Notes under the pieces: model-generated | What the model was told of the DNA's origin: nothing | Seen by the model: the letters and a program-made list of their open reading frames with translations, nothing else | The model's database searches: none | Shown here: in pieces, positions 1-64,000 of the stretch | Layout: each line of letters starts with the position of its first letter | Numbering within the stretch: position 1 is the first letter of the stretch | Translations under genes and position numbers: made by a program | DNA from: Betaproteobacteria bacterium Ga0077527 | GTDB lineage: Bacteria > Pseudomonadota > Gammaproteobacteria > Burkholderiales > SG8-41 | DNA: 64,000 bases | Direction: 5' to 3' | Assembly: GCA_001464815.1 (NCBI GenBank) | Contig: LNDW01000007.1 | Location: 79,746 to 143,745, forward strand

Positions 1-99
1 CTCAAGCGCATGGAAGAAGTCTGCGGCGTGCCTATCGATATGGTGTCCACCGGCGCTGATCGGGAGCAAACGATCTTGAGGCGAAATCCCTACGACTGA
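1..99 (+). CDS. purA: adenylosuccinate synthetase, C-terminal fragment (gene begins upstream of window)
   Basis: Frame 1 reads [32 protein letters not shown], resembling the conserved PurA C-terminus (..GVPID..STGPDR....LR.PF..). A hairpin follows. Confidence 0.7.
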
Positions 100-103
100 C
101 AAT

Positions 104-140
104 GAAAAAGAGCGCGATGCAGTTGCATGGCGCTCTTTTC
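104..140 (+). terminator. putative intrinsic terminator after purA
   Basis: gaaaaagagcgc ... gcgctcttttc inverted repeat followed by a T-run. Confidence 0.5.
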
Positions 141-177
141 AACGGCAGTCATCCATCAATCGACTGCCCGGTGTTGC

Positions 178-262
178 TGGTGCCCAGAAGAGGACTCGAA
201 CCTCCACGGTGTTACCCGCCAGTACCTGAAACTGGTGCGTCTACCAATTCCGCCATCTGGGC
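178..262 (-). tRNA. tRNA-Leu (anticodon CAG)
   Basis: The reverse complement reads GCCCAGATGGCGGAATTGGTAGACGCACCAGTTTCAGGTACTGGCGGGTAACACCGTGGAGGTTCGAGTCCTCTTCTGGGCACCA. It has a 7-bp acceptor stem, an anticodon loop TTCAGGT, a long variable arm, a TTCGAGT T-loop and a CCA end. Confidence 0.85.
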
Positions 263-303
263 AATGAGGGCGGCATTCTAGCCCATGAAAGCATGCAATT
301 CAA

Positions 304-2487
304 ATGAAAAAACCGAAAAAAACTGCGGCTAGCGGCCGCACTGATTCCCGTCGCCACAGCGACCCCCAGGCGGAACGCGAAGCGGAGCGTTACGAACATC
401 CGTTGCCCAGCCGCGAGCTGATCCTTGAGGTCATGGTCGAAGCTGGTGTGCCGCTGGAAGAGGGTGATCTTGCGCGCGAACTCGACATCAAGCGCCGCGA
501 GCGCGAGGCGTTCACGCGCCGCATCGCGGCGATGGAGCGCGATGGCCAGATCATGCGCAACCGCCGCGGCGATCTTTGTGTCGCTGACAAGCTCGAACTG
601 GTGCGCGGCCGTGTGCAGGGCCACAAGGACGGCTTCGGCTTCCTGATCCGCGAGGATGGCGGCCCCGATCTGTTTCTGGATTCCGGCGAAATGCACAAGG
701 TGCTGCATGGCGACCGCGTGATGGCGCGCATTTCCGGCCTGGATCGCCGCGGGCGGCCCGAAGGCAAGATCGTCGAGGTACTCGAACATGGGCAGACGCG
801 TATCGTCGGCCGCCTGCATGTCGAACATGGCGTGACCTTTGTCGCCGCCGAAGACAAACGCATCAGCCAGGATTTTGTGGTGCCCGCGGGCGAGGTCGGC
901 AAGGCCAAGCCGGGGCAGGTGGTCAGCGTCGAGATCATCACCCAGCCGGGTCGCCAGGGAAAACCGCTGGCGAAAGTGGTCGAGGTGCTCGGCAATTACG
1001 CCGACCCCGGCATGGAAATCGAGATCGCGCTGCGCAAGCACGATCTGCCCTGGCAGTTTCCGAAAGAGGCAGAGGCACTGGCGGCGAAACTGCCGAAAGA
1101 AGTGCGCAAGACCGACCACAAGGGTCGCGAAGACCTGCGCGACATGCCGCTGGTGACCATCGACGGCGAGACCGCGCGCGATTTCGATGATGCGGTGTAC
1201 TGCGAGCAGTCGCGCAGCGGTTTCCGCCTGGTGGTGGCCATCGCCGACGTCAGCCATTACGTCCAGCCCGGTGATGCGCTGGATCACGAGGCGCGCGAGC
1301 GTGGCAACTCGGTGTATTTCCCGCGTCGGGTGATTCCGATGCTGCCCGAGGCGCTGTCCAACGGACTGTGCTCGATCAATCCGGATGTCGAGCGGCTGGC
1401 AATGATCTGCGACATGCAGATCGACGGTCAGGGCCAGATTCAGGGCTACAAGTTTTATCCGGCGGTGATGCGTTCACACGCACGCTTCACCTATACCGAG
1501 GTTGCGGCAATTCTCGCGGATCCGCGCGGCACCGCGGCACGAAAACGGCGCGAACTGGTGCCGCATCTGCAGGCACTGTACGCGCTGTATCACCAGTTGG
1601 CGAAGGCGCGCGCCAAACGCGGTGCCATCGATTTCGAGACCATCGAAACGCAGATGATCTTCAACGACCAGGGCAAGATCGAAAACATCGTGCCGGTCAT
1701 CCGCAACGACGCGCACCGCCTGATCGAGGAGTGCATGCTGGCGGCCAATGTCTGCACCTCAGATTTCCTCGGCCAGCGCGGCCATCCCGTGCTCTACCGC
1801 GTGCACGAGGGGCCGACGCCGGAGAAACTCGCCGCGCTGCGTGATTTTCTGAAGGGCTTCGGTCTGCAGCTTGGCGGCGGCGACATGCCGCAGGCTTCGG
1901 ATTACGCCAAACTGCTTGCCAAGGTGAAGGATCGTCCCGATGCACAACTGCTGCAGACGGTGATGCTGCGCTCGCTGAAGCAGGCGGTGTACACACCGAA
2001 GAACGCCGGCCACTTCGGGCTCGCCTACGATTCCTACACCCACTTCACTTCGCCGATTCGCCGTTATCCGGATCTGCTGGTGCATCGTGCAATCAAGGCG
2101 GTGCTCGCCGGCGGCCAGTACAATCCCGGCGACTGGCATGAGCTGGGTGCGCAGTGTTCGATGACCGAACGCCGCGCGGATGACGCGACACGTGATGTCA
2201 CCGCCTGGCTCAAGTGTTATTACATGCGCGACCGGGTGGGCGAAGTGTTCATGGGCAGCATTGCCGGTGTCGCCGCCTTTGGCGCCTTTGTCGCGCTGGA
2301 TGATGTGTATGTTGAAGGACTGGCGCACATCTCGGAGCTGGGCAAGGATTACTTCCAGTACGATGCCGGCCGCCATCAGCTGCTTGGTGAGCGCACCGGC
2401 CAGCGTTACCGCATCGGTGACCGGCTGCGGGTGAAGATTGCGCGGGTCGATCTCAACAACGCACGGATCGACTTTGTATTGGCATAA
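304..2487 (+). CDS. rnr: ribonuclease R (RNB family exoribonuclease with C-terminal S1 domain)
   Basis: 727-aa ORF. RNB-domain motifs are present (TIDGETARDFDDAV, HFGL..YTHFTSPIRRYPDL), with an S1-like C-terminus and a Lys-rich N-terminus. The rnr-rlmB synteny matches E. coli. Confidence 0.9.
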   Translation: MKKPKKTAASGRTDSRRHSDPQAEREAERYEHPLPSRELILEVMVEAGVPLEEGDLARELDIKRREREAFTRRIAAMERDGQIMRNRRGDLCVADKLELVRGRVQGHKDGFGFLIREDGGPDLFLDSGEMHKVLHGDRVMARISGLDRRGRPEGKIVEVLEHGQTRIVGRLHVEHGVTFVAAEDKRISQDFVVPAGEVGKAKPGQVVSVEIITQPGRQGKPLAKVVEVLGNYADPGMEIEIALRKHDLPWQFPKEAEALAAKLPKEVRKTDHKGREDLRDMPLVTIDGETARDFDDAVYCEQSRSGFRLVVAIADVSHYVQPGDALDHEARERGNSVYFPRRVIPMLPEALSNGLCSINPDVERLAMICDMQIDGQGQIQGYKFYPAVMRSHARFTYTEVAAILADPRGTAARKRRELVPHLQALYALYHQLAKARAKRGAIDFETIETQMIFNDQGKIENIVPVIRNDAHRLIEECMLAANVCTSDFLGQRGHPVLYRVHEGPTPEKLAALRDFLKGFGLQLGGGDMPQASDYAKLLAKVKDRPDAQLLQTVMLRSLKQAVYTPKNAGHFGLAYDSYTHFTSPIRRYPDLLVHRAIKAVLAGGQYNPGDWHELGAQCSMTERRADDATRDVTAWLKCYYMRDRVGEVFMGSIAGVAAFGAFVALDDVYVEGLAHISELGKDYFQYDAGRHQLLGERTGQRYRIGDRLRVKIARVDLNNARIDFVLA

Positions 2488-2494
2488 AATAGTT

Positions 2495-2507
2495 CAATAA
2501 AAACAAT
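2495..2507 (+). repeat. AT-rich element copy 1 (core CAATAAAAACAAT)
   Basis: Exact 13-mer in the rnr/rlmB spacer, 17 nt before the rlmB ATG. Flanks: ataaaatagtt / tacttag. Confidence 0.9.
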
Positions 2508-2523
2508 TACTTAGAAATGTTTT

Positions 2524-3258
2524 ATGAGTGACCTGCAACTGATCCACGGTTTTCACGCCGTCACCAGCCGCCTGCGCAGCCGAGCCGAGGGTGTGCGCGA
2601 GATCTATATCGACGCCGCGCGCCAGGACCGGCGCTGTCGTGACCTGATGGCGCTGGCCGAAGCCAAGGGTGTGCGGGTGATCGCGATCGATGCCAGGCGC
2701 CTCGATGGCATGAGCGGCCAGGAGCGGCATCAGGGCGTGGTGGCGCGGGTCGAACCGGTGAAACTGCCTACCCATATTGACGATGTGCTGGAGGATATTT
2801 CCGAGCCGCTGCTGCTGCTGATCCTCGATGGTGTGACCGATCCGCACAACCTTGGTGCATGCCTGCGCGTGGCCGATGGCATGGGCGCCCATGCGGTGAT
2901 CGCACCCAAGGACCATGCGGTGGGCCTCAATGCCACGGTGGCCAAGGTCGCCAGCGGCGCGGCCGACAGCGTGCCCTACATCATGGTCACCAACCTTGCC
3001 CGCACCATGCGCGAGCTGAAGGACCGCGGCGTGTGGCTGATCGGTGCCGACGAGCGCGCGGACAAGGATCTCTACGCGATCAAGCTCGACGGGCCGATGG
3101 CCTGGGTGCTGGGTGCTGAAGGTGAGGGCATGCGCCGGCTGACCCGGGAAACCTGCGACGAGCTGGCGCGGATTCCGATGCTGGGCAGCGTGGAAAGCCT
3201 CAACGTTTCGGTGTCGGCGGGCATCTGCCTCGCCGAATCACGCCGGCAGCGGCGCTGA
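2524..3258 (+). CDS. rlmB: 23S rRNA (guanosine-2'-O)-methyltransferase RlmB (SpoU/TrmH family)
   Basis: 244 aa with SpoU motifs ([37 protein letters not shown]). Sits immediately downstream of rnr. Confidence 0.85.
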
Positions 3259-3332
3259 ACCCGCGCGCAACCTGGGTGGAGGCTGTCGCCATCCGGCGAC
3301 AAGAAGCGGACAACCATCGGACAGCCCGCGGG

Positions 3333-3350
3333 TTGTGATAATTGTCACAA
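3333..3350. promoter_or_regulatory. perfect CRP-type palindrome TTGTGA-TAATTG-TCACAA upstream of tpsA
   Basis: TGTGA-N6-TCACA core at 3334..3349. TATAAT at 3402..3407 lies downstream (context CCTATAATCC, also seen at 58133..58142). Confidence 0.45.
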
Positions 3351-3505
3351 TCCACGGCAAAGGCGCCGCGGATAAGCTCGAAATGAGCGGCCTGTTGCCC
3401 CTATAATCCTGAAGGTTGAAGTGAACGCTGTCGTGGCCAGGCCACAAGGCTGCGCGGGGTTCCGACCGTTTCGTGATGGCAGGGCCAAGCCGATCAGGGG
3501 GTTCC

Positions 3506-6500
3506 ATGAACAATAACAATGCCGCGCAAAAAAACCGTACTGCGAGCCGCAATCGCGGCCAGCGCATCCGCCCCAAAGCCGCCGCACTGGCCGTTGCCGC
3601 CTGCTTCAGCACTGTGGTCTGGGCGAACCCGACCAACCCGACAGTGGTTCATGGCAACGCGAGCTTCCAGCAGAATGGCAACATCCTCAACGTCACCAAC
3701 AGCCACAACGCGATCATCAACTGGGGTTCGTTCTCGATCGGTGTCAACGAGCTGACCAAATTCATCCAGCCCTCGGCGCTGTCGGCGGTGCTGAACCGCG
3801 TCACCGGCGGCGACCCCTCGGCCATCCTCGGCGCCCTGCAGTCGAACGGCCGCGTATTCCTGCTCAATCCCAACGGCATCGTCTTCGGCGCCGGTTCACA
3901 GATTGATGTCGCCGGCCTTGTTGCCTCCACCCTCAATCTTTCCAACGCCGACTTCCTCGCCGGGCGCATGAACTTCACCGGTGGTGCCGGCGCGGGTTCG
4001 GTGCTGAACCAGGGCGCGATCAACGCCGCCGGCGGCCCGGTCTATCTGGTCGGCAATGCGGTCACCAACCAGGGCATCATCACCAGCCCCGGTGGCGAGA
4101 TCGTGCTCGCTGCGGGCAACAGCGTGGAACTGGTCAATCCCGGCACGCCCAACCTGCGTGTCGAAATCCAGGCCACCAACAACGAGGCGCGCAACCTCGG
4201 CAGCATCGTTTCCGAAGCCGGCCGCATCGGCATCTACGCCGGCCTGATCAAGCAGGGCGGCGTGATCAACGCCGACAGTGCGGTGGTTGAGGGCGGGCGG
4301 ATCATGCTCAAGGCCACGCGGAATGCCACGCTTGAAGCGGGCAGCGTGATCAGCGCCAAGGGTGTGGGCGGTGGCCGCATCGAGGTGCTGGCCGATGACA
4401 GCACGCATGTCGCGGGAGTGCTTGATGCATCGGCACCCAACGGCGGCAACGGCGGTTTCATCGAGACCTCGGGCAAGATCAGGGTGACGGTGGATGACAA
4501 TGCCAGGGTCAGTACCGCGGCGCCCCAGGGCTCGACCGGTGTCTGGCTGATTGATCCGACCGATCTGCTCATCAGCGCAATGGGTGGCGACATGACTGGC
4601 GCTTCGATAGCCACCAACCTGGCGACAACCAGTGTCGTGCTGACATCCGACAACGGCAGCTCCGCGGGCAGCGGCGACATTCTGGTCAATGATGTGATTG
4701 CCTGGAATAGCGCCAACAGCCTGACGTTGACGGCGCGGCGCAATGTATCGGTCAACGGTTCGATCAGCAACGCGGGCAGCGGCGGCATTAATCTTTTTGC
4801 GGGATGGGATGGCTCCAGTTCCCCCAGTGCGCCCACATTGTCCAATCTGGGCATGATTTCGCTGATGAACAGCCTGTCAACCGCCGGCACCGTTCAGCTC
4901 AAGGCCAATGCGGATATCAACCAGAGTGCCTCCGGTGTGATTACCGCCGCCCAGCTCAAGGCGGTCAGCGGAACGGCATCGGTCAACCTGAACAGCGCAG
5001 CCAACAATGTGGGTGTCATCGCGGGTTCCGCGAAAAGCGAGTTCAACTTCAAGAACGCCGGCAGCCTGACGATTGGCAGCGTTGGCGCCGACAACGGCAT
5101 CGTCGTCACCAGCAACGGTAGCGCTCTGGTTGATGTGCATCTCAATTCCGGCGATCTGACGGTTAATCAGTTGGTGCAGGCTACGACCACCGGCCTCAGC
5201 AGCAGTGCCACGGTGGTTCTGCATGCGGACAATGGCAATGTCACCATCAACGCCCCGGTCAGCGCGGTTGCCGGAGGTGATACTTCGATAGATGTTTACG
5301 CCGCCAATAATGTAATCATCAACAGTTCGCTTTCAGCTACTTCCGGCCAATTAGGCGACGCCTTGATACAAGTCGAAGCTGCGGCTGGCAACATTGTGGT
5401 TGCTGGCACCGCGCAGATCGCAGCAGACGCATACGAGGGTGCCGCGGAGATTAATCTGCAGGCCGGTGGTGCCATTCAGCTTGGTGCTGGCACCAATCTG
5501 ATGGCTACAACCGACAACATTTATGGCGGCGATGAGGCTGATATCTATCTCACCGCAGCTGGCAACATCACCCAGAATGCGGGCATCACCGCCGACGGTG
5601 GTGAGCGCGGCGTGGTCTCACTGAACGCCGGCGGTGCCATTTTGCAGACCGACCCCCTGGGCTTCATCCGCGTGGTGGGCCCGAGCAATTCTTACTCAAG
5701 GTTGGATCTGACCGCGGTCAGCGGCATCGGCACCCGCGCCAATCCGGTGCGCATCAATATGGGTGCCGACCCTGACCTGACACCCTATAACACCGGCATG
5801 ACCGGTGACATCGCCCTGTCGTTCTTTAATACGCCTTCAAACCCCGCATACGCCGCGCTGGGCAACGGCCTGTTCATCGACAACGACCTGAACGGCGTCT
5901 ACAACAACAACCCCAACGGCATGTTCTACTTCAAGAGTGATGCCAACATCATCCTGGCCATCCCCTTCACGCCGGACGGGCAGGCCCTGCCTTCAGGCCA
6001 GAGCGTGGTCTTTGACGCGCCCAACGGGCAGATCCACATCGGGCAGCAGTTCGTTTATGACGGTTACTACGGCTATATGCCGACCGGCACCTACGGCAGC
6101 ATCAAGGCCGGTGTCGGTGGTGCCGGCAATGTCGAGCTGATTGCCGGCAACAAACTGACCATCCAGAACGGCTCATTCATCACCGGCCGCGAGCCGCTGA
6201 TCAAGGCCGGAGATATCGATCTACAGGGCGTGATCCGCGCCACTGACAGCAATTTCGGTTTTGTCGACCTCCGGCATGTCACCGGCGGTCCGATCCACCT
6301 CGGCGTCTCAGGCGCTGGTGTGGGCGGCGCGCTGGCGCTGGACAATGCCGAACTCAACCGGATGACACGCTGGGACGGCAGCGGCGATCCATTGACCTCC
6401 GGCTCGGGGGGCGGTTTGCTGATCGGCCAGACCACGGGTGGTCCGCTGATTTTCAAAGGGGCGGTGGGCCCAACCAGCGCCTTCCTCAACGCCCGCGGTT

Positions 6501-7756
6501 CTACGATCACGCAGGACAGTGGCGCCATCATCACTGGCGGGCTCAACGCTTCGGCCCAGACTTCGGTGATGCTGACCGACACCGGCAACCAGATCAATTA
6601 CATCACCGGTGGTCTGGCGAGCAGCGGTACCTTCAGTGTCGTCACCGCGGCGCCGGTCACTGTCGATTCGGTTTCCACGCCGGGTGGCAACATCAACATC
6701 GCCTCCAGCGGTGGCATGACCCTGCAGGGCCAGATCAACGCCGGCGCCGGCACAGTCCAACTGACGGCGAACAGCATTGCCGACAATCACGTCGGTCTCG
6801 ACATCATCGCCAACTCGGCATTGATAACCGCCACTGCGGGCGGCTCAATCGGGTCGATAGCCAATCCGCTGGAAACCTCGGTGCTGAGCCTGAATGTGAG
6901 TTCCTCAGGGGCCGCAGGGCAGGAGATCGGCGTCATCAATGCCGGCAACATGGCACTGTCCGGGTTTGATTTTGGCGGCTCGCTGGCTGCGATCGGTACC
7001 ACGGGGGTGATGAGTCTCAGTTCGCCGCTGACGGTGATGGGCAGCGGTCTGTTCCTTTCCGGCAACGCCGGTTTGAACCTTGTTGGCGGCAATGTCATCA
7101 ATGCCGCGGGTTCATTGACTCTCGCCTCTGGCAGCGGCGCATTGTCTGTCACCGGCGCTTCGGTCAGCGCAGGGGGCAGTCTGGGCCTGAGTGGCGCCAA
7201 TATCCAGATCAGCAATGCCACGCTCAACAGCGCCGGCATCACCACGGTCAACACACCGGGCAGCCTGAGTGTGATCAATGGCGCCCTGTTGTCGAGTTCG
7301 GGCAACATGAACATCGTCACCGGTGGCAACGTGCTGGTCGACCAGGCGCGGATTTTTGGCTCGCCCGATGTCGTGATGTCGGTGGGCGGCCTGATCAACA
7401 TCAATGGCACCCTGGTCCAGCCCGGCAAGATCGAGGCTGCATCGCTCAACACCATCCGGCTCGTGTTCCCAGGGCTCGCCCGCGGCGGATTCTCGATCAA
7501 CGGTGTCGAGGGCGTGGTATACGACGCCTCGACCAATACCGGCTTTTTCGCCGGCGGCGCGCCGGCGGTGCTCGGTGGCGGTCTGAAAGTCAGTTACGGC
7601 GCGGCTCCCGCCACCACCGCCGTGGTGCCGATCGATGCCCTGATCGTTGCCCTGGTGCAGGCCTCCAAGCCGCCCGACCAGCAAAGCAGCACCAACTCCA
7701 ACACTCGCGAAGACGACAAGAAGGACGCCAAAAAAGACGCTCCGGCCTGTCGCTGA
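3506..7756 (+). CDS. two-partner secretion exoprotein (TpsA; filamentous-haemagglutinin-type N-terminal TPS domain, long beta-helical repeat body)
   Basis: ATG at 3506 follows an AGGGGG RBS. Extended signal peptide (..AALAVAACFSTVVWA). TPS domain with NPNGIVFG and the preceding block VVHGNASF..NILNVTN...AIINW.SFSIG. Gly/Ala/Ser/Asn-rich repeats follow. The ORF track start at 3473 is less likely. Confidence 0.85.
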   Translation: MNNNNAAQKNRTASRNRGQRIRPKAAALAVAACFSTVVWANPTNPTVVHGNASFQQNGNILNVTNSHNAIINWGSFSIGVNELTKFIQPSALSAVLNRVTGGDPSAILGALQSNGRVFLLNPNGIVFGAGSQIDVAGLVASTLNLSNADFLAGRMNFTGGAGAGSVLNQGAINAAGGPVYLVGNAVTNQGIITSPGGEIVLAAGNSVELVNPGTPNLRVEIQATNNEARNLGSIVSEAGRIGIYAGLIKQGGVINADSAVVEGGRIMLKATRNATLEAGSVISAKGVGGGRIEVLADDSTHVAGVLDASAPNGGNGGFIETSGKIRVTVDDNARVSTAAPQGSTGVWLIDPTDLLISAMGGDMTGASIATNLATTSVVLTSDNGSSAGSGDILVNDVIAWNSANSLTLTARRNVSVNGSISNAGSGGINLFAGWDGSSSPSAPTLSNLGMISLMNSLSTAGTVQLKANADINQSASGVITAAQLKAVSGTASVNLNSAANNVGVIAGSAKSEFNFKNAGSLTIGSVGADNGIVVTSNGSALVDVHLNSGDLTVNQLVQATTTGLSSSATVVLHADNGNVTINAPVSAVAGGDTSIDVYAANNVIINSSLSATSGQLGDALIQVEAAAGNIVVAGTAQIAADAYEGAAEINLQAGGAIQLGAGTNLMATTDNIYGGDEADIYLTAAGNITQNAGITADGGERGVVSLNAGGAILQTDPLGFIRVVGPSNSYSRLDLTAVSGIGTRANPVRINMGADPDLTPYNTGMTGDIALSFFNTPSNPAYAALGNGLFIDNDLNGVYNNNPNGMFYFKSDANIILAIPFTPDGQALPSGQSVVFDAPNGQIHIGQQFVYDGYYGYMPTGTYGSIKAGVGGAGNVELIAGNKLTIQNGSFITGREPLIKAGDIDLQGVIRATDSNFGFVDLRHVTGGPIHLGVSGAGVGGALALDNAELNRMTRWDGSGDPLTSGSGGGLLIGQTTGGPLIFKGAVGPTSAFLNARGSTITQDSGAIITGGLNASAQTSVMLTDTGNQINYITGGLASSGTFSVVTAAPVTVDSVSTPGGNINIASSGGMTLQGQINAGAGTVQLTANSIADNHVGLDIIANSALITATAGGSIGSIANPLETSVLSLNVSSSGAAGQEIGVINAGNMALSGFDFGGSLAAIGTTGVMSLSSPLTVMGSGLFLSGNAGLNLVGGNVINAAGSLTLASGSGALSVTGASVSAGGSLGLSGANIQISNATLNSAGITTVNTPGSLSVINGALLSSSGNMNIVTGGNVLVDQARIFGSPDVVMSVGGLININGTLVQPGKIEAASLNTIRLVFPGLARGGFSINGVEGVVYDASTNTGFFAGGAPAVLGGGLKVSYGAAPATTAVVPIDALIVALVQASKPPDQQSSTNSNTREDDKKDAKKDAPACR

Positions 7757-7780
7757 TGTCCATCGCCGACCACCCCTCAA

Positions 7781-7807
7781 CCCGGCCACAAAAGCCGGGT
7801 TTTTTCT
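7781..7807 (+). terminator. intrinsic terminator between tpsA and tpsB
   Basis: cccggc-cacaaaa-gccggg stem followed by tttttt. Confidence 0.55.
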
Positions 7808-7933
7808 GGGGCGTGGCAAATAGGGTTGTGAATTCAGGCATTTGCTGGATTTTTTGGGCTCTTTTGCGATAATGCGATGACTTTGCGCAGTGCAGCGCGT
7901 AGCACCGGTAGCAGCATCATCAGGACTTCCGGC

Positions 7934-9541
7934 ATGATAAATTCATCAATAAAAACAAATACTTACATTGCAATTCTGGCGGCATCCCTGACTCTGCTGC
8001 CTACAGGCCTGCGAGCCCAGGATGCACCAGATACGGCAATTCCCGCCCCGCGCTTCGAGATTCGCAGTTTTGAAGTCACCGGCGACTCGATCCTGGGTGC
8101 CGAAACCGTGCAGCGCATCGTTTCCGCCTTCACCGGCACCCAGAAGGATTTTGGTGACGTGCAGCGCGCGTTGGAGGCGCTGGAGGCCGAATACCGCAGG
8201 CGCGGCTTTGGAGTGGTGCAGGTGCGCCTGCCCGAGCAGGACATCACGCGCGGGGTGGTGCGTTTCAGCATCAACGAGCCGCGGGTCGGCAGGGTCAATA
8301 TCGAGGGCAACCGGTTTTTCAGCAACACCAATGTGCGGCGTTCACTGCCTGCGGTGAAAGAGGGCGAGATACCCAATTCGCTTGCCATCGCGCGCGACCT
8401 GCAGATTGTTTCCGAACACCCGGTGAAGCAGACCAATGTGCTGCTGCGCTCGGGCGCGACCGAGAGCCAGGTTGACATCAATGTGCGCATCGCCGACGAC
8501 CGGCCCTGGCGCCTGCTCACCACGCTCGATGACACCGGCACCAGCGACACCGGCTACATGCGCCTCGGCCTGGGTTTCCAGCACACCAACCTGTTCGGCC
8601 TTGACCACTCCTTCTCGGCGCAGTACGTGACCTCGCCGACCAATCATGACCAGGTGGCGATCTACGGCCTGGGCTACCGCATTCCGTATTACCGGCTGCA
8701 CAGCACGCTGGACATGTTCGCCGGTTATTCGGATGTGGATTCCGGCACCGTGCAGGGGCTGTTCAATGTCAGCGGCAAGGGTTCGATCTTCGGCGCTCGC
8801 TGGAACTACCACCTGCCGAAGTGGGACGACATCGAGCATCGCGCCTTCATCGGTCTCGACTATCGCGCCTTCCAGAACAACGTGACCCTCGGCGGCGTCG
8901 GCTTCGTGCCGGACATCACCGTTCATCCGGTGTCGATCGGCTATGCCGGTCTTCAGCGCACCACCTACAGCGAATGGAATTTCAACGCCTCGCTGGCACG
9001 CAACATCCCCGGCGGCAAGGACGGCGACAGCGGCGATTTCAACCGCACCCGTACCGGCGCCAGCGCCACCTACACCATATTCCGTTTCGGCACCTCGTAC
9101 GTGCAGATCTTTGGCAAGGAATGGCAGGGCAGGGCCGCGTTGTCCGGGCAGTACACCCAGGACATGCTGGTGCCCGGCGAGCAGTACGGCATCGGTGGAT
9201 TCGACACCGTGCGCGGCTACCAGCCCCGTGAGGCCTCCAACGACAAGGGGCATGCGGTGCAGCTTGAAATCTACACACCGAACCTCGCTGACAAGGCCGG
9301 GATGTCCGACAAATGGCGGGCGCGGCTGCTCGGCTTCTACGACTTCGGTGATGTCAAACGCAACAATCCGCAGCCTGGTGAGCAGGCCGGCAAATTCCTC
9401 GCCAGCACCGGCATCGGTATGCGCCTCGCCTATGGCAAAACCGTCAGCCTGCGCCTTGATCTGGCACAGCCGCTGAAGGCCTTTGGCACCCGTCAGGTTG
9501 ATGACTGGCGGCTCAACGGTGCGCTGGCACTGGTCTACTGA
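7934..9541 (+). CDS. TpsB outer-membrane transporter (ShlB/FhaC/HecB family, POTRA + beta-barrel)
   Basis: Signal peptide MINSSIKTNTYIAILAASLTLLPTGLRA, a POTRA-like N-terminus (F.I..F.V.G...L) and a beta-barrel ending in an aromatic residue (..ALALVY). The start at 7934 is preferred over the ORF-track start at 7877. Confidence 0.85.
   Translation: MINSSIKTNTYIAILAASLTLLPTGLRAQDAPDTAIPAPRFEIRSFEVTGDSILGAETVQRIVSAFTGTQKDFGDVQRALEALEAEYRRRGFGVVQVRLPEQDITRGVVRFSINEPRVGRVNIEGNRFFSNTNVRRSLPAVKEGEIPNSLAIARDLQIVSEHPVKQTNVLLRSGATESQVDINVRIADDRPWRLLTTLDDTGTSDTGYMRLGLGFQHTNLFGLDHSFSAQYVTSPTNHDQVAIYGLGYRIPYYRLHSTLDMFAGYSDVDSGTVQGLFNVSGKGSIFGARWNYHLPKWDDIEHRAFIGLDYRAFQNNVTLGGVGFVPDITVHPVSIGYAGLQRTTYSEWNFNASLARNIPGGKDGDSGDFNRTRTGASATYTIFRFGTSYVQIFGKEWQGRAALSGQYTQDMLVPGEQYGIGGFDTVRGYQPREASNDKGHAVQLEIYTPNLADKAGMSDKWRARLLGFYDFGDVKRNNPQPGEQAGKFLASTGIGMRLAYGKTVSLRLDLAQPLKAFGTRQVDDWRLNGALALVY
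7947..7959 (+). repeat. AT-rich element copy 2 (CAATAAAAACAAA, 1 mismatch)
   Basis: Lies inside the first codons of tpsB (SIKTNTY). The flank tacttac matches copy 1 (tacttag). Confidence 0.8.
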
Positions 9542-9576
9542 TCTCCGGCGCGTCTAAATCCTTGATTTCAAAGCCC

Positions 9577-9604
9577 TTGATCGACAAGGGCATTCCGGTA
9601 TAAT
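9577..9604 (+). promoter_or_regulatory. putative sigma70 promoter of the rpsF operon
   Basis: TTGATC, 16 nt spacer, TATAAT (9599..9604). It sits about 110 nt upstream of the rpsF ATG. The -35 lies within the palindrome cccttgatcgacaaggg. Confidence 0.4.
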
Positions 9605-9716
9605 CCGGCCTCCCGTTCGGGCGCCAGTCCGCCGGGATGCAATACCACAATCGAAGGTTTCCTTGCCGCACCGCGCTCGCATCGCAGGCGGCCCAACAGC
9701 CCACAAGGAGAATTGA

Positions 9717-10124
9717 ATGCGACATTACGAGATCGTTTTGATCGTCCATCCGGACCAAAGCGAGCAGGTCCCGGCGATGGTGGATCGTTATCGCCAGCTG
9801 ATCACCAGCCAGAAAGGCGTGGTGCATCGCTTCGAAGACTGGGGCCGCCGCCAGCTCACCTTCCCGATCCAGAAGATGCACAAGGCGCACTATGTTCTGA
9901 TGAACATTGAGTGCGGCAACGAGACACTCGGCGAACTCGAACACGCGTTCAAGTTCAACGACGCGGTGCTGCGCCACCTCACGGTGGGCATGGACGCCGC
10001 GGTGACAGCGCCGTCGCCGATGATGCGCGAAGAGAAAGCGCGTCCGGCTTCCAGTGACGAGGTCAGGCCGGCTGCTCCTGCAGCGCCTGTGGCACCGGCT
10101 GCCGCAGCGGAGAGCACAGCCTAA
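9717..10124 (+). CDS. rpsF: 30S ribosomal protein S6
   Basis: N-terminus [18 protein letters not shown]..; Ala/Pro-rich acidic tail; conserved operon order. Confidence 0.95.
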
Positions 10125-10127
10125 CCA

Positions 10128-10418
10128 ATGAGCGGCAACACGGTCAGGCTGCACGCTGTCCTGATCGCGATGGAAGCTCTGCGCCACACGCCAGCAGGGT
10201 TGCCGGTGATTGAGTTCACTGTCAGCCACACCTCGCAGCAAACCGAAGCGGGGCAGGACAGGCAGGTGGTTTTCGAGATGGCGGCGAAGGCCGCCGGTGA
10301 TCTGGCAAAACGGATCGCCGCGCTGCCGCAGGGCAGCGCGATCGGATTGCAGGGGTTTCTGAACCGCAGGCACAGGTTAAGCAGGCAAATGATCCTGCAC
10401 GTGACGCAGATTGAATGA
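10128..10418 (+). CDS. priB: primosomal replication protein N
   Basis: 96-aa OB-fold-like protein between rpsF and rpsR, the canonical position. Confidence 0.8.
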   Translation: MSGNTVRLHAVLIAMEALRHTPAGLPVIEFTVSHTSQQTEAGQDRQVVFEMAAKAAGDLAKRIAALPQGSAIGLQGFLNRRHRLSRQMILHVTQIE

Positions 10419-10454
10419 AGCATCGAAACGAATAAAGACTGAAAGGATACGGAC

Positions 10455-10751
10455 ATGCCAAGATTGGGCGGAAGTGGCGGCAAGGGTAAATTCGGCAAAG
10501 GCAAGGGCAAGGACGGCCGCAAAAAGGGCAATGCCCTGTTTCGCCGCCGCAAGTTCTGCCGTTTCACGGCCGAAGGCATCAAGCAGGTGGACTACAAGGA
10601 CATCAACCTGCTCAAGGATTTCATCAACGAGAACGGCCGCATCATCCCGGCCCGCATCACCGGCACCAAGGCGCGTTACCAGCGCCAGTTGACGATTGCA
10701 GTCAAGCGCGCGCGTTTCCTCGCGCTGCTGCCGTACACTGATCAGCACTGA
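10455..10751 (+). CDS. rpsR: 30S ribosomal protein S18 (with Gly/Lys-rich N-terminal extension)
   Basis: ..[57 protein letters not shown]. Confidence 0.9.
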
Positions 10752-10761
10752 GAGACCAGCC

Positions 10762-11214
10762 ATGCAAATCATTCTTCTTGAGAAAGTCATCAACCTCGGC
10801 ACCCTCGGTGACGTTGTGCGCGTCAAGGACGGCTATGCCCGCAACTTCCTGATCCCGCAGGGCAAGGCCAAGCGTGCCACCCAGGCCAACCTCGCCGATT
10901 TCGAAAAGCGCCGCGTCGAGCTGGAGAAGGCCCACGCCGAGCAACTGGCGCAGTCGCAGGAACGGGGCGCCAAGCTTGAAGGCCTGATGGTGCAGGTCAC
11001 GCAGAAGGCCGGCGTTGACGGCAAGCTGTTCGGCTCGGTCACCAACTCCGATATTTCGGAAGCGCTTAAAAAGCAGGGTTTCGACGTACCCAAGGCATCG
11101 ATTCGCATGCCGGAAGGCCCGTTGAAAACGGTGGGCGACTACCCGATCAAGGTTGCGTTGCACGCCGACGTGGTGGTCTCGATCACCGTGTCGGTGCTCG
11201 GCGAAGCCGCCTAG
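10762..11214 (+). CDS. rplI: 50S ribosomal protein L9
   Basis: [36 protein letters not shown]. The internal ATG at 10762 is the likely start; the ORF-track start at 10696 overlaps rpsR. Confidence 0.9.
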
Positions 11215-11255
11215 GCCCGGGTTTAACGCACGTAATCAAGGCATTAGCGCGGGGC

Positions 11256-11284
11256 AAAAAAGGGCTGGCGACAGCCCTTTTTTG
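11256..11284 (+). terminator. intrinsic terminator after rplI
   Basis: aaaaaagggctg-gcga-cagccctttttt. Confidence 0.7.
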
Positions 11285-11361
11285 TTTGTTACAGTCGGGA
11301 TGATGCCGGCTTGGCGCCGGACATTTTTTATTTTAAAATCAATAACTTACAGGCAATCCCG

Positions 11362-12771
11362 ATGGTGCAGCTGGTTACCCCGCTTGCCAAGGACCCGCAG
11401 CTCGAAGCGGCGCGCACCCCACCACATTCCATCGAGGCCGAGCAGTCCGTGCTGGGCGGTCTGCTGCTCGACAACAGCGCCTGGGACCGCATCGGCGACG
11501 TGGTCGGCGAATCCGATTTCTATCGCGCCGATCACCGGCTGATTTTTCAGCACATCGCGCAACTGGTGGAGCAGAACCGTCCGGCCGACGCGCTGACGGT
11601 TGCCGAACAGCTCGACCGTGGCGGCAAGCTCAACGAAGCCGGCGGCCAGGCCTACATCGGCGCTCTGGCCCTGAACACACCCAGCGCGGCGAACATCCGC
11701 CGCTACGCCGAAATCGTCCGCGAGCGCTCGATCCTGCGCAACCTCGCCGCGGTCGGCACCGCGATTGCCGACTCCGCCTACACCCCCAGCGGCAAGGATC
11801 CGCAACTGCTGATCGACGAGGCCGAGGGCAGGGTGTTCCAGATCGCCGAGGCCGGCGCGAAGACGCGCCAGGGCTTCGTCAAGATCGATCCGCTGCTGAC
11901 CGAGACCGTCGAACGCATCGACATGCTCTACAGCCGCGAGAACAAGTCCGATGTCATCGGACTGCCGACCGGTTTTGTCGACCTCGACCGCATGACCTCC
12001 GGCCTGCATGGCGGTGAAATGGTGGTGATCGCGGGCCGCCCCTCGATGGGCAAGACCGCGCTGGCGATGAACATCGCTGAAAGCGCCGCGCTCGACAGCA
12101 AAAAGGCGGTGGCCGTGTTCAGCATGGAGATGTCCGGCCCCCAGCTCGCGATGCGGATGATCGGTTCGGTGGGCCGCGTCGACCAGCACCAGCTGCGCAC
12201 CGGCACCTTCAAGGAGGAAGACTGGCCGCGGCTGGTCGATGCCGTGGGCAAGCTCAACGATTCGCAGATTTTCATCGACGACACCGCCGGCCTCAACGTG
12301 CTTGAAGTGCGCTCCCGTGCGCGGCGGCTGCACCGCCAGTGCGGCGGACTGTCGCTGATCGTGGTCGATTACCTGCAGCTGATGTCCGGCACCTCCAGTG
12401 GTGGCCGCGAGGAAAACCGCGCCACCGAGATCGCCGAAATTTCACGTTCGCTGAAGGGCATCGCCAAGGAACTCAAGGTGCCGGTGATCGCGCTGTCGCA
12501 GTTGAATCGCAGCGTCGATTCAAGGCAGGACAAGCGGCCGATGATGTCCGATTTGCGTGAATCCGGTGCCATCGAACAGGACGCAGACGTGATCCTGTTC
12601 ATCTACCGCGACGAGGTCTACAACAACGATTCGCCGCGCAAGGGCATTGCCGAGATCATAATCGCCAAGCAGCGTAACGGCCCGGTGGGCAAGGTCGACC
12701 TCACCTTCCTTGGCCGTTTCACCCGCTTCGAGAGTTATGCCGGCGGCGGTATTGGGCCGGCAGAATACTGA
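11362..12771 (+). CDS. dnaB: replicative DNA helicase DnaB
   Basis: Walker A GRPSMGKT, and the motifs SMEMS, VVDYLQLM, SQLNR, IEQDADV. The ATG at 11362 is preferred to the TTG at 11311. Confidence 0.9.
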   Translation: MVQLVTPLAKDPQLEAARTPPHSIEAEQSVLGGLLLDNSAWDRIGDVVGESDFYRADHRLIFQHIAQLVEQNRPADALTVAEQLDRGGKLNEAGGQAYIGALALNTPSAANIRRYAEIVRERSILRNLAAVGTAIADSAYTPSGKDPQLLIDEAEGRVFQIAEAGAKTRQGFVKIDPLLTETVERIDMLYSRENKSDVIGLPTGFVDLDRMTSGLHGGEMVVIAGRPSMGKTALAMNIAESAALDSKKAVAVFSMEMSGPQLAMRMIGSVGRVDQHQLRTGTFKEEDWPRLVDAVGKLNDSQIFIDDTAGLNVLEVRSRARRLHRQCGGLSLIVVDYLQLMSGTSSGGREENRATEIAEISRSLKGIAKELKVPVIALSQLNRSVDSRQDKRPMMSDLRESGAIEQDADVILFIYRDEVYNNDSPRKGIAEIIIAKQRNGPVGKVDLTFLGRFTRFESYAGGGIGPAEY

Positions 12772-12818
12772 CGGTACGCGGATCTTCAGCCGTCATTTCC
12801 CCTGAAGCGGGGTGCGAA

Positions 12819-12845
12819 GTCCTCTGTGTCCTCTGTGTCCTCTGT
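12819..12845. repeat. perfect tandem 9-mer x3 (GTCCTCTGT)
   Basis: gtcctctgt gtcctctgt gtcctctgt, in the convergent dnaB/PIN-PhoH spacer. Confidence 0.9.
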
Positions 12846-12868
12846 GGCTCAAGCTTTTGGGGTTGGTG

Positions 12869-14305
12869 TCACAGCGATTCCGCCGCAAAATCCGCCAGCC
12901 GCGAACGCTCACCGCGCATCAGCGTGACATGGCCGCCATGCGGCCAGCCCTTCATCCGGTCCACCACGTAAGTCAGGCCCGAACTGCCCTCGGTCAGGTA
13001 CGGTGTGTCGATCTGCGAGATGTTGCCGAGGCACACCACCTTGGTGCCGGGTCCGGCACGGGTGATCAGGGTCTTCATCTGCTTCGGCGTCAGGTTCTGC
13101 GCCTCATCGATGATCAGGAACTTGTTGAGGAAGGTGCGGCCGCGCATGAAGTTCAGCGACTTCACCTTGATCCGCGAGCGGATCAGGTCGCGGGTCGCGG
13201 CGCGGCCCCATTCACCGGCCTCGTCGTCGGTGTGGTTCAGCACGTCGAGGTTGTCCTCCAGCGCGCCCATCCACGGATTCATCTTCTCCTCCTCGGTGCC
13301 GGGCAGGAAACCGATGTCCTCGCCCACCGGCACGGTGACGCGGGTGACAATGATCTCGGAGAAATTCTTTTCGTCCAGCGTCTGCGCGAGGCCTGCCGCC
13401 AGCGTCATCAGCGTCTTGCCGCTGCCGGCCTGGCCGAGCAGGGTGATGAAGTCGATGTCGGGGTTCATCAGCGCGTTCAGCGCGAAGTTCTGCTCGCGGT
13501 TGCGTGCGGTGATGCCCCACACCGCGTTCCTTTGATGGCTGTAGTCCTTCAGTGTCTGCAGTATCGCGGTCTTGCCGGTGACTTCACGAACCTGCGCCTG
13601 GAAGGGCTGGTCGCCCTCCAGAAACACGAACTGGTTGACCAGCAGGCTTGAACACAGCGGGCCGTGTACCCGGTAAAAAGTTTGGCCGGCCTGCTGCCAG
13701 GACTCCATGTTCTTGCCGTGGGTGTCCCAGAAATTGGCGGGCAGGGCGCAGATTCCGGTGTAGAGCAGGTCGGAATCCTCGAGCACCTTGTCGTTGAAGT
13801 AATCCTCGGCGGCGAGCCCCAGCGCGCGCGCCTTGATGCGCATGTTGATGTCCTTCGACACCAGGATGGCCTGGCGCTTGGGATGCAGCTCCTGCAGGTG
13901 CTTGACCACGCCGATGATCTGGTTGTCGGCCTTGCCGCTGGGCAGGCTGGACGGCAGGGTGCCGTTGATCGCTTCGGTCTGCAGGAACAGCTTGCCGGTG
14001 GCGGCTTTGTCGCCGTGCCTGGCCAGTTCGACGCCCTCGGTGATGTCGCCCTGCATCGTGGCGACGATTTCGTCGAGGTAGCGGCTGGCCTGGCGCGCGT
14101 TGCGCGAGACTTCCGACATGCCTTTCTTGTTCCCATCGAGTTCCTCGAGGGTGGCCATCGGGATGTAGATGTCGTGTTCCTCGAAGCGGAACAGCGAGGT
14201 GGGATCGTGCATCAGCACGTTGGTGTCCAGCACGAAGAGCTTGGTGCCGGCGGGCAGACGGGATACGAGCGTGGGGGTTGTGGCCGACTTGCTGCGCTGG
14301 ATCAT
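12869..14305 (-). CDS. PhoH-like ATPase with N-terminal PIN domain (PhoH2/YlaK type)
   Basis: 478 aa. N-terminal PIN-like region (FVLDTNVLMHDP...P..LEELD). C-terminal PhoH P-loop (GQAGSGKT) and the block IIDEAQNLTP...T.ITR.G.G.K. Confidence 0.85.
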   Translation of the reverse strand: MIQRSKSATTPTLVSRLPAGTKLFVLDTNVLMHDPTSLFRFEEHDIYIPMATLEELDGNKKGMSEVSRNARQASRYLDEIVATMQGDITEGVELARHGDKAATGKLFLQTEAINGTLPSSLPSGKADNQIIGVVKHLQELHPKRQAILVSKDINMRIKARALGLAAEDYFNDKVLEDSDLLYTGICALPANFWDTHGKNMESWQQAGQTFYRVHGPLCSSLLVNQFVFLEGDQPFQAQVREVTGKTAILQTLKDYSHQRNAVWGITARNREQNFALNALMNPDIDFITLLGQAGSGKTLMTLAAGLAQTLDEKNFSEIIVTRVTVPVGEDIGFLPGTEEEKMNPWMGALEDNLDVLNHTDDEAGEWGRAATRDLIRSRIKVKSLNFMRGRTFLNKFLIIDEAQNLTPKQMKTLITRAGPGTKVVCLGNISQIDTPYLTEGSSGLTYVVDRMKGWPHGGHVTLMRGERSRLADFAAESL

Positions 14306-14318
14306 GAGCCTCCCGTTG

Positions 14319-14344
14319 AATCAGGTGATTAAATCAGGTGATTA
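14319..14344. promoter_or_regulatory. tandem duplicated 13-mer AATCAGGTGATTA x2 (each an AATCA-NN-TGATT inverted repeat), candidate operator
   Basis: Perfect tandem copies at 14319..14331 and 14332..14344. They lie 14-39 nt upstream of the PIN-PhoH ATG, just before its GGGAGG RBS on the minus strand. Confidence 0.4.
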
Positions 14345-14367
14345 AAAAACCGGTGTGGCCGGGACGC

Positions 14368-14856
14368 TCAGCCGAGGGATTTTACGAATTCCAGCACCTC
14401 CTCGACATGCCCCGGAACCTTCAGGCCGCGCCACTCGCGGCGGATGATGCCCTTGCGGTCAATGACAAAGGTGCTGCGCTCGATACCGCGCACCTTCTTG
14501 CCGTACATGTTTTTCATCCTGATCACGTCATAGGCCTTGCAGGCCTCTTCGTCGACGTCGCTCAGCAGGTCGAAGGGGAAGCCCATCTTCGCCTTGAAAT
14601 TCTCGTGTGATTTAAGGCTGTCGCGCGACACGCCGAAGATCACCGCGCCGGCCTTCACAAACTGCGCGTGCAGGTCGCGGAAATTCTGGCCCTCGGTGGT
14701 GCAGCCTGGCGTGTTGTCCTTCGGGTAGAAGTAGAGCACCACGATCTTGCCGGGCAGTGCGCCCGGGCTGACCGACTTGCCGCCGGTCGCCGGAAGCTCG
14801 ATTTCCGGCGCGGTCTGGCCCGGCAGTTTTGAATCCGTGGTGTTGGTTTGAGGCAT
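14368..14856 (-). CDS. bcp: thiol peroxidase / peroxiredoxin Bcp
   Basis: 162 aa with the peroxidatic-Cys motif YFYPKDNTPGCTTE. Confidence 0.9.
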   Translation of the reverse strand: MPQTNTTDSKLPGQTAPEIELPATGGKSVSPGALPGKIVVLYFYPKDNTPGCTTEGQNFRDLHAQFVKAGAVIFGVSRDSLKSHENFKAKMGFPFDLLSDVDEEACKAYDVIRMKNMYGKKVRGIERSTFVIDRKGIIRREWRGLKVPGHVEEVLEFVKSLG

Positions 14857-15041
14857 GAGTCTGGACTTATCTTGGCTGAATTTTCCGGCGCTTGCAACAG
14901 GCTTGTCCGCCCAACAGCCTGCGCCTCAAAATTGTCATCAATCCGCAGTACCACCGCAAAATCCGCCGCCGATGCTGTGACGGCGGACAAAGCACGGCTC
15001 CATCCGGTGCCGGCGGGATGCCGGCGCTGCGGGGTGCGGTG

Positions 15042-16439
15042 ATGCAAATCGTCATCATGGGTTGTGGTTACGTCGGACTGGTCACTGGTGCCTGCCTGGC
15101 CGAAATGGGCAACCAGATCACCTGCGTCGATACCGATCCGGGAAAACTCGCGCAGCTGCGCATGGGCCTGGTGCCGTTTTTCGAGCCCGGGCTTGAAGCG
15201 CTGGTCCAGCGCAACGTGCAGCAACGGCGGCTGGTGTTCGCGGAGGATCCGCGCGCGGCATTACGCGAGGCGGAGATCGCCTTCATCGCCGTCGGCACAC
15301 CGCCGCTGGACAATGGCAGTGCCGATACCCGCCAGGTTTTTGCAGCGGCCGCGGACATCGCGCGTTACGCGCATCCCGGCTGCGTCATCGTCAACAAATC
15401 GACCGCGCCGGTGGGCACTGCCGAAGCGATCGCACGGTTGGCCGCGAGTGAAGCGGCGCGCCGCGCCGGGGACCCGCCCTTTGTGGTGGTGTCAAATCCG
15501 GAATTCCTGCGCGAAGGCGCCGCGGTGGAGGATTTCATGCGGCCGGATCGTGTCGTACTCGGTGTCGAGGATGCCCGGGCCGAGGCGGTGATGCGCGCGC
15601 TGTATGCGCCCTTCATCCGCAACCACGAGCGTTGCCTGGTGATGCGCCGGCGTGATGCCGAACTCGCCAAGTACGCGGCCAACGCGATGCTGGCGACACG
15701 TATTTCCTTCATGAACGAGATCGCGCGCCTGTGCAGTGCCGTCGGCGCCGACATCGAGCAGGTGCGGCGCGGCGTCGGTTCCGATGCGCGCATCGGTTAC
15801 TCCTACCTTTACGCCGGCTGCGGCTACGGCGGCTCGTGCTTTCCGAAGGATGTGCGCGCGCTGGCCGAAATGTCGCGCCGTGCCGGAATCGAGTCGGGCA
15901 TCCTGTCCGCGGTGCAGCGGGTCAACCAACTGCAGAAACGCTGGGCTTTTGATCTGCTCACGGCGCGTTTCGGGCGCAGCCTGCGCGGCCGGCGCATCGC
16001 CGTCTGGGGTCTTGCCTTCAAGCCCGAAACCGACGACCTGCGCGAGGCTCCGGCGCAGCTGCTGATCGGCGACATCCTCGATGCCGGTGGCGAAGTGTTC
16101 GCGCATGACCCGGTGGCGATGCCGCGGGCGCGCAGCGAATGGCCGGAAGCCTGGTTCGGGTCCGGCTGGCTGCAGCTTGCCGCCGATCCCTATGCCGCAG
16201 CCAAGGGCGCCGATGCGCTGGTGCTGGTCACCGAATGGAAACCCTACCGCTCACCGGATTTTTCCCGGCTCAAGGCCGGTTTGCGCAGCCCGCTGATCAT
16301 CGACGGCCGCAACCAGTACGATCCGCAGCAGATGCAGGCACTCGGCTTTGAGTATTGCGGCGTTGGGCGCGGTTTGCCGAAACCGCAACGGCTGCAGGGC
16401 AGCACACCGCGCCGGGCGGCGCTGCTCACTGCGTGCTGA
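15042..16439 (+). CDS. ugd: UDP-glucose 6-dehydrogenase
   Basis: MQIVIMGCGYVGLVTGACLAE (Rossmann fold), catalytic GGSCFPKD, and the C-terminal UDP-binding block. The ORF-track start at 14892 is an unsupported N-terminal extension. Confidence 0.85.
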   Translation: MQIVIMGCGYVGLVTGACLAEMGNQITCVDTDPGKLAQLRMGLVPFFEPGLEALVQRNVQQRRLVFAEDPRAALREAEIAFIAVGTPPLDNGSADTRQVFAAAADIARYAHPGCVIVNKSTAPVGTAEAIARLAASEAARRAGDPPFVVVSNPEFLREGAAVEDFMRPDRVVLGVEDARAEAVMRALYAPFIRNHERCLVMRRRDAELAKYAANAMLATRISFMNEIARLCSAVGADIEQVRRGVGSDARIGYSYLYAGCGYGGSCFPKDVRALAEMSRRAGIESGILSAVQRVNQLQKRWAFDLLTARFGRSLRGRRIAVWGLAFKPETDDLREAPAQLLIGDILDAGGEVFAHDPVAMPRARSEWPEAWFGSGWLQLAADPYAAAKGADALVLVTEWKPYRSPDFSRLKAGLRSPLIIDGRNQYDPQQMQALGFEYCGVGRGLPKPQRLQGSTPRRAALLTAC

Positions 16440-17507
16440 TCATTCGTGGCGAATGATCGCCTTCGCCAGTGTGTTCACCGCGGGCTCGTCACAGCCGGCC
16501 AGGTTGAAGCGGGGTGCTTCAACAAGCCGCGGGTAGTGGCTGTCGATGGCACGGGTGTAGGCAGGGTCGTAGTGGCGGACGAGCAGTGCTTCGGTCAGTT
16601 CGCGCCAGCGGCCTTCGCGCGCCTGCGCCTGCCAGTCATTGATGGTCTCGCCGCCGTGCAGCGGGCGCAGGCAGTCGAGCTGGGCGTTCAGCGCTGCGGC
16701 ATCACTGACGAAATGGGTGTATTCGTCAATCAGCAGATCCACCCGCACCGGGATCGCGGCCTCGATCACCACGCAGCGGCTTTGCCACATCGCGGCGATC
16801 AGTTCGGGCGGCACCCGCAGCTGTCCGACCTTCTTGCTTTCGGATTCGACAAACACCGGCCGCTGCGATGACAGCGTCTTCAGCGCATGCCAGACCCGGC
16901 TTTCGAAGAGTTTCTGCGAGGGTTGCGGTTCATCGGGCAGGTTGCCGAGCACCGAGCCGCGGTGTGCGGCGAGCGCTTCGAGGTCGAGCACCTGTGCACC
17001 CTGGGCGGCCATCGCGCGCAGCACGCGGCTCTTGCCGGTGCCGGTCATGCCGCAGAGTACCCGCCAGTCAAAACGCGCGGGCAGGGTTTCCAGTTCGCTG
17101 ATCACTGTCTTGCGGTAGGTCTTGTAGCCGCCGCTGATGCGGCCGACCTGCCAGCCGATCTCCGCCAGCACATGCGCCATCGCACCGCTGCGCCCGCCGC
17201 CGCGCCAGCAATACACCAGCGGCTTCCAGTCGCGCGGTTTGCCGATGAACTGTTCACGCAGATGGCGGCCGATGTTGGCGGAAACCAGTGCGGCACCGAT
17301 CTTTTTTGCGTCGAACGGTGACACCTGCTTGTAGATGGTGCCGACTTCCGCCCGTTCCTCGTTGTTCAGTACCGGGCAGCTGATCGCGCCGGGAACATGG
17401 TCTTCGGCGTACTCGTCTTCCGAGCGTACGTCGATGATGGTATCGAAGCCGGCGAGTGCTTCGCTTGGGGCGACATCGGAAATGCGTGAGGGGCGCTGAT
17501 TGCTCAT
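16440..17507 (-). CDS. selU: tRNA 2-selenouridine synthase (rhodanese + P-loop)
   Basis: Rhodanese active-site CWRGGGRS, P-loop GMTGTGKS. The internal Met (MSNQRPS..) at 17507 avoids overlapping mnmC. Confidence 0.8.
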   Translation of the reverse strand: MSNQRPSRISDVAPSEALAGFDTIIDVRSEDEYAEDHVPGAISCPVLNNEERAEVGTIYKQVSPFDAKKIGAALVSANIGRHLREQFIGKPRDWKPLVYCWRGGGRSGAMAHVLAEIGWQVGRISGGYKTYRKTVISELETLPARFDWRVLCGMTGTGKSRVLRAMAAQGAQVLDLEALAAHRGSVLGNLPDEPQPSQKLFESRVWHALKTLSSQRPVFVESESKKVGQLRVPPELIAAMWQSRCVVIEAAIPVRVDLLIDEYTHFVSDAAALNAQLDCLRPLHGGETINDWQAQAREGRWRELTEALLVRHYDPAYTRAIDSHYPRLVEAPRFNLAGCDEPAVNTLAKAIIRHE

Positions 17508-17535
17508 TGGGGGAGTGGCTGGTGGGCGGCGGATT

Positions 17536-19473
17536 TTAACCCGGCGCGTCCACCTTGCCGCGGCGTAATGCCTGCAGCAACTGCCGCGCCGGATCGAGGG
17601 CTGCGGCGAGTTCACGCTCCAGCGGCGGCGGTTCGCCGTTGGCCATGCAGGCGATCAGTTCCGCGGCGGGCACCGACCAGGCCAGGCCGCGCGAGCCGTA
17701 GCCGAAGGCACCATAAAGCTGCGGCTGGCGCGGCAGGTCCTGCAACTGTGCGCCGCGCAGTTCCTCGGCGCGGGCGATCGCGGCAGCGGTGTCGGGCATT
17801 GCACCGGCCAGCGGCAGGTGGTCGGGCGTGGAAACGCGGCTGCCGGTCACCGCATGCAGGTCGTCCTGCGGCAAGGCATGGCCGGTGACACGCTGCCAAC
17901 GTTGCAGGTTGTCGCGATGCGCTTCTGCAATCGAAGCCGCTGCTCCGCTGGCGTAATGACCGCCAAGCAGCAGGCGGCCATCGTCCAGCGTAAAGGCGTT
18001 GACCGCACCGGTCAGCGGCACTGCAGGCCGCCACGTACCCGGTGCTGACAGCAAAGTCTGCTGGCCGTGATTCATGCGCAGCGTGAATTCCGCGGGCGCC
18101 AGCCGCGCGGCGTCGGCGGCGTTCGCCAGCACCAGCGCTGCGGCACTGGCGATGACCTGTCCGGTGGTGTCAAGCGCCTGCCATTGTCCTGCGCTGCGCC
18201 TGATGCCGGCCACATGTTGCCCGCGGATCAGCCGGGTGCCGGCGTATTCCAGTTGCGCGGCGATCAGCGCGCGTGGTTCTACCCAGCCGCCAACGGCAAA
18301 CCACCAGCCGCCGTGGCGCAGGGGCAGGCCGCAGCGCGTGGATAATGTCGCGGCATCGAGGCTGCAGGCGTACTGCGGCGGCAGCGCAAGGCGTGCCACG
18401 GTTTCGGCCATGTTTGCGGCTTCGGCCTCATCCTCTGCAACCACGGCGAGACCGGTGCAATGTGCCTCGGGGTCATGCCCGGCATCAGTGAGCATCCGCC
18501 ATGCCGCCGCGGTGTGCAGAAAACCGCTGCGCAGCAGGCGCGACAGCAGCGCATCGTCCGGTGACAGGTGCGGGTGCAGGGTCGCGGCGCGGATTGCTGA
18601 AGCGCCGCCGGGCAGTGTGTCCGCGGCATCGATCAGCGTGCTTGTCCAGCCGCGCCGTGCAAACTGCTGGGCCACCGCCGCGCCGGCAATGCCGCCGCCG
18701 ATGATCAGCACTTCGCGTGCTGCGGGGGCCGTGGTGGCAGGATCGGCGGCCATCGTTCGCCACGCCGGTGGCCGGTACACCGCCTGCAGCCGGTGTTTTT
18801 TGCGGCCGAATCCCGGCTGGCGCTCCACCGCGAAGCCGGCACGGGTCAGACCTTCGCGCACCGCGCCGGCGGCGCTCCAGGTGGCGAGGGTGGCGCCAGC
18901 GGCGGCGAGGCGCGCGCATTCGCCGAATACGTTTTCACTCCACATCGCCGGATTACGCGCCGGCGAGAAGCCATCGAGATAAAAGGCGTCGAAGGGCCCG
19001 TCGAGTTTCGGCAGCAGGCTTTCGATGTCGCCGAAACACAGCGTCAGCAGCACCCGGTCCTCGGCCAGCCACAGCCGGTGCAGACCGGGGAGGGGCAGCG
19101 GCCATTGTGCGATCAGTTCGCGGCTCAGTGACGCAAGTTCAGGGTGATGGCCGTGGCTGCGCGCAAGGTCTTCCGCGCTCGCCGGATGTTTTTCGATGGA
19201 AAACAGATGCAGCCGCTCGCCGTGTGCCGGATCGGCGAGCCAGGCGGAGGCCGTGGCGAGTGTGTTGATGCCGAGGCCGAAACCGGTTTCGAGCACACGG
19301 AAAATGCGCCGGTCCGCCCAGCGCTGCGGCAGGCCGCAGCCGGTGATGAACACCGCCCTGGCCTGGGCCAGTGCGCCGTCGGCGCTGTGATAGACGTCGC
19401 CATAGTCCGCTGCGTACGGCGTGCCGTCTTCCAGCAGCGTGATGTGTGCGGCGGTGATGGTCGGGTTGTTCAC
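17536..19473 (-). CDS. mnmC: bifunctional tRNA (mnm5s2U34) methyltransferase / FAD-dependent cmnm5s2U34 oxidoreductase
   Basis: 645 aa. N-terminal SAM-methyltransferase part (..ETGFGLGINTL.., FYLDGFSPA.NP.MW). C-terminal DAO-type FAD domain (IIGGGIAGAA). GTG start. Confidence 0.85.
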   Translation of the reverse strand: MNNPTITAAHITLLEDGTPYAADYGDVYHSADGALAQARAVFITGCGLPQRWADRRIFRVLETGFGLGINTLATASAWLADPAHGERLHLFSIEKHPASAEDLARSHGHHPELASLSRELIAQWPLPLPGLHRLWLAEDRVLLTLCFGDIESLLPKLDGPFDAFYLDGFSPARNPAMWSENVFGECARLAAAGATLATWSAAGAVREGLTRAGFAVERQPGFGRKKHRLQAVYRPPAWRTMAADPATTAPAAREVLIIGGGIAGAAVAQQFARRGWTSTLIDAADTLPGGASAIRAATLHPHLSPDDALLSRLLRSGFLHTAAAWRMLTDAGHDPEAHCTGLAVVAEDEAEAANMAETVARLALPPQYACSLDAATLSTRCGLPLRHGGWWFAVGGWVEPRALIAAQLEYAGTRLIRGQHVAGIRRSAGQWQALDTTGQVIASAAALVLANAADAARLAPAEFTLRMNHGQQTLLSAPGTWRPAVPLTGAVNAFTLDDGRLLLGGHYASGAAASIAEAHRDNLQRWQRVTGHALPQDDLHAVTGSRVSTPDHLPLAGAMPDTAAAIARAEELRGAQLQDLPRQPQLYGAFGYGSRGLAWSVPAAELIACMANGEPPPLERELAAALDPARQLLQALRRGKVDAPG

Positions 19474-19595
19474 GATGGGGGGCTGCGGTGCCTCGTCAAG
19501 CCGGGGTGGTTATGTTACGTTTGCCACCGCCTGAAGAATCGTTTTTCAGGCGTTTCATTCGAAAAACGAGCATTCGAAAAAATCAGGTCACCACG

Positions 19596-20654
19596 ATGAG
19601 CGACAAACCCGACACCGCACCCCTCCGCCTGACGCAGTTTTCCCACGGCGGTGGGTGAGGCTGCAAACTGACGCCAGCGTTGCTGAGCGAGGTATTGTCG
19701 CAAACCCCCGCGGCCCTGCCGTTCAAGGACCTGCTGGTGGGCAACGAGTCGGCTGACGACGCGGCGGTGTATCGCCTGAATGATACGCAGGCGATAGTCG
19801 CCACCACGGACTTCTTCATGCCCATCGTGGATGATCCCTACGATTTCGGGCGCATCGCCGCGACCAACGCGATCTCCGACGTGTATGCGATGGGCGGCAA
19901 GCCGTTCATGGCGCTGGCGCTGCTCGGTTTCCCGGTGGGCAAGCTGCCGATGGCGGCGGCGCAGCGCATCACCGCCGGCGGCCAGGCGGTCTGCACGCAG
20001 GTCGGTATTCCGATTGCCGGCGGCCATTCGATTGATGCGCCCGAGGCGATCTACGGCCTGGTGGTGCTGGGTCTGGTGCATCCGGACCGCGTCAAGCGCA
20101 ACGACCGCGCGCAGGCCGGCGACGTGCTGATCCTCGGCAAGGGGCTGGGTGTGGGCATCATGAGTGCCGCGCTGAAAAAGGGCGAGCTGCACGACAAGGC
20201 CTACCAGCAGATGATTGAATCCACCACCAAGCTCAATACGCCGGGCGCGCAGCTCGCCGAAATGCCCGAGGTGCACGCGCTGACCGACGTCACCGGCTTC
20301 GGTTTGCTCGGGCACCTGCTGGAAATCTGCCGCGGCTCGAAACTTTCCGCGCAGCTCGATTCGGCGAAGATTCCGGTGCTTTCCGCGGCGAAATTTCTGG
20401 TCGAGCAGGGTTTTGTCACCGGTGCCTCGGACCGTAACTGGCAGAGTTATGGCCACGATGTGCGGATGCCGACGGGTGACACGACGAACCTGCGCAAGCT
20501 GCTTACCGACCCTCAGACCAGCGGCGGCCTGCTGGTGGCCTGCGCGCCGCAGGCGGCTGAAGCGGTGTTGAACCGTTTCCGCGCCGAGGGTTTTGCCGAT
20601 GCCGCGGTGATCGGCCGGATGGAAGCGGGCGCTGCCCAGGTGAAGGTGGTCTAG
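19596..20654 (+). CDS. selD: selenide, water dikinase (selenophosphate synthetase), Sec-containing form; in-frame UGA at 19656..19658
   Basis: Reading from the ATG at 19596 gives MSDKPDTAPLRLTQFSHGGG-U-GCKLTPALLSEVL.., colinear with E. coli SelD [20 protein letters not shown], where the aligned residue is the catalytic Cys17. The ORF track only reports the part after the TGA (19680..). Confidence 0.85.
19672..19689 (+). other. candidate SECIS-like hairpin downstream of the selD UGA
   Basis: CGCCAGC-GUU-GCUG(A)GCG: a 7-bp stem with one bulged A and a G/U-containing loop, starting 13 nt after the UGA. The structure was folded by eye only. Confidence 0.3.
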
Positions 20655-20673
20655 GGCTGATTAACTGTAAACT

Positions 20674-20686
20674 ATTGTTTTTATTG
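20674..20686 (-). repeat. AT-rich element copy 3 (exact core, reverse orientation)
   Basis: ATTGTTTTTATTG on the plus strand. It overlaps the tesA stop codon (..KVQ*). The flank aaaagtt matches copy 1. Confidence 0.9.
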
Positions 20687-21325
20687 AACTTTTAGTTCTG
20701 CCCCCAGCACCTTCCACACCGTATCCAGGATCAGCGGCTGTGCAGCCGCAACGGGGTGCAACTGATCCGGCTGGAACAACTCGCGTTTTTCGGCGAACCC
20801 CTCGAGCAGGAAAGGCACCAGCGGCACCCGTTTGGCGCGGGCAATCTCGCTGAAACTGCGGCGGAACTTTTCGGTGTATTGCGGGCCGTAGTTGGGCGGT
20901 ATCTGCATGCCCACCAGCAACACCCGTGAATTCGCGCGGCGCGCGGCATCGATGATGCGCTCAAGATTGCTGCGCATCGCCTCGACGCTGGCGCCACGCA
21001 GGCCGTCGTTGGCGCCGAGTGCGACGATGGTCAGCGCGGGGCGGTGTTCACGCAAGGCCTGTTCGATGCGGTTCAGTCCGCCGAGAGTGGTCTCGCCGCT
21101 GATGCTGGCGTTGGCCACCTTATAATCTGACTTGAGTTCACGCAGCCGTTGTTGCAGCAGCGCCGGCCAGTCGGCGCCGCGGGCCAGACCGTAACCGGCG
21201 GACAGGCTGTCGCCATAGACCAGGATCGTGGCCGCCGATGCCGGCAGCGCACCCAGCAGGCCCAGCAGCAGGGCAGGAAACAGTTTCAGCAGCTTACAAA
21301 CAAAAACACGAAAAAAAATGAACAA
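20681..21325 (-). CDS. tesA: SGNH/GDSL arylesterase - acyl-CoA thioesterase I (TesA-like)
   Basis: The block ILVYGDSLSAGYG, GANDGLRG and a C-terminal D..HP. Signal-peptide-like N-terminus if the TTG at 21325 is the start. The 312-aa ORF-track version runs antisense into ybbA and is rejected. Confidence 0.7.
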   Translation of the reverse strand: MFIFFRVFVCKLLKLFPALLLGLLGALPASAATILVYGDSLSAGYGLARGADWPALLQQRLRELKSDYKVANASISGETTLGGLNRIEQALREHRPALTIVALGANDGLRGASVEAMRSNLERIIDAARRANSRVLLVGMQIPPNYGPQYTEKFRRSFSEIARAKRVPLVPFLLEGFAEKRELFQPDQLHPVAAAQPLILDTVWKVLGAELKVQ

Positions 21326-22001
21326 GGAATCTTCCCCGGTGATGGTGCAGGTGGCAAACCTCGGCAAGCAGGTTACCACCGGCGATTCTGCATTGACCAT
21401 TCTCGAAGGCGTGAGTTTCGAGGTGCAAGCCGGCGAGGCGGTCGCCGTGGTCGGCGCTTCGGGCTCCGGCAAATCGACATTACTCGGCCTGCTTGCCGGC
21501 CTCGACACGCCGACTTCGGGCAGCGTGCACATCAGCGGTGAAGACCTGTTCGCGCTGGATGAAGACGGCCGTGCCGCATTACGCGCGCGGTTGCTCGGCT
21601 TTGTGTTCCAGTCCTTCAACCTGCTGCCGGCAATGACTGCACTCGAGAACGTGATGCTGCCGCTGGAACTTGCCGGCGCACGCGGAGCCGCGGCCGAGGC
21701 GAAGGCGCTGCTGGAGCGTGTCGGCCTTGCCGCGCGGCTCGACCATTATCCGAAGCAGCTCTCCGGCGGCGAACAGCAGCGTGTGGCGATTGCGCGCGCC
21801 TTCGCCACCAAGCCTTCACTGCTGCTGGCTGATGAACCCACCGGCAATCTCGATGCCGCCACGGGTGCGGCGATCATTGACCTGATGTTCGAGCTCAACC
21901 GCGAACGCGGCACCACGCTGGTGCTGGTGACCCACGACCTTGAGCTGTCGCGGCGCTGCGGCCGTGCTTTGCGTCTGGCCGGCGGGGTGCTGCAGGCATG
22001 A
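21318..22001 (+). CDS. ybbA: ABC transporter ATP-binding protein (YbbA/LolD-like)
   Basis: Walker A GASGSGKST, signature LSGGEQQRVAIARA, Walker B LLLADEPTGNLD. Divergent from tesA, as in E. coli. Confidence 0.85.
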   Translation: MNKESSPVMVQVANLGKQVTTGDSALTILEGVSFEVQAGEAVAVVGASGSGKSTLLGLLAGLDTPTSGSVHISGEDLFALDEDGRAALRARLLGFVFQSFNLLPAMTALENVMLPLELAGARGAAAEAKALLERVGLAARLDHYPKQLSGGEQQRVAIARAFATKPSLLLADEPTGNLDAATGAAIIDLMFELNRERGTTLVLVTHDLELSRRCGRALRLAGGVLQA

Positions 22002-24496
22002 GGCTCACGGCGGATCTCGCGCTGGCGCTGCGCCTCCTGGCTCGTGACTGGCGCGCCGGCGAACTGACGCTGGTGGCCGTGGCGGTGGTGGTTGCAGTGG
22101 CGAGTGTGACCACGGTGGGCTTTTTTGCGGATCGTGTGCAGCAGGCGCTGACCCGCCAGGCCAACCAGTTGCTCGGTGCCGACCTGGTGATTTCCGGCGA
22201 CCGGCCGCTGGATCGTGACTATGCCGGCGAAGCTGCGAAGCGCAGCCTGACCGTGGCACGCATGCTGCGTTTCCCGAGCATGGCCAGCGGCGGCGGGCAG
22301 AACGTGCTCGCCGAGATCAAGGTGGTCACTGCCGGTTACCCGCTGCGCGGCGACCTGCGCATCGCTGATCAGCTGCATGGAACTGATCGCAAGGCCACCG
22401 AAATTCCGCAGCCGGGCACGGTGTGGGTCGATGAGCGACTGCTGTCGCGGCTGGGTGTTGCGGTGGGTGACCGCATCACCATCGGTGTCAGCCAGTTGCC
22501 GATTGCGCAGGTGATCACCCAGGAGCCTGACAGCGCCATCGGTTTCATCAACGCTGGCCCGCGGGTGCTGCTTAATGATGTCGACATCGCCGCCACCGGC
22601 CTGATCCAGGTCGGCAGCCGGGTGCGTTACCGTCTGCTGGTCTCCGGGGAACCGCAGGAGATTGCGTCGTACCGCGCCTGGGTCACGCCGAAACTCGGGG
22701 CCGGGCAGCGCGTCGAGAGTATTGAAGATGCGCGGCCCGAAATCCGCTCGGCACTGGAGCGCGCTGAAAAATTCCTCAGCCTCGCCGCGTTGTTGAGCGT
22801 GGTGCTTGCCGCGGTGGCGATTGCGCTGGCCGCGCGCCGCTTTTTGCAGCGCCACCTTGATGCCTGCGCGATCATGCGCTGCCACGGCGCCAGCCAGCGC
22901 CGACTGGTGACTTTGTACCTGACGCAGTTCGTCGCGCTCGGTGCGACGGCGAGCCTTGCCGGCTGCCTTGCCGGATTTCTGGCGCAGCATGCGCTGGCGC
23001 TGTGGCTGGGCACGCTGGTCACCGTTGAACTGCCCGAGCCCGGCCTGATGCCGGCGCTGCATGGTGTGGTGGCGGGCATGGCCCTGCTGCTTGGCTTTGC
23101 GCTGCCGCCGGTGGTGGCGCTGGCGAAAGTGCCGACGCTGCGTGTGCTGCGCCGGGACATCGGCGCGCCCAGCGGCATGGGCTGGCTGGGCTACGGCCTC
23201 GGCATTGCGGTGATCGCGGCGCTGATCCTGTGGAAGGCCGGCGACCCCAAACTCGGCGGCCTGGTGTTTGCCGGTTTTGCCGGCGCGATGCTGGTCGCCG
23301 GTGCCGTGGCCTGGGGTGTGATCGCGCTGCTGTCGCGGCTGGGTGGTTCCGGCGTGTCCTGGCGCTTTGGTATCGCCAATCTGCGCCGGCGGCGGCTTGC
23401 CAGCGTGCTGCAGGTGGTGGCGCTGGGCATCGGCGTGATGGCGCTGCTGACGCTGACCATCATCCGCAGCGAGCTGCTCGATCTGTGGCAGCGCAGCCTG
23501 CCGCCGGATGCGCCCAACCGCTTCATCGTCAACATCCAGCCCGACCAGGTGCCGGCGCTGCAGAAATTCTTTGCCGGCCGCAACATGGCCATGCCCGAGT
23601 TGCATCCGATGGTGCGGGCGCGCCTGCTGAAGATCAACGAACGCGAGGTGAGCCCGGCCGACTACGCCGACGACCGCGCGCGGCGGCTGGTGGACCGCGA
23701 GTTCAACCTGTCGTGGGCGACCAAAATGCAGAAGGACAACCGTATTGTCGCCGGCAACTGGTGGCCTGCCGATACGCCAAAGCGCGAGCAGTTTTCGATG
23801 GAGGACGGCATCGCGAAAAATCTGGGCGTGAAAATCGGCGACCGCCTGACCTTTGATGCGGCGGGCAGCACATTCAGCGCCGAGGTCACCAGCCTGCGCA
23901 AGGTGGATTGGGATTCCTTCAACGTCAATTTCTTTGTGGTGGCGCCGCCGGGACTGATCGAGCGTTATCCGGCGAGTTATGTCAGCAGCTTCCATCTGCC
24001 GCCGGGCAATATCGAACTGCTCAATGCCCTGGTCAAAACCTTCCCGAACCTGCTGCTGATCGACGTGGCGCAGGTGCTGACCCAGGTGCAGACGATGATC
24101 ACCCAGGTGTCGCGGGCGGTGCAGTTCGTGTTCCTGTTCACGCTGATGGCGGGGCTGGTGGTGCTGTATGCGGCGATTGCCAGTACCCAGGATGAACGGC
24201 TGTATCAGGCCACCATCATGCGCACGCTGGGCGCTTCGCGCGGCCAGCTCGCGCGCGCCAATCTTGCCGAGTTCGCGATGATCGGCGTACTCGCCGGGTT
24301 GATTGCCGCGGCCGGTGCCAATGCGCTGGGCTATGTCATCGCCAGCCGCATCATCAATGTCGAGTACGCCTTCAGCCTCGCGCTGTGGGGCATCGGCATT
24401 GGTTGCAGCCTGCTCGGCGTGATCGTTGCCGGGCACCTCGGCACGCGCTGGGTGCTCAAGGTCGCGCCGCTGCGTGTGCTGCGCATGTTGTCCTGA
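21998..24496 (+). CDS. ybbP: FtsX-like ABC transporter permease (YbbP-like, duplicated FtsX domains)
   Basis: 832 aa with multiple TM segments and two FtsX-type modules. Its start overlaps the ybbA stop (ATGA). Confidence 0.8.
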   Translation: MRLTADLALALRLLARDWRAGELTLVAVAVVVAVASVTTVGFFADRVQQALTRQANQLLGADLVISGDRPLDRDYAGEAAKRSLTVARMLRFPSMASGGGQNVLAEIKVVTAGYPLRGDLRIADQLHGTDRKATEIPQPGTVWVDERLLSRLGVAVGDRITIGVSQLPIAQVITQEPDSAIGFINAGPRVLLNDVDIAATGLIQVGSRVRYRLLVSGEPQEIASYRAWVTPKLGAGQRVESIEDARPEIRSALERAEKFLSLAALLSVVLAAVAIALAARRFLQRHLDACAIMRCHGASQRRLVTLYLTQFVALGATASLAGCLAGFLAQHALALWLGTLVTVELPEPGLMPALHGVVAGMALLLGFALPPVVALAKVPTLRVLRRDIGAPSGMGWLGYGLGIAVIAALILWKAGDPKLGGLVFAGFAGAMLVAGAVAWGVIALLSRLGGSGVSWRFGIANLRRRRLASVLQVVALGIGVMALLTLTIIRSELLDLWQRSLPPDAPNRFIVNIQPDQVPALQKFFAGRNMAMPELHPMVRARLLKINEREVSPADYADDRARRLVDREFNLSWATKMQKDNRIVAGNWWPADTPKREQFSMEDGIAKNLGVKIGDRLTFDAAGSTFSAEVTSLRKVDWDSFNVNFFVVAPPGLIERYPASYVSSFHLPPGNIELLNALVKTFPNLLLIDVAQVLTQVQTMITQVSRAVQFVFLFTLMAGLVVLYAAIASTQDERLYQATIMRTLGASRGQLARANLAEFAMIGVLAGLIAAAGANALGYVIASRIINVEYAFSLALWGIGIGCSLLGVIVAGHLGTRWVLKVAPLRVLRMLS

Positions 24497-24547
24497 CAGC
24501 GCCGGGCTATACTGCGCAGGTCATCTCCGGAACAGAATGAGTACAGT

Positions 24548-25819
24548 GTGAGCGAAGCGCAGACCATCACTATCTTATTGTTTTTATTGGTTATTTTAGC
24601 CATTGTCCTGGTGCTGCTGATGCTCCGGAGCCGCGGCCCGGCGCCGGCCTTGCAGGCACTGCAGCAGTCGCTGGAACAATCGCTCGAAACCAAGCACCGC
24701 GCGATGCTTGGTGATCTTCACGACGGGCTGACCAAACAGGGCGACCGTCTCGGCACCCAGGTCACCGAGGCCAACGAACGCCAGCGCACATCCACCGCCG
24801 ACGAACTGAAGCAGACGCGTGAAGTGCTGCATGCGCTGCAGTTGCGCCTGTCGCAGGAGCTGGGCGGCCAGCGCGAAGCACTGCTTGAGCGCCTCGCGGC
24901 CACCACCGAAAGCCTCAATACCAAGATCGATGCGCGGCTCGGCGAAATCGCCGGCAAGGTCAACGAGCGCCTCGATGAAGGTTTCAAGAAAACCAACGAA
25001 ACCTTCATGAGCGTGATGACACGGCTGGCCACCATCGACGAAGCGCAGAAAAAAATCGAAAGCCTGACCGGCAGTGTGGTCAGCCTGCAGGAGCTGCTCG
25101 GCGACAAACGTGCGCGCGGTGCTTTCGGCGAGGTGCAGCTTGAAGGCCTGGTGCGCAATGTGCTGCCGCCGAATGCCTATGACATGCAGTTCACGCTGTC
25201 CAACGGCACCCGCGCCGACTGCGTGCTGCGCCTGCCGGCACCGACCGGCATGGTCGCGGTGGATTCAAAATTCCCGCTGGAGAACTACCACCGCATGTTC
25301 GAGACCGGCGTCAACGATGTCGACCGCGCGCTGGCGCAGAAGCAGTTCCGCGCCGACATCCGCAAACACGTGGATGACATCTCGCGCAAATACATCATCG
25401 CCAACGAAACCTCGGATGGCGCGGTGATGTTCGTGCCGGCGGAGGCGGTGTTCGCCGAAATCCACGCCCACCACGCTGAAACTGTCGAATACGCCAGCGC
25501 CAAGCGGGTGTGGATTGTTTCGCCGACCACGCTGATGGCGGTACTCAACACCGCGCGCGCTGTGCTCAAGGATGTCGAGACGCGCAAGCAGGTGCATGTG
25601 ATCAAGGAATCGCTGGCGCGGCTGGCGGTGGAGTTCGGCCGTTTCGACGACCGCATGAAAGACCTCGCCAAACACATCCGCCAGGCCTATGAGGATGTGG
25701 AGAGGGTGCAGGTCACCAGCGGCAAGATTTCGCAGCGTTTCGCGCAGATCGAGGGCGTCGAACTCGACGAAGAGGCCGAGCGCGCGAAAGTTTTGCAACT
25801 GCGCAACGACAACAGCTGA
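24548..25819 (+). CDS. rmuC: DNA recombination protein RmuC
   Basis: N-terminal TM helix, a long coiled coil, then the RmuC nuclease-like C-terminus (..RADCVLRLP....VAVDSKFPLE.Y.., YI....T.D.A.MF.P.E..). Confidence 0.85.
   Translation: MSEAQTITILLFLLVILAIVLVLLMLRSRGPAPALQALQQSLEQSLETKHRAMLGDLHDGLTKQGDRLGTQVTEANERQRTSTADELKQTREVLHALQLRLSQELGGQREALLERLAATTESLNTKIDARLGEIAGKVNERLDEGFKKTNETFMSVMTRLATIDEAQKKIESLTGSVVSLQELLGDKRARGAFGEVQLEGLVRNVLPPNAYDMQFTLSNGTRADCVLRLPAPTGMVAVDSKFPLENYHRMFETGVNDVDRALAQKQFRADIRKHVDDISRKYIIANETSDGAVMFVPAEAVFAEIHAHHAETVEYASAKRVWIVSPTTLMAVLNTARAVLKDVETRKQVHVIKESLARLAVEFGRFDDRMKDLAKHIRQAYEDVERVQVTSGKISQRFAQIEGVELDEEAERAKVLQLRNDNS
24577..24589 (-). repeat. AT-rich element copy 4 (exact core, reverse orientation)
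   Basis: Lies inside rmuC codons for ILLFLLVIL, written with the rare-looking codons tta ttg ttt tta ttg gtt att tta. The 24-nt stretch ttattgtttttattgRttatttta is shared with copy 8. Confidence 0.9.
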
Positions 25820-26631
25820 TGGCGCTGCTGCGCTGGTTCTCCCGCTGGCGCCGCGCCCGCGCCGCCAGTCGCATCGAAATCAATGACGGTATCTGGGCCG
25901 GCGTGATCGGGCGCCTGTCCTTTCTGCGGACTTTGCCTGGTGACGACCGGCAGCGCCTGCGTGATCTGGTCGCCGCTTTCCTCGCTGAAAAATCCCTGCA
26001 CGGTGCCGGCGGCCTCGAGCTGAGTGAAGACATGCGCCTGATGATCGCGGCGCAGGCCTGCCTGCCGATCCTGAACCTCGGCCTTGACTGGTATGACGAC
26101 TGGGTCGAGATCATCGTCTACCCGGACGAATTCATCGTCGAGCATGAATACACCGACGAAAACGGCATCGTGCACCGCGTGCGCGAGCCACGCAGCGGCG
26201 AAGCCTGGGAACAGGGCCCGGTGATTCTGTCCTGGGTCGATGCCGAAGCGGCCGACGGCGGCGACGGCTACAACGTGGTGATTCACGAATTCGCGCACAA
26301 GCTCGACATGCGCAACGGCACCGCCAACGGTTTTCCGCCGCTGCACGCCGGCATGGACCGCAAACGCTGGACGGAAACCTTCAGCGCGGCCTACGCCGAC
26401 TTCGAGCGCCGCACCGAAAGCTGGGGCGGCAATGAGGCCGAGGACAGCCTGATCGACGACTACGCCGCCGAAGACCCCGGTGAATTCTTCGCCGTGCTGA
26501 GTGAAGTCTTTTTCGAGCGCCCCGATGTGCTGCACCACGACTACCCCGAAGCCTATCGCCAGCTCGTGCTGTTCTACCGCCAGGACCCGCTGGCACGATT
26601 GCAGGCGGCCGGGGTGGCGGTTTCGGCATAA
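25819..26631 (+). CDS. mtfA: zinc metallopeptidase, MtfA/M90-like
   Basis: 270 aa with the HEFAHKLD zinc motif. The overall layout resembles the MtfA (Mlc titration factor) family. Confidence 0.65.
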   Translation: MALLRWFSRWRRARAASRIEINDGIWAGVIGRLSFLRTLPGDDRQRLRDLVAAFLAEKSLHGAGGLELSEDMRLMIAAQACLPILNLGLDWYDDWVEIIVYPDEFIVEHEYTDENGIVHRVREPRSGEAWEQGPVILSWVDAEAADGGDGYNVVIHEFAHKLDMRNGTANGFPPLHAGMDRKRWTETFSAAYADFERRTESWGGNEAEDSLIDDYAAEDPGEFFAVLSEVFFERPDVLHHDYPEAYRQLVLFYRQDPLARLQAAGVAVSA

Positions 26632-26660
26632 TGTCCTGCAACCATCCCCTTGCTTTAATT

Positions 26661-26704
26661 CCCTCCCCCCGAAGTCTTTCGGGGGGAGGGTTAGGGTGGG
26701 GGGG
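26661..26704 (+). repeat. REP-like GC-rich hairpin element, copy A
   Basis: ccctcccccc-gaagtctttc-ggggggaggg followed by ttagggtggggg. Confidence 0.75.
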
Positions 26705-26717
26705 CAACAACTCAGCT

Positions 26718-26731
26718 CAATAAAAACCAAT
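26718..26731 (+). repeat. AT-rich element copy 5 (CAATAAAAACCAAT, one extra C)
   Basis: 12 nt upstream of the glk ATG. Confidence 0.7.
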
Positions 26732-26743
26732 AACCAAAACCCC

Positions 26744-27748
26744 ATGACCCAGCACCTGATCCTCGCCGCCGACATCGGCGGCACCAACGCCACCTTCGCC
26801 CTTGCCGAAGCCGCCGCCGGCAAGCTGAACATCCTCATCCAGCAGGAATACCTGAGCCGCGAATTCCAGAATTTCGCGCCCATCCTGCAACGCTTCCTCG
26901 AACTGCCTGAAGTCGCGCCCCGGCGTGCCGCCATCGCCGCATCCTGCATCGCCGTCGCCGGTCCGGTGAAAGAGGGCGCCTCGGTGCTGACCAACCTCGG
27001 CTGGCAGGTCGAAGCCGCGGCGGTGGCCGAACAGTTCGGACTGAAGCAGGTGAGCCTGATCAATGACTTCTACGCGGCCGGCATTGGCGTTGGTGAACTG
27101 CAGGATGTGGATTTCTTTGAACTGCAGGCGGCAGAAGCCGACCTTGAAGCCGCGTCGGTGATCGTCGGCGCCGGCACCGGTCTGGGTGTCGGCATCATCA
27201 CCCGCGATGGCGGGCGCCTGCGGGTGCTGTCTTCCGAAGCCGGGCACGGCGACTTCGCGCCCACCGACGAACTGCAGGACCGGCTGCTGGTCTACCTGCG
27301 CCGCAACTATGGCCGCGTGTCCTGGGAACGCGTGATCTCGGGGCCGGGCCTGATGCGCATCTTTGCCTTCCTGCAGGAAAGCGGATTCGGCGCACCGTCG
27401 AAACAACTGCTCGCCGCGACCAAACGTCCCGGCGTTGATCCCGCGGCAGTCATCACCGAATACGGCATGGGCAAACTCGACCCGCTGGCCGTGCGCGCGC
27501 TGGATCTGTTCATCTCCGCCTACGGTGCCTTCGCTGGCAACATGGCCTTGAATTCATTGGCGCGCGGCGGCGTCTACGTCGCCGGCGGCATCGCTCCACG
27601 CATCGTGCAGCGCCTGAAAGACGGCAACTTCATGCGCGGCTTCACCGGCAAGGGCGCGTTCACGCCGCTGCTGTCGGGGATACCGGTGCGGGTGGTGATG
27701 GAGCCGAAGGTGGGTTTGCGCGGGGCGTTGCGGGTGGCTGCTGGATAA
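26744..27748 (+). CDS. glk: glucokinase
   Basis: MTQHLILAADIGGTNATFAL.. (ROK-less Glk N-terminal ATP motif). 334 aa. The ORF-track start at 26501 overlaps mtfA and is rejected. Confidence 0.85.
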   Translation: MTQHLILAADIGGTNATFALAEAAAGKLNILIQQEYLSREFQNFAPILQRFLELPEVAPRRAAIAASCIAVAGPVKEGASVLTNLGWQVEAAAVAEQFGLKQVSLINDFYAAGIGVGELQDVDFFELQAAEADLEAASVIVGAGTGLGVGIITRDGGRLRVLSSEAGHGDFAPTDELQDRLLVYLRRNYGRVSWERVISGPGLMRIFAFLQESGFGAPSKQLLAATKRPGVDPAAVITEYGMGKLDPLAVRALDLFISAYGAFAGNMALNSLARGGVYVAGGIAPRIVQRLKDGNFMRGFTGKGAFTPLLSGIPVRVVMEPKVGLRGALRVAAG

Positions 27749-27845
27749 ATTATGTTTAAAAACAATGGCTTATATAATTTATAACGATCTGTCTTGTCCC
27801 GACTAAACTGCTCATTTCAAGCCATCAATTTTCATGGGAGGCCCC

Positions 27846-28034
27846 ATGGGTAACCCGAAAGATCAGGTTCAGGCGCTGCTGCAAAAACTGCCTGAAGACG
27901 CGAGTTACGAAGACATCCAGTACCACCTCTATGTTCTGGAGAAAGTGCAGCGTGGTCTGTTGCGTGCGGATTCGGAAGGTACTGTCGAACACGCGGAGGC
28001 CAAAGGGCGTCTCGGCAAATGGCTCGCGTCCTAG
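27846..28034 (+). CDS. putative antitoxin of a type II TA pair
   Basis: 62-aa acidic protein. A GGAGG RBS precedes the ATG at 27846. It overlaps the downstream ParE/RelE-like gene by 16 nt. A TATAAT box lies at 27773..27778. Confidence 0.5.
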   Translation: MGNPKDQVQALLQKLPEDASYEDIQYHLYVLEKVQRGLLRADSEGTVEHAEAKGRLGKWLAS

Positions 28035-28330
28035 TCTGGTCCCCTGAGGCGATTGAAGACGCCGAGAAGATTGCGGCTTACATTGAGCACGATTCGCCCT
28101 GGTATGCGAAAGCGGTGATCTCAAAGATCGTCGAGACGGTTGAAGCGATTCCTGATTATCCCGAGATGGGGCGGGCGGTTCCAGAATTGGGTGATGTGGC
28201 TGTTCGTGAGTGTTTTGTGCATCGTTACCGCGTTATTTATCGACTCGATGCGGCGCGAATCCTGATCGTTGCGGTGATACATGGTCGGCAGGATTTTTCC
28301 CCGATTCAAAGCCGGATGGCTGGCGATTAA
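28019..28330 (+). CDS. type II toxin, ParE/RelE family
   Basis: 103 aa with a ParE/RelE-like pattern (..W...A..D...I..YI...SP..A......I......L...P..G......G......V..Y.VIYR.....I.I..VIHG.). Confidence 0.7.
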   Translation: MARVLVWSPEAIEDAEKIAAYIEHDSPWYAKAVISKIVETVEAIPDYPEMGRAVPELGDVAVRECFVHRYRVIYRLDAARILIVAVIHGRQDFSPIQSRMAGD

Positions 28331-28427
28331 TGAATCGACTCCGCAACCTTTGATTTGAATGGCGTTTACTTGATGTAGTCATGGCTGTCGTCCTCATTGA
28401 ACGTGATCCGGGTAACGCCAGACTCAG

Positions 28428-28970
28428 ATGAACAACGCTCTGTCCATCGTTCGACTGCGCGATGTCGATCTGAATCGTATGCGCAGCATGCTCGACATGT
28501 TTGGTGAAGTATTCGGTGACCGCAAATCCTATTGCGAGCACCAACCCGACGATGCCTACCTGAACGATCTGCTGGCCCGCGATGATTTTATTGCGATTGC
28601 CGCAGTCATCGGAGGCGAGGTGGTCGGCGGCCTGGCCGCTTACGAGCTGCGGAAATTCGAACAGGCGCGCAGCGAGTTGTACATCTACGATCTGGCGGTT
28701 TCCGAGGCTTGCCGCCGCCGCGGTATTGCCACCGCACTGATTGAGGCGTTGAAGGAGATTGCGCGGGCGCGCGGGGCCTATGTGATTTACGTTCAGGCCG
28801 ATTATGGCGATGACCCGGCAATCGCCTTGTATTCCAAGCTGGGTGTGCGTGAAGATGTCATGCACTTTGACATCGATCCGGTTGCCATCCCTCCTGAAAT
28901 GACACAGGATTCTGCACAACCGGGGCTTGGCTCTCGGATCATTGACCACAGCGGGAGGAAAAACAAATGA
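28428..28970 (+). CDS. GNAT aminoglycoside 3-N-acetyltransferase, AAC(3)-I-like
   Basis: Long colinear identity, recalled from memory, with AAC(3)-Ia: ..FGEVFGD...Y...QPD..YL..LL....FIA.AA......[23 protein letters not shown]...[12 protein letters not shown]...[32 protein letters not shown]. Confidence 0.8.
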
Positions 28971-29956
28971 AAAGCGCGGGCTTCAGACTTGGACTTTGTT
29001 CTTTGATCGGCGGCACGTTGCTGACGCCCCTGTGGGCCGCAGCGCAGGGCAGCACGCCCGCTTATCCGACGCGCCCGATCCGCGCCATCGTGCCGTTCCC
29101 CGCCGGCGGCGGCATCGATACCGTGATCCGCATCCTCGGGCCGAAGATGTCGGAATCGCTCGGGCAGCAACTGATCATCGACAACCGCGCCGGGGCCAGC
29201 GGCACGCTGGGCACCGAGGTGGTGGCCAAGTCGGCGCCGGACGGCTACACGCTGCTCGGCACCTTCTCCAGCCATTCGCAGAACCAGATTCTCTACCGCA
29301 GCCTGCCTTTCGACACGCTGCGTGACTTTGCGTCGATCACCGTGTTCGGCACCGTGCCCAACATCCTGGTCTCCAATCCTGCGCTGCCGGTGAAGTCGGT
29401 GAAGGAGCTGGTGGCGCTGGCCAAGCGCCGGCCCGGCGACATCCTCTATGCCTCAATCGGGCCGGCTTCGCCCTCACACCTGACCGCCGAGCTGTTCAAC
29501 TCGATGGCCGGCGTCAAAACCACCCACGTGCCGTACAAGGGCGCCGCGCCGTCCATGGTGGCGATGGTGTCGGGTGAAACGCAGATCACCTTCACCACGG
29601 TGCTGGTGGCGGTGCCTTATCTGAAGGCCAACCGCCTGCGTGCGCTGGCGGTGACCTCGCTGAAACGTTCCTCCGCGCTGCCGGAAGTGCCGACGCTGGA
29701 CGAAGCCGGCATTCCCGGTTTCGATTCAACAGCGTGGTGGGGCCTGCTGGCCCCGGCGAAGACGCCGAAGCCGATCATTGACCGGCTCTACAACGTCACC
29801 ACCGCCACGATGAAGCTCCCGGAAATCCGCGCGCGGCTGGATCAACTAGGGGCGGAACCGGCTGGCCATACGCCGGAGGCTTTTGACCAGCTGATCCGCG
29901 ATGACATCACCAAGTGGGGCAAGGTGGTGAAGGCGCTGGGGATTACGGCGGATTGA
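28967..29956 (+). CDS. Bug-family (TctC-like) tripartite tricarboxylate transporter substrate-binding protein
   Basis: Signal peptide, then [22 protein letters not shown]......S..LGQQ.IIDNR.GA.G. The start overlaps the aac stop (ATGA). Confidence 0.8.
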
Positions 29957-30109
29957 GTGTGCCTGGTTTCATCCTGCAAAAATATTTCGACGCCGGTACC
30001 TTTGATTTTTTTCTAACGACTGGTTCTTGGCCGACGCGTTCCGCTCGGCAAAACCGAAACGTTAGGCCGCACTTACCATCCCGCCAATCTCCACGCCCGC
30101 CAGAGCCGA

Positions 30110-31348
30110 ATGCACGTCCTCGCCTCACACTACAGATCAGAGTTCCTGGCCACGCCGCAGCTCGTGCGTGTCGACTACGTTAAGGGGGCGAATGGCTTTG
30201 AGCCGACGCTCCTGGTGAAGGGGAGCACGCTTTTATTGAAGTACATGGTGCTTGGCGCACCACTTCGGTTTGCGTTGGGCCGCGTCGACGATCGTCTTCT
30301 GTACGCGTTCATTGCTTATGACGATGCCGCGAAGCCTGCGATGCTCTGGTCAGTCGTCGAGAGGGAGGCGGAAGTCAACGCGCTGAAAGGCATCGTTTCA
30401 GGCGAGTCTTGCCCGGTATTTCTGTTCAACGAACTTGCTCTCAACGTCGCATGGTCGAACGTCAAGGGCAGCTTCCCCTCTGAAGTCCAGGCCTGGATCG
30501 GCAACGCAAAGCTCGGCAAAGTGGATTACACGTTAATTGCTCAAAGGGCAGACGACCTCCTTGAACGGGAATTCAAGGGCACCATATCAACGGACGAATT
30601 GGTCGCCGCAGAGATTGTGCCGGTCGAGCCGTGGCATCCGGTTTTCAATCACTTCATTACGAGTCACGGCGCTGACAGCCCCATCGACTTGTTTAGCCGC
30701 GATGAGGGCGGTCAGCAGGAGCAACTTGCGGTGTGGCTGACGGACAGCTTGCATCCGCTTGGTGTACACCACAGTCCTCAGATTCCGAAAGGAAACGGCC
30801 AAAGGGAGCTAACCGATATTCTCCTGAGTCACGAGTACGGTGCATTGCTAATCGAATCGAAGGCGCTCACGGTCTTCAACCGGGACAAATTGCCCGACCG
30901 CACCAAGCTGGCGAAGGACGTGTCGCAGCACGTGGAAAAGGCTGTTCGCCAATTGCGTGGAAGTATCCGGAACCTCAAGGCGGGCGTACAGGTCACTACT
31001 CGCGCAGGAGCCGTGATTGATGTTGAGCGGTCAAAGCCAGCGCACGCCATAGTGCTCATTCCTGAGTTTGCCCTGATCGAAAACCAGGACCACTATGGCG
31101 CGGCGTTCATTGCGTATTTCATGGAGACCACGGGAGGCTTTATCCATCTGCTGGATCTTCCGGAGCTGCTCCGTGTGGTGCAAGCCGCCGAAATCCTCTC
31201 CAAGGGAAGTACGAAGGTCACGCCATTGATGGCGTTCGACTACTACCTCACTGAGCGCGCCAAGCGGACGCGAGATGTCGGTACGCTGTGCATCCAGGTT
31301 CTCTTGCGTACGAAAACTGAGAACGAAGGTCCTAGCCATGCGGCCTAA
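30110..31348 (+). CDS. hypothetical protein; C-terminal half with PD-(D/E)xK / NERD-like nuclease signature
   Basis: 412 aa in a visibly lower-GC stretch. The motif ..RELTDILLSHEYGALLIESKALTV.. fits D-x(n)-E-x-K of restriction-endonuclease-fold/NERD domains. I do not recognise the N-terminal ~200 aa. Confidence 0.45.
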   Translation: MHVLASHYRSEFLATPQLVRVDYVKGANGFEPTLLVKGSTLLLKYMVLGAPLRFALGRVDDRLLYAFIAYDDAAKPAMLWSVVEREAEVNALKGIVSGESCPVFLFNELALNVAWSNVKGSFPSEVQAWIGNAKLGKVDYTLIAQRADDLLEREFKGTISTDELVAAEIVPVEPWHPVFNHFITSHGADSPIDLFSRDEGGQQEQLAVWLTDSLHPLGVHHSPQIPKGNGQRELTDILLSHEYGALLIESKALTVFNRDKLPDRTKLAKDVSQHVEKAVRQLRGSIRNLKAGVQVTTRAGAVIDVERSKPAHAIVLIPEFALIENQDHYGAAFIAYFMETTGGFIHLLDLPELLRVVQAAEILSKGSTKVTPLMAFDYYLTERAKRTRDVGTLCIQVLLRTKTENEGPSHAA

Positions 31349-31356
31349 CTCCGACG

Positions 31357-31950
31357 TTAATCGCGCCCGCTCTGCGCCAGTTCTTCCCGCGTATTGATAT
31401 TGCGGAATGCCGCTTCATCCGCAAACTGTACTTCCACGACCTTCAGCTGCGAATACCACATGTCGATCTTACGGCCACCGCTTTCCAGAAAAGCGGTCAG
31501 GCTCGGCAGCACAGATGTCTTGCACAGGCTGAACACCGGATGCGGCTGGTCGCCGGTCTTGGCGACGGCAAGTTCGGCGTTGTTGGCGTCGAGCGCGGCC
31601 TTGAGTTGCGCCACCAGGTCCAGTGGCAGGAAGGGTGAGTCGCAGGGCGCGGTGACCACCAGCGGATGCGCGGCTTCGCTCAGGCCGCGATGCAGGCCGG
31701 CCAGCGGGCCGGCGTAGCCGCCGATGGCGTCAGGGATGACTCTGTATCCAAGTGCTTGATATTGTTCAATATTTTGATTGGCGTTGATCAGCAGTTCGTC
31801 GACCTGCGGGGCGAAGCGTTCGATGACGTGCTGCGCCATCGGTTTGCCGCGCAGCAGCTGCAGGCCCTTGTCGACGCCGCCCATGCGCCGGCCCTGGCCG
31901 CCGGCGAGTAATACGCCGGTGATTCCGGCTGTCGTCCCCGTCATGGTCAT
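31357..31950 (-). CDS. mobA: molybdenum cofactor guanylyltransferase
   Basis: MTMTGTTAGITGVLLAGGQGRRMGGVDKGL.. with the canonical LAGG..RRMGG.DK motif. The start overlaps the fdhD stop (ATGA). The longer ORF-track version is rejected. Confidence 0.85.
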   Translation of the reverse strand: MTMTGTTAGITGVLLAGGQGRRMGGVDKGLQLLRGKPMAQHVIERFAPQVDELLINANQNIEQYQALGYRVIPDAIGGYAGPLAGLHRGLSEAAHPLVVTAPCDSPFLPLDLVAQLKAALDANNAELAVAKTGDQPHPVFSLCKTSVLPSLTAFLESGGRKIDMWYSQLKVVEVQFADEAAFRNINTREELAQSGRD

Positions 31951-32786
31951 GCAATGAGTGTGCGCGTCACCGGCTTCACAAAACGCTCGCGGCCAGTGAA
32001 CAGCAGGTAGTGCTTGTTGACGGCGCGGCCGATCATGGTGATGCCGGTGCGCAGTGCGACGTCGTGGCCCATCTGCGTGAGGCCGGAGCGCGACACCAGG
32101 AAGGGGATGCGCATCTGCGCGGCCTTGATCACCATTTCCGAAGTCAGGCGGCCGGTGGTGTAGAACACCTTGTCCGAGCCGTCGATGTCTTCCAGCCACA
32201 TCAGGCCGGCGATGGCGTCCACCGCGTTGTGACGGCCGACGTCTTCAACGAAGTGCAGGATTTCGGCGGTGTTCTCGTTGACCGCGGCGAGCGCGCAGCC
32301 GTGTACGGCGCCGGCGCTTTTGTAGATGGTTTCGTGGCGGCGCACGGCGTCGAGCAGGGCGTAGAGGCCGGCTTCGGGCAGGCGCACGTCATCGCGCAGT
32401 TTGATGCTGTCGATTTCTTCCATCAGGTCGCCGAACACCGTGCCCTGGCCGCAGCCGGTGGTGACGGTGCGCTTGCTCATTTTCTGCGTCAGGTTTTTCA
32501 CGCGTTTGCGTGTGGTGACGGCGGCGGAATCGGTTTCCCAGTCCACCTGCACCGCGGCGATGTGGTCGACCGACGGCACCAGGCGCTGGTTGCGCAGATA
32601 ACCCAGCACCAGCGCTTCGGGGTTCTGGCCCAGGGTCATCAGCGTGACGATCTCGCGCTTGTCGAGGTAGATCGTCAGCGGATGTTCGCCGGCGATGGCT
32701 GTGGATTCGGCTTCGCCGTGCTCGTTGATCGATTCGACTTCGACAGTGAGCGGGCGGGTGGCGCGGGTGATTTCGGGTTTGGTCAC
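31947..32786 (-). CDS. fdhD: formate dehydrogenase accessory sulfurtransferase FdhD
   Basis: 279 aa with FdhD family blocks (..GCGQGT.FG.., EDVGRHNA.D...G). Confidence 0.85.
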   Translation of the reverse strand: MTKPEITRATRPLTVEVESINEHGEAESTAIAGEHPLTIYLDKREIVTLMTLGQNPEALVLGYLRNQRLVPSVDHIAAVQVDWETDSAAVTTRKRVKNLTQKMSKRTVTTGCGQGTVFGDLMEEIDSIKLRDDVRLPEAGLYALLDAVRRHETIYKSAGAVHGCALAAVNENTAEILHFVEDVGRHNAVDAIAGLMWLEDIDGSDKVFYTTGRLTSEMVIKAAQMRIPFLVSRSGLTQMGHDVALRTGITMIGRAVNKHYLLFTGRERFVKPVTRTLIA

Positions 32787-32817
32787 GATTCCGGGCTGAG
32801 TGGTATGACTTCAGCAG

Positions 32818-32856
32818 CCCCTCACCCTAACCCTATCCCCGCAAGCGGGGAGAGGG
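32818..32856 (-). repeat. REP-like GC-rich hairpin element, copy B (inverted orientation)
   Basis: cccctcaccctaaccct + atccccgcaagcggggagagggg, which is the reverse complement arrangement of copies A and C. Confidence 0.75.
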
Positions 32857-32878
32857 GATGGATTTGAGGCTGGGCGGG

Positions 32879-33913
32879 TCAGCCGCCGATGTAGGACATC
32901 TCGATCTTTTTCAGCGGTATGGTGTTCTTGCCGCGGATTTCTGAATAACGGTCTTCGCGGGCGGACCACACGCTGCCGATGCGGGCGATGATTTCGTCAT
33001 CGCTGGCGCCGCCGCGGATCAGGCCGCGCAGGTCGTGGCCGCTGGTGGCGAAGAGGCAGGTGTAGAGCTGGCCTTCGGTGGAGATGCGGGCGCGGGTGCA
33101 GTCGCGGCAGAAGGCCTGGGTGACGGAGGCGATGACGCCGATTTCGCCGCGGCCGTCCTTGTAGCGCCAGCGTTCGGCGACTTCGCCGGTGTAGTTGGCG
33201 TCGGCGGGTTCCAGCGGCATTTCACGCGAGATGGTATCGACAATTTCGCGCGCGCTGACCACATCGTCCATGCGCCAGCCGTTGCTGGCGCCGACATCCA
33301 TGTATTCAATGAAACGCAGGATGTGGCCGCGTTCGCGGAAAAAACGCGCCATCGGCAGGATGCTGTGTTCGTTGAGGCCGCGCTTGACGACCATGTTGAT
33401 CTTGACCGGTGCGAGGCCGGCGGCTGCGGCGGCATCGATGCCTTCAATCACTTTTGCTACCGGGAAGTCGACGTCGTTCATCGCCTTGAATACGGCGTCA
33501 TCCAGCGAGTCGAGGCTGACGGTGATGCGTTTGAGGCCGGCGGCACGCAGGGCCTGGGCTTTTTTGGCGAGCAGCGAGCCGTTGGTGGTCAGCGTGAGGT
33601 CGAGGCCGGGGATGGCGGCGAGCTGTTCGATCAGCTTCTCGACGTTGCGGCGCACCAGCGGTTCGCCGCCGGTGATGCGGATTTTTTCGACGCCGAGCCG
33701 GGTGAACAGTTGCGCGACGCGGGTGATCTCTTCGAAGGACAGCAGCGCCGAGCGTTCGAGGAACTGGTAGTCCTTGCCGAAGGTTTCTTTCGGCATGCAA
33801 TACACGCAGCGGAAGTTGCAGCGGTCGGTGATCGAGATGCGCAGGTCGCGCAGCGGCCGGCCGAGGCGGTCACGGCTGGCGGTGTCGGGGGCTGCGGTGA
33901 GTGGTGCGTTCAT
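32879..33913 (-). CDS. moaA: GTP 3',8-cyclase MoaA (radical SAM)
   Basis: [10 protein letters not shown] radical-SAM motif, C-terminal CxxCxxxR..(CRDCTRAR), GG tail. Confidence 0.9.
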
Positions 33914-34000
33914 GCTGGCGGCTTGCGGGTCTTCCAGAGCTGCCGATTATGGCTTTCGGCCGGAGCAGGTGCAACCAAGCCCCTGGAAGACAATACTTGC
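33914..34000 (-). promoter_or_regulatory. structured moaA 5' leader; candidate Moco riboswitch
   Basis: A 9-bp helix GUCUUCCAG/CUGGAAGAC (33983..33991 pairs with 33929..33937) encloses CUGC..GCAG and GGC-CGAAA-GCC hairpins. The blocks CUCCGGCC, CUGGAAGA and CCCGC..GCC occur in the same order as the Moco-motif blocks I recall (CUCCGAGCC, CUGGAAAGG, CCCGCC). No covariance-model search was run. Confidence 0.35.
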
Positions 34001-34062
34001 GAATCAGGTATTTAGCGCATTGCGCTGTTGAATGGCCCGCGCCCCTGGCGCAGAATGCGCGC

Positions 34063-34575
34063 ATGTCGAATCTTCCCGAAGATGTTCCCGCAGCCCTCGC
34101 CACGCGCTGGGCGGCTGCGGTGATCATGGAGCGTGTGCCGCTCGAAAACCGCTGGGCCAGCGAGCGCTGGGAGGCCAGGGGCGTGGTGCCCGACCTCAAG
34201 CCCGGCGCCGTGCCGCAGGTGATTGTTGATACGCCGGAGCGCCGCCAGATACTCCACAGCGGGCTGGCGGTGACGCTGCAGCGTGACGAGGCCGAGGGTT
34301 ATTACATGAACATCACCTCGCCAGAGCCCAAGGTGTTTGTGATGTGGCGGATGGAAGAAGAGCAGGCGGTGCCGGCGGGGTTGACGGTGAGTTATCACGA
34401 AGGTTCGCGCTGGCTCGACAGTGGCGAGTCGGTGGATGGTGTGCCGTTGCCGGTGGAGCTGGTGCCGTGGCTGGCGGCGTATTGCGAGCAGCATTACCAG
34501 CCCGAACCCCGGAAAAAACCGAAATACGCGACCAACAAAGATAAAGGTCGCATGGGCAACTGGCGTCCTGACTGA
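34063..34575 (+). CDS. DUF3305-like protein (FDH-cluster associated, function unknown)
   Basis: 170 aa from the ATG at 34063. I recognise the family only by its typical context upstream of a DUF3306 gene and a multi-cluster ferredoxin next to fdh genes. Confidence 0.6.
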   Translation: MSNLPEDVPAALATRWAAAVIMERVPLENRWASERWEARGVVPDLKPGAVPQVIVDTPERRQILHSGLAVTLQRDEAEGYYMNITSPEPKVFVMWRMEEEQAVPAGLTVSYHEGSRWLDSGESVDGVPLPVELVPWLAAYCEQHYQPEPRKKPKYATNKDKGRMGNWRPD

Positions 34576-34586
34576 TTCATAAAAAA

Positions 34587-34631
34587 CTCCCTCTCCTGCC
34601 TGGGCGGGAGAGGGTTGGGGTGAGGGTAGGG
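34587..34631 (+). repeat. REP-like GC-rich hairpin element, copy C
   Basis: ctccctctcc-tgcctgggc-gggagaggg followed by ttggggtgagggtagggg. Confidence 0.75.
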
Positions 34632-34649
34632 GATTCATTCAAAACTGAC

Positions 34650-35243
34650 ATGTCCGCTTCAGAGGAAAAGCCGTCTTCCGGGGAAGAATTTCTTTCCCGT
34701 TGGTCACGGCGCAAACAAACCGCTCGCGCTGAAGAACAGCAGCCGCCTGCTCCGGCCCCAGCACGTCCTGCAGTAGCCGATGCGCCGCCGGTGCTGCCGC
34801 CGCTGGATTCCCTGACTCCGGATTCCGATTTCACCGGCTTCCTGCACCCGAAGGTGGACGAGGGCCTGCGCCGCGCCGCACTGAAAAAACTGTTCAGCGA
34901 TCCGCACTTCAATGTGATGGACGGGCTGGATATCTATATTGATGATTATTCGAAGGATGATCCGATCCCCGAGGCGATGATGAAGGAGCTGCGTCACGCG
35001 CAGGACATCCTGAAGGCATCGCGCGAACGGCGGGAGGAAGAGGCCCAGAGGGAAGCCCTGCGCGAAGCGCAGCGCCGGCGTGAGGCCGGATTGCCGCCGG
35101 AAGACGGGGAGCCAGCCCAGGTCGCTGCGCTGGCAGACGATTCGCCGGAGCTGCCGCAAGCACTGGCCGAGGCGGCACCCGATGCTGTTGTGCCCCTGCC
35201 GGCTGAAGCAGAAGCCGAAACCAACCCTGTAAAACGCGCCTGA
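34650..35243 (+). CDS. DUF3306-like protein (FDH-cluster associated, function unknown)
   Basis: 197 aa. The N-terminus ..FLSRWSRRK.. and the low-complexity acidic/Arg-rich body match my recollection of the family. Context as for the DUF3305-like gene. Confidence 0.55.
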   Translation: MSASEEKPSSGEEFLSRWSRRKQTARAEEQQPPAPAPARPAVADAPPVLPPLDSLTPDSDFTGFLHPKVDEGLRRAALKKLFSDPHFNVMDGLDIYIDDYSKDDPIPEAMMKELRHAQDILKASRERREEEAQREALREAQRRREAGLPPEDGEPAQVAALADDSPELPQALAEAAPDAVVPLPAEAEAETNPVKRA

Positions 35244-35272
35244 ACCGCGCAGTCATCCGAAACGGAAAGCCC

Positions 35273-37354
35273 ATGCGCAACAAAACCCTGCTCTGCAATT
35301 GCAACCGCACCATGAGTGTCGATGGCAAGGCCGTCGCCGCCGCGCTGGGCGAGGGTAACAACCCGCCGAAAGTGCATGACGCGCTGTGCCGGCAGCATCT
35401 GGCTGCTTTCGAGGCGGCGGTGAAGTCCGGGGATGATCTGCTGGTGGCCTGCACCCAGGAGGCGCCGCTGTTCGGTGTGCTGCATGAGGAACTGGGCGGC
35501 AAGGGCGCGATCCGTTTTGCCAACATCCGAGAAAACGCCGGTTGGTCGGCGCAGGGCAAGCAGGCCGCGCCGAAAATGGCGGCATTGCTGGCGGCGGCAG
35601 ACCTGCCCGATCCGGAACCGGTGCCGACGGTGGATTACGAGGCGGGCTCGGAGCTGCTGATTGTCGGCCCCGGCGCGGTGGCGCTGCCCTGGGCCGAGCG
35701 GCTGGCGGAGGCGCTGTCGGTGACGGTGCTGATCACCGATGACGCACGTGATGCCGAGCTGCCGGCCGAACGCGGTTATGCGGTGGTCTCGGGCGCGGTG
35801 GAAAAACTCGAAGGCCATCTCGGTGCCTTCGAGGTGAACTGGAAGCAGCACAATCCGATTGATCTGGAGGCCTGCACGCGCTGCGGCGCCTGTGTGCGTG
35901 CCTGCCCCGAACAGGCGATCAGCACGGCGCTGCAGATCGACATGGAGCGCTGCAAGTCGCATCGCAGCTGTGTTGCTGCCTGCGGTGATGTCAAAGCGAT
36001 CGATTTCAACCGCGTCGATGCCTCGCGTAATGAACGCTTTGATCTGGTGTTTGATCTGTCCGATCCGCCGCTGATCCGCCGCTCGCAGCCGCCCCAGGGA
36101 TACCTTGCGCCGGGCCGCGATCCGCTGGAGCAGGCACTGGCCGCGGCGAAGCTGCCGCAGCTCAGCGGCAGCTTCGAGAAACCGAAATTCTTCAATTACA
36201 AGGAAAGCCTCTGCGCCCATGCGCGCTCGGGCATCACCGGCTGCACGCGCTGCATCGACGTCTGTTCCACCGGCGCGATCAGCAGCCTGCTCAAGGAAAA
36301 CCGCGTGGTGGTTGATCCGCACCTGTGCATGGGCTGCGGCGGCTGCGCCACGGTCTGTCCCTCGGGCGCGATGACCTATGCCTGGCCGCGGGTGGCCGAT
36401 GTCGGGCTGCGCATCAAGGCCATGCTCAAGGCCTATGCCGCTGCCGGCGGCAAGAATCCGCGCCTGTTATTCCATAACGGCGGGGATGGCCGCACGCTGA
36501 TCGCGAAGCTGGCGCGTAGTGGTACGGGCTTGCCGGCAGACCTGATTCCGGTGGAAGTGCTGCACGTCGCCACGGTCGGGCTGGACCTGATGCTCGGCGC
36601 GGTGGCGCTGGGTGCGGCGCAGGTGGTGGTGCTCGCGGCGGGCTCGGAGGCGGAGGAATACACCGCGGCGCTGTCGGTGCAGATGGCGCTGGGCGAGGAA
36701 ATACTCGGCGGCTTCGGTCTGGGTGCAGGGCGCCTGCAATTGCTGGCTGTGGATGATGCCGCAGCAGCAGCGGCGCGTATCGCGGCCCTGCCGGTCGTGA
36801 ACGCGCTGAAGGCGGCGGGTTTCAACCTCGGCAACGAAAAACGCACGACGCTGGATTTTGTATTCGATCATTTTGCCGAGCTTTCGGCGGCAAAGCCGGC
36901 GGTGATCGCGTTGAAGGGTGGGGCGCCGTTCGGCGGGCTGGAGGTCAACAAGGACAAGTGCACCTTGTGCCTGGCCTGCGTCGGCAGTTGCCCGGAAGGG
37001 GCGCTGCTTGATTCCAAGGAAACGCCGGCGCTGCGATTTATCGAGCGCAATTGCGTGCAGTGCGGATTGTGCGTACGCACATGCCCGGAACAGGCGATCA
37101 CCCTGCAGCCGCGACTGCTGGCGGGCACTGCGGCGAAGCAGCCGGTGACGCTCAACGAGACCCAGCCCTTTGCCTGCATCAAATGCGGAAAACCCTTTGG
37201 AACCAAGCAGATGGTCGATGGCATGATCAGCAAACTCGGGCAGCATTCGATGTTTTCTCAGCCCGGTGCGCTGGACCGCATCAAGATGTGCGCGGACTGC
37301 CGGGTGGTCGATCTGCTGCAGAACGCGCAGCACGGGAACATCCTCGATACGTAA
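35273..37354 (+). CDS. large multi-[4Fe-4S] ferredoxin-domain protein
   Basis: 693 aa with several CxxCxxCxxxCP motifs (CTRCGACVRACP, CTRCIDVC..., CMGCGGCATVCP, CTLCLACVGSCP, CVQCGLCVRTCP). Confidence 0.8.
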   Translation: MRNKTLLCNCNRTMSVDGKAVAAALGEGNNPPKVHDALCRQHLAAFEAAVKSGDDLLVACTQEAPLFGVLHEELGGKGAIRFANIRENAGWSAQGKQAAPKMAALLAAADLPDPEPVPTVDYEAGSELLIVGPGAVALPWAERLAEALSVTVLITDDARDAELPAERGYAVVSGAVEKLEGHLGAFEVNWKQHNPIDLEACTRCGACVRACPEQAISTALQIDMERCKSHRSCVAACGDVKAIDFNRVDASRNERFDLVFDLSDPPLIRRSQPPQGYLAPGRDPLEQALAAAKLPQLSGSFEKPKFFNYKESLCAHARSGITGCTRCIDVCSTGAISSLLKENRVVVDPHLCMGCGGCATVCPSGAMTYAWPRVADVGLRIKAMLKAYAAAGGKNPRLLFHNGGDGRTLIAKLARSGTGLPADLIPVEVLHVATVGLDLMLGAVALGAAQVVVLAAGSEAEEYTAALSVQMALGEEILGGFGLGAGRLQLLAVDDAAAAAARIAALPVVNALKAAGFNLGNEKRTTLDFVFDHFAELSAAKPAVIALKGGAPFGGLEVNKDKCTLCLACVGSCPEGALLDSKETPALRFIERNCVQCGLCVRTCPEQAITLQPRLLAGTAAKQPVTLNETQPFACIKCGKPFGTKQMVDGMISKLGQHSMFSQPGALDRIKMCADCRVVDLLQNAQHGNILDT

Positions 37355-37466
37355 GGATGTTGTCAGTATCAGTTGCTCATGGCGTCAGATGAGAATTACT
37401 ATCGTTTGATGCTAGTTTTGTTGTGGAAATTTGCCGGGCTCAGTCATAAGATAGGCAAGATTTCAC

Positions 37467-38108
37467 ATGATGACGGCAACCACAGAAACTGTCAGGAGCG
37501 CTGCTCCGCAGACAGGCAGCCCGGAGGAGAACGGCGCAAGAGCCGGTCTCTATGCCCTGTTGTCGCATCTGTTTCACTCGCGTCCTGATGCGCAGCTGCT
37601 GCAGCAACTGGCGGCCTCAGAGTCCCTGATCGAAAATGAATCTGCCGCACTCGGCTCGAGCTGGCGCGCGCTATGTGCCGCCGCGCGCAGCACTGATGCC
37701 GAGGCCGCCGCAAAACAGTTTGATGCGCTGTTTGTCAGCCCGGGCCAGCCCGCGGTGTCGCTGTATGCCTCGAGTTACATGTCAGGCCGCCGCCGCGGCC
37801 AGTTGCTGGCCGAGCTGCGCGATGACCTGGCCGCGCTGGGTTATGCCCGCTCAGAAGACAGCACCGAATACGAAGACCATCTGGCCGCGCTGTTCGACGT
37901 GATGCGCGGGCTGATCACCGACGAGGCGCAGGATCCCGAAGCCTTCGCCCGCCAGCGTGAATTTTTTCAGGCTTATGTCGCGCCGTGGACATCACGCCTG
38001 TTCGAAAAAGTGGCCGCGGCCTCCGCTGATGCGGAGCTGTATCGCCGCGCCGCCGGTTTTGCCGATGCATTCATCACCCATGAAACGCAGTATTTCGATC
38101 TCACCTGA
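37467..38108 (+). CDS. TorD/DmsD-family redox enzyme maturation chaperone (FDH-specific by context)
   Basis: 213 aa with a TorD-like helical pattern (..LYALLSHLF..P......L.......; EYEDHLAALFDVM..L). Lies directly upstream of the TAT-peptide gene and fdhA. Confidence 0.7.
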   Translation: MMTATTETVRSAAPQTGSPEENGARAGLYALLSHLFHSRPDAQLLQQLAASESLIENESAALGSSWRALCAAARSTDAEAAAKQFDALFVSPGQPAVSLYASSYMSGRRRGQLLAELRDDLAALGYARSEDSTEYEDHLAALFDVMRGLITDEAQDPEAFARQREFFQAYVAPWTSRLFEKVAAASADAELYRRAAGFADAFITHETQYFDLT

Positions 38109-38136
38109 TATTTCGATCTTGCCTGAGGAGGACGCC

Positions 38137-38328
38137 ATGAACAGCAAAATGAACCGCCGCAAGTTTCTCGCAGCAGTCGGTGTTGGTGGAGCGGCTGCAG
38201 CAGCAGCAGTGACCCAGGTTGGCGGCGAGCGCGAACGCAGCGCCGAGGCAGGGCAGAAGGTGCGCCAGGGCCAGGGCTACCAGGTGACCGAACACGTGCG
38301 CCGCTACTACGAAACCACCAAGGTCTGA
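38137..38328 (+). CDS. small twin-arginine-signal protein of FDH regions (formate dehydrogenase region TAT target)
   Basis: 63 aa: MNSKMNRRKFLAAVGVGGAAAAAAV... A GAGGAG RBS lies 6 nt upstream. Only visible as an internal start of the ORF-track entry 37957..38328. Confidence 0.7.
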   Translation: MNSKMNRRKFLAAVGVGGAAAAAAVTQVGGERERSAEAGQKVRQGQGYQVTEHVRRYYETTKV

Positions 38329-38338
38329 GGAGAACATC

Positions 38339-41272
38339 ATGTTGCTCACTCGTAAATCCACGCAATCCGGTGCCACCGCAGGCCAGCAGCGCATGGTGCG
38401 CAATGCCTCGGCTTTCCTCGGCAACACCATCGACCGCCGCACGTTCCTGAAGCGCAGCGGCATGGCTGCCGGCGGTGCCGCCGCGCTGTCACAGCTGCCG
38501 TTTCCGGTGATGAAAAAGGCCGAGGCTGCTGAAAAGGCCGGTGACGGCAAGATCGAGGTCAAGCGCACGATCTGCACCCACTGCTCGGTGGGCTGTGCGA
38601 TTGATGCGGTGGTGCAGAACGGCGTGTGGATCCGCCAGGAGCCGGTGTTCGATTCGCCGATCAACCTCGGCGCGCACTGCGCGAAGGGTGCTTCGATCCG
38701 CGAGCACGGCATGCATGAAATCTCGCATCGCCTGCGCACGCCGATGAAGCTGAAGGACGGCAAGTGGGAGAAGATTTCCTGGGATGTCGCGCTGAACGAA
38801 GTCAGCGAGCGGCTGATGAAAATCCGCAAGGAATCAGGCCCTGACGCCACCTTCTGGATCGGCTCTTCCAAGCACAACAACGAGCAGGCCTATCTGTTGC
38901 GCAAGTTCGTGTCGTTCTTCGGCACCAACAACATGGATCACCAGGCGCGGATCTGCCACTCGACCACGGTCGCGGGCGTCGCCAACACCTGGGGCTATGG
39001 TGCGATGACCAACTCGTACAACGATGAACAGAATTCGAAATGCATCCTGTTCTTCGGTTCGAACGCGGCCGAGGCGCATCCGGTGTCGATGCTGCACACC
39101 CTCCATGCCAAGGAGAACGGCGCCAAGGTGATCGTGGTCGATCCGCGATTCACCCGCACCGCGGCCAAGGCGGATACCTTCTACCGCATCCGTTCGGGCA
39201 CCGACGTCGCCTTCCTGATGGGCATGCTGCACCACATCTTCAAGAACGGTTGGGAAGACAAGCAGTACATCAAGGATCGTGTCTATGGCATGGACAAGGT
39301 TCGGGAAGAGGCTGCCAAGTGGACCCCCGACAAGGTCGAGGAGGTCACCGGCATGAAGGAGGCCGAGGTCCGCGATGTCGCGGAGCAGATGGCCAAAAAC
39401 AAGCCCAGCACCATCGTCTGGGCGATGGGCCAGACCCAGCATACCAACGGCAATGCTGTGGTGCGCGCGTCCTGCATCCTGCAACTGGCGCTGGGCAACG
39501 TCGGCGTGTCGGGTGGCGGCACCAACATTTACCGCGGCCATGACAATGTGCAGGGGGCCACCGACGTTGGTCCGAATCCGGATTCGCTGCCGGGCTACTA
39601 CGGCATCGCCGAGGGCTCGTGGAAACACTTCGCCAATGTTTGGGGTGTGGATTTCGAGTGGATCAAGAAACAGTTCGCTCCGGGCATGATGACCAAGCCC
39701 GGTATCACGGTGTCGCGCTGGATCGATGCGATCCTCGAGAAAAACGAATTGATCGATCAGGACAGCAACCTGAAAGCGGTGGTGTTCTGGGGCCATGCGC
39801 CGAACAGCCAGACCCGCGGCAAGGAGATGATCGAGGCGATCCAGAAGCTCGACACGCTGGTGGTCATTGATCCCTACCCCTCGGCCACGGCGGCGATGGC
39901 AGCCAAGGCGCGCAAGGACGGCGTTTACCTGTTGCCCGCGGCAACCCAGCTCGAGTGCGCGGGTTCCTGTACCGCGTCTAACCGCTCGATCCAGTGGCGC
40001 GAGAAGGTGGTCGATCCGATGTTCGAGTCGCGCACCGACCACATGATCATGTACCAGCTGGCGCAGAAATTCGGTTTCGCCAAGGAACTTACCGCGAAGA
40101 TCAAGGTGGTCAAAGGCAAGGGCGGCATGGACGAGCCGGACATGGAAGACACGCTGCGCGAGATCAATCGTGGCGTGTGGACCATCGGCTACACCGGCCA
40201 GTCGCCGGAGCGTCTGCAGGCCCACATGCGCAACATGCACGTGTTCGACATCAAGACGCTGCGCGCCAGGGGTGGCAAGGATGCAAAGACCGGATACGAC
40301 CTGGATGGCGACTATTTCGGCCTGCCCTGGCCCTGTTACGGAACGGCTGCGCTGAAACATCCGGGTTCGCCGAACCTGTACCAGACCGACCGGCACATCA
40401 TGGATGGCGGCGGAAACTTCCGCGCCAACTTCGGTGTGGAGAAGGACGGCGTCAACCTGCTGGCGGAGGACGGTTCGCATTCCAAAGGCGCCGACCTGAC
40501 CACCGGTTATCCCGAGCTCGACCACGTGCTGCTGAAAAAGCTCGGCTGGTGGGACGAGCTGACCGAGGACGAGAAAAAAGCGGCCGAAGGGAAGAACTGG
40601 AAGACCGATCCTTCGGGCGGCATGATCCGTGTGTTCATGAAGGAGCATGGCTGCCATCCTTTCGGCAATGCCAAGGCGCGGGCGGTGGTGTGGAACTTCC
40701 CCGATCCGGTGCCGCTGCACCGCGAGCCGCTGTACAGCCCGCGCGCGGACCTGGTCGAGAAGTACCCGACCCACGCCGACCAGAAGAACCGCTGGCGCCT
40801 GCCGGTGCTGTTCAAGACGGTGCAGGATGCCAACAAGGATGCCGGCAAGCAGTTCCCGCTGATCATGACCAGCGGCCGCCTGGTGGAATACGAGGGCGGT
40901 GGCGACGAGACGCGGTCGAATCCCTGGCTCGCCGAGCTGCAGCAGGAAATGTTCGTCGAGATCAATCCCAAGGATGCCAACGACCGCGGCGTGCGCAACA
41001 ACGAATATGTCTGGGTGAGCACGCCGGCGCCAAGCAAGCCGCGGATCAAGGTGAAGACGCTGGTCACCGAGCGGGTGGCATCGGGCACGGTGTTCCTGCC
41101 CTTCCACTTTGCGGGTTGGTGGGAAGGCGAGGATATGAAAAAGCAGTATCCGGAGGGGGCCGCCCCGGTGGTGCGCGGCGAAGCGGTCAACACGGCAACC
41201 ACTTATGGCTACGATATCGTGACCATGATGCAGGAAACCAAGACCACGCTGTGCCAGGTGTCCAAGGCATAA
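38339..41272 (+). CDS. fdhA: formate dehydrogenase catalytic subunit (Mo/W-bis-PGD), periplasmic, Cys-type
   Basis: 977 aa. Tat motif DRRTFLKRSG and the N-terminal 4Fe-4S motif CTHCSVGCAIDA. The segment HQARICHSTTVAG..WGYGAMTN aligns, as I recall, to FdnG ARVUHGPTVA..FGRGAMTN, so Cys replaces Sec. Confidence 0.9.
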   Translation: MLLTRKSTQSGATAGQQRMVRNASAFLGNTIDRRTFLKRSGMAAGGAAALSQLPFPVMKKAEAAEKAGDGKIEVKRTICTHCSVGCAIDAVVQNGVWIRQEPVFDSPINLGAHCAKGASIREHGMHEISHRLRTPMKLKDGKWEKISWDVALNEVSERLMKIRKESGPDATFWIGSSKHNNEQAYLLRKFVSFFGTNNMDHQARICHSTTVAGVANTWGYGAMTNSYNDEQNSKCILFFGSNAAEAHPVSMLHTLHAKENGAKVIVVDPRFTRTAAKADTFYRIRSGTDVAFLMGMLHHIFKNGWEDKQYIKDRVYGMDKVREEAAKWTPDKVEEVTGMKEAEVRDVAEQMAKNKPSTIVWAMGQTQHTNGNAVVRASCILQLALGNVGVSGGGTNIYRGHDNVQGATDVGPNPDSLPGYYGIAEGSWKHFANVWGVDFEWIKKQFAPGMMTKPGITVSRWIDAILEKNELIDQDSNLKAVVFWGHAPNSQTRGKEMIEAIQKLDTLVVIDPYPSATAAMAAKARKDGVYLLPAATQLECAGSCTASNRSIQWREKVVDPMFESRTDHMIMYQLAQKFGFAKELTAKIKVVKGKGGMDEPDMEDTLREINRGVWTIGYTGQSPERLQAHMRNMHVFDIKTLRARGGKDAKTGYDLDGDYFGLPWPCYGTAALKHPGSPNLYQTDRHIMDGGGNFRANFGVEKDGVNLLAEDGSHSKGADLTTGYPELDHVLLKKLGWWDELTEDEKKAAEGKNWKTDPSGGMIRVFMKEHGCHPFGNAKARAVVWNFPDPVPLHREPLYSPRADLVEKYPTHADQKNRWRLPVLFKTVQDANKDAGKQFPLIMTSGRLVEYEGGGDETRSNPWLAELQQEMFVEINPKDANDRGVRNNEYVWVSTPAPSKPRIKVKTLVTERVASGTVFLPFHFAGWWEGEDMKKQYPEGAAPVVRGEAVNTATTYGYDIVTMMQETKTTLCQVSKA

Positions 41273-41299
41273 GCACCCGATACCCGCGAGGAGAACAAT

Positions 41300-41923
41300 A
41301 TGGCCCGAATGAAATTCCTGTGTGACGCCGAGCGCTGCATCGAGTGCAACGGCTGTGTGACCGCGTGCAAGAACGAGCACGAGGTGCCCTGGGGCGTGAA
41401 CCGGCGCCGCGTGGTTACGCTCAACGACGGTCTGCCCGGCGAAAAGTCGATTTCGGTCGCCTGCATGCACTGCTCGGATGCGCCGTGTATGGCGGTATGC
41501 CCGGTGGACTGCTTTTACAAGACCTCCGAAGGCGTGGTGCTCCACGACAAGGACCTGTGCATCGGTTGCGGCTACTGTTTCTACGCCTGCCCCTTCGGCG
41601 CGCCGCAGTTCCCGCAGGACGGCGCTTTCGGCCTGCGCGGCAAGATGGACAAGTGCACCTTCTGTGCCGGTGGTCCCGAGACCGACCAGTCGGCGGCCGA
41701 GTTCAAGAAATACGGCCGCAACCGCCTGTCAGAAGGCAAGCTGCCGGCCTGCGCCGAGATGTGCTCGACCAAGGCGCTGCTCGGTGGTGATGCCGACGTT
41801 ATTGCCGACATCTACCGGACGCGGGTGTTGAAGCGCGGCAAAGGCTCCGAGGTCTGGGGCTGGGGCACGGCCTACGGCAAGCCGGAAAAAGGTGCGACAC
41901 CGCCGGCAGGAGCAAAGTCATGA
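41300..41923 (+). CDS. fdhB: formate dehydrogenase iron-sulfur subunit
   Basis: 207 aa with four ferredoxin-type Cys clusters (CIECNGCVTAC, CMHCSDAPCMAVCP, CIGCGYCFYACP, CTFC...). Confidence 0.9.
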   Translation: MARMKFLCDAERCIECNGCVTACKNEHEVPWGVNRRRVVTLNDGLPGEKSISVACMHCSDAPCMAVCPVDCFYKTSEGVVLHDKDLCIGCGYCFYACPFGAPQFPQDGAFGLRGKMDKCTFCAGGPETDQSAAEFKKYGRNRLSEGKLPACAEMCSTKALLGGDADVIADIYRTRVLKRGKGSEVWGWGTAYGKPEKGATPPAGAKS

Positions 41924-42144
41924 GCAAACTGATTGTTGCAGCTGCCGCTGTTGCAGTGGCGGCGCTGGCCGCCGGCTGCGGCGAGAAGCAACCGGTCACT
42001 GTCTACAAACAGGGCCAGTATCAGGGCAAGCCCGACGCCCGGCCCTGGGAAAACGCGCAGTTCAAGAACGACCAGGTGGCCTGGGAAAAGGCGATCAAGG
42101 CGCGCAACGGCGGGCAGAACGAATACGGCAAGACCGCGCAATAA
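41920..42144 (+). CDS. small predicted lipoprotein inside the fdh operon
   Basis: 74 aa with a lipobox (VAALAAG-C). The start overlaps the fdhB stop (ATGA). Confidence 0.5.
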   Translation: MSKLIVAAAAVAVAALAAGCGEKQPVTVYKQGQYQGKPDARPWENAQFKNDQVAWEKAIKARNGGQNEYGKTAQ

Positions 42145-42197
42145 CCGGTCCGCGATTGCAGCAGCGGGCTGGTGGACAAAGAATAAAGGAGGAGGCC

Positions 42198-43262
42198 ATG
42201 CAGGTTGGCTTTAGGCGGTGGCTTGGAGCGGGGTTGGCGGCACTGGTGCTGGGGTTCACGGTGCCGGTGACCGCCGCCGATACGTCGTCGGCGCAGGAAC
42301 AGGCGGCGCGGCAGCAGGCGCAGCCCGGCAACAATTCGCCGGTGTGGCGAGACGTGCGCAGTGGCGACAACCCGTACCAGACAACACAGGTACGCGGTGT
42401 CGAAACCTCGGTGCTGGTGCAGACCGAAGGTGAAACCTGGCGGCAATTGCGCAACCACGTGGTCACCGTCTACGGTGGCTGGCTGCTGGTGCTGATGGCA
42501 GCCATCATTGGCGCCTTCTACGCATGGAAAGGCCCGATCAAGCTGCATGACCAGCCCACCGGCCGCAAGCTGCTGCGTTTTGCCTACTGGGAGCGCACGG
42601 TGCACTGGGGCGCGGCGATCAGCTTTGTTCTGCTCGCGGTCACTGGCGTGGTCATCATGTTCGGCAAGCACGTGCTGCTGCCGATCATCGGCTACACGCT
42701 GTTCAGCCTGATCGCGCAGCTGTCCAAGCTGATCCACAACTTCGTAGGTCCGGTGTTTGCGGTTTGCACGGTGCTGATGTTCCTGACTTACGTGAAGGAC
42801 AATCTGCCCAAGGCGCATGACCTGGGGTGGCTGGCTAAAGGTGGCGGCTTGCTCTCTGGCAACCATGTGCCCTCGGATCGCTTTAATGCCGGCGAGAAGG
42901 CGTGGTTCTGGATCGGTGTCACCGGGCTGGGTGTGGTGGTCAGCATCACCGGCTTCGCCCTCAATTTTCCCAACTTTGATCAAGGCCGTGAGTTGATGCA
43001 GCAGGCGAACGTGATTCATGCCATTGCCTCGCTGCTGTTTGTCACCATGTCACTGGGGCACATCTACATGGGGACGGTCGGTGTCGAGGGCGCCTATGAG
43101 TCGATGCGCACGGGTTATGTCGATGAGACCTGGGCGAAGGAGCACCACGAATACTGGTACCGCGATACTGTGGCTGGCGACAAAAGCCGCAGTGATTCGG
43201 ACGGTGGCGGCACGGCAAAACCTGCCGTGGCTTCGGCAATGAAAGAAGGGTGGAAATCATGA
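42198..43262 (+). CDS. fdhC: formate dehydrogenase cytochrome b (gamma) subunit with N-terminal periplasmic extension
   Basis: An AGGAGGAGG RBS precedes the ATG at 42198. Signal-like N-terminus, 4-5 TM helices with conserved His residues (..ERTVHWG.., ..HNFVGP.., ..HAIASL.., ..GHIYMG). The ORF-track start at 41892 is rejected. Confidence 0.8.
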   Translation: MQVGFRRWLGAGLAALVLGFTVPVTAADTSSAQEQAARQQAQPGNNSPVWRDVRSGDNPYQTTQVRGVETSVLVQTEGETWRQLRNHVVTVYGGWLLVLMAAIIGAFYAWKGPIKLHDQPTGRKLLRFAYWERTVHWGAAISFVLLAVTGVVIMFGKHVLLPIIGYTLFSLIAQLSKLIHNFVGPVFAVCTVLMFLTYVKDNLPKAHDLGWLAKGGGLLSGNHVPSDRFNAGEKAWFWIGVTGLGVVVSITGFALNFPNFDQGRELMQQANVIHAIASLLFVTMSLGHIYMGTVGVEGAYESMRTGYVDETWAKEHHEYWYRDTVAGDKSRSDSDGGGTAKPAVASAMKEGWKS

Positions 43263-43507
43263 GCATGCACAAATTGCTGGTGGCGGGCGCGGCGCTGATC
43301 GTGGGTATGACAGTTGGTGGGGTATCGGCCAAGCTGCCGCCGCCATCAGAAGAAGCCAAGGCCAAGGCGGCAGAGGCCAAAGCCAAGTCTGACGAGGCGG
43401 CGAAAAAGGATGGCGAGAGTCTGGCCAAGGCTCAGGATCGTGTGGCCGACCGTTACAAGAAACAGCAGAAATCCAAACCGGCAACGGTGGCTTCCAGCAA
43501 AAAGTGA
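43259..43507 (+). CDS. small secreted Ala/Lys/Glu-rich protein, last gene of the fdh operon
   Basis: 82 aa: MSMHKLLVAGAALIVGMTVGGVSA signal, then a charged low-complexity region. The ATG overlaps the fdhC stop. A strong terminator follows. Confidence 0.4.
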   Translation: MSMHKLLVAGAALIVGMTVGGVSAKLPPPSEEAKAKAAEAKAKSDEAAKKDGESLAKAQDRVADRYKKQQKSKPATVASSKK

Positions 43508-43532
43508 TTTGCTGCAGCTGCCCCGGTTGGAT

Positions 43533-43561
43533 AAAAAACCCGGTTCTTACCGGGTTTTTTT
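43533..43561. terminator. bidirectional intrinsic terminator
   Basis: aaaaaacccgg-ttcttac-ccgggttttttt. Confidence 0.75.
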
Positions 43562-43585
43562 ATGAGTGGGATTTTATAAAAATAT

Positions 43586-43598
43586 CAATAAAAACAAT
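43586..43598 (+). repeat. AT-rich element copy 7 (exact core)
   Basis: tataaaaatatCAATAAAAACAATaagttatt, in the convergent spacer between the fdh operon and the dctP-like gene. Confidence 0.9.
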
Positions 43599-43620
43599 AA
43601 GTTATTATTTATCCCGGTGA

Positions 43621-44565
43621 TCAGGCCAATACTCCCAGTCGTTCTTCGAGCAGGCGCCAGGCCTTGTCTCCGGTGATCTCGCGCCAGCGTTTGTAGAAGC
43701 CGGCTTCACGCAGGCGTGCGCGGAACTCATCGCGGTTGACCATGCTGCTGCTCATGCCCCAGCCGCTGATTCTGCCCTCAAGCGCGCGATTCAGTGCATC
43801 GGTATGGGCACGCTGCCGTGCGACATGTTTGCGAGCGACACGCTCGATGATCTGCCGGATGTCCTCGGGCAGCGAGTTCCAGAACTTCAGGCCGATCATC
43901 ATGTTGAAGCCCGACCACATGTGCGAGGTCAGCGCGACATGGCGTGTCACTTCATGCAGCTTCAGCGCTTCGGTGATCGACAGCGGATTTTCCTGGGCGT
44001 CTATTTCGTTGTTTTTGAGTGCGTCGTACAGTTTCAGCACATTGACCTCAACCGGCACTGCGCCAAGGCTCTGGAAGGCGTCGGCAAACATGCGCCCCTC
44101 AGGGATGCGGATGCGCAGGCCTTCGAGGTCGGAGACGCCTTTGATCGGCCGCGTGGTGGTGGAGATGTGGCGAAAGCCGTTTTCGAGCAGGCCGCCGGGC
44201 AGGGCGTGGATGCCCTTGGCCTGCAGTTCCGCCTGCAGGTAATCGCCGAGTGGCCCGTCCAGCACCTCATGCACCTGGGCGTGGTCACGGAAGGCGAAGG
44301 GCAGTCCCTGGATTTCCAGGCTGGGCACCTTGCCGCCAAGAATGCCGCCCATCAGCACGTACGCCTCGATCTCGCCGGAGATCATCAGATCAACGATGGC
44401 GAGGTGTGAACCGGGCAGGCCCTGGTTGCTGGCGGTGACAGTGGCTGCGACACGGCCCTCGGTGGCCAGTTCAACCTCGCGCCACAGGTCAACCAGGAAG
44501 GGATGAACGTGGCTGTTTTGCGAGAGATAGTGATATTGGCGAATGCGCCACTGCGGCGCACTCAT
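43621..44565 (-). CDS. TRAP-transporter DctP-family solute-binding protein homologue lacking a signal peptide
   Basis: 314 aa with DctP-type blocks (..ENGFRH......P......DL.GL.IR.P........F..LGA.P........Y.AL.....DAQENP..). The N-terminus MSAPQWRIRQYH.. has no hydrophobic leader. The ATG overlaps the stop of the upstream VOC gene. Confidence 0.65.
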   Translation of the reverse strand: MSAPQWRIRQYHYLSQNSHVHPFLVDLWREVELATEGRVAATVTASNQGLPGSHLAIVDLMISGEIEAYVLMGGILGGKVPSLEIQGLPFAFRDHAQVHEVLDGPLGDYLQAELQAKGIHALPGGLLENGFRHISTTTRPIKGVSDLEGLRIRIPEGRMFADAFQSLGAVPVEVNVLKLYDALKNNEIDAQENPLSITEALKLHEVTRHVALTSHMWSGFNMMIGLKFWNSLPEDIRQIIERVARKHVARQRAHTDALNRALEGRISGWGMSSSMVNRDEFRARLREAGFYKRWREITGDKAWRLLEERLGVLA

Positions 44566-45020
44566 GCCGGCAGCGCCGAGGCCATCAGCTCCGGGGTAAT
44601 ACCCTGCGCTTCGGCATTGGCGAAATTGAGTTCGATCTTGACGCCATTGGGGTCGAACAGGAACAACTGGAAAAGCCCCTGGTCATCGACCATGCGCTTG
44701 CGGAACTCGACGCGGCTTTGGCTCAAGCGCTCCATCATTTCGTGCAGGCCCGTGCAGCGGAAAGCGATGTGGTCAACGACGCCGCTGCCGGTGGTCGCCT
44801 CCGACTGCTGGCCGAGGTAGGCCTTGCGGTTGGCGCTGACACCCTTGCCGCCTTGAGTCAGGTGCACCACATCGGTATCGCCGAGATAGAGCCACACCAC
44901 CGGGAACTTGAAATCGGGATGCGGGCCTTCGCGGAAACCGAGCACCTGCACATACCAGTCGCGTGTGGCTTCGAGGTTTTCGGTCTGGATCAGGAAATGT
45001 TCGATGTGGCTGATTGGCAT
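44562..45020 (-). CDS. VOC (glyoxalase/bleomycin-resistance/extradiol dioxygenase) family protein
   Basis: 152 aa: ..HIEHFLIQTENLEATRDWY..VLGF.., HIAF.. metal-ligand pattern. Confidence 0.7.
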   Translation of the reverse strand: MPISHIEHFLIQTENLEATRDWYVQVLGFREGPHPDFKFPVVWLYLGDTDVVHLTQGGKGVSANRKAYLGQQSEATTGSGVVDHIAFRCTGLHEMMERLSQSRVEFRKRMVDDQGLFQLFLFDPNGVKIELNFANAEAQGITPELMASALPA

Positions 45021-45035
45021 GTGACGGGTTCCGTG

Positions 45036-46007
45036 TCAGTTTGCAGTGATGCCCGCGGTTTTGGCGAGTTTGGCGAAGTCCTCGACATGGCGGCGCAGGT
45101 AGGCGTTGAATTCGTCGAGTGAATTGCTGGCGATCAGCGGAATGCCGATCTTGTCGAAGCGTTCCTTCAGTGCCGGTACGGCGACAGCCCTGGCGGTCTC
45201 GGCGCGGATTTTTTCGAGAATGTCGCGCGGGGTGCCGGCCGGGGCGACGATGCCGTTGAAGGTGCTGTCCTCGAAGCCCTTGACGCCGGCCTCGTCAATG
45301 GTCGGCACATCGGGGAAGACCGGCGAGCGTTTTTTGGTGGTGACTGCGATGGCGCGCAGGCGGCCTGCCTGCACGTATTGGGCCGAGGTGCTGACCTGGT
45401 CGAACATCAGCATGATCTGGCCGCCGACGAGGTCGGTGGTGGCCGGGGCGTTGCCCTTGTACGGCACGTGCATCAGCTTGATGCCGGCCTGCTGGCTGAA
45501 CATCGCGCCGGCGACATGGCCGGTGCCGCCGCTGCCTGCAGTGCCGTAGGTCAGTTCGCCGGGCCGCCGCTTGGCGAGCGCGATGAACTCCTTCAGGTTT
45601 TTCACCGGCAGCGCCGGGTTGACCACCAGCACCATCGGAATGTCGCAGGTCTGCGAAACACCGGTGAAATCCTTCAACGGGTCGTAGCCGGGATCCTTGA
45701 TGATCGCCGGCACGCGGGCGAAGGTGTTGGCGATGGCGAGGAAGGTATAGCCGTCGGCGGGCTGGCCCTTGACGTAGCGGGTGCCGACCAGCGCGCTGGC
45801 GCCGGGCCGGTTTTCCACCAGCACCTGCTGGCCGAGCGCCTTGCTCAACTGCTCGGCCACACCACGGGCGACAATGTCGACGTTGCCGCCGGCGGCGAGC
45901 GGATTGATGATGCGCACCGTTTTCACCGGATAGTTCTGGGCGGTGGCGGCAAGACTGCCTGCGGCGAGTGTGGCACTGACGGCCATCGTGATGGCGGTGC
46001 GGATCAT
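45036..46007 (-). CDS. Bug-family (TctC-like) substrate-binding protein
   Basis: Signal peptide, YP.K.VR.I.P.AAGG..D...R......S..LGQ...VENRPGA; paralogue of 28967..29956. Confidence 0.8.
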   Translation of the reverse strand: MIRTAITMAVSATLAAGSLAATAQNYPVKTVRIINPLAAGGNVDIVARGVAEQLSKALGQQVLVENRPGASALVGTRYVKGQPADGYTFLAIANTFARVPAIIKDPGYDPLKDFTGVSQTCDIPMVLVVNPALPVKNLKEFIALAKRRPGELTYGTAGSGGTGHVAGAMFSQQAGIKLMHVPYKGNAPATTDLVGGQIMLMFDQVSTSAQYVQAGRLRAIAVTTKKRSPVFPDVPTIDEAGVKGFEDSTFNGIVAPAGTPRDILEKIRAETARAVAVPALKERFDKIGIPLIASNSLDEFNAYLRRHVEDFAKLAKTAGITAN

Positions 46008-46083
46008 ATGACTCCTCCGAAGGTGCTGTTATGGGTATGCGGAGGATTGTGCAGGGTGCCGCATGCGGCTGCAAGCCTGCCGG

Positions 46084-47088
46084 TCAGGGGGTTACAGTGA
46101 CGATGCGCCGTTCGTCGATGGCGGCAAGCACGGCATTGGTCACCGCTACCGTATATGCCGCATCCTCGCCATCGGGCAGCAGGCTGCGTTCGCCGCGGAC
46201 ATCGGCCTCGAAGGCTGTTACCTGCAGATCGTAGGCCGGGCTGACCGGGAAGCGTTCCTGTTCGACGCCGCCCTTGGCATCACGGATGGTGAGGACATGT
46301 TCCTTGGCAAAACGCAGCGGCGAGGTGACCAGCGTGGCGTCGGCACCTTCTACAATCAGGTTATTTTCGGCATTGCCGACTTCGCGCGTGGCGCGGGCCA
46401 GCGCATGGCAGTCGCCCTCGAGCCGGCCGAGCACGGTCATCGTGTCATCTGGGCGGCCCTCGCGGCGGTCGGGATGGGTGAAGGCGGAAACTTCAACGAA
46501 GCGCTGGCCGGTCACGTACTGGATCAGGTCGAGCAGATGTACGCCGACGTCATACATCACGCCGCTTTGCGCAAAATCGTTGCGCCAGGATAGTCGCGAG
46601 CCGAGGCCCGAGGCGCGTTCCAGGGAGACCTCGGCCAGCCGGCCGAGGCGGCCTGAGCGTACGATCTCTCGCGCGCGCACCACCGCCGCATCAAGGCGGA
46701 TCTGGTGGGCGATGCGCAGCACCACGCCGGCCTTGTTGCAAACCGCAACCATTTCCCGTGCCTCGGCCGTCTTCATTGCAAAGGGCTTTTCGCAGAGGAT
46801 GTGCTTGCCGGCACGCGCGCAAGCCAGCACTGCGGCATGGTGCATGGCGTTGGGCAGCGCGATATAGACCGCATCAACCTCCGGGTTGGAAAGTATTCCG
46901 CCGAGATCATCGTGGGCATGCGGCACCTGGAACCTGGCGGCAAAGGCGCGGGATTTTTCCGGTGAACTGCCGAGGCAGGCGGTCAGCTGCGAGCCCGGGC
47001 TCTTGATGATGCCCGGGGTGACGTAATCACTGGCGACCCAGCCGGTGCCGATGATGCCCCAGCGCAGGGGTTTGCGTGGCGTGGTCAT
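46084..47088 (-). CDS. Gfo/Idh/MocA-family NAD(P)-dependent oxidoreductase
   Basis: LRWGIIGTGWVA Rossmann start and the family motif HILCEKP. Confidence 0.8.
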   Translation of the reverse strand: MTTPRKPLRWGIIGTGWVASDYVTPGIIKSPGSQLTACLGSSPEKSRAFAARFQVPHAHDDLGGILSNPEVDAVYIALPNAMHHAAVLACARAGKHILCEKPFAMKTAEAREMVAVCNKAGVVLRIAHQIRLDAAVVRAREIVRSGRLGRLAEVSLERASGLGSRLSWRNDFAQSGVMYDVGVHLLDLIQYVTGQRFVEVSAFTHPDRREGRPDDTMTVLGRLEGDCHALARATREVGNAENNLIVEGADATLVTSPLRFAKEHVLTIRDAKGGVEQERFPVSPAYDLQVTAFEADVRGERSLLPDGEDAAYTVAVTNAVLAAIDERRIVTVTP

Positions 47089-47095
47089 CGCTGAC

Positions 47096-48379
47096 TCAGA
47101 CCACGCCTTCCATCACCTGCACCTCGACCAGCGTGCCCGGTGTGACGTTGCCCTGGTCGGTGGGCAGGATGATGAAGCAGTTGGCTTCGGACATCGAACG
47201 CAGGATTCCAGAGCCCTGTTCGCCGGTGACGCGCACGGTCAGTGCGCCGGCGGCATCGCGGGTCAGGATGCCGCGCTGGAATTCGGTGCGGCCCGGGGCT
47301 TTTTTCAGCGTGGAAGTGCAGGGCACCCTGAAGGTCGGCAGTTCTTCAACCGGATCGCGGCCCGAAAGCTTGAGCAGTGCATCGCGCACAAACTGGTAGA
47401 AGGTCACCATCACCGATACCGGATTGCCGGGCAGGCCGAAGAAATGCGCGTTGCCGATCTTGCCGTAGGCCAGCGGCCGGCCGGGTTTCATCGCGATTTT
47501 CCAGAACACCACTTCGCCCAGCTTGTTCAGCAAGACCTTGACGAAATCGGCCTCACCCACCGATACGCCGCCGCTGGTGATCACCACATCGGCAACTGCT
47601 GCAGCTTCGCGGAACGCGGCTTCGAGCAGTTGCGGGTCGTCGCGGATCACGCCCATGTCGATGATCTCGCAGCCCATGCGGCTGAGCATGCCGTGGATGG
47701 TATAGCGGTTGCTGTCATAGATCTGGCCTTCGCCCAGCGGCGAGCCGATGGATACCAGCTCGTCGCCGGTGGAGAAAAATGCCACGCGCAGTTTCCGGTA
47801 AACCGAAACCTCGGCGATACCCAGCGAGGCGATCAGGCCGATTTCGGCGCTGCGCAGGGGCTGGCCGCGGCGCAACGCGGGCTGGCCCTGTTGCAGATCT
47901 TCACCGGCCTTGCGCAGGTTCTGGCCTTTTTTGTGGCCACCACCGATGGTCACCGTGCCGTCTCCGGCCTCGGTGTGTTCCTGCATGACGATGGTGTCGG
48001 CACCTTCCGGAACCACGCCGCCGGTCATGATGCGCACGGCTTCGCCGGCGCCGACCTTGCCCTTGAACGGCGCACCGGCAAAGGAGCTGCCGGTGACTTT
48101 CAAGGTGACTTTGGCATCGGCCTTGAGATCGGCGATGCGCAGTGCATAACCGTCCATCGCCGAATTGTCATGCGAGGGGACATCCAGCGGCGAGATCACG
48201 TCGGCGGCGAGTATGCGGCCCAGTGCGGCACGTATCGCCACCCGCTCATGGGTGCCCACCGGTGACAGGTAACGCGCGATGACTTCGCGCGCTTTCGGCA
48301 CCGGCATCGAATTCGGATCGTAGTCATCGGCGCAGGACAGTTCGCGCAGCATGCCCTGTTTGGAATTGGCTTCAGTCAT
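47096..48379 (-). CDS. moeA: molybdopterin molybdenumtransferase
   Basis: 427 aa with MoeA blocks (..SP.D.P..DNSAMDGYA.., ..TGDEL......L..G.I.DSN.., ..D...TSGG.S.G..D.., ..PGNPVS..). Confidence 0.9.
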   Translation of the reverse strand: MTEANSKQGMLRELSCADDYDPNSMPVPKAREVIARYLSPVGTHERVAIRAALGRILAADVISPLDVPSHDNSAMDGYALRIADLKADAKVTLKVTGSSFAGAPFKGKVGAGEAVRIMTGGVVPEGADTIVMQEHTEAGDGTVTIGGGHKKGQNLRKAGEDLQQGQPALRRGQPLRSAEIGLIASLGIAEVSVYRKLRVAFFSTGDELVSIGSPLGEGQIYDSNRYTIHGMLSRMGCEIIDMGVIRDDPQLLEAAFREAAAVADVVITSGGVSVGEADFVKVLLNKLGEVVFWKIAMKPGRPLAYGKIGNAHFFGLPGNPVSVMVTFYQFVRDALLKLSGRDPVEELPTFRVPCTSTLKKAPGRTEFQRGILTRDAAGALTVRVTGEQGSGILRSMSEANCFIILPTDQGNVTPGTLVEVQVMEGVV

Positions 48380-48449
48380 CGCGGCATCCTCAAATTAGTC
48401 GATGATTTTATCAGGGGAGATCAGGGGTATAAGACTTGACGGATGAGAC

Positions 48450-49523
48450 TTAACGGATGATCTGTGCCGCGGGCTGCCACTGCAATGCGGCAGTGGAGCG
48501 GTAGCCGGCCAGGCTGTTGACCAGACGGCGGAAGGCACGGCTGTCGAGATGGGCGAGCAGGGCGCGTACACCGGGCCGTACCAGCGAGGCCGGGCGCGCG
48601 GCCAGGTAATAGTGTTCGTTGACCACCGGCACAAAATCCAGCGCGTGTTCGCGTGCCGCGGCCTCAATGCCGAAGGCGACATCGGCCATGCCGCTGGCCA
48701 CGGTGGCGGCAACCGCGGCGTGGGTGAATTCCTCATGGGTGTAGCCGTGGATGTCGGCTGGCGAGACGCCCTGCTGCGAGAGCAGGAAATCCAGGCACAG
48801 CCGTGTGCCCGATCCTGGCTGGCGGTTGACGAAGCGCACACCGGGTTTGCCGAGATCGGCAACGCGCTGCAGCTGTTTGGGATTGCCGGCGCGCACCATC
48901 AGCCCTTGGGTGCGGTCCAGCAGGTGCGTCGCCTGCCAGCCCTTGAGGCCCAGATAGGGGAGGAACTGCGCAGCCAGTGTGCGTGTGCCTGGGATCGCCG
49001 GCAGATGAAAACCCGCCAGATCGCATTGCTTGCGTCGCAACGCGGCGAGGCAGTCGAGGCTGCCGTGGAATTGCAGTTCAAGGCCGATGCCGGTGGCGCG
49101 GGTGAACATCGCGCGCATCTGCGCCAGCGCCAGATCATGGCTGACGTGCAGCACCACACCGGACGAGGCTACCGGCGTCGCGGGCGCCTGGGCGATATGG
49201 GCGACCATCCGGGCTTCGCCTTCGCGCAGGGCGGCTGCGAGAGAGCCATTTACGTCAACCATGCCCTCGAGCAGCTTGGTGCCCAGTGGCGACAGGGCGG
49301 TGCCCCGCCCCTGATGGCGGATCACCAGCTGGTCGCCGAGGCTGTTGCCGGCCGCCTCAAGCAGCCCCCAGGCATGGCGGTAGGACAGGCCGGCGCTTTT
49401 GGCGGCAGCCTGTAAATTGCCATTACGTGCCACCGATTCAAGCAGGGCCACCAACCGGGGCTCGATTTCCAGGGGGCCAAGGGTCCAGCGAATCTGGGCG
49501 CTGATGCGCGGCGAAGGGGGCAT
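48450..49523 (-). CDS. ModE-type winged-HTH fused to a PBP-like ligand domain (TunR-like Mo/W-responsive regulator, by architecture)
   Basis: N-terminus ..L..V...G....AAK..G.SYRHAW.LL...... as in the ModE N-domain. The ~230-aa C-terminal periplasmic-binding-protein-like fold has no signal peptide. Divergent from tupBCA. Confidence 0.65.
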   Translation of the reverse strand: MPPSPRISAQIRWTLGPLEIEPRLVALLESVARNGNLQAAAKSAGLSYRHAWGLLEAAGNSLGDQLVIRHQGRGTALSPLGTKLLEGMVDVNGSLAAALREGEARMVAHIAQAPATPVASSGVVLHVSHDLALAQMRAMFTRATGIGLELQFHGSLDCLAALRRKQCDLAGFHLPAIPGTRTLAAQFLPYLGLKGWQATHLLDRTQGLMVRAGNPKQLQRVADLGKPGVRFVNRQPGSGTRLCLDFLLSQQGVSPADIHGYTHEEFTHAAVAATVASGMADVAFGIEAAAREHALDFVPVVNEHYYLAARPASLVRPGVRALLAHLDSRAFRRLVNSLAGYRSTAALQWQPAAQIIR

Positions 49524-49598
49524 GGTCGGGGAGGGTTCGGGGGAATTTCGGATAATTTCGGCAAACTATTGCATATTAAGGCAGTGCTGATTATGCGG

Positions 49599-49631
49599 GA
49601 ATATCCAGACAAATAATTCATGTCGGATATT
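49599..49631. promoter_or_regulatory. imperfect inverted repeat GAATATCC-N18-GGATATT overlapping the tupB translation start region
   Basis: Read directly from the sequence. Also a direct repeat AATTTCGG at 49544..49551 and 49554..49561, 10-bp phased. Candidate operator(s) for the divergent regulator. Confidence 0.3.
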
Positions 49632-49633
49632 TC

Positions 49634-50338
49634 ATGAGTGAATTGGGGGAGGCTTTTGCCGCAGCCTGGGCGCTGATCGCCGGTGTCGAGCCGGGATTGA
49701 CCGGCATCGTCCTGCTCAGTCTGCAGGTCAGCCTGTCGGCTGTGCTGATCGCCAGTGCCATCGCGCTGCCGCTGGGTGCGGCGATCGCGGTCGGGCGTTT
49801 TCCCGGAAGGCAGGCGCTGATCGTTCTGCTCAATGCGCTGATGGGCCTGCCGCCGGTAGTGGTCGGCCTGCTGGTCTATCTGCTGCTGTCGCGCGCCGGA
49901 CCGATGGGCAGTCTCGGCATCCTGTTCACCCCGACGGCGATGGTGGTGGCGCAGACGGTGCTGGTGATCCCGATCATTGCCGCGCTGTCGCGGCAGGTGA
50001 TTGAGGATGCGTGGCGTGAATATGACGAGCAGTTGCGTTCACTGGGCGCCAGCCGTCCGTCTGCGGCGCTGACGCTGATCTGGGATACCCGGTTTTCGCT
50101 GGTCACCATCGTGCTCGCCGGTTTCGGCCGCGCTGCAGCCGAGGTCGGCGCGGTAATGATAGTCGGCGGCAACATTGATGGCGTGACGCGGGTGATGACC
50201 ACCGCGATTGCGCTCGAAACCAGCAAGGGCGACCTGCCGCTGGCGCTGGGTCTGGGCATCGTGCTGCTGACACTGGTGCTGCTGCTCAACGCACTGGCGG
50301 CGCTGATCCGCGAACTGGCGACGCGGAGGTATGGCTGA
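49634..50338 (+). CDS. tupB: tungstate ABC transporter permease (TupB-like)
   Basis: 234-aa six-TM-type ABC permease in an operon with a TupA-type binding protein. Confidence 0.7.
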   Translation: MSELGEAFAAAWALIAGVEPGLTGIVLLSLQVSLSAVLIASAIALPLGAAIAVGRFPGRQALIVLLNALMGLPPVVVGLLVYLLLSRAGPMGSLGILFTPTAMVVAQTVLVIPIIAALSRQVIEDAWREYDEQLRSLGASRPSAALTLIWDTRFSLVTIVLAGFGRAAAEVGAVMIVGGNIDGVTRVMTTAIALETSKGDLPLALGLGIVLLTLVLLLNALAALIRELATRRYG

Positions 50339-50340
50339 TC

Positions 50341-51045
50341 ATGCTGCCCCTGGAACTGCGCGATCTCAGGTTTTCCGCCGGCGGGCATCCGATCATCCGC
50401 GGCATCTCGGCGCGTATCGAGGCCGGACCGCGCAGCATCATCCTCGGCGCCAATGGCGCCGGCAAAAGTGTGCTGATGCGGCTGTGCCACGGCCTGCTCA
50501 CGCCTTCCGGTGGCGAAGTCATCTGGCATGGCGCCAAGGGTGGTGACCTGCGCCGGCGCCAGGCCATGGTGTTCCAGCGCCCGGTGATGCTGCGCCGCTC
50601 GGCGCTGGCCAATGTGATCTACGGTTTGAAACTTGCAGGCCACTCATCGCGTGAGTGTGAGCTGCGCGCGCAGGATGTGCTTGAGGTGGTCGGGCTGGCG
50701 CAGCAGGCTTCGCGGCCGGCGCGGGTGCTTTCCGGTGGCGAGCAGCAGCGGCTGGCACTGGCGCGGGCCTGGGCACTGGGCCCGGATGTGCTGTTCCTTG
50801 ACGAACCCACGGCCAACCTCGATCCGGCGGCCACCCACGAGATCGAGTCACTGATCAACATGATCCATGCCGCCGGCACCAAGATCATCATGACCACGCA
50901 CAACCTCGGCCAGGCGCGGCGCCTCGGCGACGAGGTGCTGTTCATCGACCGCGGCCTGCTGCGGGAGCAGAGCCCCATCGAACGCTTTTTCAGCCAACCC
51001 GCTTCCAGCGAGGCGGAGACTTTCATCCGGGGAGAACTGCCATGA
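50341..51045 (+). CDS. tupC: tungstate ABC transporter ATP-binding protein (TupC-like)
   Basis: GANGAGKS, LSGGEQQRLALARA, LFLDEPTANLD. Confidence 0.75.
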   Translation: MLPLELRDLRFSAGGHPIIRGISARIEAGPRSIILGANGAGKSVLMRLCHGLLTPSGGEVIWHGAKGGDLRRRQAMVFQRPVMLRRSALANVIYGLKLAGHSSRECELRAQDVLEVVGLAQQASRPARVLSGGEQQRLALARAWALGPDVLFLDEPTANLDPAATHEIESLINMIHAAGTKIIMTTHNLGQARRLGDEVLFIDRGLLREQSPIERFFSQPASSEAETFIRGELP

Positions 51046-51860
51046 ACCGATTCCGCAGAGTGCTGCTGTCACTGGTGTTTGTGTTGTCCGTCACCGGCGT
51101 GCAGGCGCAGCAGACTTTCATCACGGTGGCTTCGACCACATCGACCGAGCAGTCGGGGCTGTTCAAGCACCTGCTTCCGGTGTTCGAAAAAAAGACCGGC
51201 ATCCAGGTGCGGGTGGTGGCGCTGGGCACCGGCCAGGCGCTGGACATGGCGCGCCGCGGCGACGCCGATGTGGTGTTTGTGCACGACCCGGCAGCGGAGG
51301 AGAAATTCGTCGCCGAAGGTTTTGGCCTGCGCCGCCAGGAGGTGATGTACAACGACTTTGTGCTGGTCGGTCCGAAATCCGATCCGGCCAGAATCCTCGG
51401 CAGCCGCGACATTGTTGATGCTTATAAAAAGATCGCAGCGGCCGGTGCCCCCTTCGCCTCGCGCGGTGACAAGAGCGGCACCCATGCCGCCGAACTGCGC
51501 CTGTGGAAAACAGCCGGAGTCGATCCGCAGACCGGCAAGGGCGGCTGGTATCGCGAGACCGGTTCCGGCATGGGGCCGACGCTGAACACCGCCTCGGCGA
51601 TGAATGCCTATGCCTTCACCGACCGCGGCACCTGGCTGTCGTTCAAGAACCGCGGCGACCTGGTGATCGTCGTCGAGGGCGACCAGCGCCTGTTCAACCA
51701 GTACGGCGTGATGCTGGTCAATCCGTCCAAGCACCCGCACGTCAAGCGCGAGCAGGGCCAGGCTTTCGTCGATTGGCTGGTGTCGCCTGAAGGGCAGGCC
51801 ACGATTGCCTCGTACAAGATCGGTCCGGATCAATTGTTCTTTCCCAACACCAAACGCTGA
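51042..51860 (+). CDS. tupA: tungstate-binding periplasmic protein (TupA-like)
   Basis: Signal peptide, then ..ITVASTTSTEQSGL...L.P.FE..TGI.V.VVA.GTGQAL...R.GDADV..VH, the TTTS/SGL anion-binding signature I associate with TupA. Confidence 0.75.
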   Translation: MNRFRRVLLSLVFVLSVTGVQAQQTFITVASTTSTEQSGLFKHLLPVFEKKTGIQVRVVALGTGQALDMARRGDADVVFVHDPAAEEKFVAEGFGLRRQEVMYNDFVLVGPKSDPARILGSRDIVDAYKKIAAAGAPFASRGDKSGTHAAELRLWKTAGVDPQTGKGGWYRETGSGMGPTLNTASAMNAYAFTDRGTWLSFKNRGDLVIVVEGDQRLFNQYGVMLVNPSKHPHVKREQGQAFVDWLVSPEGQATIASYKIGPDQLFFPNTKR

Positions 51861-51880
51861 GCCCGGCGCCTGGGGTATGC

Positions 51881-52942
51881 TTGCGCGCTTTCACAGCGCG
51901 AAATCCCCCGGTGTCATTCACAGAAACCCGTCGCGGCCGTTTACCCCTGCTTGTCGGATGCGGTGTCATCGTGCTGACGCTGCTGGCCGCATGGGCCTTT
52001 GCCCTGGGCCGTTATCCGCTGGCGGTGATGGATGTGCTGCGCGTGTTGTGGTCATGGGCGGGCGGTGCGCCGCACGGGCTCGATCCTGCGGTTGAAACCG
52101 TGGTGCTGCAGATCCGCGGGCCGCGGGTGCTGTCCGCGCTGCTGGTGGGTGCGGCATTGGCCGCGGCCGGTGCGGCCTACCAGAACCTGTTCCGCAATCC
52201 GCTGGTGTCGCCGGATATTCTGGGTGTATCCGCCGGTGCGGCGGTGGGCGCGGTGCTGGGCATTTTCCTGTCGCTGGGGGTGGTGATGATCCAGGGCATG
52301 GCCTTCGCCGGCGGACTGCTGGCGGTGGCCCTGGTGTATTTCACGGCGCGAGCGGTGCGCGGCCATGATCCGCTGCTGGTGCTGGTGCTCGCGGGCGTGG
52401 TGCTGGGTTCGCTGCTCGGTGCCTGCGTCGCACTGATGAAATACCTCGCCGATCCGTACAACCAGCTGCCTGCGATCACTTTCTGGCTGCTTGGCAGTCT
52501 GGCCTCGGTCAATCCGGCCGACCTGCGCCTGGCCGCACCGCTGATGATCATCGGCCTGATTCCGCTGTGGCTGCTGCGCTGGCGCATCAATGTGCTGGCC
52601 CTGGATGATGAGGAGGCGCGGGCGCTGGGTGTGGCCACCGGCCGCATCCGCCTTGTGGTGATCATCTGCGCGACGCTGATGACTTCCGCGGCGGTGGCGA
52701 TCGCCGGCGTGGTCGGCTGGATCGGGCTGGTGATCCCGCATTTCGCGCGGCTGCTGAGCGGTCCTGATTTCTCGCGCCTGCTGCCATTGTCGGTGCTGCT
52801 CGGCGCCGGTTTCCTGGTGGCGGTGGATACGCTGGCGCGTGTGCTCGCCAATGTCGAGATTCCGCTGGGCGTGCTCACCGCCTTTGTCGGCACGCCGCTG
52901 TTCCTGTGGCAGCTTGCCACGGCAAAAAGAGGATTTCAATGA
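51881..52942 (+). CDS. FecCD/BtuC-type (type II) ABC importer permease; MolB-like by context
   Basis: 353 aa, about 10 TM helices, FecCD blocks (..GP.....LL.GA.LA.AGA..Q...RNPL..P..LG...GA..). Putative TTG start. Confidence 0.7.
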   Translation: MRAFTARNPPVSFTETRRGRLPLLVGCGVIVLTLLAAWAFALGRYPLAVMDVLRVLWSWAGGAPHGLDPAVETVVLQIRGPRVLSALLVGAALAAAGAAYQNLFRNPLVSPDILGVSAGAAVGAVLGIFLSLGVVMIQGMAFAGGLLAVALVYFTARAVRGHDPLLVLVLAGVVLGSLLGACVALMKYLADPYNQLPAITFWLLGSLASVNPADLRLAAPLMIIGLIPLWLLRWRINVLALDDEEARALGVATGRIRLVVIICATLMTSAAVAIAGVVGWIGLVIPHFARLLSGPDFSRLLPLSVLLGAGFLVAVDTLARVLANVEIPLGVLTAFVGTPLFLWQLATAKRGFQ

Positions 52943-52952
52943 GATTCGGGCA

Positions 52953-53741
52953 ATGATGCTGGCAGCCGAAGCCCTGGATTTTGGTTATCACGGCCGCAGT
53001 GTTGGTCATGGCGTTTCGCTGCAACTGGCTGCGGGCGAGGTGCTGGCCTTGCTCGGGCCCAACGGCAGTGGCAAGACCACGCTGTTCAAGACCCTGCTCG
53101 GCCTGCTGCCGAAGCAGGGGGGGCGGCTGCTGCTCGATGGCACTGATCTCGAAGCACTTCCGCGCCAAGAGGTTGCGCAGCGTGTCAGTTATGTGCCGCA
53201 GGCGCACGGCACTTTTTTTCCGTACAGCGTGCGCGAAGTGGTGCTGATGGGGCGCACCGCACACCTTGGCCTGTTCGCTATGCCATCGCGGCGTGATCGC
53301 GAACTGGCCGATGAGGCCATCGCGCGTATGGGTCTCACGCAACTTGCCGATGCCGCCTTTACGCAGATCTCCGGCGGCGAACGCCAACTGGTGCTGATCG
53401 CGCGCGCGCTGGCGCAGGCGGCGACGCTGATGGTGATGGATGAGCCGACGGCCAATCTCGACTTCGGCAACCAGCTGCGCGTGCTCGAACGCATCCGCGC
53501 GCTTGCCGACGCGGGCATCGGCGTGCTGCTGTCCACCCACGATCCCGATCAGGTGTTTCTCTGTGCCGACCGCGTGGCCTTGCTGCGCGGCGGAACGCTG
53601 CTCGCCTGCGGCATGCCGCGCGAGGTGATGTCGGATGCCAGCCTGCGCGAGCTGTACGGCGTGGCCGTGGCAGTGACCACGGTGATGGCGGGGCAGGGCG
53701 AACGCCAGGTCTGCCTGCCGCTGTTCGGTGACGGGCGCTGA
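52953..53741 (+). CDS. ABC ATPase partner of the type II importer (FecE/BtuD/MolC-like)
   Basis: GPNGSGKTTL, ISGGERQLVLIARAL, MVMDEPTANLD. The ATG at 52953 is preferred to the ORF-track start at 52839. Confidence 0.7.
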   Translation: MMLAAEALDFGYHGRSVGHGVSLQLAAGEVLALLGPNGSGKTTLFKTLLGLLPKQGGRLLLDGTDLEALPRQEVAQRVSYVPQAHGTFFPYSVREVVLMGRTAHLGLFAMPSRRDRELADEAIARMGLTQLADAAFTQISGGERQLVLIARALAQAATLMVMDEPTANLDFGNQLRVLERIRALADAGIGVLLSTHDPDQVFLCADRVALLRGGTLLACGMPREVMSDASLRELYGVAVAVTTVMAGQGERQVCLPLFGDGR

Positions 53742-53742
53742 C

Positions 53743-54114
53743 ATGGCGCGTTACCCGGGACTGATGCTGCGCATCCTCGCCGAGGATCACCCGGCAATCG
53801 GACCGGGCAAGGCGCAACTGGTGGCGCTGATTGATTCCACGGGTTCCATTTCGGCGGCTGCACGCGAAATGGGCATGTCCTATCGTCGTGCATGGCAACT
53901 GGTGGAGGCGCTGAACGCCAGTTTCATCGAGCCGGTGGTGATGACCGCGGTCGGCGGCAAGCGCGGTGGTGGTGCGGTGGTCACCGCGTTTGGCCGTGAA
54001 CTGGTGCAGCAGTTCCGCGCGATCGAGGACAAGGCCTCGAAAGCCATCGCCACCGACATCGAACGGCTGCAGCGACGGATGCGCAAGCCGCCACGGGCGC
54101 CGCAGCGCCAATGA
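53743..54114 (+). CDS. short ModE-like regulator (N-terminal winged-HTH domain only, no Mop/di-Mop domain)
   Basis: 123 aa: ..GPGKA.L...I..TGSISAAAREMGMSYRRAW.LV..LN......V.....GG..GGGA..T..G. Confidence 0.7.
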   Translation: MARYPGLMLRILAEDHPAIGPGKAQLVALIDSTGSISAAAREMGMSYRRAWQLVEALNASFIEPVVMTAVGGKRGGGAVVTAFGRELVQQFRAIEDKASKAIATDIERLQRRMRKPPRAPQRQ

Positions 54115-54150
54115 TTTCAAGGTTCCTGAATTGCCGCGGTTGCCACACTT

Positions 54151-54174
54151 CGTTATATTCAGAAAAACATAACG
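54151..54174. promoter_or_regulatory. ModE-type operator upstream of modA
   Basis: CGTTATAT-tcagaaaa-ACATAACG. Closely resembles the E. coli modA operator as I recall it (CGTTATATTGTCGCCTACATAACG). Lies 30-53 nt upstream of the modA ATG. Confidence 0.55.
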
Positions 54175-54203
54175 ACGAGACTGGCGGACGCTGTATTTAT
54201 TCC

Positions 54204-54986
54204 ATGAATTTTAATAAATTATTGTTTTTATTGATTATTTTATGGTCATCCAGTCTTGCAGCCGCGCAGTCTGAAGTGCCGGCTGTGGCCGCGGCATCGG
54301 ACCTGAAATTTGCGGTGGAGGAAATTGCCGTGCGTTTTCGCAGCGAGACCCGGCGTGAAGTGCGGCTTTCCTTCGGTTCATCGGGCAATTATTTCCAGCA
54401 GATCGTGCAGGGCGCGCCATTCCAGTTGTTCATGTCCGCGGATGAAGACTTCGTGCACAAACTGCATGCCGGTGGCAGGACCGAGGACCGCGGTGTGCTG
54501 TACGCCATCGGGCGCATCGTCCTCTTCGCCCCGCATGCTTCGCTGCTGCAGGTCGATGCGACCATGGGCGGGCTGAAATCGGCGCTGGCTGCCGGGCAGA
54601 TCCGCCGCTTTGCGATCGCCAATCCCGAGCACGCGCCATATGGACGGGCCGCGGAGCAGGCCCTGCGCAAGCTGGGACTTTGGGAGGGTTTGCGCGACCG
54701 GCTGGTTCTTGGCGAGAACGTATCGCAGGCAGCGCAGTTTGCCGCGGGGGGCTCGACCCAGGGCGGGATTTTTGCCTACTCGCTGGCGCTGGCGCCGCAG
54801 GTTTCCAGGCTTGGCCGCTACGTGCTGCTGCCGGAAGAATGGCACCAGCCGCTGCGCCAGCGCATGGTGCTGACGAAGGGTGCCGGGGAAACCGCGCGGG
54901 CTTTCTACGCCTATCTTCAGCAACCCGCGGCGCGCGAGGTGTTCGTGCGTTATGGTTTCACGCTACCGCAAACCGCGCTGCAATAA
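54204..54986 (+). CDS. modA: molybdate ABC transporter substrate-binding protein
   Basis: Signal peptide MNFNKLLFLLIILWSSSLAAA, then ModA blocks (..FGSSG.....I..GAP...F.SAD.., ..A.P...PYG..A...L). The ATG at 54204 is preferred. Confidence 0.85.
   Translation: MNFNKLLFLLIILWSSSLAAAQSEVPAVAAASDLKFAVEEIAVRFRSETRREVRLSFGSSGNYFQQIVQGAPFQLFMSADEDFVHKLHAGGRTEDRGVLYAIGRIVLFAPHASLLQVDATMGGLKSALAAGQIRRFAIANPEHAPYGRAAEQALRKLGLWEGLRDRLVLGENVSQAAQFAAGGSTQGGIFAYSLALAPQVSRLGRYVLLPEEWHQPLRQRMVLTKGAGETARAFYAYLQQPAAREVFVRYGFTLPQTALQ
54221..54233 (-). repeat. AT-rich element copy 8 (exact core, reverse orientation)
   Basis: Lies inside the modA signal-peptide codons KLLFLLIIL (aaa tta ttg ttt tta ttg att att tta). 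Confidence 0.9.
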
Positions 54987-54992
54987 ACCGCC

Positions 54993-55664
54993 ATGGACTG
55001 GCCTGCACTGAAGCTCTCGCTCGAACTGGCGGCATGGACCGTGCTGATCCTGCTGCCGGTCGGCATCTTTACGGGGCGGATGCTGGCTTACCGGCAATTC
55101 GGCGGCAAAGCCTGGCTGGAAGCACTGCTCGCGCTGCCGCTGGTGCTGCCACCGACGGTGCTCGGTTACTACCTGCTGGTGGTGATGGGCGGCGCTTCCC
55201 CGATTGGCCAGTTTTATGAATCCCTGTTCGGCCGGCCGCTGGTGTTCAACTTCGGTGGCCTGCTGGTGGCTTCGGTGATTTTCAACCTGCCGTTCGCGAT
55301 CCAGCCGATCCAGCGCGGCTTCGAGGCCATCGCGCCCGAGGTGCGCGATGCTGCCGCCTGCTGCGGTCTGTCGCGCTGGCGTACGCTGTGGCGCATCGAG
55401 CTGCCCCTGGCCTGGCCGGGCCTGCTGTCCGCGATGGTGCTGACGTTTGCACACACGCTGGGCGAATTCGGCGTGGTGCTGATGGTTGGAGGCAACATCC
55501 CCGGAGAGACCAAGACCATCGCCATCGCGATCTATGACCGCGTGCAGGCTTTTGACAATGCCGCTGCGGGCATCATGTCGACCACGCTGTTGCTGATTTC
55601 ACTGCTGGCGATCGCGGCGGCGTATTTCACCAGCGCCCGATTGCAACCCCGGCGCCATGGCTGA
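54993..55664 (+). CDS. modB: molybdate ABC transporter permease
   Basis: 223 aa with ModB/CysTW-type permease blocks (..LPLVLPPTV.GYYLL.., ..EFG.V.M..GNIPG.T). Confidence 0.85.
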   Translation: MDWPALKLSLELAAWTVLILLPVGIFTGRMLAYRQFGGKAWLEALLALPLVLPPTVLGYYLLVVMGGASPIGQFYESLFGRPLVFNFGGLLVASVIFNLPFAIQPIQRGFEAIAPEVRDAAACCGLSRWRTLWRIELPLAWPGLLSAMVLTFAHTLGEFGVVLMVGGNIPGETKTIAIAIYDRVQAFDNAAAGIMSTTLLLISLLAIAAAYFTSARLQPRRHG

Positions 55665-55669
55665 ATGTC

Positions 55670-56839
55670 ATGACTGAGGGCATACACATCAGGCTCAGGC
55701 AGACGGGCCCGATCCCGCTCGATGCCGCCCTCGATTGCGCACCGGGCGAGGTGCTGGCCCTGGTCGGTCCCTCGGGTAGCGGCAAGACCACCATCCTGCG
55801 TGCCATTGCCGGGCTGCTGCGTGTCGCGGAGGGGGAAATCAGCAGCAACGGCGAATGCTGGTTCGATGCTGCGCGTGATGTGTATGTGGCGGCGAGGCAG
55901 CGTCGGGTCGGCTATGTGTTCCAGAATTACGCGCTGTTCCCGCATCTCAATGCACTGCAGAACGTGATGGAGGCGATGCTCGAGCTGCCTCCGGCGCAAC
56001 GTGAGGCGCGGGCGCGGGACTGGCTGGCGCGGGTGCGCCTTGCAGGGCTGGAATCGAGGCTGCCGGCTGCGCTGTCCGGCGGCCAGCAGCAGCGCGTGGC
56101 GGTGGCACGCGCGCTGGCGCGTGAGCCCCGGGTGCTGCTGCTCGACGAACCCTTTTCGGCGGTGGACCGCGCGACCCGGCAGCGCCTTTATCGTGAACTG
56201 GCTGAGTTGCGCCGTGAACTGGCGATGCCGGTGATTCTGGTCACCCATGACCTCGACGAGGCGCTGATGCTGGCCGACCGGCTTTGCGTGCTGCACCAGG
56301 GACGCAGCCTGCAGGCAGGTGATCCCTATGCGGTGATGACCCGGCCGGACAGTGTTGAAGTCGCGCAGCTGGTGGGCCTGCGCAACGTCTTTCGCGCCGG
56401 TGTGGTCGGCCATGATGCCGGGCGCGACCGCACTCTCATCGAGTGGCGAGGCCACCGGCTTGAGGCGAGATTACAGACAGCCTTCGCCCCGGGTCAGCAG
56501 GTGAACTGGGTAATCCCGCAGGGGCATGTCATGCTGCATCGCCGCGACCGGCCATCACGTGGTGAACGCGAAAATCCGCTGCACGGCCCGGTCATCGAGT
56601 GTCTTGGATTGGGCGAGCAGGTGGCGCTGACCGTGGCTGTCAACGGCGCGCAGCGGCCGCCGCTGTTTCTCAGCGTGCCGAGCCACGTCGCCAGACGCAA
56701 CGGTATTGCCGCCGGTGTCGAGGTTGGTGTTTCCCTGCTGGCGGACGGCATACACCTGATGCCTGCCGATGAGTCACGTACACCGCCGCGGCCGGGTGAG
56801 CGCGGGCCGGGCACTGGTAAACTTGCGGCATCACATTGA
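55670..56839 (+). CDS. modC: molybdate ABC transporter ATP-binding protein with C-terminal TOBE-like domain
   Basis: [35 protein letters not shown], and a C-terminal ~130-aa extension. Confidence 0.85.
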
Positions 56840-56849
56840 CGGCACAGGC

Positions 56850-57344
56850 ATGAAAATTTTCGGATTCGCCGGTTATTCCGGCAGCGGCAAGACCACGCTG
56901 ATCGAGCGGCTGATCCCGCTGTTCACCGCGCGCGGGCTGACCGTGTCGCTGGTGAAGCATGCCCACCATGCCTTTGATGTCGACCAGCCAGGCAAGGATT
57001 CCTACCGCCACCGCCATGCCGGCTGCACCGAGGTGCTGGTCACCTCGTCGCGGCGCTGGGCGCTGATGCATGAGCTGCGCGGCGCACCTGAACCGGGCCT
57101 GGCCGAGCAGATCGCGCGCCTGTCGCCCTGCGATCTGCTGCTGGTCGAGGGCTTCAAGCGCGAGGCGATCCCCAAGCTGGAGGTGTACCGCGCCGAGGTC
57201 GGCGAGTCGCTGATTCATCCCCATGATCCGAACGTGGTTGCGGTGGCCAGCGATGCCCCGGTCGACACCCGGCTGCCGCGGCTCGATCTCAACGCGCCGC
57301 CGCCGATCGCCGAGTTCATCCTCCGCCACCTTGGACTGCAATGA
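56850..57344 (+). CDS. mobB: molybdopterin-guanine dinucleotide biosynthesis adapter protein
   Basis: MKIFGFAGYSGSGKTTLIE.LIP....RGL.VS..KH.HH.FD.D.PGKDS. Confidence 0.85.
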   Translation: MKIFGFAGYSGSGKTTLIERLIPLFTARGLTVSLVKHAHHAFDVDQPGKDSYRHRHAGCTEVLVTSSRRWALMHELRGAPEPGLAEQIARLSPCDLLLVEGFKREAIPKLEVYRAEVGESLIHPHDPNVVAVASDAPVDTRLPRLDLNAPPPIAEFILRHLGLQ

Positions 57345-57354
57345 GGGGGCTGAC

Positions 57355-57621
57355 ATGAGCGGCGCAACCGTGACCCTGCTTTATTTCGCCCGCTTGCGCG
57401 AGTCGCTGGGACTTGCGCGCGAGGAGCTGGCGCTGCCCGCCGGCGTGGACACCCTGCAGGCGCTGCGTGTCCACCTTGCCGCCCGCGGTGGTGCCTGGGC
57501 CGAGGCGATGGCACCTGCGCGCAAGCTGCGCGCCGCGGTGAACCAGACGCTCGCGCTGGACGATACAGCGCTGAAAGCCGGCGACGAGGTCGCGTTTTTT
57601 CCGCCGGTCACCGGGGGCTAG
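57355..57621 (+). CDS. moaD: molybdopterin synthase sulfur carrier subunit
   Basis: 88 aa, ends ..GDEVAFFPPVTGG*, the canonical ubiquitin-like GG terminus. Confidence 0.8.
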   Translation: MSGATVTLLYFARLRESLGLAREELALPAGVDTLQALRVHLAARGGAWAEAMAPARKLRAAVNQTLALDDTALKAGDEVAFFPPVTGG

Positions 57622-57624
57622 GCC

Positions 57625-58086
57625 ATGAACGTACGCGTGCAGGAGGCCGACTTCGACATCGCCGCTGAAATCGCCGCGATGCGCCGCGGCAATCCCAGGA
57701 TCGGTGCCATCGCCAGCTTCATCGGCGTGGTGCGCGACATCAACGATGGTGATGCGGTATCGACGATGACGCTTGAGCATTATCCGGGCATGACCGAGAA
57801 ATCGATCGGCGTCATCATTGAGCAGGCACGCGGGCGCTGGGAAGTGCTGGATGCGCTGGTGATCCACCGCGTCGGCACGCTCAAGCCCACCGACCAGATC
57901 GTGCTGGTGGTGGTCGCCAGCGGTCACCGCGGCGACGCCTTTGCCGCCTGCGAATTCATCATGGATTACCTGAAAACCCAGGCGCCGTTCTGGAAGAAGG
58001 AAGTCACGCCCCAGGGCGCGCGCTGGGTCGATGCCCGGACCAGCGATGATGCCGCCCTGGAGCGTTGGCGGCAGGGTTCGGGCTGA
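57625..58086 (+). CDS. moaE: molybdopterin synthase catalytic subunit
   Basis: 153 aa with MoaE blocks (..GA...F.G.VRD......V..L..EHYP.M......I, ..FWKKE). Confidence 0.85.
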   Translation: MNVRVQEADFDIAAEIAAMRRGNPRIGAIASFIGVVRDINDGDAVSTMTLEHYPGMTEKSIGVIIEQARGRWEVLDALVIHRVGTLKPTDQIVLVVVASGHRGDAFAACEFIMDYLKTQAPFWKKEVTPQGARWVDARTSDDAALERWRQGSG

Positions 58087-58177
58087 CAGCGGGCAGGCCC
58101 TGCCCGGCAGGCGGACGGACAATTCCGTCTCGCCTATAATCCCGGCACATGCAAATCCTGCCGCAATCACCGTTCCG

Positions 58178-59890
58178 TTGAGCCGCCTGCTCGATCAGTT
58201 GCGCGAGGCTGCGCGCCTGCGCCTGCGCAAAACCCGCGATGACGATGCGGCCGCGCAAGTGATTGCCGGTTCCGGCAGCCTGCTCGAAGCTGCTGCGGCT
58301 CAGGCCCGGCGCAATGCGGCCCGGGAATCCGCTGAGAACCCGCGGCCGGAACAGGAACTGCTGGAGCTCCATTCGCATATCGCCGCCGCCGAGGCGGCAC
58401 AGGCCGCCTCGCGCGAGTCTGCTGCCAGCGACGTTGCCCGGATTGAGGTTGAGCGCGAACTCAGGCAGGCCGCGGACCGTCGGGCGCAGGCCGAAGCGCA
58501 GGCTCTGGCCGCGAATCAATTACGTGTCGCCGAAGCGCAGCGTGCCCTTGAAGCCGCGGCACAGCGCCAGGCTGCGGAAGCGGCGGCTCTCCACATGGCA
58601 CGCCAGCGTGAGCAGAGCGAGGGGGAGGCGGTGGCGCGGCTGCAGGCACAAGCCGAAGCTGACGCCGAAGCCGCGGCGCTGGCTGCCAAACGCGCCGTGC
58701 AGGAACAGGCGCTTGCCCGGCAATTGCGGGACAAGGCCGAGGCCGAGCAAGCCCTTGCCCGGGCCGCAGCGAACCGTGCCGCGGCCGAGCGGGAGGCCAT
58801 TGCTGCAGCGCGTGAGCATGCTGAAGCATTGCAGGTGGCGCAGGCGGCCGTGATGCAGCGCGAACAGGCGGAGCGCAACGAACAGGAGCAGGCCGCGCTG
58901 AAGATCGCTGCCGAACGACTCGCCGCCGAACGCGCCGAGTCGCTCGCCGCCGCCGAACAGAAGGCCGCCATCGCCGCCGCACAGAAGGCGCGCGAACTGG
59001 CGCTGCTTGCCGAGGCCGAGCGGCAGCGCCGTGACGCCGGGGTCACGGCCGGTGTCGCAGCTGCAGCCCGGGCACAGGCTGAAGAGCAGGCCGCGGCGGA
59101 AGCGGCAGCGCTGGAAGGGGAACGCAGGGCTGCTGCCGAAGCCGAGACCCGTCGCGCCCAGGTTGAGGCGCAGGCCGAGGCCACGGCACAGCAGCGCGCA
59201 CTGCAGGCGCGACGGGATGCGGATGCTGACCGGGCCGCGGCAGAAGCGCAGGTCGCGGCTGCCCGGGATGCGCTGCAGGCGGCGCAGGAGCGCATGGCCG
59301 CTGAGCGTGAACTCGAGCAGGCTGCGGCGGCGCGCGACCGGGAACTGGCGCTGTTGCTCGAAGCGATGCGGGAGCAGGCTGAGGCGGAATCCGAAGCCGA
59401 GGCCGCTGCAGCGGCGAAGCAGGCCGCCGAGACCGCGGCCCTCGGCCGCGAGGCCGAACTGCTGCAGGCACGCGCCCTTGCCGACGAACAGGCCGCTGCC
59501 GCGGCCCGCGCCCGGGTGGAGGCGCTTGCCGAAACCGCGCGGGTGTCGAAGCGTCTGGATGAGGCGCGGCTGCATTCGGCAGAGGCCGAGGCGGATCGTG
59601 AAGCCTCGGAGTCATCGGAGGCGGCCCAGGCGGCAGCCGCACGCAGGGCGTCGCAGACACAGTTGCTGCAGCGCTCTCGGCGTTACTGGCCAGCCTTGCC
59701 GCTGGCCCTGCTGCTGGTGGCGGCGGGGTTCGGCCTGGGCCAGTGGCGGGCCGGTATGGCACCGGCCGCACACGAAGCGAAAATTCCGGACGCACCGGCG
59801 GCCGAAATGCCGGCGACGCTGCAGCTGCGCCTGGATGCGGACGTCGAGACCTTCGGCAGCCGCCGTCCGCCCGCTGCGCAGGGCCGCTGA
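58178..59890 (+). CDS. long Ala/Glu/Gln/Arg-rich coiled-coil protein with a single C-terminal TM anchor (function unknown; start codon uncertain)
   Basis: Same frame as ORF 58031..59890. About 500 aa of heptad-like AEAQA/RQAAE repeats, then YWPALPLALLLVAAGFGLGQW and a ~45-aa tail. A TATAAT box lies at 58135..58140. No ATG lies downstream of moaE, so TTG 58178 is a guess. Confidence 0.45.
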   Translation: MSRLLDQLREAARLRLRKTRDDDAAAQVIAGSGSLLEAAAAQARRNAARESAENPRPEQELLELHSHIAAAEAAQAASRESAASDVARIEVERELRQAADRRAQAEAQALAANQLRVAEAQRALEAAAQRQAAEAAALHMARQREQSEGEAVARLQAQAEADAEAAALAAKRAVQEQALARQLRDKAEAEQALARAAANRAAAEREAIAAAREHAEALQVAQAAVMQREQAERNEQEQAALKIAAERLAAERAESLAAAEQKAAIAAAQKARELALLAEAERQRRDAGVTAGVAAAARAQAEEQAAAEAAALEGERRAAAEAETRRAQVEAQAEATAQQRALQARRDADADRAAAEAQVAAARDALQAAQERMAAERELEQAAAARDRELALLLEAMREQAEAESEAEAAAAAKQAAETAALGREAELLQARALADEQAAAAARARVEALAETARVSKRLDEARLHSAEAEADREASESSEAAQAAAARRASQTQLLQRSRRYWPALPLALLLVAAGFGLGQWRAGMAPAAHEAKIPDAPAAEMPATLQLRLDADVETFGSRRPPAAQGR

Positions 59891-59900
59891 ACAGCCAGTC

Positions 59901-60869
59901 TCAGAGACTGATGCTGTCGCCGCTTGCGATGGAGCGGATCACCGCATCGAAGGACGCGATGGTGTTGACCATTTCATCGGTGCTGATCGGATAAGGCGCC
60001 ACACCGGCCACGGCATCGGCAAAGGCGTCGATTTCGGCCAGCACGGAATCGATTTTCGGAAAATCCCTGACCTCGGTCCTGCCGCCTTTCAGCCGCACGA
60101 TGACGCGTGTTTCGTCCAGCGCTTCGACCGAACCCTCGTCGCCGAAGACATGCACGCGGAAATACAGCGGCGAGGCGCGCACCGCGCCGAGAAAACCGCT
60201 GATGTTATTTTTGAATTTGAACAGTACCGACACCGTGTCCCGCGGGTCGCCGCCTTCGCGGTGGCTGATGAACTGCGCGGTTATTTTTTCGGCGGGGCCG
60301 GCGATGTTGGCGAAGGCGTCGAGGATATGGATGCCGGTGCCGGTCATGCCCGCGCCCGGCGTTTCCGAGGGCAGGTCGCGCCACGGCGCGAAAAACTTGC
60401 TGGAGTGCTCGTTGGAGTAGTGGCCTTCGACATGCATGATGCGGCCCAGCACGCCGCTGGCCACCACCCGGCGCAGCTCCGTGCACGACGGCCAGAAGCG
60501 TTTGTTCTGGCCGACACCCAGCGGTAAGCCGGCTTTTTTGCAGGCATCCACCGCGCGCTGGGCATCGGCACGGGTCAGCGACAGCGGCTTTTCGCAGAAC
60601 ACCGCCTTGCCCGCAGCTGCGACCTGCTGCACCTGCTGGCAATGCAGCGAATGCGGTGTGGCCAGCACCACGGCCTGCACCTCGGGATCGGCCAGCGCTT
60701 CTTCCAGCGTGGCGGAAAGACGGAAGCCCTTGGCCCTGGCGTAGTCGCGGGTGGCGTCGAGTTCCTGGGTCACGCCGTGCACGAAACGCAGTTTGCTGCT
60801 CTTGCCCTGCACCGCATCGGCGATGTTCTTGCCCCACCAGCCGAGGCCCACGATTGCTGCATGGATCAT
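59901..60869 (-). CDS. Gfo/Idh/MocA-family oxidoreductase
   Basis: MIHAAIVGLGWWGKN.. Rossmann fold and VFCEKPLSLT; paralogue of the partial gene at 63253..64000. Confidence 0.8.
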   Translation of the reverse strand: MIHAAIVGLGWWGKNIADAVQGKSSKLRFVHGVTQELDATRDYARAKGFRLSATLEEALADPEVQAVVLATPHSLHCQQVQQVAAAGKAVFCEKPLSLTRADAQRAVDACKKAGLPLGVGQNKRFWPSCTELRRVVASGVLGRIMHVEGHYSNEHSSKFFAPWRDLPSETPGAGMTGTGIHILDAFANIAGPAEKITAQFISHREGGDPRDTVSVLFKFKNNISGFLGAVRASPLYFRVHVFGDEGSVEALDETRVIVRLKGGRTEVRDFPKIDSVLAEIDAFADAVAGVAPYPISTDEMVNTIASFDAVIRSIASGDSISL

Positions 60870-60898
60870 AATTTTATCAATTAAATCAGTTAGTTAAG

Positions 60899-61531
60899 TT
60901 ATTTCTGCGCGCAGATGCGGCAGGCATACTCTTCCAGTGTGGTGCGGGTGACCCCCACTGCGCCATGCTGGCGGCGGTTGTATTCCTCGCTTTCGAGTTC
61001 GGTGCGGAATGAATCGTTGAGGCGGTTGATCATGTTGAACATGCCGGTGATCAGCGAGATCTCGACAATCTCGGCGTCGCTGAACTGTTTTTTCAGATCG
61101 TCCCAGACTTTGTTGTCGCGTTTCGCGGTGTTCAGCGTCATCGCTTCCGCCCAGGCAATGACGGCTTTTTCGCGATCATTGAACAGCTGGCTGTCGCGGT
61201 AATCATCAGCCTGCAGTGCGTCGAACTCTTCGTCTTTCAGTCCCAGTGCTTGACCAAGCACGTAGTTGTGCTCCGTTCAATATTTGCAGCCGTTGATTGT
61301 CGAAGTTTTCAGCACGGCAAGGTTGCGCAGGCGCACATCGGATACCGCGCCGGCATTGGGCTGGCGCACCGCTGCGATGAAGGGCAGGGTCCAGCGCGCC
61401 AGATAAGGGCTGTGCGCGAGGATGCGCATCAGGTTGGCAGTGCGGCCGAGCATCTTGTTCGAGGCCTCGAACAGCTCTTTGGCCGGGCCTGTTGCTTCTT
61501 CGTCGCTGATGCCGCGGATGCGCTGGGTCAT
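60899..61531 (-). CDS. carboxymuconolactone decarboxylase / AhpD-like family selenoprotein (CxxU); in-frame UGA at 61277..61279
   Basis: The ORF-track entries 61277..61531 and 60899..61261 are in the same frame. Joined, they read ..LKTSTINGCKY-U-TEHNYVLGQALGL.., which places Sec at the second Cys of the AhpD-core N.C.YC..H motif. A SECIS-type hairpin follows. Confidence 0.75.
61246..61261 (-). other. bacterial SECIS-type hairpin (GUGCUU-GGUC-AAGCAC)
   Basis: A perfect 6-bp stem with a GGUC apical loop, the same loop sequence as the E. coli fdhF SECIS. The stem starts 15 nt after the UGA. Confidence 0.6.
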
Positions 61532-61543
61532 GGTGATGCCTCC

Positions 61544-62059
61544 TCAGGGTTGTTCGATGGCGTTCACGGCCGCATAACGGCCGCGGAAATAACCCAGCGC
61601 GTCGCGCTCGGCGTGGGCGTACTTGAGCACATGGCCGATGAAGATCACGTGGTCGCCGGCGTAGTGGCGCGCTTCGGTGCGGCATTCGAACTGCGCCGCG
61701 GCGCCGTCGAGCAAGGGCAGGCGCTCGCGGCCTTCGGAGCAGGCGACACCCTCGAACTTGTTCGGAATCGGCTTCGAGAAGCGCTGCGACAGCTCTATCT
61801 GGTCCCGTGCCAGCACATTGATCGCGAAATGCGTGGCCTGCAGGAAGTTGGGCAGGTTGGGTGAACGCAGCGACAGGCTCCACAGCACCAGCGGCGGTGC
61901 CAGCGACACCGAGCTGAAGGAGTTGGCGGTGAGGCCGATCGGGTCTCCCGCAGCGGTGCGGGTGGTGACGATGGTGACCCCGGTGGCAAACAGGCCCAGC
62001 GCATTGCGGAAGTCGCGCGGATCGAAGTCCGGCGCGGCCGGTGTGTTGTGGTCAGCCAT
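61544..62059 (-). CDS. flavin reductase (NAD(P)H:flavin oxidoreductase, HpaC-like small component)
   Basis: 171 aa: ..FR.ALG.FATGVTIVTT......P.G.TANSF.SVSL.PPLVLWS. Confidence 0.8.
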   Translation of the reverse strand: MADHNTPAAPDFDPRDFRNALGLFATGVTIVTTRTAAGDPIGLTANSFSSVSLAPPLVLWSLSLRSPNLPNFLQATHFAINVLARDQIELSQRFSKPIPNKFEGVACSEGRERLPLLDGAAAQFECRTEARHYAGDHVIFIGHVLKYAHAERDALGYFRGRYAAVNAIEQP

Positions 62060-62077
62060 CGTTGCAGGGTCGGATCG

Positions 62078-63253
62078 TTACAAAGTCGGCAAATCGGCGG
62101 CAATGCCCAGCAGGTCCTTGCCCGCCATCGTGGTGGCGATGTCCCAGGCCAGCGCGTAGTGGCTGTTCGCCGCGTGTACGTCACGGAAGGAACGCTGGAT
62201 TGTCTGCTGGTTGTAGAGGAATTCGCCGCCACCGGCACCAAACAGCAGGTCCACCGCGGTGGTGCAGAGGTGGGCGGCATAGGCGCCGTCGCGGCGCAGG
62301 CGGATCTTGTGGTCACGCGCCAGCACACCTGTTGCGGCCAGCGCCATCACATCGCGGCAATTGCCGAGCAGCGTGCGTTCAGCGGCGGCCACCGCCGCGG
62401 CGGCATGACCCAGCCGCGACTGCGTGGTCGCGTAGTCGGCGAGCAGCGTGGTCGAGTAGGCGGTGATGCGGTGGCGGATGTCCTCGGTGAAACTCTCGAG
62501 CGCGCCCTGGGCGATGCCCAGCGCGGCGCCGGCGACCACATACGGAAACAAGTCGAATACCGGCAGCCGGTAGAGCGCCGCGGTTTCGCCGCCGGGCGCG
62601 ATGCCGCCTTTCATGTCCTTTACCGCCAGCGCACGGTGCGCCGGCACGAAGATGTTGCTGACCTCAACATCCTTGCTGCCGGTGCCGCGCAGGCCCGCGA
62701 CATGCCAGGTGTCGATGATGCGGTAGTCGGAGGCCGGTACCAGGAACACCTGGTATTCGGGCAACTCGCCTTCGCTGCTGTGGGCGATGCCGCCGAGCAT
62801 GCACCAGCCGCAGGCGTCGATGCCGCTGGAGAATTTCCAGTGGCCGGAGAGACGGTAGCCGCCATCGGCGCGTTCGGCGTGGCCGGCGGGAAACATCAGT
62901 GCCGAACCCACCAGCGTGTCTGGCGAGGGTCCCCAGATTTCATCCTGTGCCTGGCGCGGCCACAACGCGAGCATCCAGTGGTGGTTGGCGAGGTTGGCCA
63001 GAACCCAGGCGGTCGAGCCGCAGCCGCGGCCGATGATCGCGGTCAGCTCGACGATGGCTTCATAGGACAGTTCGCTGCCGCCCACCCGTTTCGGTTGCAG
63101 CATGCGAAACAGGCCGCTGGCATGCAGGTCGGCCAGCGTGTCATCGGGAATACGCCGCAGTTCCTCGGCGCGTGATGCCCGCTCGCGCAGCCTGGGAACC
63201 AGCACCAGTGCGCGCTGGACCAGCTCGGCGTGCGTGGGCGCGGCGACGGCCAT
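62078..63253 (-). CDS. acyl-CoA-dehydrogenase-fold flavin-dependent monooxygenase (oxygenase component, C2-HpaH/HsaA-like)
   Basis: 391 aa with a family-like N-terminus (..RA.E.E..R..P..T...L...GLFR.LQP...GG.E), ..G.W.F.SG...... and ..RD.HA...H. Confidence 0.7.
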   Translation of the reverse strand: MAVAAPTHAELVQRALVLVPRLRERASRAEELRRIPDDTLADLHASGLFRMLQPKRVGGSELSYEAIVELTAIIGRGCGSTAWVLANLANHHWMLALWPRQAQDEIWGPSPDTLVGSALMFPAGHAERADGGYRLSGHWKFSSGIDACGWCMLGGIAHSSEGELPEYQVFLVPASDYRIIDTWHVAGLRGTGSKDVEVSNIFVPAHRALAVKDMKGGIAPGGETAALYRLPVFDLFPYVVAGAALGIAQGALESFTEDIRHRITAYSTTLLADYATTQSRLGHAAAAVAAAERTLLGNCRDVMALAATGVLARDHKIRLRRDGAYAAHLCTTAVDLLFGAGGGEFLYNQQTIQRSFRDVHAANSHYALAWDIATTMAGKDLLGIAADLPTL

Positions 63254-64000
63254 CAGGACTCTACCGGGACGATCTGCTGCGTCGCTGCCGACTTGAAGAT
63301 CGCTTCCAGCGCGGAAATGTTGGCGATCATCTGCGACTGCGGCACCGGGTAGGGGGCGCGGCCTTCGGCAGCGTCGGCGAAGGCTTCGAGGTTGGCGAGC
63401 ACGTTCGGTGCCGGCTCGTAGGCCTTGGTCTCCCGGCTTTCCGGTCCGCCATCGGGGTTGCGGACGACCTTGGTGAAGGTCCAGCCGGTCGGTTTCTCGG
63501 GATGGGTCTTGTCACGCACCTCGACCCACCCCTTGCTGCCATAAACGGCAAAGCGGCCATCGAAGGGCGTGGCGAGAATTGCGCTGATCAGTGCATGGCC
63601 GCCGTTCTTGAACGACACCATGATCGCCAGCGTGTCGCCGTTGACGAGCTGGCTGCCAAGCTGCTTCACACTCGCCAGCACGCGTTCGGCTTCACCGAAC
63701 ACGCCGACGGAAAGATCGAGCAGGTGGATGCCGGTTGCGGTCATCGGACCGGCCGGGGCTTCCTTGCCGGAGAGGCGCCAGTTGTCGGCGGCGAGCGTCA
63801 GGAACTTGTCCTGGCTGAAGTTGGCTTCGACCTGCAGCGGAGTGCCGATCTCGCCGGACTTCACCACTTTCATCAGGTCGATGATCGGCGGCTCGAAGCG
63901 GCGCTCGTGGCCCACCGCGAGGGCGACCTTGTTGTCATTGACGGCTTGGATCGCGCGCAGCACGTCGGCGCGGGTCATCGACAGCGGTTTTTCGCAGAAC
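63253..64000 (-). CDS. Gfo/Idh/MocA-family oxidoreductase, partial (N-terminus beyond window end)
   Basis: Upstream of the ORF-track Met, the same frame continues to the window edge as ..FCEKPLS-MTRADV.., the family EKP motif. The stop overlaps the monooxygenase ATG (ATGA). Confidence 0.75.
   Translation of the reverse strand, partial: FCEKPLSMTRADVLRAIQAVNDNKVALAVGHERRFEPPIIDLMKVVKSGEIGTPLQVEANFSQDKFLTLAADNWRLSGKEAPAGPMTATGIHLLDLSVGVFGEAERVLASVKQLGSQLVNGDTLAIMVSFKNGGHALISAILATPFDGRFAVYGSKGWVEVRDKTHPEKPTGWTFTKVVRNPDGGPESRETKAYEPAPNVLANLEAFADAAEGRAPYPVPQSQMIANISALEAIFKSAATQQIVPVES

Follow-up and report, generated by a model that had tools for sequence, protein, structure and literature searches.

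In the RIP/BIME-1 elements of E. coli and the Correia elements of Neisseria, IHF sites recur where genes end and in the gaps between convergent genes, in many cases next to a terminator; they are carried by palindromic REP or MITE units that multiply by insertion. Selection at the DNA level is also seen at the KOPS, Chi, matS, parS and Noc/SlmA sites, which are scattered over the chromosome and sometimes lie in genes; such motifs are short, have either a palindrome or a strand polarity, and in most cases number below 100 per genome. The uptake signals of the Neisseriaceae (DUS) and Pasteurellaceae (USS) occur at roughly 1 per kb. IHF itself is near-universal in Proteobacteria. Its site spans 34 bp: WATCAA stands near the centre and is followed 4 bp further 3′ by TTR, two dinucleotide steps, in most cases AA, are separated by 9 bp, and the 5′ half carries 4–6 consecutive A (PMC1874591); the description in bioRxiv 10.1101/382655 agrees. 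In the lambda att papers the strings of the attP H′ site are AAAAAA-GCATTGCT-TATCAA-TTTG-TTG.

The element described here shares with RIP/BIME-1 and Correia the repetition of candidate IHF sites at gene ends, between convergent genes and near terminators, but its copies form neither palindrome nor hairpin and are produced in place by substitution. Like the KOPS, Chi, matS, parS and Noc/SlmA sites it is scattered, sometimes within genes, and selected at the DNA level, whereas at 35 nt it is non-palindromic, non-polar and far more numerous.

The core, CAATAAAAACAAT, occurs exactly five times in the window (the whole 64-kb stretch of DNA analysed), at 2495 (+), 20674 (−), 24577 (−), 43586 (+) and 54221 (−), against 0 expected from 100 dinucleotide shuffles. 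Allowing up to two mismatches raises the count to 7, where 0.3 would be expected, the additional two being CAATAAAAACAAA at 7947 (+) and CAATAAAAACCAA at 26718 (+), the latter equal to CAATAAAAACAAT with one C inserted. These counts confirm the recurrent 13-mer of the original prediction, and its flanks align as described there, placing CAATAAAAACAAT at the core of an AT-rich unit ~35 nt long, yATAAAAATAT-CAATAAAAACAAT-WASTTAYRAT. The AT-rich zone of the aligned copies runs from −10 to +26. An AAAAA tract occupies −8 to −4, with A in 70–78 of 78 copies at −7 to −5, and the two CAAT repeats of CAATAAAAACAAT give AA steps at +1/+2 and +10/+11, exactly 9 bp apart. The second step falls inside the hexamer +6 to +11, which is AAACAA in the main variant (one mismatch to WATCAA) and AATCAA, a perfect WATCAA, in the common T variant and the 11339 copy. 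Positions +12 to +15 are the least conserved inside the unit, and TTA stands at +16 to +18 in copies 2495, 7947, 11339, 20674, 27756, 43586, 54221 and 60868. Sequence variants, or ‘dialects’, have A or T at core position 9 (the A variant in its 35-bp form is ATAAAAATATCAATAAAAACAATTAGTTACGATAT, the T variant …CAATAAAATCAAT…), end in ...CAAATACTTA, or take the form seen in locus L296. Folding of five copies gave −0.8 to −4.5 kcal/mol, four of them no better than shuffles and with no common fold; the exception was the 20674 copy (z −2.5 against shuffles). No palindrome, inverted repeats or hairpin was found in the family copies folded, and Rfam and tRNA scans of the window returned a tRNA-Leu only, with no Rfam match to the element.

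Nine of the ten AT-rich islands of the window belong to this family, in the order of orientations + + + − − + + − +. The first, an exact-core copy at 2485-2519 (+), fills the 36-bp rnr|rlmB spacer: the TAA of its CATAAAA is the rnr stop codon, the rlmB ATG lies 16 nt past the core, and orthologous copies are present in the compared loci L329 and L330. At 7937-7971 (+) a copy of the sub-variant CAATAAAAACAAATACTTA is written into tpsB codons 5–9 (N-terminus MINSSIKTNTY), with orthologous copies in L329 and L331. The supposed relative at 11339 proved to be a real copy minus one 9-bp unit (11319-11352, +, in the rplI|dnaB spacer) which keeps a T/A tract and AATCAATAACTTA, the latter being a perfect WATCAANNNNTTR, with the junction TCAAT^AACTTAC; in L329, L330 and L331 this position is taken by relatives of full length. 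The convergent spacer between thiL and a GDSL-lipase gene holds an exact-core copy at 20662-20696 (−), the TAA within its CAATAAA being the lipase stop codon; it is kept ~3.9 kb upstream of rmuC in L252, L253, L255, L257, L260, L265, L329, L330 and L331. Two further exact-core copies are within genes, one at 24565-24599 (−) in rmuC codons 9–17, where it encodes the N-terminal TM helix ILLFLLVIL, and one at 54209-54243 (−) inside the modA signal peptide MNFNKLLFLLIILW; the 24-nt identity claimed for this pair (24577 and 54221) is real.

Around glk the matches are poorer. The one upstream of the gene at 26718-26731 (+) does have the inserted C previously described, but it is a weak or decayed relative, CAATAAAAAC-C-AAT, in which the extra C breaks the 9-bp spacing (10-bp) and the A-tract and TTA are missing, and a 20-nt family scan missed it. 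The relative noted at 27756 is a real copy with three mismatches, gttTAAAAACAATGGCTTATATAAT (27743-27777, +), which starts at the glk stop codon and has better-matching orthologous copies in L256, L257 and L261. The last exact-core copy, at 43576-43610 (+), is in a convergent spacer just past an intrinsic-terminator hairpin; its nearest gene boundary is the stop, 22 nt away, of a binding-protein gene of the DctP family, and not a start. The gene contexts first assigned stand for 2495, 7947, 20674, 24577 and 54221. In the orthologous spacer of L178 ~29 nt are identical bar one base, where the flanking genes are 77% identical. The earlier list lacked the diverged copy TCAATTAAATCAGTTAGTTA at 60868-60902 (+), which contains CAATTAAATCAGT-TAGTTA and fills a divergent spacer of 45 bp, with a GFO/IDH/MocA oxidoreductase gene on one side and an ORF of 95 aa on the other, and it included a site at 21297 which is not a member (at least four mismatches and no TTA in register). 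The only AT-rich island outside the family, at 31749-31779 (−), has two perfect WATCAANNNNTTR. The contig has two further copies a short way upstream of the window, one in the hfq|hflX spacer and one in the hisZ|purA spacer.

The positions are conserved in several species, as the orthologous copies show. All RmuC relatives of at least 76% identity keep the rmuC copy, whereas those at or below 75% encode the same helix, at similar length, without the element; the codon comparison originally proposed gives CTG/CTC/GTC for the helix in these relatives. TTA makes up 0.6% of the Leu codons in the window's genes, which bears out the view that the codons of the coding copies are foreign. In-gene copies, some of them deep within conserved genes, use few reading frames and fall in tolerant segments (KNINKNNxL, SIKTITY, LLFLLIIL). 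The copy in MCC-beta sits in an alignment to 3u9r_B that is gap-free over 535 residues, and the SBP that carries a copy aligns to its homologue without a gap; thus the in-gene copies arose by substitution, not insertion. In the distant members L330 and L331 the 5′ half drifts and AAWCAAT-NNN-TTAY persists. The rare codons, the use of both orientations and of all four spacer types with no orientation bias among copies, and the retention of the element while its flanks diverge support selection at the level of the DNA rather than the protein, as was first suggested.

Carriers of the element are uncultured Burkholderiales MAGs with about 1 copy per 5–16 kb: ~1 per 5–7 kb in the genome of the window and 1 per 7–16 kb in its relatives. 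The DnaB relatives of at least 80% identity all come from MAGs or metagenomes. GC-matched relatives with RmuC at or below 75% identity are without the element and have ~8-fold fewer AT islands. The number of copies per genome, a few hundred, is an extrapolation from these local densities rather than a genome-wide count. Copies are about 3–13 kb apart and their spacing is regular: the CV is 0.56 compared with 0.89, and intervals below 2 kb make up 3% compared with 31% (figures that include orthologous, and hence non-independent, sites). A scan of viral contigs with a 17-base pattern was saturated by AT-rich phage noise. Beyond the clade, 21–29 nt of the sequence, up to the whole 29-mer, are conserved at a divergent promoter region in Bradyrhizobium and another alphaproteobacterium, in three Polynucleobacter genomes and, in Alteromonadaceae, upstream of a sigma54-like promoter. 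This conservation in regulatory regions of unrelated Proteobacteria points to a binder common to Proteobacteria. Literature searches with the 13-mer, its variants and its flanks gave only eukaryotic or irrelevant matches.

The original prediction stated that the element is not an IHF box, a statement we cannot support, since the A-tract, the 9-bp AA steps, the WATCAA-like hexamer and the TTA are all in register with the canonical IHF site. The AA steps are those of CAATAAAAACAAT, the A-tract falls in the 5′ part expected of a ~34-bp site, and TTA is found 4 bp 3′ of the hexamer, the four intervening bases (+12 to +15), which correspond to the N4 of the consensus, being the most variable of the unit. 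Like canonical sites such as lambda attP H′, the element is ~34–35 bp, non-palindromic and AT-rich, with an A-tract in the 5′ half, two AA steps 9 bp apart and, in the 3′ half, a counterpart of WATCAA-N4-TTR (one mismatch in the hexamer of the main variant) at equal spacings, including that from the A-tract to the consensus in H′. The IHF consensus is matched perfectly in the 9-bp-deletion copy and twice in the non-family island. The window contains 11 WAWCAANNNNTTR, where Markov simulations give 0.4–0.8; per 10 kb there are 1.6 in the clade and 0.33 in GC-matched relatives. That the element resembles an IHF site was recognised post hoc, with a rough chance of ~0.002 for a random AT-rich 35-mer of the same composition.

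On this evidence we lean, with moderate confidence, towards the view that the family consists of stereotyped high-affinity sites of the IHF type, architectural in role, amplified in the clade and regularly spaced; a nucleoid-protein site is also the one of the three explanations first offered that the evidence favours. Some features fit it less well. The commonest variant has AAACAA, one mismatch from WATCAA, and the conservation of the first C and of the TAAAA between the CAATs, which IHF does not read specifically, is stronger than its binding by itself would account for. All Proteobacteria have IHF, but amplification of the element is confined to one clade. The element also differs from canonical sites in that a single stereotyped sequence is repeated hundreds of times per genome (by extrapolation), with non-contact positions conserved and with copies in coding regions as well. 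We assume from the near-universality of IHF in Proteobacteria that the clade has it; tblastn with approximate E. coli IhfA and IhfB sequences gave no match in the window or the loci compared, and Pfam found no DNABII protein among the small ORFs of the window.

What the sequences show is how the element is built, how abundant and how regularly spaced it is, its restriction to the clade, its conservation at orthologous positions and its origin by substitution; from these we infer IHF as the binder, with the following architectural role. The element, read as 5′-ATAAAAATAT CAATAAAAACAAT TAGTTAYGAT-3′, would be close to the optimum for IHF, the heterodimeric DNABII protein of Proteobacteria, to bind and bend, and is present at perhaps a few hundred positions per genome in one uncultured Burkholderiales clade. 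The A5 tract would occupy one clamp of the protein, the AA steps of the two CAATs, 9 bp apart, would be the two kinks made by proline intercalation, and AA(A/T)CAA-NNNN-TTA would serve as the WATCAA-N4-TTR recognition element. IHF bound at each site would fold the DNA into a U-turn. Sites are created in place by point substitution and kept by selection on the DNA, mostly at gene boundaries and, where there is no spacer, in coding segments that tolerate them, namely signal peptides, TM helices and K/N-rich loops; as a set they would give the chromosome architectural bends at fairly regular intervals.

An uptake signal of the DUS/USS kind, in which a competence receptor of the clade prefers DNA with the motif and biased uptake with recombination (molecular drive) spreads and maintains copies where the genome can bear them, had also been suggested and is retained as the main rival, although an unlikely one. 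DUS and USS are, like the element, short, strongly over-represented, strand-symmetric without replication polarity, and restricted to a clade with ‘dialects’, their positions are conserved across species, and their in-gene copies come about by substitution in tolerant segments and few reading frames, as described for USS; the regular spacing fits as well. However, the element has an AT-rich core in a GC-rich genome and, at ~1 per 5–16 kb, a density ~ten-fold lower than the ~1 per kb of known DUS/USS. Nor is it private to its lineage: a receptor confined to the clade fails to explain the 29-mer in Alpha- and Gammaproteobacteria and in Polynucleobacter, which weakens this explanation, and the pattern of conservation tracks the IHF consensus. 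The recent literature has uptake sequences only in Neisseriaceae and Pasteurellaceae, and a search for new ones in Betaproteobacteria found none beyond these. There is a small chance that we are dealing with a third independent uptake-sequence family, the first outside those two, with an AT-rich, bendable, IHF-like design read by the uptake machinery or by an extracellular DNABII protein; spread into coding regions would then reflect molecular drive instead of selection for chromosome folding.

We give a similarly low probability to a different DNA-binding protein specific to the clade, a nucleoid-associated or segregation factor recognising the direct repeat CAAT-N5-CAAT. It would account for amplification limited to one clade, for conservation of the whole 13-mer beyond the contact needs of IHF and for the regular spacing of the copies, but there is no known candidate protein, the element is also conserved outside the clade, and the four-element match to IHF would have to be a coincidence. 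The consensus sequences of ArgR, H-NS, Fis, Lrp and the OmpR family fit the element only in part, and GTAACTAA, which it has in common with E. coli Ter sites, is presumably coincidental. A polar motif of the KOPS, Chi or Ter type is rejected, as the orientation of the copies is mixed while the cumulative GC skew climbs almost steadily across the window.

A signal for transcription or translation, be it a promoter, an UP-like element, an AT-rich region for initiation without a Shine–Dalgarno sequence or an RNA-level (AAN)4 motif of the Hfq ARN type, appears improbable. Many copies do have a start codon 8–60 nt away, TTAYRAT is similar to a −10 box (copies upstream of dnaB end TTATAAT or TTATAAG), and the forward strand reads AAT-AAA-AAC-AAT, four A-A-N triplets. 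Against this, there is no −35 box at a sensible spacing, 5 of 24 classified copies are in convergent spacers, where they are equally conserved, 7 of 83 are deep inside genes, orientation to the neighbouring genes is mixed, and there is neither an Rfam match nor secondary structure. A promoter of the sigma70 type is rejected on the lack of a −35 box and on the copies that are reverse-oriented, within genes or in convergent spacers.

Least probable by far is the very small mobile element that the original prediction had also proposed, a MITE-, REP- or RPE-like footprint or miniature inserting at gene boundaries and in frame. The copies are nearly identical, and their TAA...TTA ends could pass for target-site features. 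Mobile repeats of these kinds, REP/BIME included, are rejected: the copies are not insertions into empty sites, since those in MCC-beta and SBP align gap-free to homologues and RmuC relatives lacking the element have a helix of similar length, there are no palindromes, inverted repeats or hairpins, and positions are stable across species.

Whatever reads it, the element is a DNA signal which leaves its mark on the protein sequence of signal peptides, TM helices and the loops of enzymes, supplies neighbouring genes with stop codons and confuses the calling of start codons, and it provides a compact marker for binning and recognising the clade in metagenomes. Should the IHF reading be correct, this lineage would write one optimal IHF site hundreds of times at fairly regular intervals, in places giving up the codons and amino acids that housekeeping proteins would otherwise prefer, which raises the question of why the clade needs sites that its GC-matched relatives do without. 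Sequence by itself would then suffice to read an architectural layer of the bacterial chromosome in uncultured organisms.

The 13-mer CAATAAAAACAAT occurs exactly five times in the 64-kb window, at 2495 (+), 20674 (-), 24577 (-), 43586 (+) and 54221 (-), and not once in 100 dinucleotide-preserving shuffles of it, bearing out the recurrence on which the original prediction was based. With up to two mismatches there are seven matches against 0.3 expected, the extra two being at 7947 (+) and 26718 (+); the latter, which had been listed as a copy, matches at this tolerance and is a weak member. When AT-rich islands (20 or more A/T among 24 positions) were counted independently of the motif, there were 10 in the window, whose G+C is ~63%, and nine of them are the ~35-nt element built around this core. 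They include two previously proposed degenerate relatives, at 11339 (+), where one 9-bp unit is deleted, and at 27756 (+), as well as an overlooked copy at 60868-60902 (+). The relative proposed at 21297 is not a family member. What had been taken for it is a T-rich signal peptide, LFIFFRVFVCKLLKLF, read from the shorter start of a GDSL lipase (21240-21320, minus strand) whose longest ORF is 312 aa against the 210 aa called in relatives. The sole island outside the family, TTGATATTGTTCAATATTTTGATT at 31749-31779, contains two perfect WATCAANNNNTTR matches and lies among short ORFs that match no Pfam family, where the GC of the window is lowest (0.585-0.60). Apart from tRNA-Leu, an Rfam scan of the window gave no match. 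The metagenomic contig carries two extra copies a short way upstream of the window, in the hfq-hflX and hisZ-purA spacers, and the local density is therefore ~1 element per 6 kb.

The window derives from an uncultured betaproteobacterium in an activated-carbon metagenome assembly. All 120 DnaB relatives listed at 80-100% identity were from MAGs or metagenomes with no label more precise than Betaproteobacteria or Burkholderiales, and no cultured relative was among them. A 20-nt family pattern, which gave no match in reversed sequence, was run against 80 metagenomic loci anchored on RmuC; it matched nearly every locus whose RmuC is at least 76% identical and was missing from almost all with 75% or less. 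A related variant, AATAAAAACATATACTTA, belongs to one other lineage, whose RmuC is 72-73% identical (L296:5783, L296:10930 and L297). Per 10 kb, the clade and window have 2.5 AT islands, compared with 0.33 in GC-matched distant relatives, where no iterated motif was seen. Across the window and 520 kb of GC-rich loci there are 122 islands, of which 72 contain the exact core and 31 the core with one to three mismatches; only 19 are of other sequence. Scanning one genome per GTDB species with TAAAA-N3-5-CAATAAAAACAAT-NNN-TTA gave at least 120 matches; those listed fall mostly in MAGs of GC 0.55-0.67, several per MAG, and most are labelled Burkholderiales, Betaproteobacteria or (mislabelled) Bordetella. 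The 78 copies in GC-rich loci among the matches listed define the extended unit yATAAAAATAT-CAATAAAAACAAT-(T/A)A(G/C)TTAY(G/A)AT, which is AT-rich between -10 and +26, counted from the start of the core, and has GC-normal flanks. Two variants, ...CAAATACTTA and CAATAAAATCAAT, are frequent in copies unselected by the scan pattern.

Copies are retained at the same orthologous positions in related genomes. The counterpart of the 43586 copy in locus L178 is unchanged over ~29 nt but for one base, with flanking genes 77% identical, whereas outside these bases the spacer has diverged. At 43263-43560, a small secreted ORF that is rich in lysine and alanine and has a signal peptide precedes a clean intrinsic terminator hairpin, AAAAAACCCGGTTCTTACCGGGTTTTTTT, which lies immediately 5' of this copy; L178 likewise has the ORF and a hairpin. 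Three further loci, L329, L330 and L331 (DnaB 93, 87 and 83% identical), share the rplI-dnaB and thiL-lipase copies with the window; L329 and L330 share the rnr-rlmB copy, L329 and L331 that at the tpsB start, L330 and L331 that in the rmuC N-terminus, and L330 also that in hisZ-purA. The more distant L330 and L331 keep AAWCAAT-NNN-TTAY while the 5' half drifts. Between rlmB and rpsF (3473-9541) the window encodes a two-partner secretion pair consisting of a TPS-domain exoprotein of 1427 aa and a ShlB/POTRA transporter; since L330 has a TctC gene at the same place, this is a variable island in a conserved ribosomal/dnaB neighbourhood.

Both orientations occur in the window while GC skew is constant, and every type of spacer is used (tandem forward 10, tandem reverse 4, convergent 5, divergent 5). 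The TAA of TAAAA is the stop codon of the upstream gene in 13 copies, the TTA serves a convergent gene as stop codon in five, and terminator hairpins adjoin several copies. Together with the persistence of orthologous copies in diverging spacers, the orientations and contexts argue, as originally proposed, that constraint acts on DNA rather than protein; the copies are old. At L230:1067 and L230:7402, 6.3 kb apart, the element recurs at matching positions in the 3' ends of two paralogous genes. It was duplicated along with the gene.

Of 83 copies, seven are located well within long conserved genes, and these and the N-terminal copies use three reading frames only: KN(I)NKNNxL, SIKT(I/N)TY and, on the other strand, LLFLL(I/V)IL. 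The copy in methylcrotonyl-CoA carboxylase beta encodes SVKNINKNNMLQN, the counterpart of CVANLNWRKQGQL in P. aeruginosa 3u9r_B, and the two proteins align without a gap over 535 residues; that in a peptide-binding protein, opposite TEVERVKNSPSMELIE of its homologue, is likewise gap-free. The first transmembrane helix of all RmuC relatives of at least 76% identity is encoded with ...TTATTG(T/A)TTTTATTG.... TTA makes up 0.6% of leucine codons in the window genes. More distant RmuC relatives, without the motif, have a helix of similar length written in CTG, CTC and GTC codons. These alignments indicate that copies arise through substitution, not insertion.

The canonical site of IHF (integration host factor) is ~34 bp long with four consensus elements: a 4-6 A tract in the 5' half, a central WATCAA with TTR four bases 3' of it, and two steps, mostly AA, 9 bp apart, where the two prolines intercalate (PMC1874591; bioRxiv 10.1101/382655). 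The element has counterparts of all four in register. The A-tract AAAAA is at -8 to -4; the kink steps are the AA of the first CAAT (+1/+2) and of the second (+10/+11), exactly 9 bp further on; WATCAA (+6 to +11) is represented by AAACAA in the commonest variant, one mismatch away, or perfectly by AATCAA in the T variant; the N4 (+12 to +15) is where the unit varies most, and TTR (+16 to +18) is TTA. Element-to-element distances equal those of lambda attP H', AAAAAA-GCATTGCT-TATCAA-TTTG-TTG, of which both overlapping strings occur in lambda att papers. On this reading the 13-mer would be the pair of kink steps; the 11339 copy with its 9-bp deletion still reads AATCAATAACTTA, and the window holds 11 instances of WAWCAANNNNTTR, whereas Markov simulations of order 3 and order 5 yield 0.4-0.8. 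Judging from sequence, we lean slightly towards a family of predicted IHF sites.

Outside the clade, among the matches listed, three Polynucleobacter genomes keep the 29-mer TTAGTAAAAnAnnnCAATAAAAACAATnnnTTAG, as do two Bradyrhizobium MAGs and another alphaproteobacterium (L192:7100-7500, L215:3050-3450, L177:3650-4050), in which it sits in a divergent promoter region ~0.5-2.8 kb from tRNA-Leu(CAG). There it adjoins a conserved palindrome, GTTGAGTAAnnTACTCAA, and the stretch resembles regulatory DNA of an integrated element. Two Alteromonadaceae loci have the motif 22 nt upstream of sigma54-like sequences (L172, TGGCACG-N4-TGGC; L186, TGGCAC-N5-TTGT), which is where an IHF site classically lies at an enhancer-dependent promoter. 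By a rough reckoning from the matches listed and an assumed composition of the collection, proteobacterial matches at GC 0.4-0.6 far exceed chance, whereas non-proteobacterial ones are near the level expected for AT-rich genomes.

A DUS/USS-like DNA uptake signal would explain equally well the abundance and strand symmetry, the sequence variants and coding copies formed via substitution, and the positional conservation and even spacing; it is nevertheless improbable, given how sparse the copies are, that some are conserved in unrelated Proteobacteria and that the profile of conservation tracks the IHF consensus. We think it similarly doubtful that the element is the site of a clade-specific protein other than IHF. 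Non-contact positions are highly uniform among copies, and no IHF gene was found in the window and related loci searched; the proteobacterial excess and the 29-mer outside the clade fit a binder common to Proteobacteria. The footprint of a very small mobile element, which had also been suggested, is rejected because in-gene copies align gap-free and the RmuC helix is of similar length with and without the element. Promoter, translation-initiation and RNA-level readings fail on the orientation and context of the copies; the RNA reading is founded on the forward-strand core being (AAN)4, an Hfq ARN-type motif. In all forward copies (e.g. 2496-2507) it reads AAT-AAA-AAC-AAT, which as RNA would be an Hfq distal-face motif, in mixed orientation to transcription. 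No copy folds into a meaningful hairpin.

An IHF site is a known kind of site, and repeated ones are already known on REP and Correia elements. A literature search for the element sequence found no bacterial occurrence, and we know of no description of a free-standing, substitution-evolved, regularly spaced family of one optimal site, amplified in one clade and reaching into coding sequence. All ten intervals in the window and upstream flank are 3.2-12.7 kb. Over 33 intervals, many orthologous and hence not independent, 3% are below 2 kb against 31% expected, and the coefficient of variation is 0.56 against 0.89, with 0.04% of simulations as low. IHF bound at each predicted site would turn the DNA through a U-turn, the sites being placed in segments that can accommodate a high A+T content: spacers, stop and start codons, signal peptides, transmembrane helices and K/N-rich loops. 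Their even spacing suggests a set of architectural bends, which may perhaps mark the boundaries of domains or transcription units.

Follow-up and report, generated by a model that had tools for sequence, protein, structure and literature searches.

In bacteria, selenophosphate synthetase (SelD) constitutes the second most widespread selenoprotein family according to the literature, and the occurrence of selenocysteine (Sec) in SelD itself is documented: it was described by Zhang 2006 (PMC1794560), selenophosphate synthetase was recorded as a selenoprotein in 383 organisms (Peng 2016, PMC5029168 Table S3), and the SelD of Haemophilus influenzae is listed among predicted selenoproteins with the remark that SelD "can be a selenoprotein itself" (PMC1242214). 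These sources agree with a preliminary description of the locus treated here, which had stated that Sec-containing SelD variants are known, for example from Haemophilus. The self-dependence of such an enzyme was likewise stated by Zhang 2006 (PMC1794560) for species which possess ybbB (selU) and in which SelD is the sole selenoprotein; the autocatalytic dependency of SelD is already published and is not a new idea. In the same survey, FdhA was the only selenoprotein in Betaproteobacteria.

The closest counterparts of the present locus, which lies in a 64-kb stretch of DNA that was analysed as a whole (hereafter the window), are the Sec-containing SelD proteins of Haemophilus influenzae, Photobacterium profundum, Geobacter and clostridia. 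These belong to the same family, carry UGA in place of Cys17 in the glycine-rich loop, and, as in the window, feature a SECIS hairpin within the open reading frame immediately downstream of the UGA as well as frequent linkage to ybbB/selU. The window differs in that its host is an uncultured betaproteobacterium and in that its predicted hairpin, with the loop GUU and a bulged A on the 3' side, is specific to its clade, while the mechanism would be no different. With Escherichia coli SelD (PDB 3u0o) the window protein shares the motifs SHG.G[C/U]GCK, DDAAVY, TTDFF, NAISD and TDVTGFG. However, the E. coli enzyme features Cys17 and GCKI and its gene is devoid of a SECIS, whereas the window gene has UGA, presumably read as Sec, followed by GCKL and by a hairpin formed by the codons after the UGA. 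The SECIS elements of E. coli fdhF and fdnG resemble the hairpin of the window as stem-loops inside the open reading frame 3' of the UGA, with a loop that begins with G and then U about 20 nt away and with a single bulged base in the upper stem. They differ from it by a GGUC loop instead of the three-nucleotide GUU and by a bulged U on the 5' arm rather than an A on the 3' arm, and SelB binding is putative in the case of the window. The same logic, i.e. a Sec-dependent selenophosphate synthetase in need of its own product, applies to mammalian SPS2 and archaeal SelD, which differ by a eukaryotic or archaeal SECIS in the 3' UTR and by another pathway of Sec synthesis.

The selD frame and its public annotation

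The selD gene of the window (Table 1) most likely encodes Sec at the catalytic site by means of an in-frame UGA, as judged from its sequence and that of its relatives. Translation of the frame yields MSDKPDTAPLRLTQFSHGGG*GCKLTPALL..., in which the TGA is the sole internal stop between the initial ATG and the terminal TAG at 20652-20654. With Cys put in place of the TGA, the 352-aa product matched the NCBIfam SelD equivalog NF002098 with 526.4 bits (cutoff 299), query residues 8-351 covering profile positions 4-346 of 347, and TIGR00476 with 433 bits (cutoff 125). Moreover, the structure of E. coli SelD was matched with an E value of 5e-101 over residues 10-342 of the window protein. Since query residue 10 is aligned with residue 6 of the 3u0o chain, the TGA at codon 21 falls on Cys17 of SHGAGCGCK, opposite which the window reads SHGGG[U]GCK with the Lys of GCK present, and the motifs DDAAVY, TTDFF, NAISD and TDVTGFG are identical or conservatively replaced between the two proteins. 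Cys17 is the selenide-binding residue of SelD, and a C17S mutant is catalytically inactive (PMC3956282). The product hence belongs to the SelD family by equivalog scores above the cutoffs, by the glycine-rich loop with Cys/Sec17 and Lys20, and by the Asp motifs for ATP and metal binding of the AIRS type. The preliminary description had read the gene as a selD with an in-frame UGA at the catalytic Cys and had proposed an alignment of the joined translation with SelD families; the single frame of 352 codons, the position of the TGA on Cys17 in 3u0o and the end-to-end equivalog match bear this reading out.

Table 1. Positions of the selD locus and associated features in the window
Feature	Position	Strand	Basis or remark
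mnmH (selU/ybbB), tRNA 2-selenouridine(34) synthase	16440..17507	-	NF008752 488 bits (cutoff 266)
mnmC, bifunctional tRNA mnm5s2U34 methyltransferase/oxidoreductase	17536..19473	-	NF002480 665 bits (cutoff 540); Pfam Methyltransf_30 and DAO
Conserved intergenic motif CCTCGTCAAG..GGGG..GTTRTGTTA between mnmC and selD	19496..19524	.	Shared by the window, L004, L153, L165 and L206
selD, selenide,water dikinase (selenophosphate synthetase), 352 codons, predicted Sec at codon 21	19596..20654	+	Single frame; profile and structure matches
In-frame TGA, predicted to be read as Sec, aligned with the catalytic Cys17 of E. coli SelD	19656..19658	+	Alignment with 3u0o
Lower, extended part of the predicted SECIS helix, less conserved, register shifting between relatives	19660..19701	+	Fold
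Apical hairpin of the predicted SECIS, CGCCAGC-GUU-GCUG(A)GCG	19672..19689	+	Fold and comparison
TTG, false start of public gene calls; product without the glycine-rich catalytic loop	19695..19697	+	Public calls
Formate dehydrogenase operon	31947-43262		Alpha subunit 38339-41272; Cys codon TGC 38954-38956

In gene lists, the N-terminal part of this frame is consistently lost. The mechanical list of open reading frames gives only 19680..20654 with a TTG start, and the public gene call on the contig of the window begins at TTG 19695 and comprises 319 aa, as the preliminary description had in essence noted when it regarded selD as cut short in the ORF track; precisely this 319-aa product is recorded from 8 contigs. 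The source contig is 153,891 bp long and comes from the metagenome of an activated-carbon filter for drinking water (ENA ERZ922821); the JGI contig AADWTP_10000583 is near-identical. Most of the best 120 SelD matches in the protein database (P0001-P0120, 78-99% identity) are 316-324 aa in length and begin after the TGA, and the Sec-SelD clade as a whole appears to be systematically mis-called, its N-terminus missing from the predicted proteins.

Conservation of the UGA and the predicted SECIS hairpin

The 125-nt 5' region of the gene, including GGG-TGA-GGC, is identical across five independent assemblies from different runs. TGA is also the commonest stop codon of the window, where it ends 33 of 47 genes; a reassignment of TGA as in genetic codes 4 or 25 is therefore ruled out, and read-through at selD must be local. 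Among the best 80 SelD loci from species-representative genomes, seven (L001-L004, L012, L031 and L072) carry TGA at the same codon, while the other 73 have TGC or TGT, so that the count with the window included amounts to 8 TGA versus 73 TGC/TGT. The four nearest loci (L001-L004, 70-76% identity) all stem from betaproteobacterial or Burkholderiales metagenome-assembled genomes and all have TGA. In a neighbour-joining tree, the window, L001-L004, L012 and L031 form one clade, which stands apart from the Cys-type SelD proteins of Betaproteobacteria.

A scan of metagenomes with the pattern His-Gly-Gly-Gly-TGA-Gly-Cys-Lys returned 119 loci, 107 of which are genuine selD genes whose SelD sequence resumes past the TGA. 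Codons -10 to -5, which lie outside the search pattern, are kept as R/K-L-T-Q/E-L/F-S/A with up to six synonymous codons, and the Leu of this stretch is invariant across 101 distinct sequences. Since synonymous codons vary while the peptide ahead of the TGA is kept, the upstream frame must be translated and under purifying selection, and the UGA is thus flanked on both sides by coding conservation, by which bacterial selenoprotein genes are recognized. One relative with 82% identity (L206, VFQM010004275.1, GCA_006365135.1; protein P0005) has CGA (Arg) at L206:2318-2320 instead of TGA, and shares an identical downstream hairpin with its sister L165 (VFQN01001523.1), in which the codon is TGA. 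The CGA constitutes either a real Sec-to-Arg variant, which would probably be inactive, or an error of base calling or consensus.

Bacterial SECIS elements lie 16-37 nt from the UGA, and contacts of G23/U24 and of a bulged U are known from fdhF (bSECISearch, fdhF literature). At 19672-19689, just 3' of the UGA, the window features a hairpin of this kind with a G early in the apical loop, composed of seven pairs and one bulge; its loop, G19679 U U, is separated from the UGA by 20 nt. This hairpin forms the top of a longer helix, whose lower part is paired differently in each relative, namely AACU/AGUU in L001, AAUU/AAUU in L002 and AAACU/GGU.AUU in the window. The preliminary description had called it a possible but weak SECIS-like hairpin. 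The weakness holds for the folding energy, given that single-sequence folding reached z scores of only -0.6 (57 nt), -1.1 and, for the 34-nt core, -2.2 (7 of 200 shuffles as good), so that thermodynamics alone cannot carry the claim; comparison with relatives, on the other hand, supports the hairpin well. Across 50 distinct sequences of the hairpin class of the window, 95.4% of cells are paired, as against 11-62% after displacement of the 3' partner by 1-3 columns in the same sequences. Variants of the two arms change jointly and together with the encoded amino acids, as in ACGCC..GAGCG (Thr..Ser), CCGCC..GGCGG (Pro..Ala) and CCCGC..GGGGG (Pro..Gly), the second of which gives a continuous 8-bp stem with the register shifted by one.

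Other Sec-SelD clades feature unrelated hairpins at the same place, for instance AGCACC-GUC-GGUGCU, GGUCC-GGN-GGACC and CCCAA-GGUC-UUGGG, whose loops (GUC, GGC/GGA or GGUC) all begin with G and lie at the same distance from the UGA; conservation of a G within the apical loop is known from bacterial SECIS elements (PMC1794560). When a hairpin in the MFE fold was required to have at least 5 bp, a loop start 18-27 nt from the U of the UGA and a G in the first two loop positions, it was present in 56 of 71 Sec-type as opposed to 13 of 73 Cys-type orthologues, and most of the 15 Sec-type failures hold the same hairpin sequence, which is out-competed by an alternative fold. In addition, the local MFE is lower in Sec-type than in Cys-type genes (-11.1 versus -8.3 kcal/mol, Mann-Whitney p = 6e-7) despite the lower GC content of the former. 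Formal covariation within the close clade is slight, with one pair (columns 27/42) changing from GC to CG in 4 sequences of a set preselected for a shared loop. RNAalifold on 50 clade members recovered only the top four pairs, with no pair changed on both sides, and not the lower helix, which shifts register between relatives and is hence unscorable on a gapless alignment. Rfam searches, whether at gathering or at permissive thresholds, yielded no SECIS match but only a spurious miRNA (E 3.8), which is uninformative because Rfam may hold no model for this element. Overall, the assignment of the hairpin as a predicted SECIS is well supported by these comparisons.

Probable Sec decoding and alternative readings of the UGA

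What is observed at the locus is its anatomy, i.e. the protein family, the position and conservation of the UGA, the selection acting upstream of it, the conserved hairpin and the mnmC-mnmH neighbourhood. Very probably, this selD is functional and inserts Sec at the UGA of codon 21 by means of the downstream hairpin and SelB, and its selenophosphate serves MnmH as well as SelA. Accordingly worded as a sequence of steps, translation would begin at ATG 19596, and the hairpin 3' of the UGA would recruit SelB·GTP·Sec-tRNA(Sec), whereby Sec enters the catalytic position. The full-length SelD would then convert selenide and ATP to selenophosphate, which could be passed to the neighbouring MnmH (SelU) for the synthesis of 2-selenouridine in tRNA and to SelA for the formation of Sec-tRNA, including the Sec needed by SelD itself.

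The decoding machinery was searched for by Pfam and NCBIfam profiles on the approximately 47 genes, ARAGORN, and tblastn searches of the window and all loci with the SelA and SelB proteins of E. coli. Neither selA, selB nor tRNA-Sec was found in the 64-kb window, in the approximately 10 kb of contig past each window end (approximately 20 kb, hence approximately 84 kb in total) or in the sequence flanking the seven Sec-type genome loci. From the window and the adjoining contig, the machinery can therefore only be inferred: selA, selB and selC would be encoded elsewhere in the genome, and Sec insertion would depend on SelB. In another clade, a Sec-type selD (L133, a contig of the SAMEA5043665 co-assembly) is adjoined by tRNA-SeC, selA and selB, and this is the only fetched Sec-type locus that links selD to the full Sec machinery; selA-selB also lies beside selD in several Cys-type loci. 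A scan of the window for other TGA-interrupted genes, at thresholds which also missed selD, gave only antisense artefacts and one gene junction.

Among the alternatives, the one which survives best, though still very unlikely, is that the UGA is read through with an amino acid other than Sec, either with Cys carried on tRNA-Sec under selenium limitation or with near-cognate Trp, Cys or Arg, full Sec decoding having been lost or never possessed. The unobserved Sec machinery, the CGA codon of L206 above an intact hairpin and the Cys form of the formate dehydrogenase (FDH) in the window would all suit this reading. Simple suppression, however, would have no need for a conserved G-first hairpin of the SelB type at the canonical distance, and general suppression would be costly where TGA is the main stop codon; the physical linkage of a Sec-type selD to tRNA-SeC, selA and selB in L133 and the documented status of the SelD family as a selenoprotein likewise argue for Sec.

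Less credible is a nonsense mutation, by which the gene would be a selD pseudogene, or an error of sequencing or assembly. Gene callers do take the TGA as a stop, and no Sec machinery is visible in approximately 84 kb of contig. Yet the sequence recurs unchanged in the five independent assemblies, and the TGA occupies the same codon in more than 100 orthologous loci, ranging from 59% (protein match at the DNA level) to 99% identity (database relatives starting after the TGA), with selection at the protein level on both flanks. Apart from the TGA, the gene is intact and scores over its full length against the equivalog, and neither frameshifts or relaxed selection nor TGA-free versions in the same population were seen; moreover, a nonsense mutation would not recur at one catalytic Cys codon, nor would it bring along a conserved hairpin.

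Equally remote is a start after the TGA, at TTG 19680 or 19695, which a GAGG-like stretch a few bases ahead of TTG 19695 and the public call at this codon might suggest, but which would yield an N-terminally truncated enzyme without the glycine-rich loop, Sec/Cys17 and Lys20, and which conflicts both with the 20 codons upstream of the TGA that are kept as protein across clades amid synonymous variation and with the relatives that show GAAGTTCTG or GAAATTCTT in place of GAGG and TTG. A start at or after 19680, which the preliminary description had named as a finding that would speak against its interpretation, is hence contradicted by the conservation of these 20 codons. An autoregulatory internal restart at TTG 19695 was also considered and was dropped, since relatives conserve neither the TTG nor the GAGG ahead of it. 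Even when pseudogene, internal start and non-Sec suppression are taken together, their joint probability is small.

Genomic neighbourhood and selenium use

The mnmC-mnmH pair is oriented divergently (head-to-head) from selD, with mnmH two genes away and mnmC in between. The start of mnmH is that of the public 355-aa call (Rhodanese and AAA_SelU domains), while the mechanical open reading frame extends to 17615. In the metagenomes, mnmH adjoins selD in 63 loci with the Sec-codon pattern (65 MnmH matches before removal of two copies of the window's own contig), in agreement with the report that selD and ybbB generally occur together (PMC1794560). The window thus holds selD along with an adjacent ybbB/selU, the gene combination that marks the selenouridine utilization trait. 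Owing to the head-to-head arrangement of selD with mnmC-mnmH, selenophosphate presumably feeds the synthesis of tRNA selenouridine by MnmH, which consumes this compound.

The intergenic motif between mnmC and selD is possibly a shared promoter or operator, and a match to the sigma-70 consensus was not found in this intergenic region. At 19528-19552 and 19555-19585, the same region contains an 11-bp inverted repeat followed by T's as well as a direct repeat of two copies of CATTCGAAAAA; both repeats are absent from L206 and L165, in which no sequence aligned to that part.

The only other gene of the window from a classic selenoprotein family is that of the FDH alpha subunit, which has Cys (HQARICHS) where selenoprotein FDHs carry Sec, so that the window combines a Sec form of SelD, as predicted, with a Cys form of FDH. 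The operon comprises fdhD, moaA, a DUF3305 gene, a 693-aa polyferredoxin, a TorD-like chaperone and the alpha, FDH3-type beta and gamma subunits, the last of which has a long N-terminal extension. A remnant SECIS after the Cys codon was considered and rejected, since the long hairpin predicted there is no better than those of shuffled sequences (z -0.8). It is conceivable, albeit doubtful, that Sec decoding in the clade of this selD is kept solely or mainly for SelD, which would serve the adjacent MnmH in a closed, self-dependent loop; this idea is based on approximately 84 kb of genome, in which FDH is already of the Cys form, and was proposed earlier for other ybbB-containing species (Zhang et al. 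2006, PMC1794560).

Near the FDH operon, a cluster for molybdenum/tungsten cofactor synthesis and oxyanion transport spans 47096-57344 and encompasses moeA, PBP-like regulators and binding proteins, two sets of ABC transporter genes, mobB, moaD and moaE, a content that would fit a metal supply dedicated to FDH. Next to moaE, moaD and mobB lies a stretch of approximately 1.9 kb (58031-59890) with very high third-position GC and long open reading frames on both strands, namely 619 aa on the plus strand (public call) and 351 aa on the minus strand (GC3 0.92); no Pfam domain was matched by the minus-strand frame, and the record of the public plus-strand call lists none either. Elsewhere in the window, a two-partner secretion pair at 3473-9541 consists of a TpsA-like exoprotein of 1427 aa that carries a TPS domain and, after it, a TpsB transporter of the ShlB/FhaC type, and at approximately 27846-28330 a small gene of the ParE toxin family follows a 62-aa open reading frame, likely as a toxin-antitoxin pair (public gene calls).

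Our understanding of Sec decoding is left unchanged by this selD. What is modestly new is taxonomic, i.e. a coherent and environmentally common clade of betaproteobacterial SelD proteins with predicted Sec and a hairpin variant of its own. The chief value lies in the correction of the annotation: calls of approximately 316-324 aa without the catalytic loop would be mistaken for a defective enzyme, and truncated selD calls would make the count of the selenoproteome too low. The organism from which the window derives probably makes use of both selenium traits, namely Sec and, by virtue of the adjacent mnmH, selenouridine in tRNA.

Follow-up and report, generated by a model that had tools for sequence, protein, structure and literature searches.

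A probable AhpD/CMD-fold selenoprotein with a putative SECIS hairpin inside the ORF, split into two open reading frames by public gene calls, in Betaproteobacteria bacterium Ga0077527

AhpD-like selenoproteins, for which CxxU is the family motif (PMC13188914, PMC2398784), have been divided into 'AhpD-like 1' (COG2128/TIGR01926) and 'AhpD-like 2'/CMD (PF02627), were predicted computationally in the Sargasso Sea and GOS metagenomes, and are listed in BSepDB (PMC1088965; PMC2398784; PMC13188914; PMC13326102). Regarding the RNA element, the E. coli fdhF SECIS has a 17-nt minimal hairpin located 11 nt after the UGA, with the loop G23-U24 and an essential bulged U17 (PMC8659212), and the bSECIS criteria comprise a loop of 3-9 nt with a G in the first two loop positions, an upper stem of 4-16 bp, a UGA-to-loop distance of 16-37 nt and a minimum free energy (MFE) of -7.5 kcal/mol or lower (PMC13188914). 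Because AhpD-like selenoproteins of the CxxU type were already known in 2005, the gene described here, an unannotated new member found in a 64,000-nt stretch of contig LNDW01000007.1 that was analysed as a whole (hereafter, the window), changes no concept.

Our analysis indicates that this locus is very probably one gene for a 210-residue oxidoreductase of the AhpD/CMD fold, in which UGA codon 85 would specify selenocysteine (Sec) with the help of a SECIS lying inside the ORF. A preliminary description of the window had recognized two ORFs in the same frame that are separated only by a TGA, and this layout proved correct in every coordinate (Table 1); when the frame is read across the TGA, the joined 210-aa product runs ..INGCKY-U-TEHNYVLGQALGLKDEEF... 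The Shine-Dalgarno-like GAGGAGG preceding the ATG overlaps the TGA stop of the flavin reductase gene upstream. Public gene calls (NCBI, IMG, ENA, and Logan) cut the gene into ORFs of 84 and 120 aa, and a scan of the whole window for other TGA-split ORFs followed by a SECIS-like hairpin gave no convincing case.

Table 1. Coordinates of the features discussed in the text, numbered from the first nucleotide of the window.
Feature	Position	Strand	Remarks
AhpD/CMD-fold gene, predicted selenoprotein	60899..61531	-	Complete, 210 codons; ATG at 61531, TAA at 60901..60899
UGA codon 85, predicted Sec codon	61277..61279	-	Second position of the C82-x-x-U85 redox motif
Active-site codons C82-K-Y-U85-T-E-H88	61268..61288	-	AhpD-type CxxC..H motif
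Putative SECIS hairpin	61243..61265	-	nt +15..+37 from the U of UGA; RNAalifold consensus, 40 sequences
C-terminal C203-R-I-C206 (Y-A-C-x-x-C), second Cys pair	60914..60925	-	Co-occurs with the Sec form
Shine-Dalgarno-like GAGGAGG	61539..61545	-	7 nt 5' of the ATG; read directly from the sequence
Two-component flavin monooxygenase genes	61544..63253	-	Same strand, upstream; Pfam and NCBIfam matches
HsaA/HpaB-like oxygenase	63253..62078	-	Pfam/NCBIfam
Flavin reductase	62059..61544	-	Pfam/NCBIfam
selD (selenide, water dikinase)	19596..20654	+	Own in-frame TGA at 19656..19658

The position of the UGA within the protein agrees with the earlier proposal that it replaces the second Cys of a CxxC motif. 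The search for Cys or Sec homologues at position 85, which had been suggested as a check, found Cys inside a CxYC..H motif at that column in each of the 25 full-length homologues aligned (identity 60-67%, coverage of the joined protein 97-100%), and the CxxC..H pattern was matched by 119 of 120 among the homologues listed, the in-frame UGA and the Cys of the homologues forming a Sec/Cys pair. The TGA is kept in 44/44 orthologues from Burkholderiales metagenome-assembled genomes (MAGs; ~70-96% identity) and in 80/80 metagenome orthologues, C82, Y84, and H88 are invariant, and the frame always stays open for ~125 codons past the TGA to a common end, with none of the 44 MAG orthologues showing a frameshift or a further stop. 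A domain boundary, named beforehand as possible counter-evidence, was not found at the TGA in any of the 124 orthologues. Three distant genome homologues carry TGC at codon 85, and the SECIS hairpin is absent from all of them.

Conservation of the UGA is accompanied by coding constraint in the same frame downstream. Median dN/dS was 0.138 ahead of the TGA (codons 2-84) and 0.117 beyond it (codons 98-206), synonymous divergence outside the hairpin was near saturation (dS 0.6-1.5), and within the five codons that separate the TGA from the GTG annotated as a restart, Thr, His, and Asn are kept at codons 86, 88, and 89 with varying third positions. Purifying selection acts equally on the two halves of the gene, and the part beyond the TGA is constrained as protein in an unchanged frame.

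The 16-nt core GUGCUU-GGUC-AAGCAC, previously pointed out as a candidate SECIS, lies where it had been placed, at 61261..61246 and exactly 15 nt after the TGA. The hairpin as a whole consists of a 3-bp lower stem whose base begins 11 nt after the UGA, a 1-nt bulge on the 5' side, and a 6-bp upper stem (61261..61256 paired with 61251..61246) that closes on the GGUC loop (61255..61252). Its 4-nt loop beginning with GG, 6-bp stem, 21-nt UGA-to-loop distance and free energy of -8.4 kcal/mol (lower stem included) all fall within the bSECIS ranges. The core is identical in 80/80 metagenome orthologues and is the same in the 44 MAG orthologues except for one U-A to U-G change (L027), and the lower stem is kept through changes on one side that remain compatible with pairing, including where Arg (CGG/CGA) replaces Tyr (UAC). 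Double compensatory changes were not seen in the stem in the RNAalifold consensus of 40 sequences because the stem is invariant, and the structure is therefore supported by its conservation, by the compatible changes on one side and by the freezing of synonymous sites. Synonymous heterozygosity was 0.00 for codons 91-94 and 0.086 for codons 91-97, compared with 0.42-0.44 elsewhere; the codons fixed in the hairpin (CTT, GGT, CAA, and GCA) are locally rare, and for the six codons together the observed choice has a joint probability of 7.6e-5. Constraint on the hairpin also acts at the RNA level.

Taken from a single sequence, the hairpin alone is weak evidence. Local folding of the window sequence gave z = -1.4, which is not significant, and 4.1% of the TGA triplets in the window precede a perfectly paired stem of 6 bp or longer that fits the bSECIS loop and spacing rules, a proportion that falls to 0.7% when a small GG/GU loop is demanded. 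The comparative data (44/44 and 80/80 orthologues) lift the hairpin far above chance. Besides, the free-RNA MFE structure of the window sequence favours a competing hairpin, GAGCAC/GUGCUU, in which GAGCAC corresponds to codons 87-88; the preference is shared by 7 of 40 orthologues. This competitor was rejected as the functional structure, and it also disappears once the first 15 nt are held open, as the ribosome would keep them while paused at the UGA. The covariance search recommended in the preliminary description gave only noise and matched no Rfam SECIS family, both in the whole window at gathering thresholds and in 61180..61330 at E values up to 10.

As also reported earlier, the selD gene of the window has a Sec codon of its own, an in-frame TGA in the context SHGGG-U-GCK; with Cys substituted at this site, SelD reaches 526 bits on the NCBIfam SelD equivalog model (cut-off 299), and a hairpin with a GUU loop is found 20 nt downstream of the UGA. 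The window also contains mnmH, and selA, selB, and tRNA-Sec were not found within its 64 kb. The predicted Sec-containing selD indicates that UGA-Sec decoding is probably in use in this genome. TGA is the terminator of 15 of the 20 neighbouring genes, and reassignment of UGA in the genetic code was therefore ruled out.

We infer SelB binding and selenium incorporation at this hairpin: the UGA at codon 85 would not be read as a stop, and the hairpin would recruit SelB-GTP-Sec-tRNASec by the standard bacterial mechanism, leading to insertion of selenocysteine, with selenophosphate presumably supplied by the SelD encoded 41 kb away, itself a putative selenoprotein. Read-through of the UGA that involves no selenium, either by a near-cognate tRNA for Trp or Cys or through a SelB-independent recoding signal, could be argued from the fact that SelB, SelA, and tRNA-Sec were not seen within the window and from the low-level UGA reading by tRNA-Trp that is known in bacteria. 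We regard this as improbable, considering that the site is an invariant catalytic Cys in the homologues, where Trp would abolish the redox motif, that the hairpin has the loop sequence, base position and spacing of a bacterial SECIS, that SelD of the same genome needs Sec decoding for its own synthesis, and that TGA is the main local stop codon.

Slightly less probable still is the production of two polypeptides, an 84-aa protein ending at the UGA and a 120-aa protein starting separately at GTG 61261, which is the arrangement that the NCBI, IMG, ENA, and Logan gene callers produce and to which the invariance of the GTG might seem to lend weight. The invariance of that GTG is explained by its place as the opening triplet of the hairpin stem, and it is not preceded by a Shine-Dalgarno sequence. 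Moreover, codons 86-90 would then be untranslated, yet T86, H88, and N89 are kept while third positions vary; the CxxC..H active site would be cut in two, and every Cys homologue is a single chain. Finally, a pseudogene created by one TGC/TGT to TGA nonsense mutation in a Cys-containing AhpD-like gene, with a coincidental hairpin, would need only a single base change, would suit a hairpin that is statistically unremarkable in one sequence and has a possible parallel in the decayed-looking relative L048, where an in-frame deletion removes the hairpin, but it is effectively refuted by the TGA in 124 independently assembled orthologues with synonymous sites near saturation (dS 0.6-1.5, which excludes one clonal sequence behind them), a downstream dN/dS of 0.12, as low as upstream, 0/44 orthologues with a frameshift or extra stop, and the frozen synonymous sites of the hairpin. 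The earlier judgement that recoding is far likelier than a pseudogene was borne out by the TGA orthologues, the dN/dS values and the hairpin.

Regarding the selenoprotein itself, the AlphaFold2 model (pLDDT 89, pTM 0.86) shows an all-helical AhpD/CMD fold with the active-site motif in the loop just before helix 87-95, which agrees with the AhpD fold, where CxxC..H sits at a helix N-terminus. The top 37 Foldseek matches in the PDB were all AhpD/CMD proteins, the best being Bmp8, Atu0492, D. radiodurans AhpD, and PA0269, with whose CxxC the motif is aligned. As a single sequence, the protein scored 22.0 bits on the Pfam CMD model PF02627 (gathering cut-off 23); several homologues carry a precomputed PF02627 match, and the family profile matches solved AhpD/CMD proteins with E values from 2e-14 to 1e-3. 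The best NCBIfam matches were a YciW-related (seleno)protein model and TIGR01926 (peroxid_rel), and the scores remained below the cut-offs of TIGR01926 (68.7 vs 81.8 bits), NF053654 (71 vs 310 bits) and NF041238 (41.5 vs 175 bits). The protein is a relative of the TIGR01926/COG2128 family and not a member by the curated criterion, and these scores therefore define a separate subfamily, which was found mainly in betaproteobacterial/Burkholderiales MAGs and environmental metagenome contigs. The contig of the window comes from drinking-water-filter (activated carbon) metagenomes. Additionally, the protein has a C-terminal extension of ~40 residues that ends in a conserved CxxC, present in 44/44 Sec orthologues from MAGs and in at least 71 of the 80 metagenome orthologues, and in only 1 of 120 among the Cys homologues listed.

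The second Cys of the CxxC motif is the nucleophile in M. tuberculosis AhpD, and AhpD proteins assemble as trimers or hexamers. By analogy, Sec85 could react with a substrate in its oxidised form, for example a peroxide, a sulfenate, a disulfide or some other electrophile, after which Cys82 would resolve the adduct as a selenenylsulfide and a thiol donor would re-reduce the enzyme; the C-terminal Cys203-x-x-Cys206 might be this donor. Concerning the physiological role, the gene lies within a LysR-controlled catabolic cluster that also holds a luciferase-like monooxygenase and Gfo/Idh/MocA dehydrogenases. Because this cluster includes a two-component flavin monooxygenase, the most economical guess, a weak one, is that the protein disposes of peroxides leaked by flavin monooxygenase systems. 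Only the closest relatives (L001-L015) have the flavin-monooxygenase arrangement; in more distant Sec orthologues the gene is found beside unrelated genes or is flanked by a PEP-utilising enzyme and 2-hydroxyacid dehydrogenases, and a search across the Sec orthologues found no conserved partner gene; the guess is weak owing to this variation of context across the Sec clade. It is also conceivable, though rather unlikely, that the Sec form is not a general peroxide scavenger but a specialised enzyme with two redox centres, which would reduce an intermediate of the pathway through Sec85 as nucleophile, the C-terminal dithiol shuttling electrons within the protein; candidate reactions would be a Bmp8-like reductive dehalogenation or deoxygenation, or the reduction of a quinone or organic hydroperoxide.

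Recognition of both fragments together as one selenoprotein removes an error that recurs systematically in annotation. Within the public collections that were searched, clusters formed at 90% identity contain 177 members for the 84-aa fragment and 46 for the ~120-aa fragment, named 'hypothetical protein' or 'alkylhydroperoxidase family enzyme' in the source records, and automatic pipelines will keep missing the gene because no NCBIfam model reaches its cut-off. These results add a well-supported selenoprotein candidate to Burkholderiales-type betaproteobacterial MAGs. Besides, the 23-nt putative SECIS could be used to seed searches or to test a betaproteobacterial SelB, and the co-occurrence of Sec with the C-terminal CxxC is a lead on selenenylsulfide recycling.

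When the hairpin is compared with the E. coli fdhF SECIS, its characterization as a textbook example in the preliminary description is only partly sustained. The two share the GGUC apical loop, a hairpin base that begins 11 nt past the UGA (nt +15), and one nucleotide bulging out 5' of the upper stem. In contrast, the upper stem has 6 bp instead of 4, and for this reason the loop G-U is found at +26/+27 rather than +23/+24, a shift of +3 nt; the bulged base is variable (C/G/A/U), unlike the essential U17, and the lower stem has 3 bp with G-U pairs.

At the protein level, AhpD of M. tuberculosis, D. radiodurans, and P. aeruginosa and uncharacterised CMD-family proteins (PDB 6k40, 7xw1/2ijc, 2gmy) share with the gene product the AhpD fold (TM 0.6-0.87) and the position of the CxxC..H motif. 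They differ in having Cys in place of the predicted Sec, in an identity of only 18-28%, and in lacking the C-terminal extension with its second CxxC; near the gene described here, no AhpC partner gene is found. The tetrabromopyrrole debrominase Bmp8 (6ohi/6ohj) was the top Foldseek match of the predicted structure (E 2.7e-6, TM 0.70/0.77), and its CMYC..H aligns with CKYU..H. The Bmp8 gene sits in a specialised-metabolism cluster and not in an antioxidant operon, and the same applies to the gene described here; however, the identity is 18%, Bmp8 uses Cys, and nothing in the present locus indicates halogenated substrates. Overall, the AhpD-like selenoproteins are of the same superfamily and share the CxxU motif (here C82-K-Y-U85), the putative replacement of the second Cys of CxxC by Sec, the existence of Cys homologues, and a bacterial SECIS within the ORF. 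The subfamily described here is set apart from them by scores below all their model cut-offs, by a C-terminal extension carrying a second CxxC, and by its appearance in public records only as two fragments.

The reading of an in-frame UGA as selenocysteine (Sec) in an AhpD-like gene of this stretch is very probably genuine. The start codon, the internal TGA, the terminal TAA and the hairpin, all re-read in the sequence, lie exactly where the preliminary description had placed them, with every coordinate correct, and the joined product comprises 210 residues, reading ...KTSTINGCKY-U-TEHNYVLGQALGLKDEEF... In public annotation this subfamily is represented only by fragments of 84 aa and ~120 aa, found in 90%-identity clusters of 177 and 46 members, respectively.

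Features of the selenoprotein gene, its SECIS element and the selenium genes of the window (positions with a plus sign are counted from the U of the UGA)
Feature	Position	Strand	Remark
GAGGAGG ahead of ATG	61545..61539	minus	sequence read directly
ORF start ATG	61531	minus	sequence read directly
In-frame TGA	61279..61277	minus	codon 85, after 84 codons
Hairpin GTGCTTGGTCAAGCAC	61261..61246	minus	15 nt downstream of TGA
Lower stem, 3 bp	+15..+17 with +35..+37		RNAalifold
Single bulged nucleotide	+18		RNAalifold
Upper stem, 6 bp, invariant	+19..+24 with +29..+34		RNAalifold
Loop GGUC	+25..+28		RNAalifold
C-terminal Y-A-C-x-x-C (C203, C206)	60914..60925	minus	codons 203-206
TAA end	60901..60899	minus	125 codons past TGA, frame unchanged
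mnmH/selU (tRNA 2-selenouridine synthase)	16440..17615	minus	
mnmC	17536..19473	minus	
selD	19596..20654	plus	in-frame TGA 19656..19658, in SHGGG-U-GCK

The homologue search, performed with the joined protein carrying Cys at position 85, matched 1,477 proteins, the best being single chains of ~225 aa with 97-100% query cover and 60-69% identity. Column 85 was Cys in 25/25 aligned homologues, within an invariant C82-x-Y84-C85-x-x-H88 motif, and the CxxC..H pattern was present in 119 of the 120 proteins among the matches listed. The TGA therefore falls exactly at the conserved catalytic Cys and not at a domain boundary, as had been expected from the sequence. Scanning one genome per species yielded 49 loci, mostly labelled as betaproteobacterial or Burkholderiales MAGs, in which all 44 orthologues (~70-96% amino acid identity) had TGA at codon 85 and a frame open for ~125 codons beyond it to a common end, while three distant homologues (57-58% identity) had TGC instead. 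Additionally, 80 further loci from a metagenome scan (78-94% identity) all carried the TGA and the identical 16-mer. One locus, L048 (4001..4441 of MEQT01000063.1, Betaproteobacteria bacterium RIFCSPLOWO2_02_64_14), keeps the TGA and has an in-frame deletion of ~62 codons (about 92-153) that takes out the SECIS hairpin; this copy has either decayed or been misassembled. Some MAGs with this betaproteobacterial gene (loci L014, L025, L030 and others) are named in the public records as Acidimicrobiaceae, Streptomycetaceae or Bordetella parapertussis, probably owing to binning or naming errors there.

By pairwise Nei-Gojobori estimation (838 pairs), the median dN/dS was 0.138 over codons 2-84 vs 0.117 over codons 98-206, with dS values of 0.6-1.5 that place synonymous sites near saturation. 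The split frame could also be read as two independently translated ORFs, the second starting from the GTG taken as a restart by gene callers, or as a pseudogene. Codons 86, 88 and 89 sit between the TGA and this GTG, and they stay Thr, His and Asn despite changes at third positions (ACG/ACC/ACA/ACT, CAC/CAT and AAC/AAT), which argues against both readings. Moreover, the retention of the TGA throughout the genome and metagenome copies (44/44 and 80/80), the downstream dN/dS and the frozen synonymous sites of the hairpin strongly favor UGA recoding over a pseudogene, as previously proposed. Reassignment of the UGA code was rejected, since TGA is the ordinary stop in 15/20 neighboring genes.

Taken by itself, the hairpin is weak evidence. 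The z score from local folding of the window sequence alone was -1.4, and of all the TGA triplets in the window, 4.1% are followed by a perfectly paired stem of 6 bp or more that fits the loop and spacing rules of bacterial SECIS (bSECIS) elements, a share that drops to 0.7% if a small GG/GU loop is also demanded. Across the orthologues, selection acts on the hairpin at the RNA level. Heterozygosity of synonymous codons, computed on 44 sequences (43 MAG orthologues and the window), was 0.44 in the upstream and 0.42 in the downstream part, against 0.086 across codons 91-97 and 0.00 across codons 91-94. The codons fixed in the hairpin are uncommon in this genome of 63% G+C (CTT, 6.6% of Leu; GGT, 18%; CAA, 16%; GCA, 10.5%), and for a single sequence the six-codon choice has a joint probability of 7.6e-5. 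In the 40-sequence RNAalifold consensus, the sole change in the upper stem was U-A to U-G, in orthologue L027, and the lower-stem pairs showed compatible one-sided changes only (U-G/C-G, C-G/U-G, G-U/A-U), with pairing that persists where codon 90 swaps Tyr (UAC) and Arg (CGG/CGA). The stem being invariant, no double compensatory change is present in this alignment. The hairpin, with its loop 21 nt from the UGA and an MFE of -8.4 kcal/mol, agrees with the published bSECIS model, which calls for a 3-9 nt loop with G in its first two positions, a 4-16 bp stem, 16-37 nt between the UGA and the loop, and an MFE no higher than -7.5 kcal/mol (PMC13188914). The three Cys-coding (TGC) homologues are without such a hairpin, and in the covariance search suggested by the preliminary description no Rfam model matched it. 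As free RNA, the window sequence has as its minimum-energy fold a competing hairpin of GAGCAC with GUGCUU (window 61240..61279, minus strand), present only where Glu87 is GAG, as in this genome, since GAGCAC can then pair with the SECIS 5' arm; this fold (-11.8 kcal/mol) is the MFE in 7/40 orthologues. Once the first 15 nt, the span under a ribosome paused at the UGA, are held single-stranded, the SECIS folds in 40/40.

A selenium-utilisation cluster with mnmH/selU, mnmC and a Sec-containing selD occupies window positions 16440..20654, mnmH and mnmC flanking selD. The Cys-substituted selD product reached 526 bits with the SelD equivalog model, whose cut-off is 299; the Sec codon attributed to this gene was confirmed, and a hairpin with a GUU loop is found 20 nt past its UGA. 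Since this SelD depends on Sec for its own production, Sec decoding is implied for this organism. Genes for selA, selB and tRNA-Sec were not found within the 64-kb window.

The protein scored 22 bits against Pfam CMD, just under the threshold of 23, and its best NCBIfam matches ('YciW-related (seleno)protein', TIGR01926 'peroxidase-related enzyme' and 'alkylhydroperoxidase-related (seleno)protein') were all under their cut-offs. The family profile matched solved AhpD/CMD proteins at E values of 2e-14 to 1e-3 with the CxxC aligned. The AlphaFold2 model is all-helical (pLDDT 89, pTM 0.86), with C82 and U85 in the loop preceding helix 87-95, and its best PDB matches were the debrominase Bmp8, Atu0492, D. 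radiodurans AhpD and P. aeruginosa PA0269/AhpD. On the AhpD precedent, Sec85 would act as the nucleophile and Cys82 would resolve the adduct. The Y-A-C-x-x-C end occurred in 44/44 Sec orthologues and in 71 or more of the 80 copies from metagenomes, against one of the 120 listed Cys homologues (P0007). The second Cys pair thereby goes together with Sec, and it could reduce the selenenylsulfide internally or bind a metal.

Contigs matching the window come from granular-activated-carbon and drinking-water metagenomes and from a Burkholderiales MAG. The local cluster includes a LysR regulator gene transcribed divergently, followed on one strand by two Gfo/Idh/MocA genes, TctC, a luciferase-like monooxygenase, a third Gfo/Idh/MocA, an HsaA/HpaB-like oxygenase, a flavin reductase, the selenoprotein and another Gfo/Idh/MocA. 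This order is retained in the closest relatives only and more distant Sec orthologues occur in other catabolic contexts, thus the context does not fix the substrate; a plausible though unproven guess is that the protein detoxifies peroxide escaping from free-flavin monooxygenases. Just past the cluster, loci L050/L051 (13446..17421, ~ window 54100..58090) hold the molybdenum-cofactor genes moaE, moaD (ThiS-like) and mobB and a molybdate-type ABC transporter, and no molybdoenzyme selenoprotein (e.g. formate dehydrogenase) was seen near them. A 619-aa ORF (window 58031..59890, plus strand), extremely rich in Ala/Glu/Gln/Arg and with a hydrophobic segment close to the C-terminus, had no Pfam match and is called as a gene in public contigs, with lengths of 614-619 aa.

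AhpD-like CxxU proteins belong to the earliest new selenoprotein families to be predicted from metagenomic data (PMC1088965, PMC2398784), with 27 sequences in the Sargasso Sea study (PMC1088965) and 299 'AhpD-like 1' (COG2128) and 70 'AhpD-like 2' (PF02627) sequences in the GOS study (PMC2398784), and a 2026 review and BSepDB both include the family (PMC13326102, PMC13188914); therefore, this kind of selenoprotein is already known. The novelty lies in this particular subfamily, which scores under every cut-off of the curated selenoprotein models and combines an invariant SECIS with a C-terminal CxxC. Its value lies in annotation and in a clean SECIS example, and it is not conceptually surprising. 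The apical loop of the E. coli fdhF SECIS is GGUC, as in the present element, which had been called a textbook case of that type. This term is only partly apt: the loop, the UGA-to-hairpin-base distance (11 nt in both) and the presence of a 5'-side bulge agree, whereas the bulged base is variable here (C/G/A/U) instead of the essential U17, the upper stem has 6 bp instead of 4 bp, and the loop G-U lies at +26/+27 instead of +23/+24 (PMC8659212 for the distance, bulge, stem and G-U position in E. coli).
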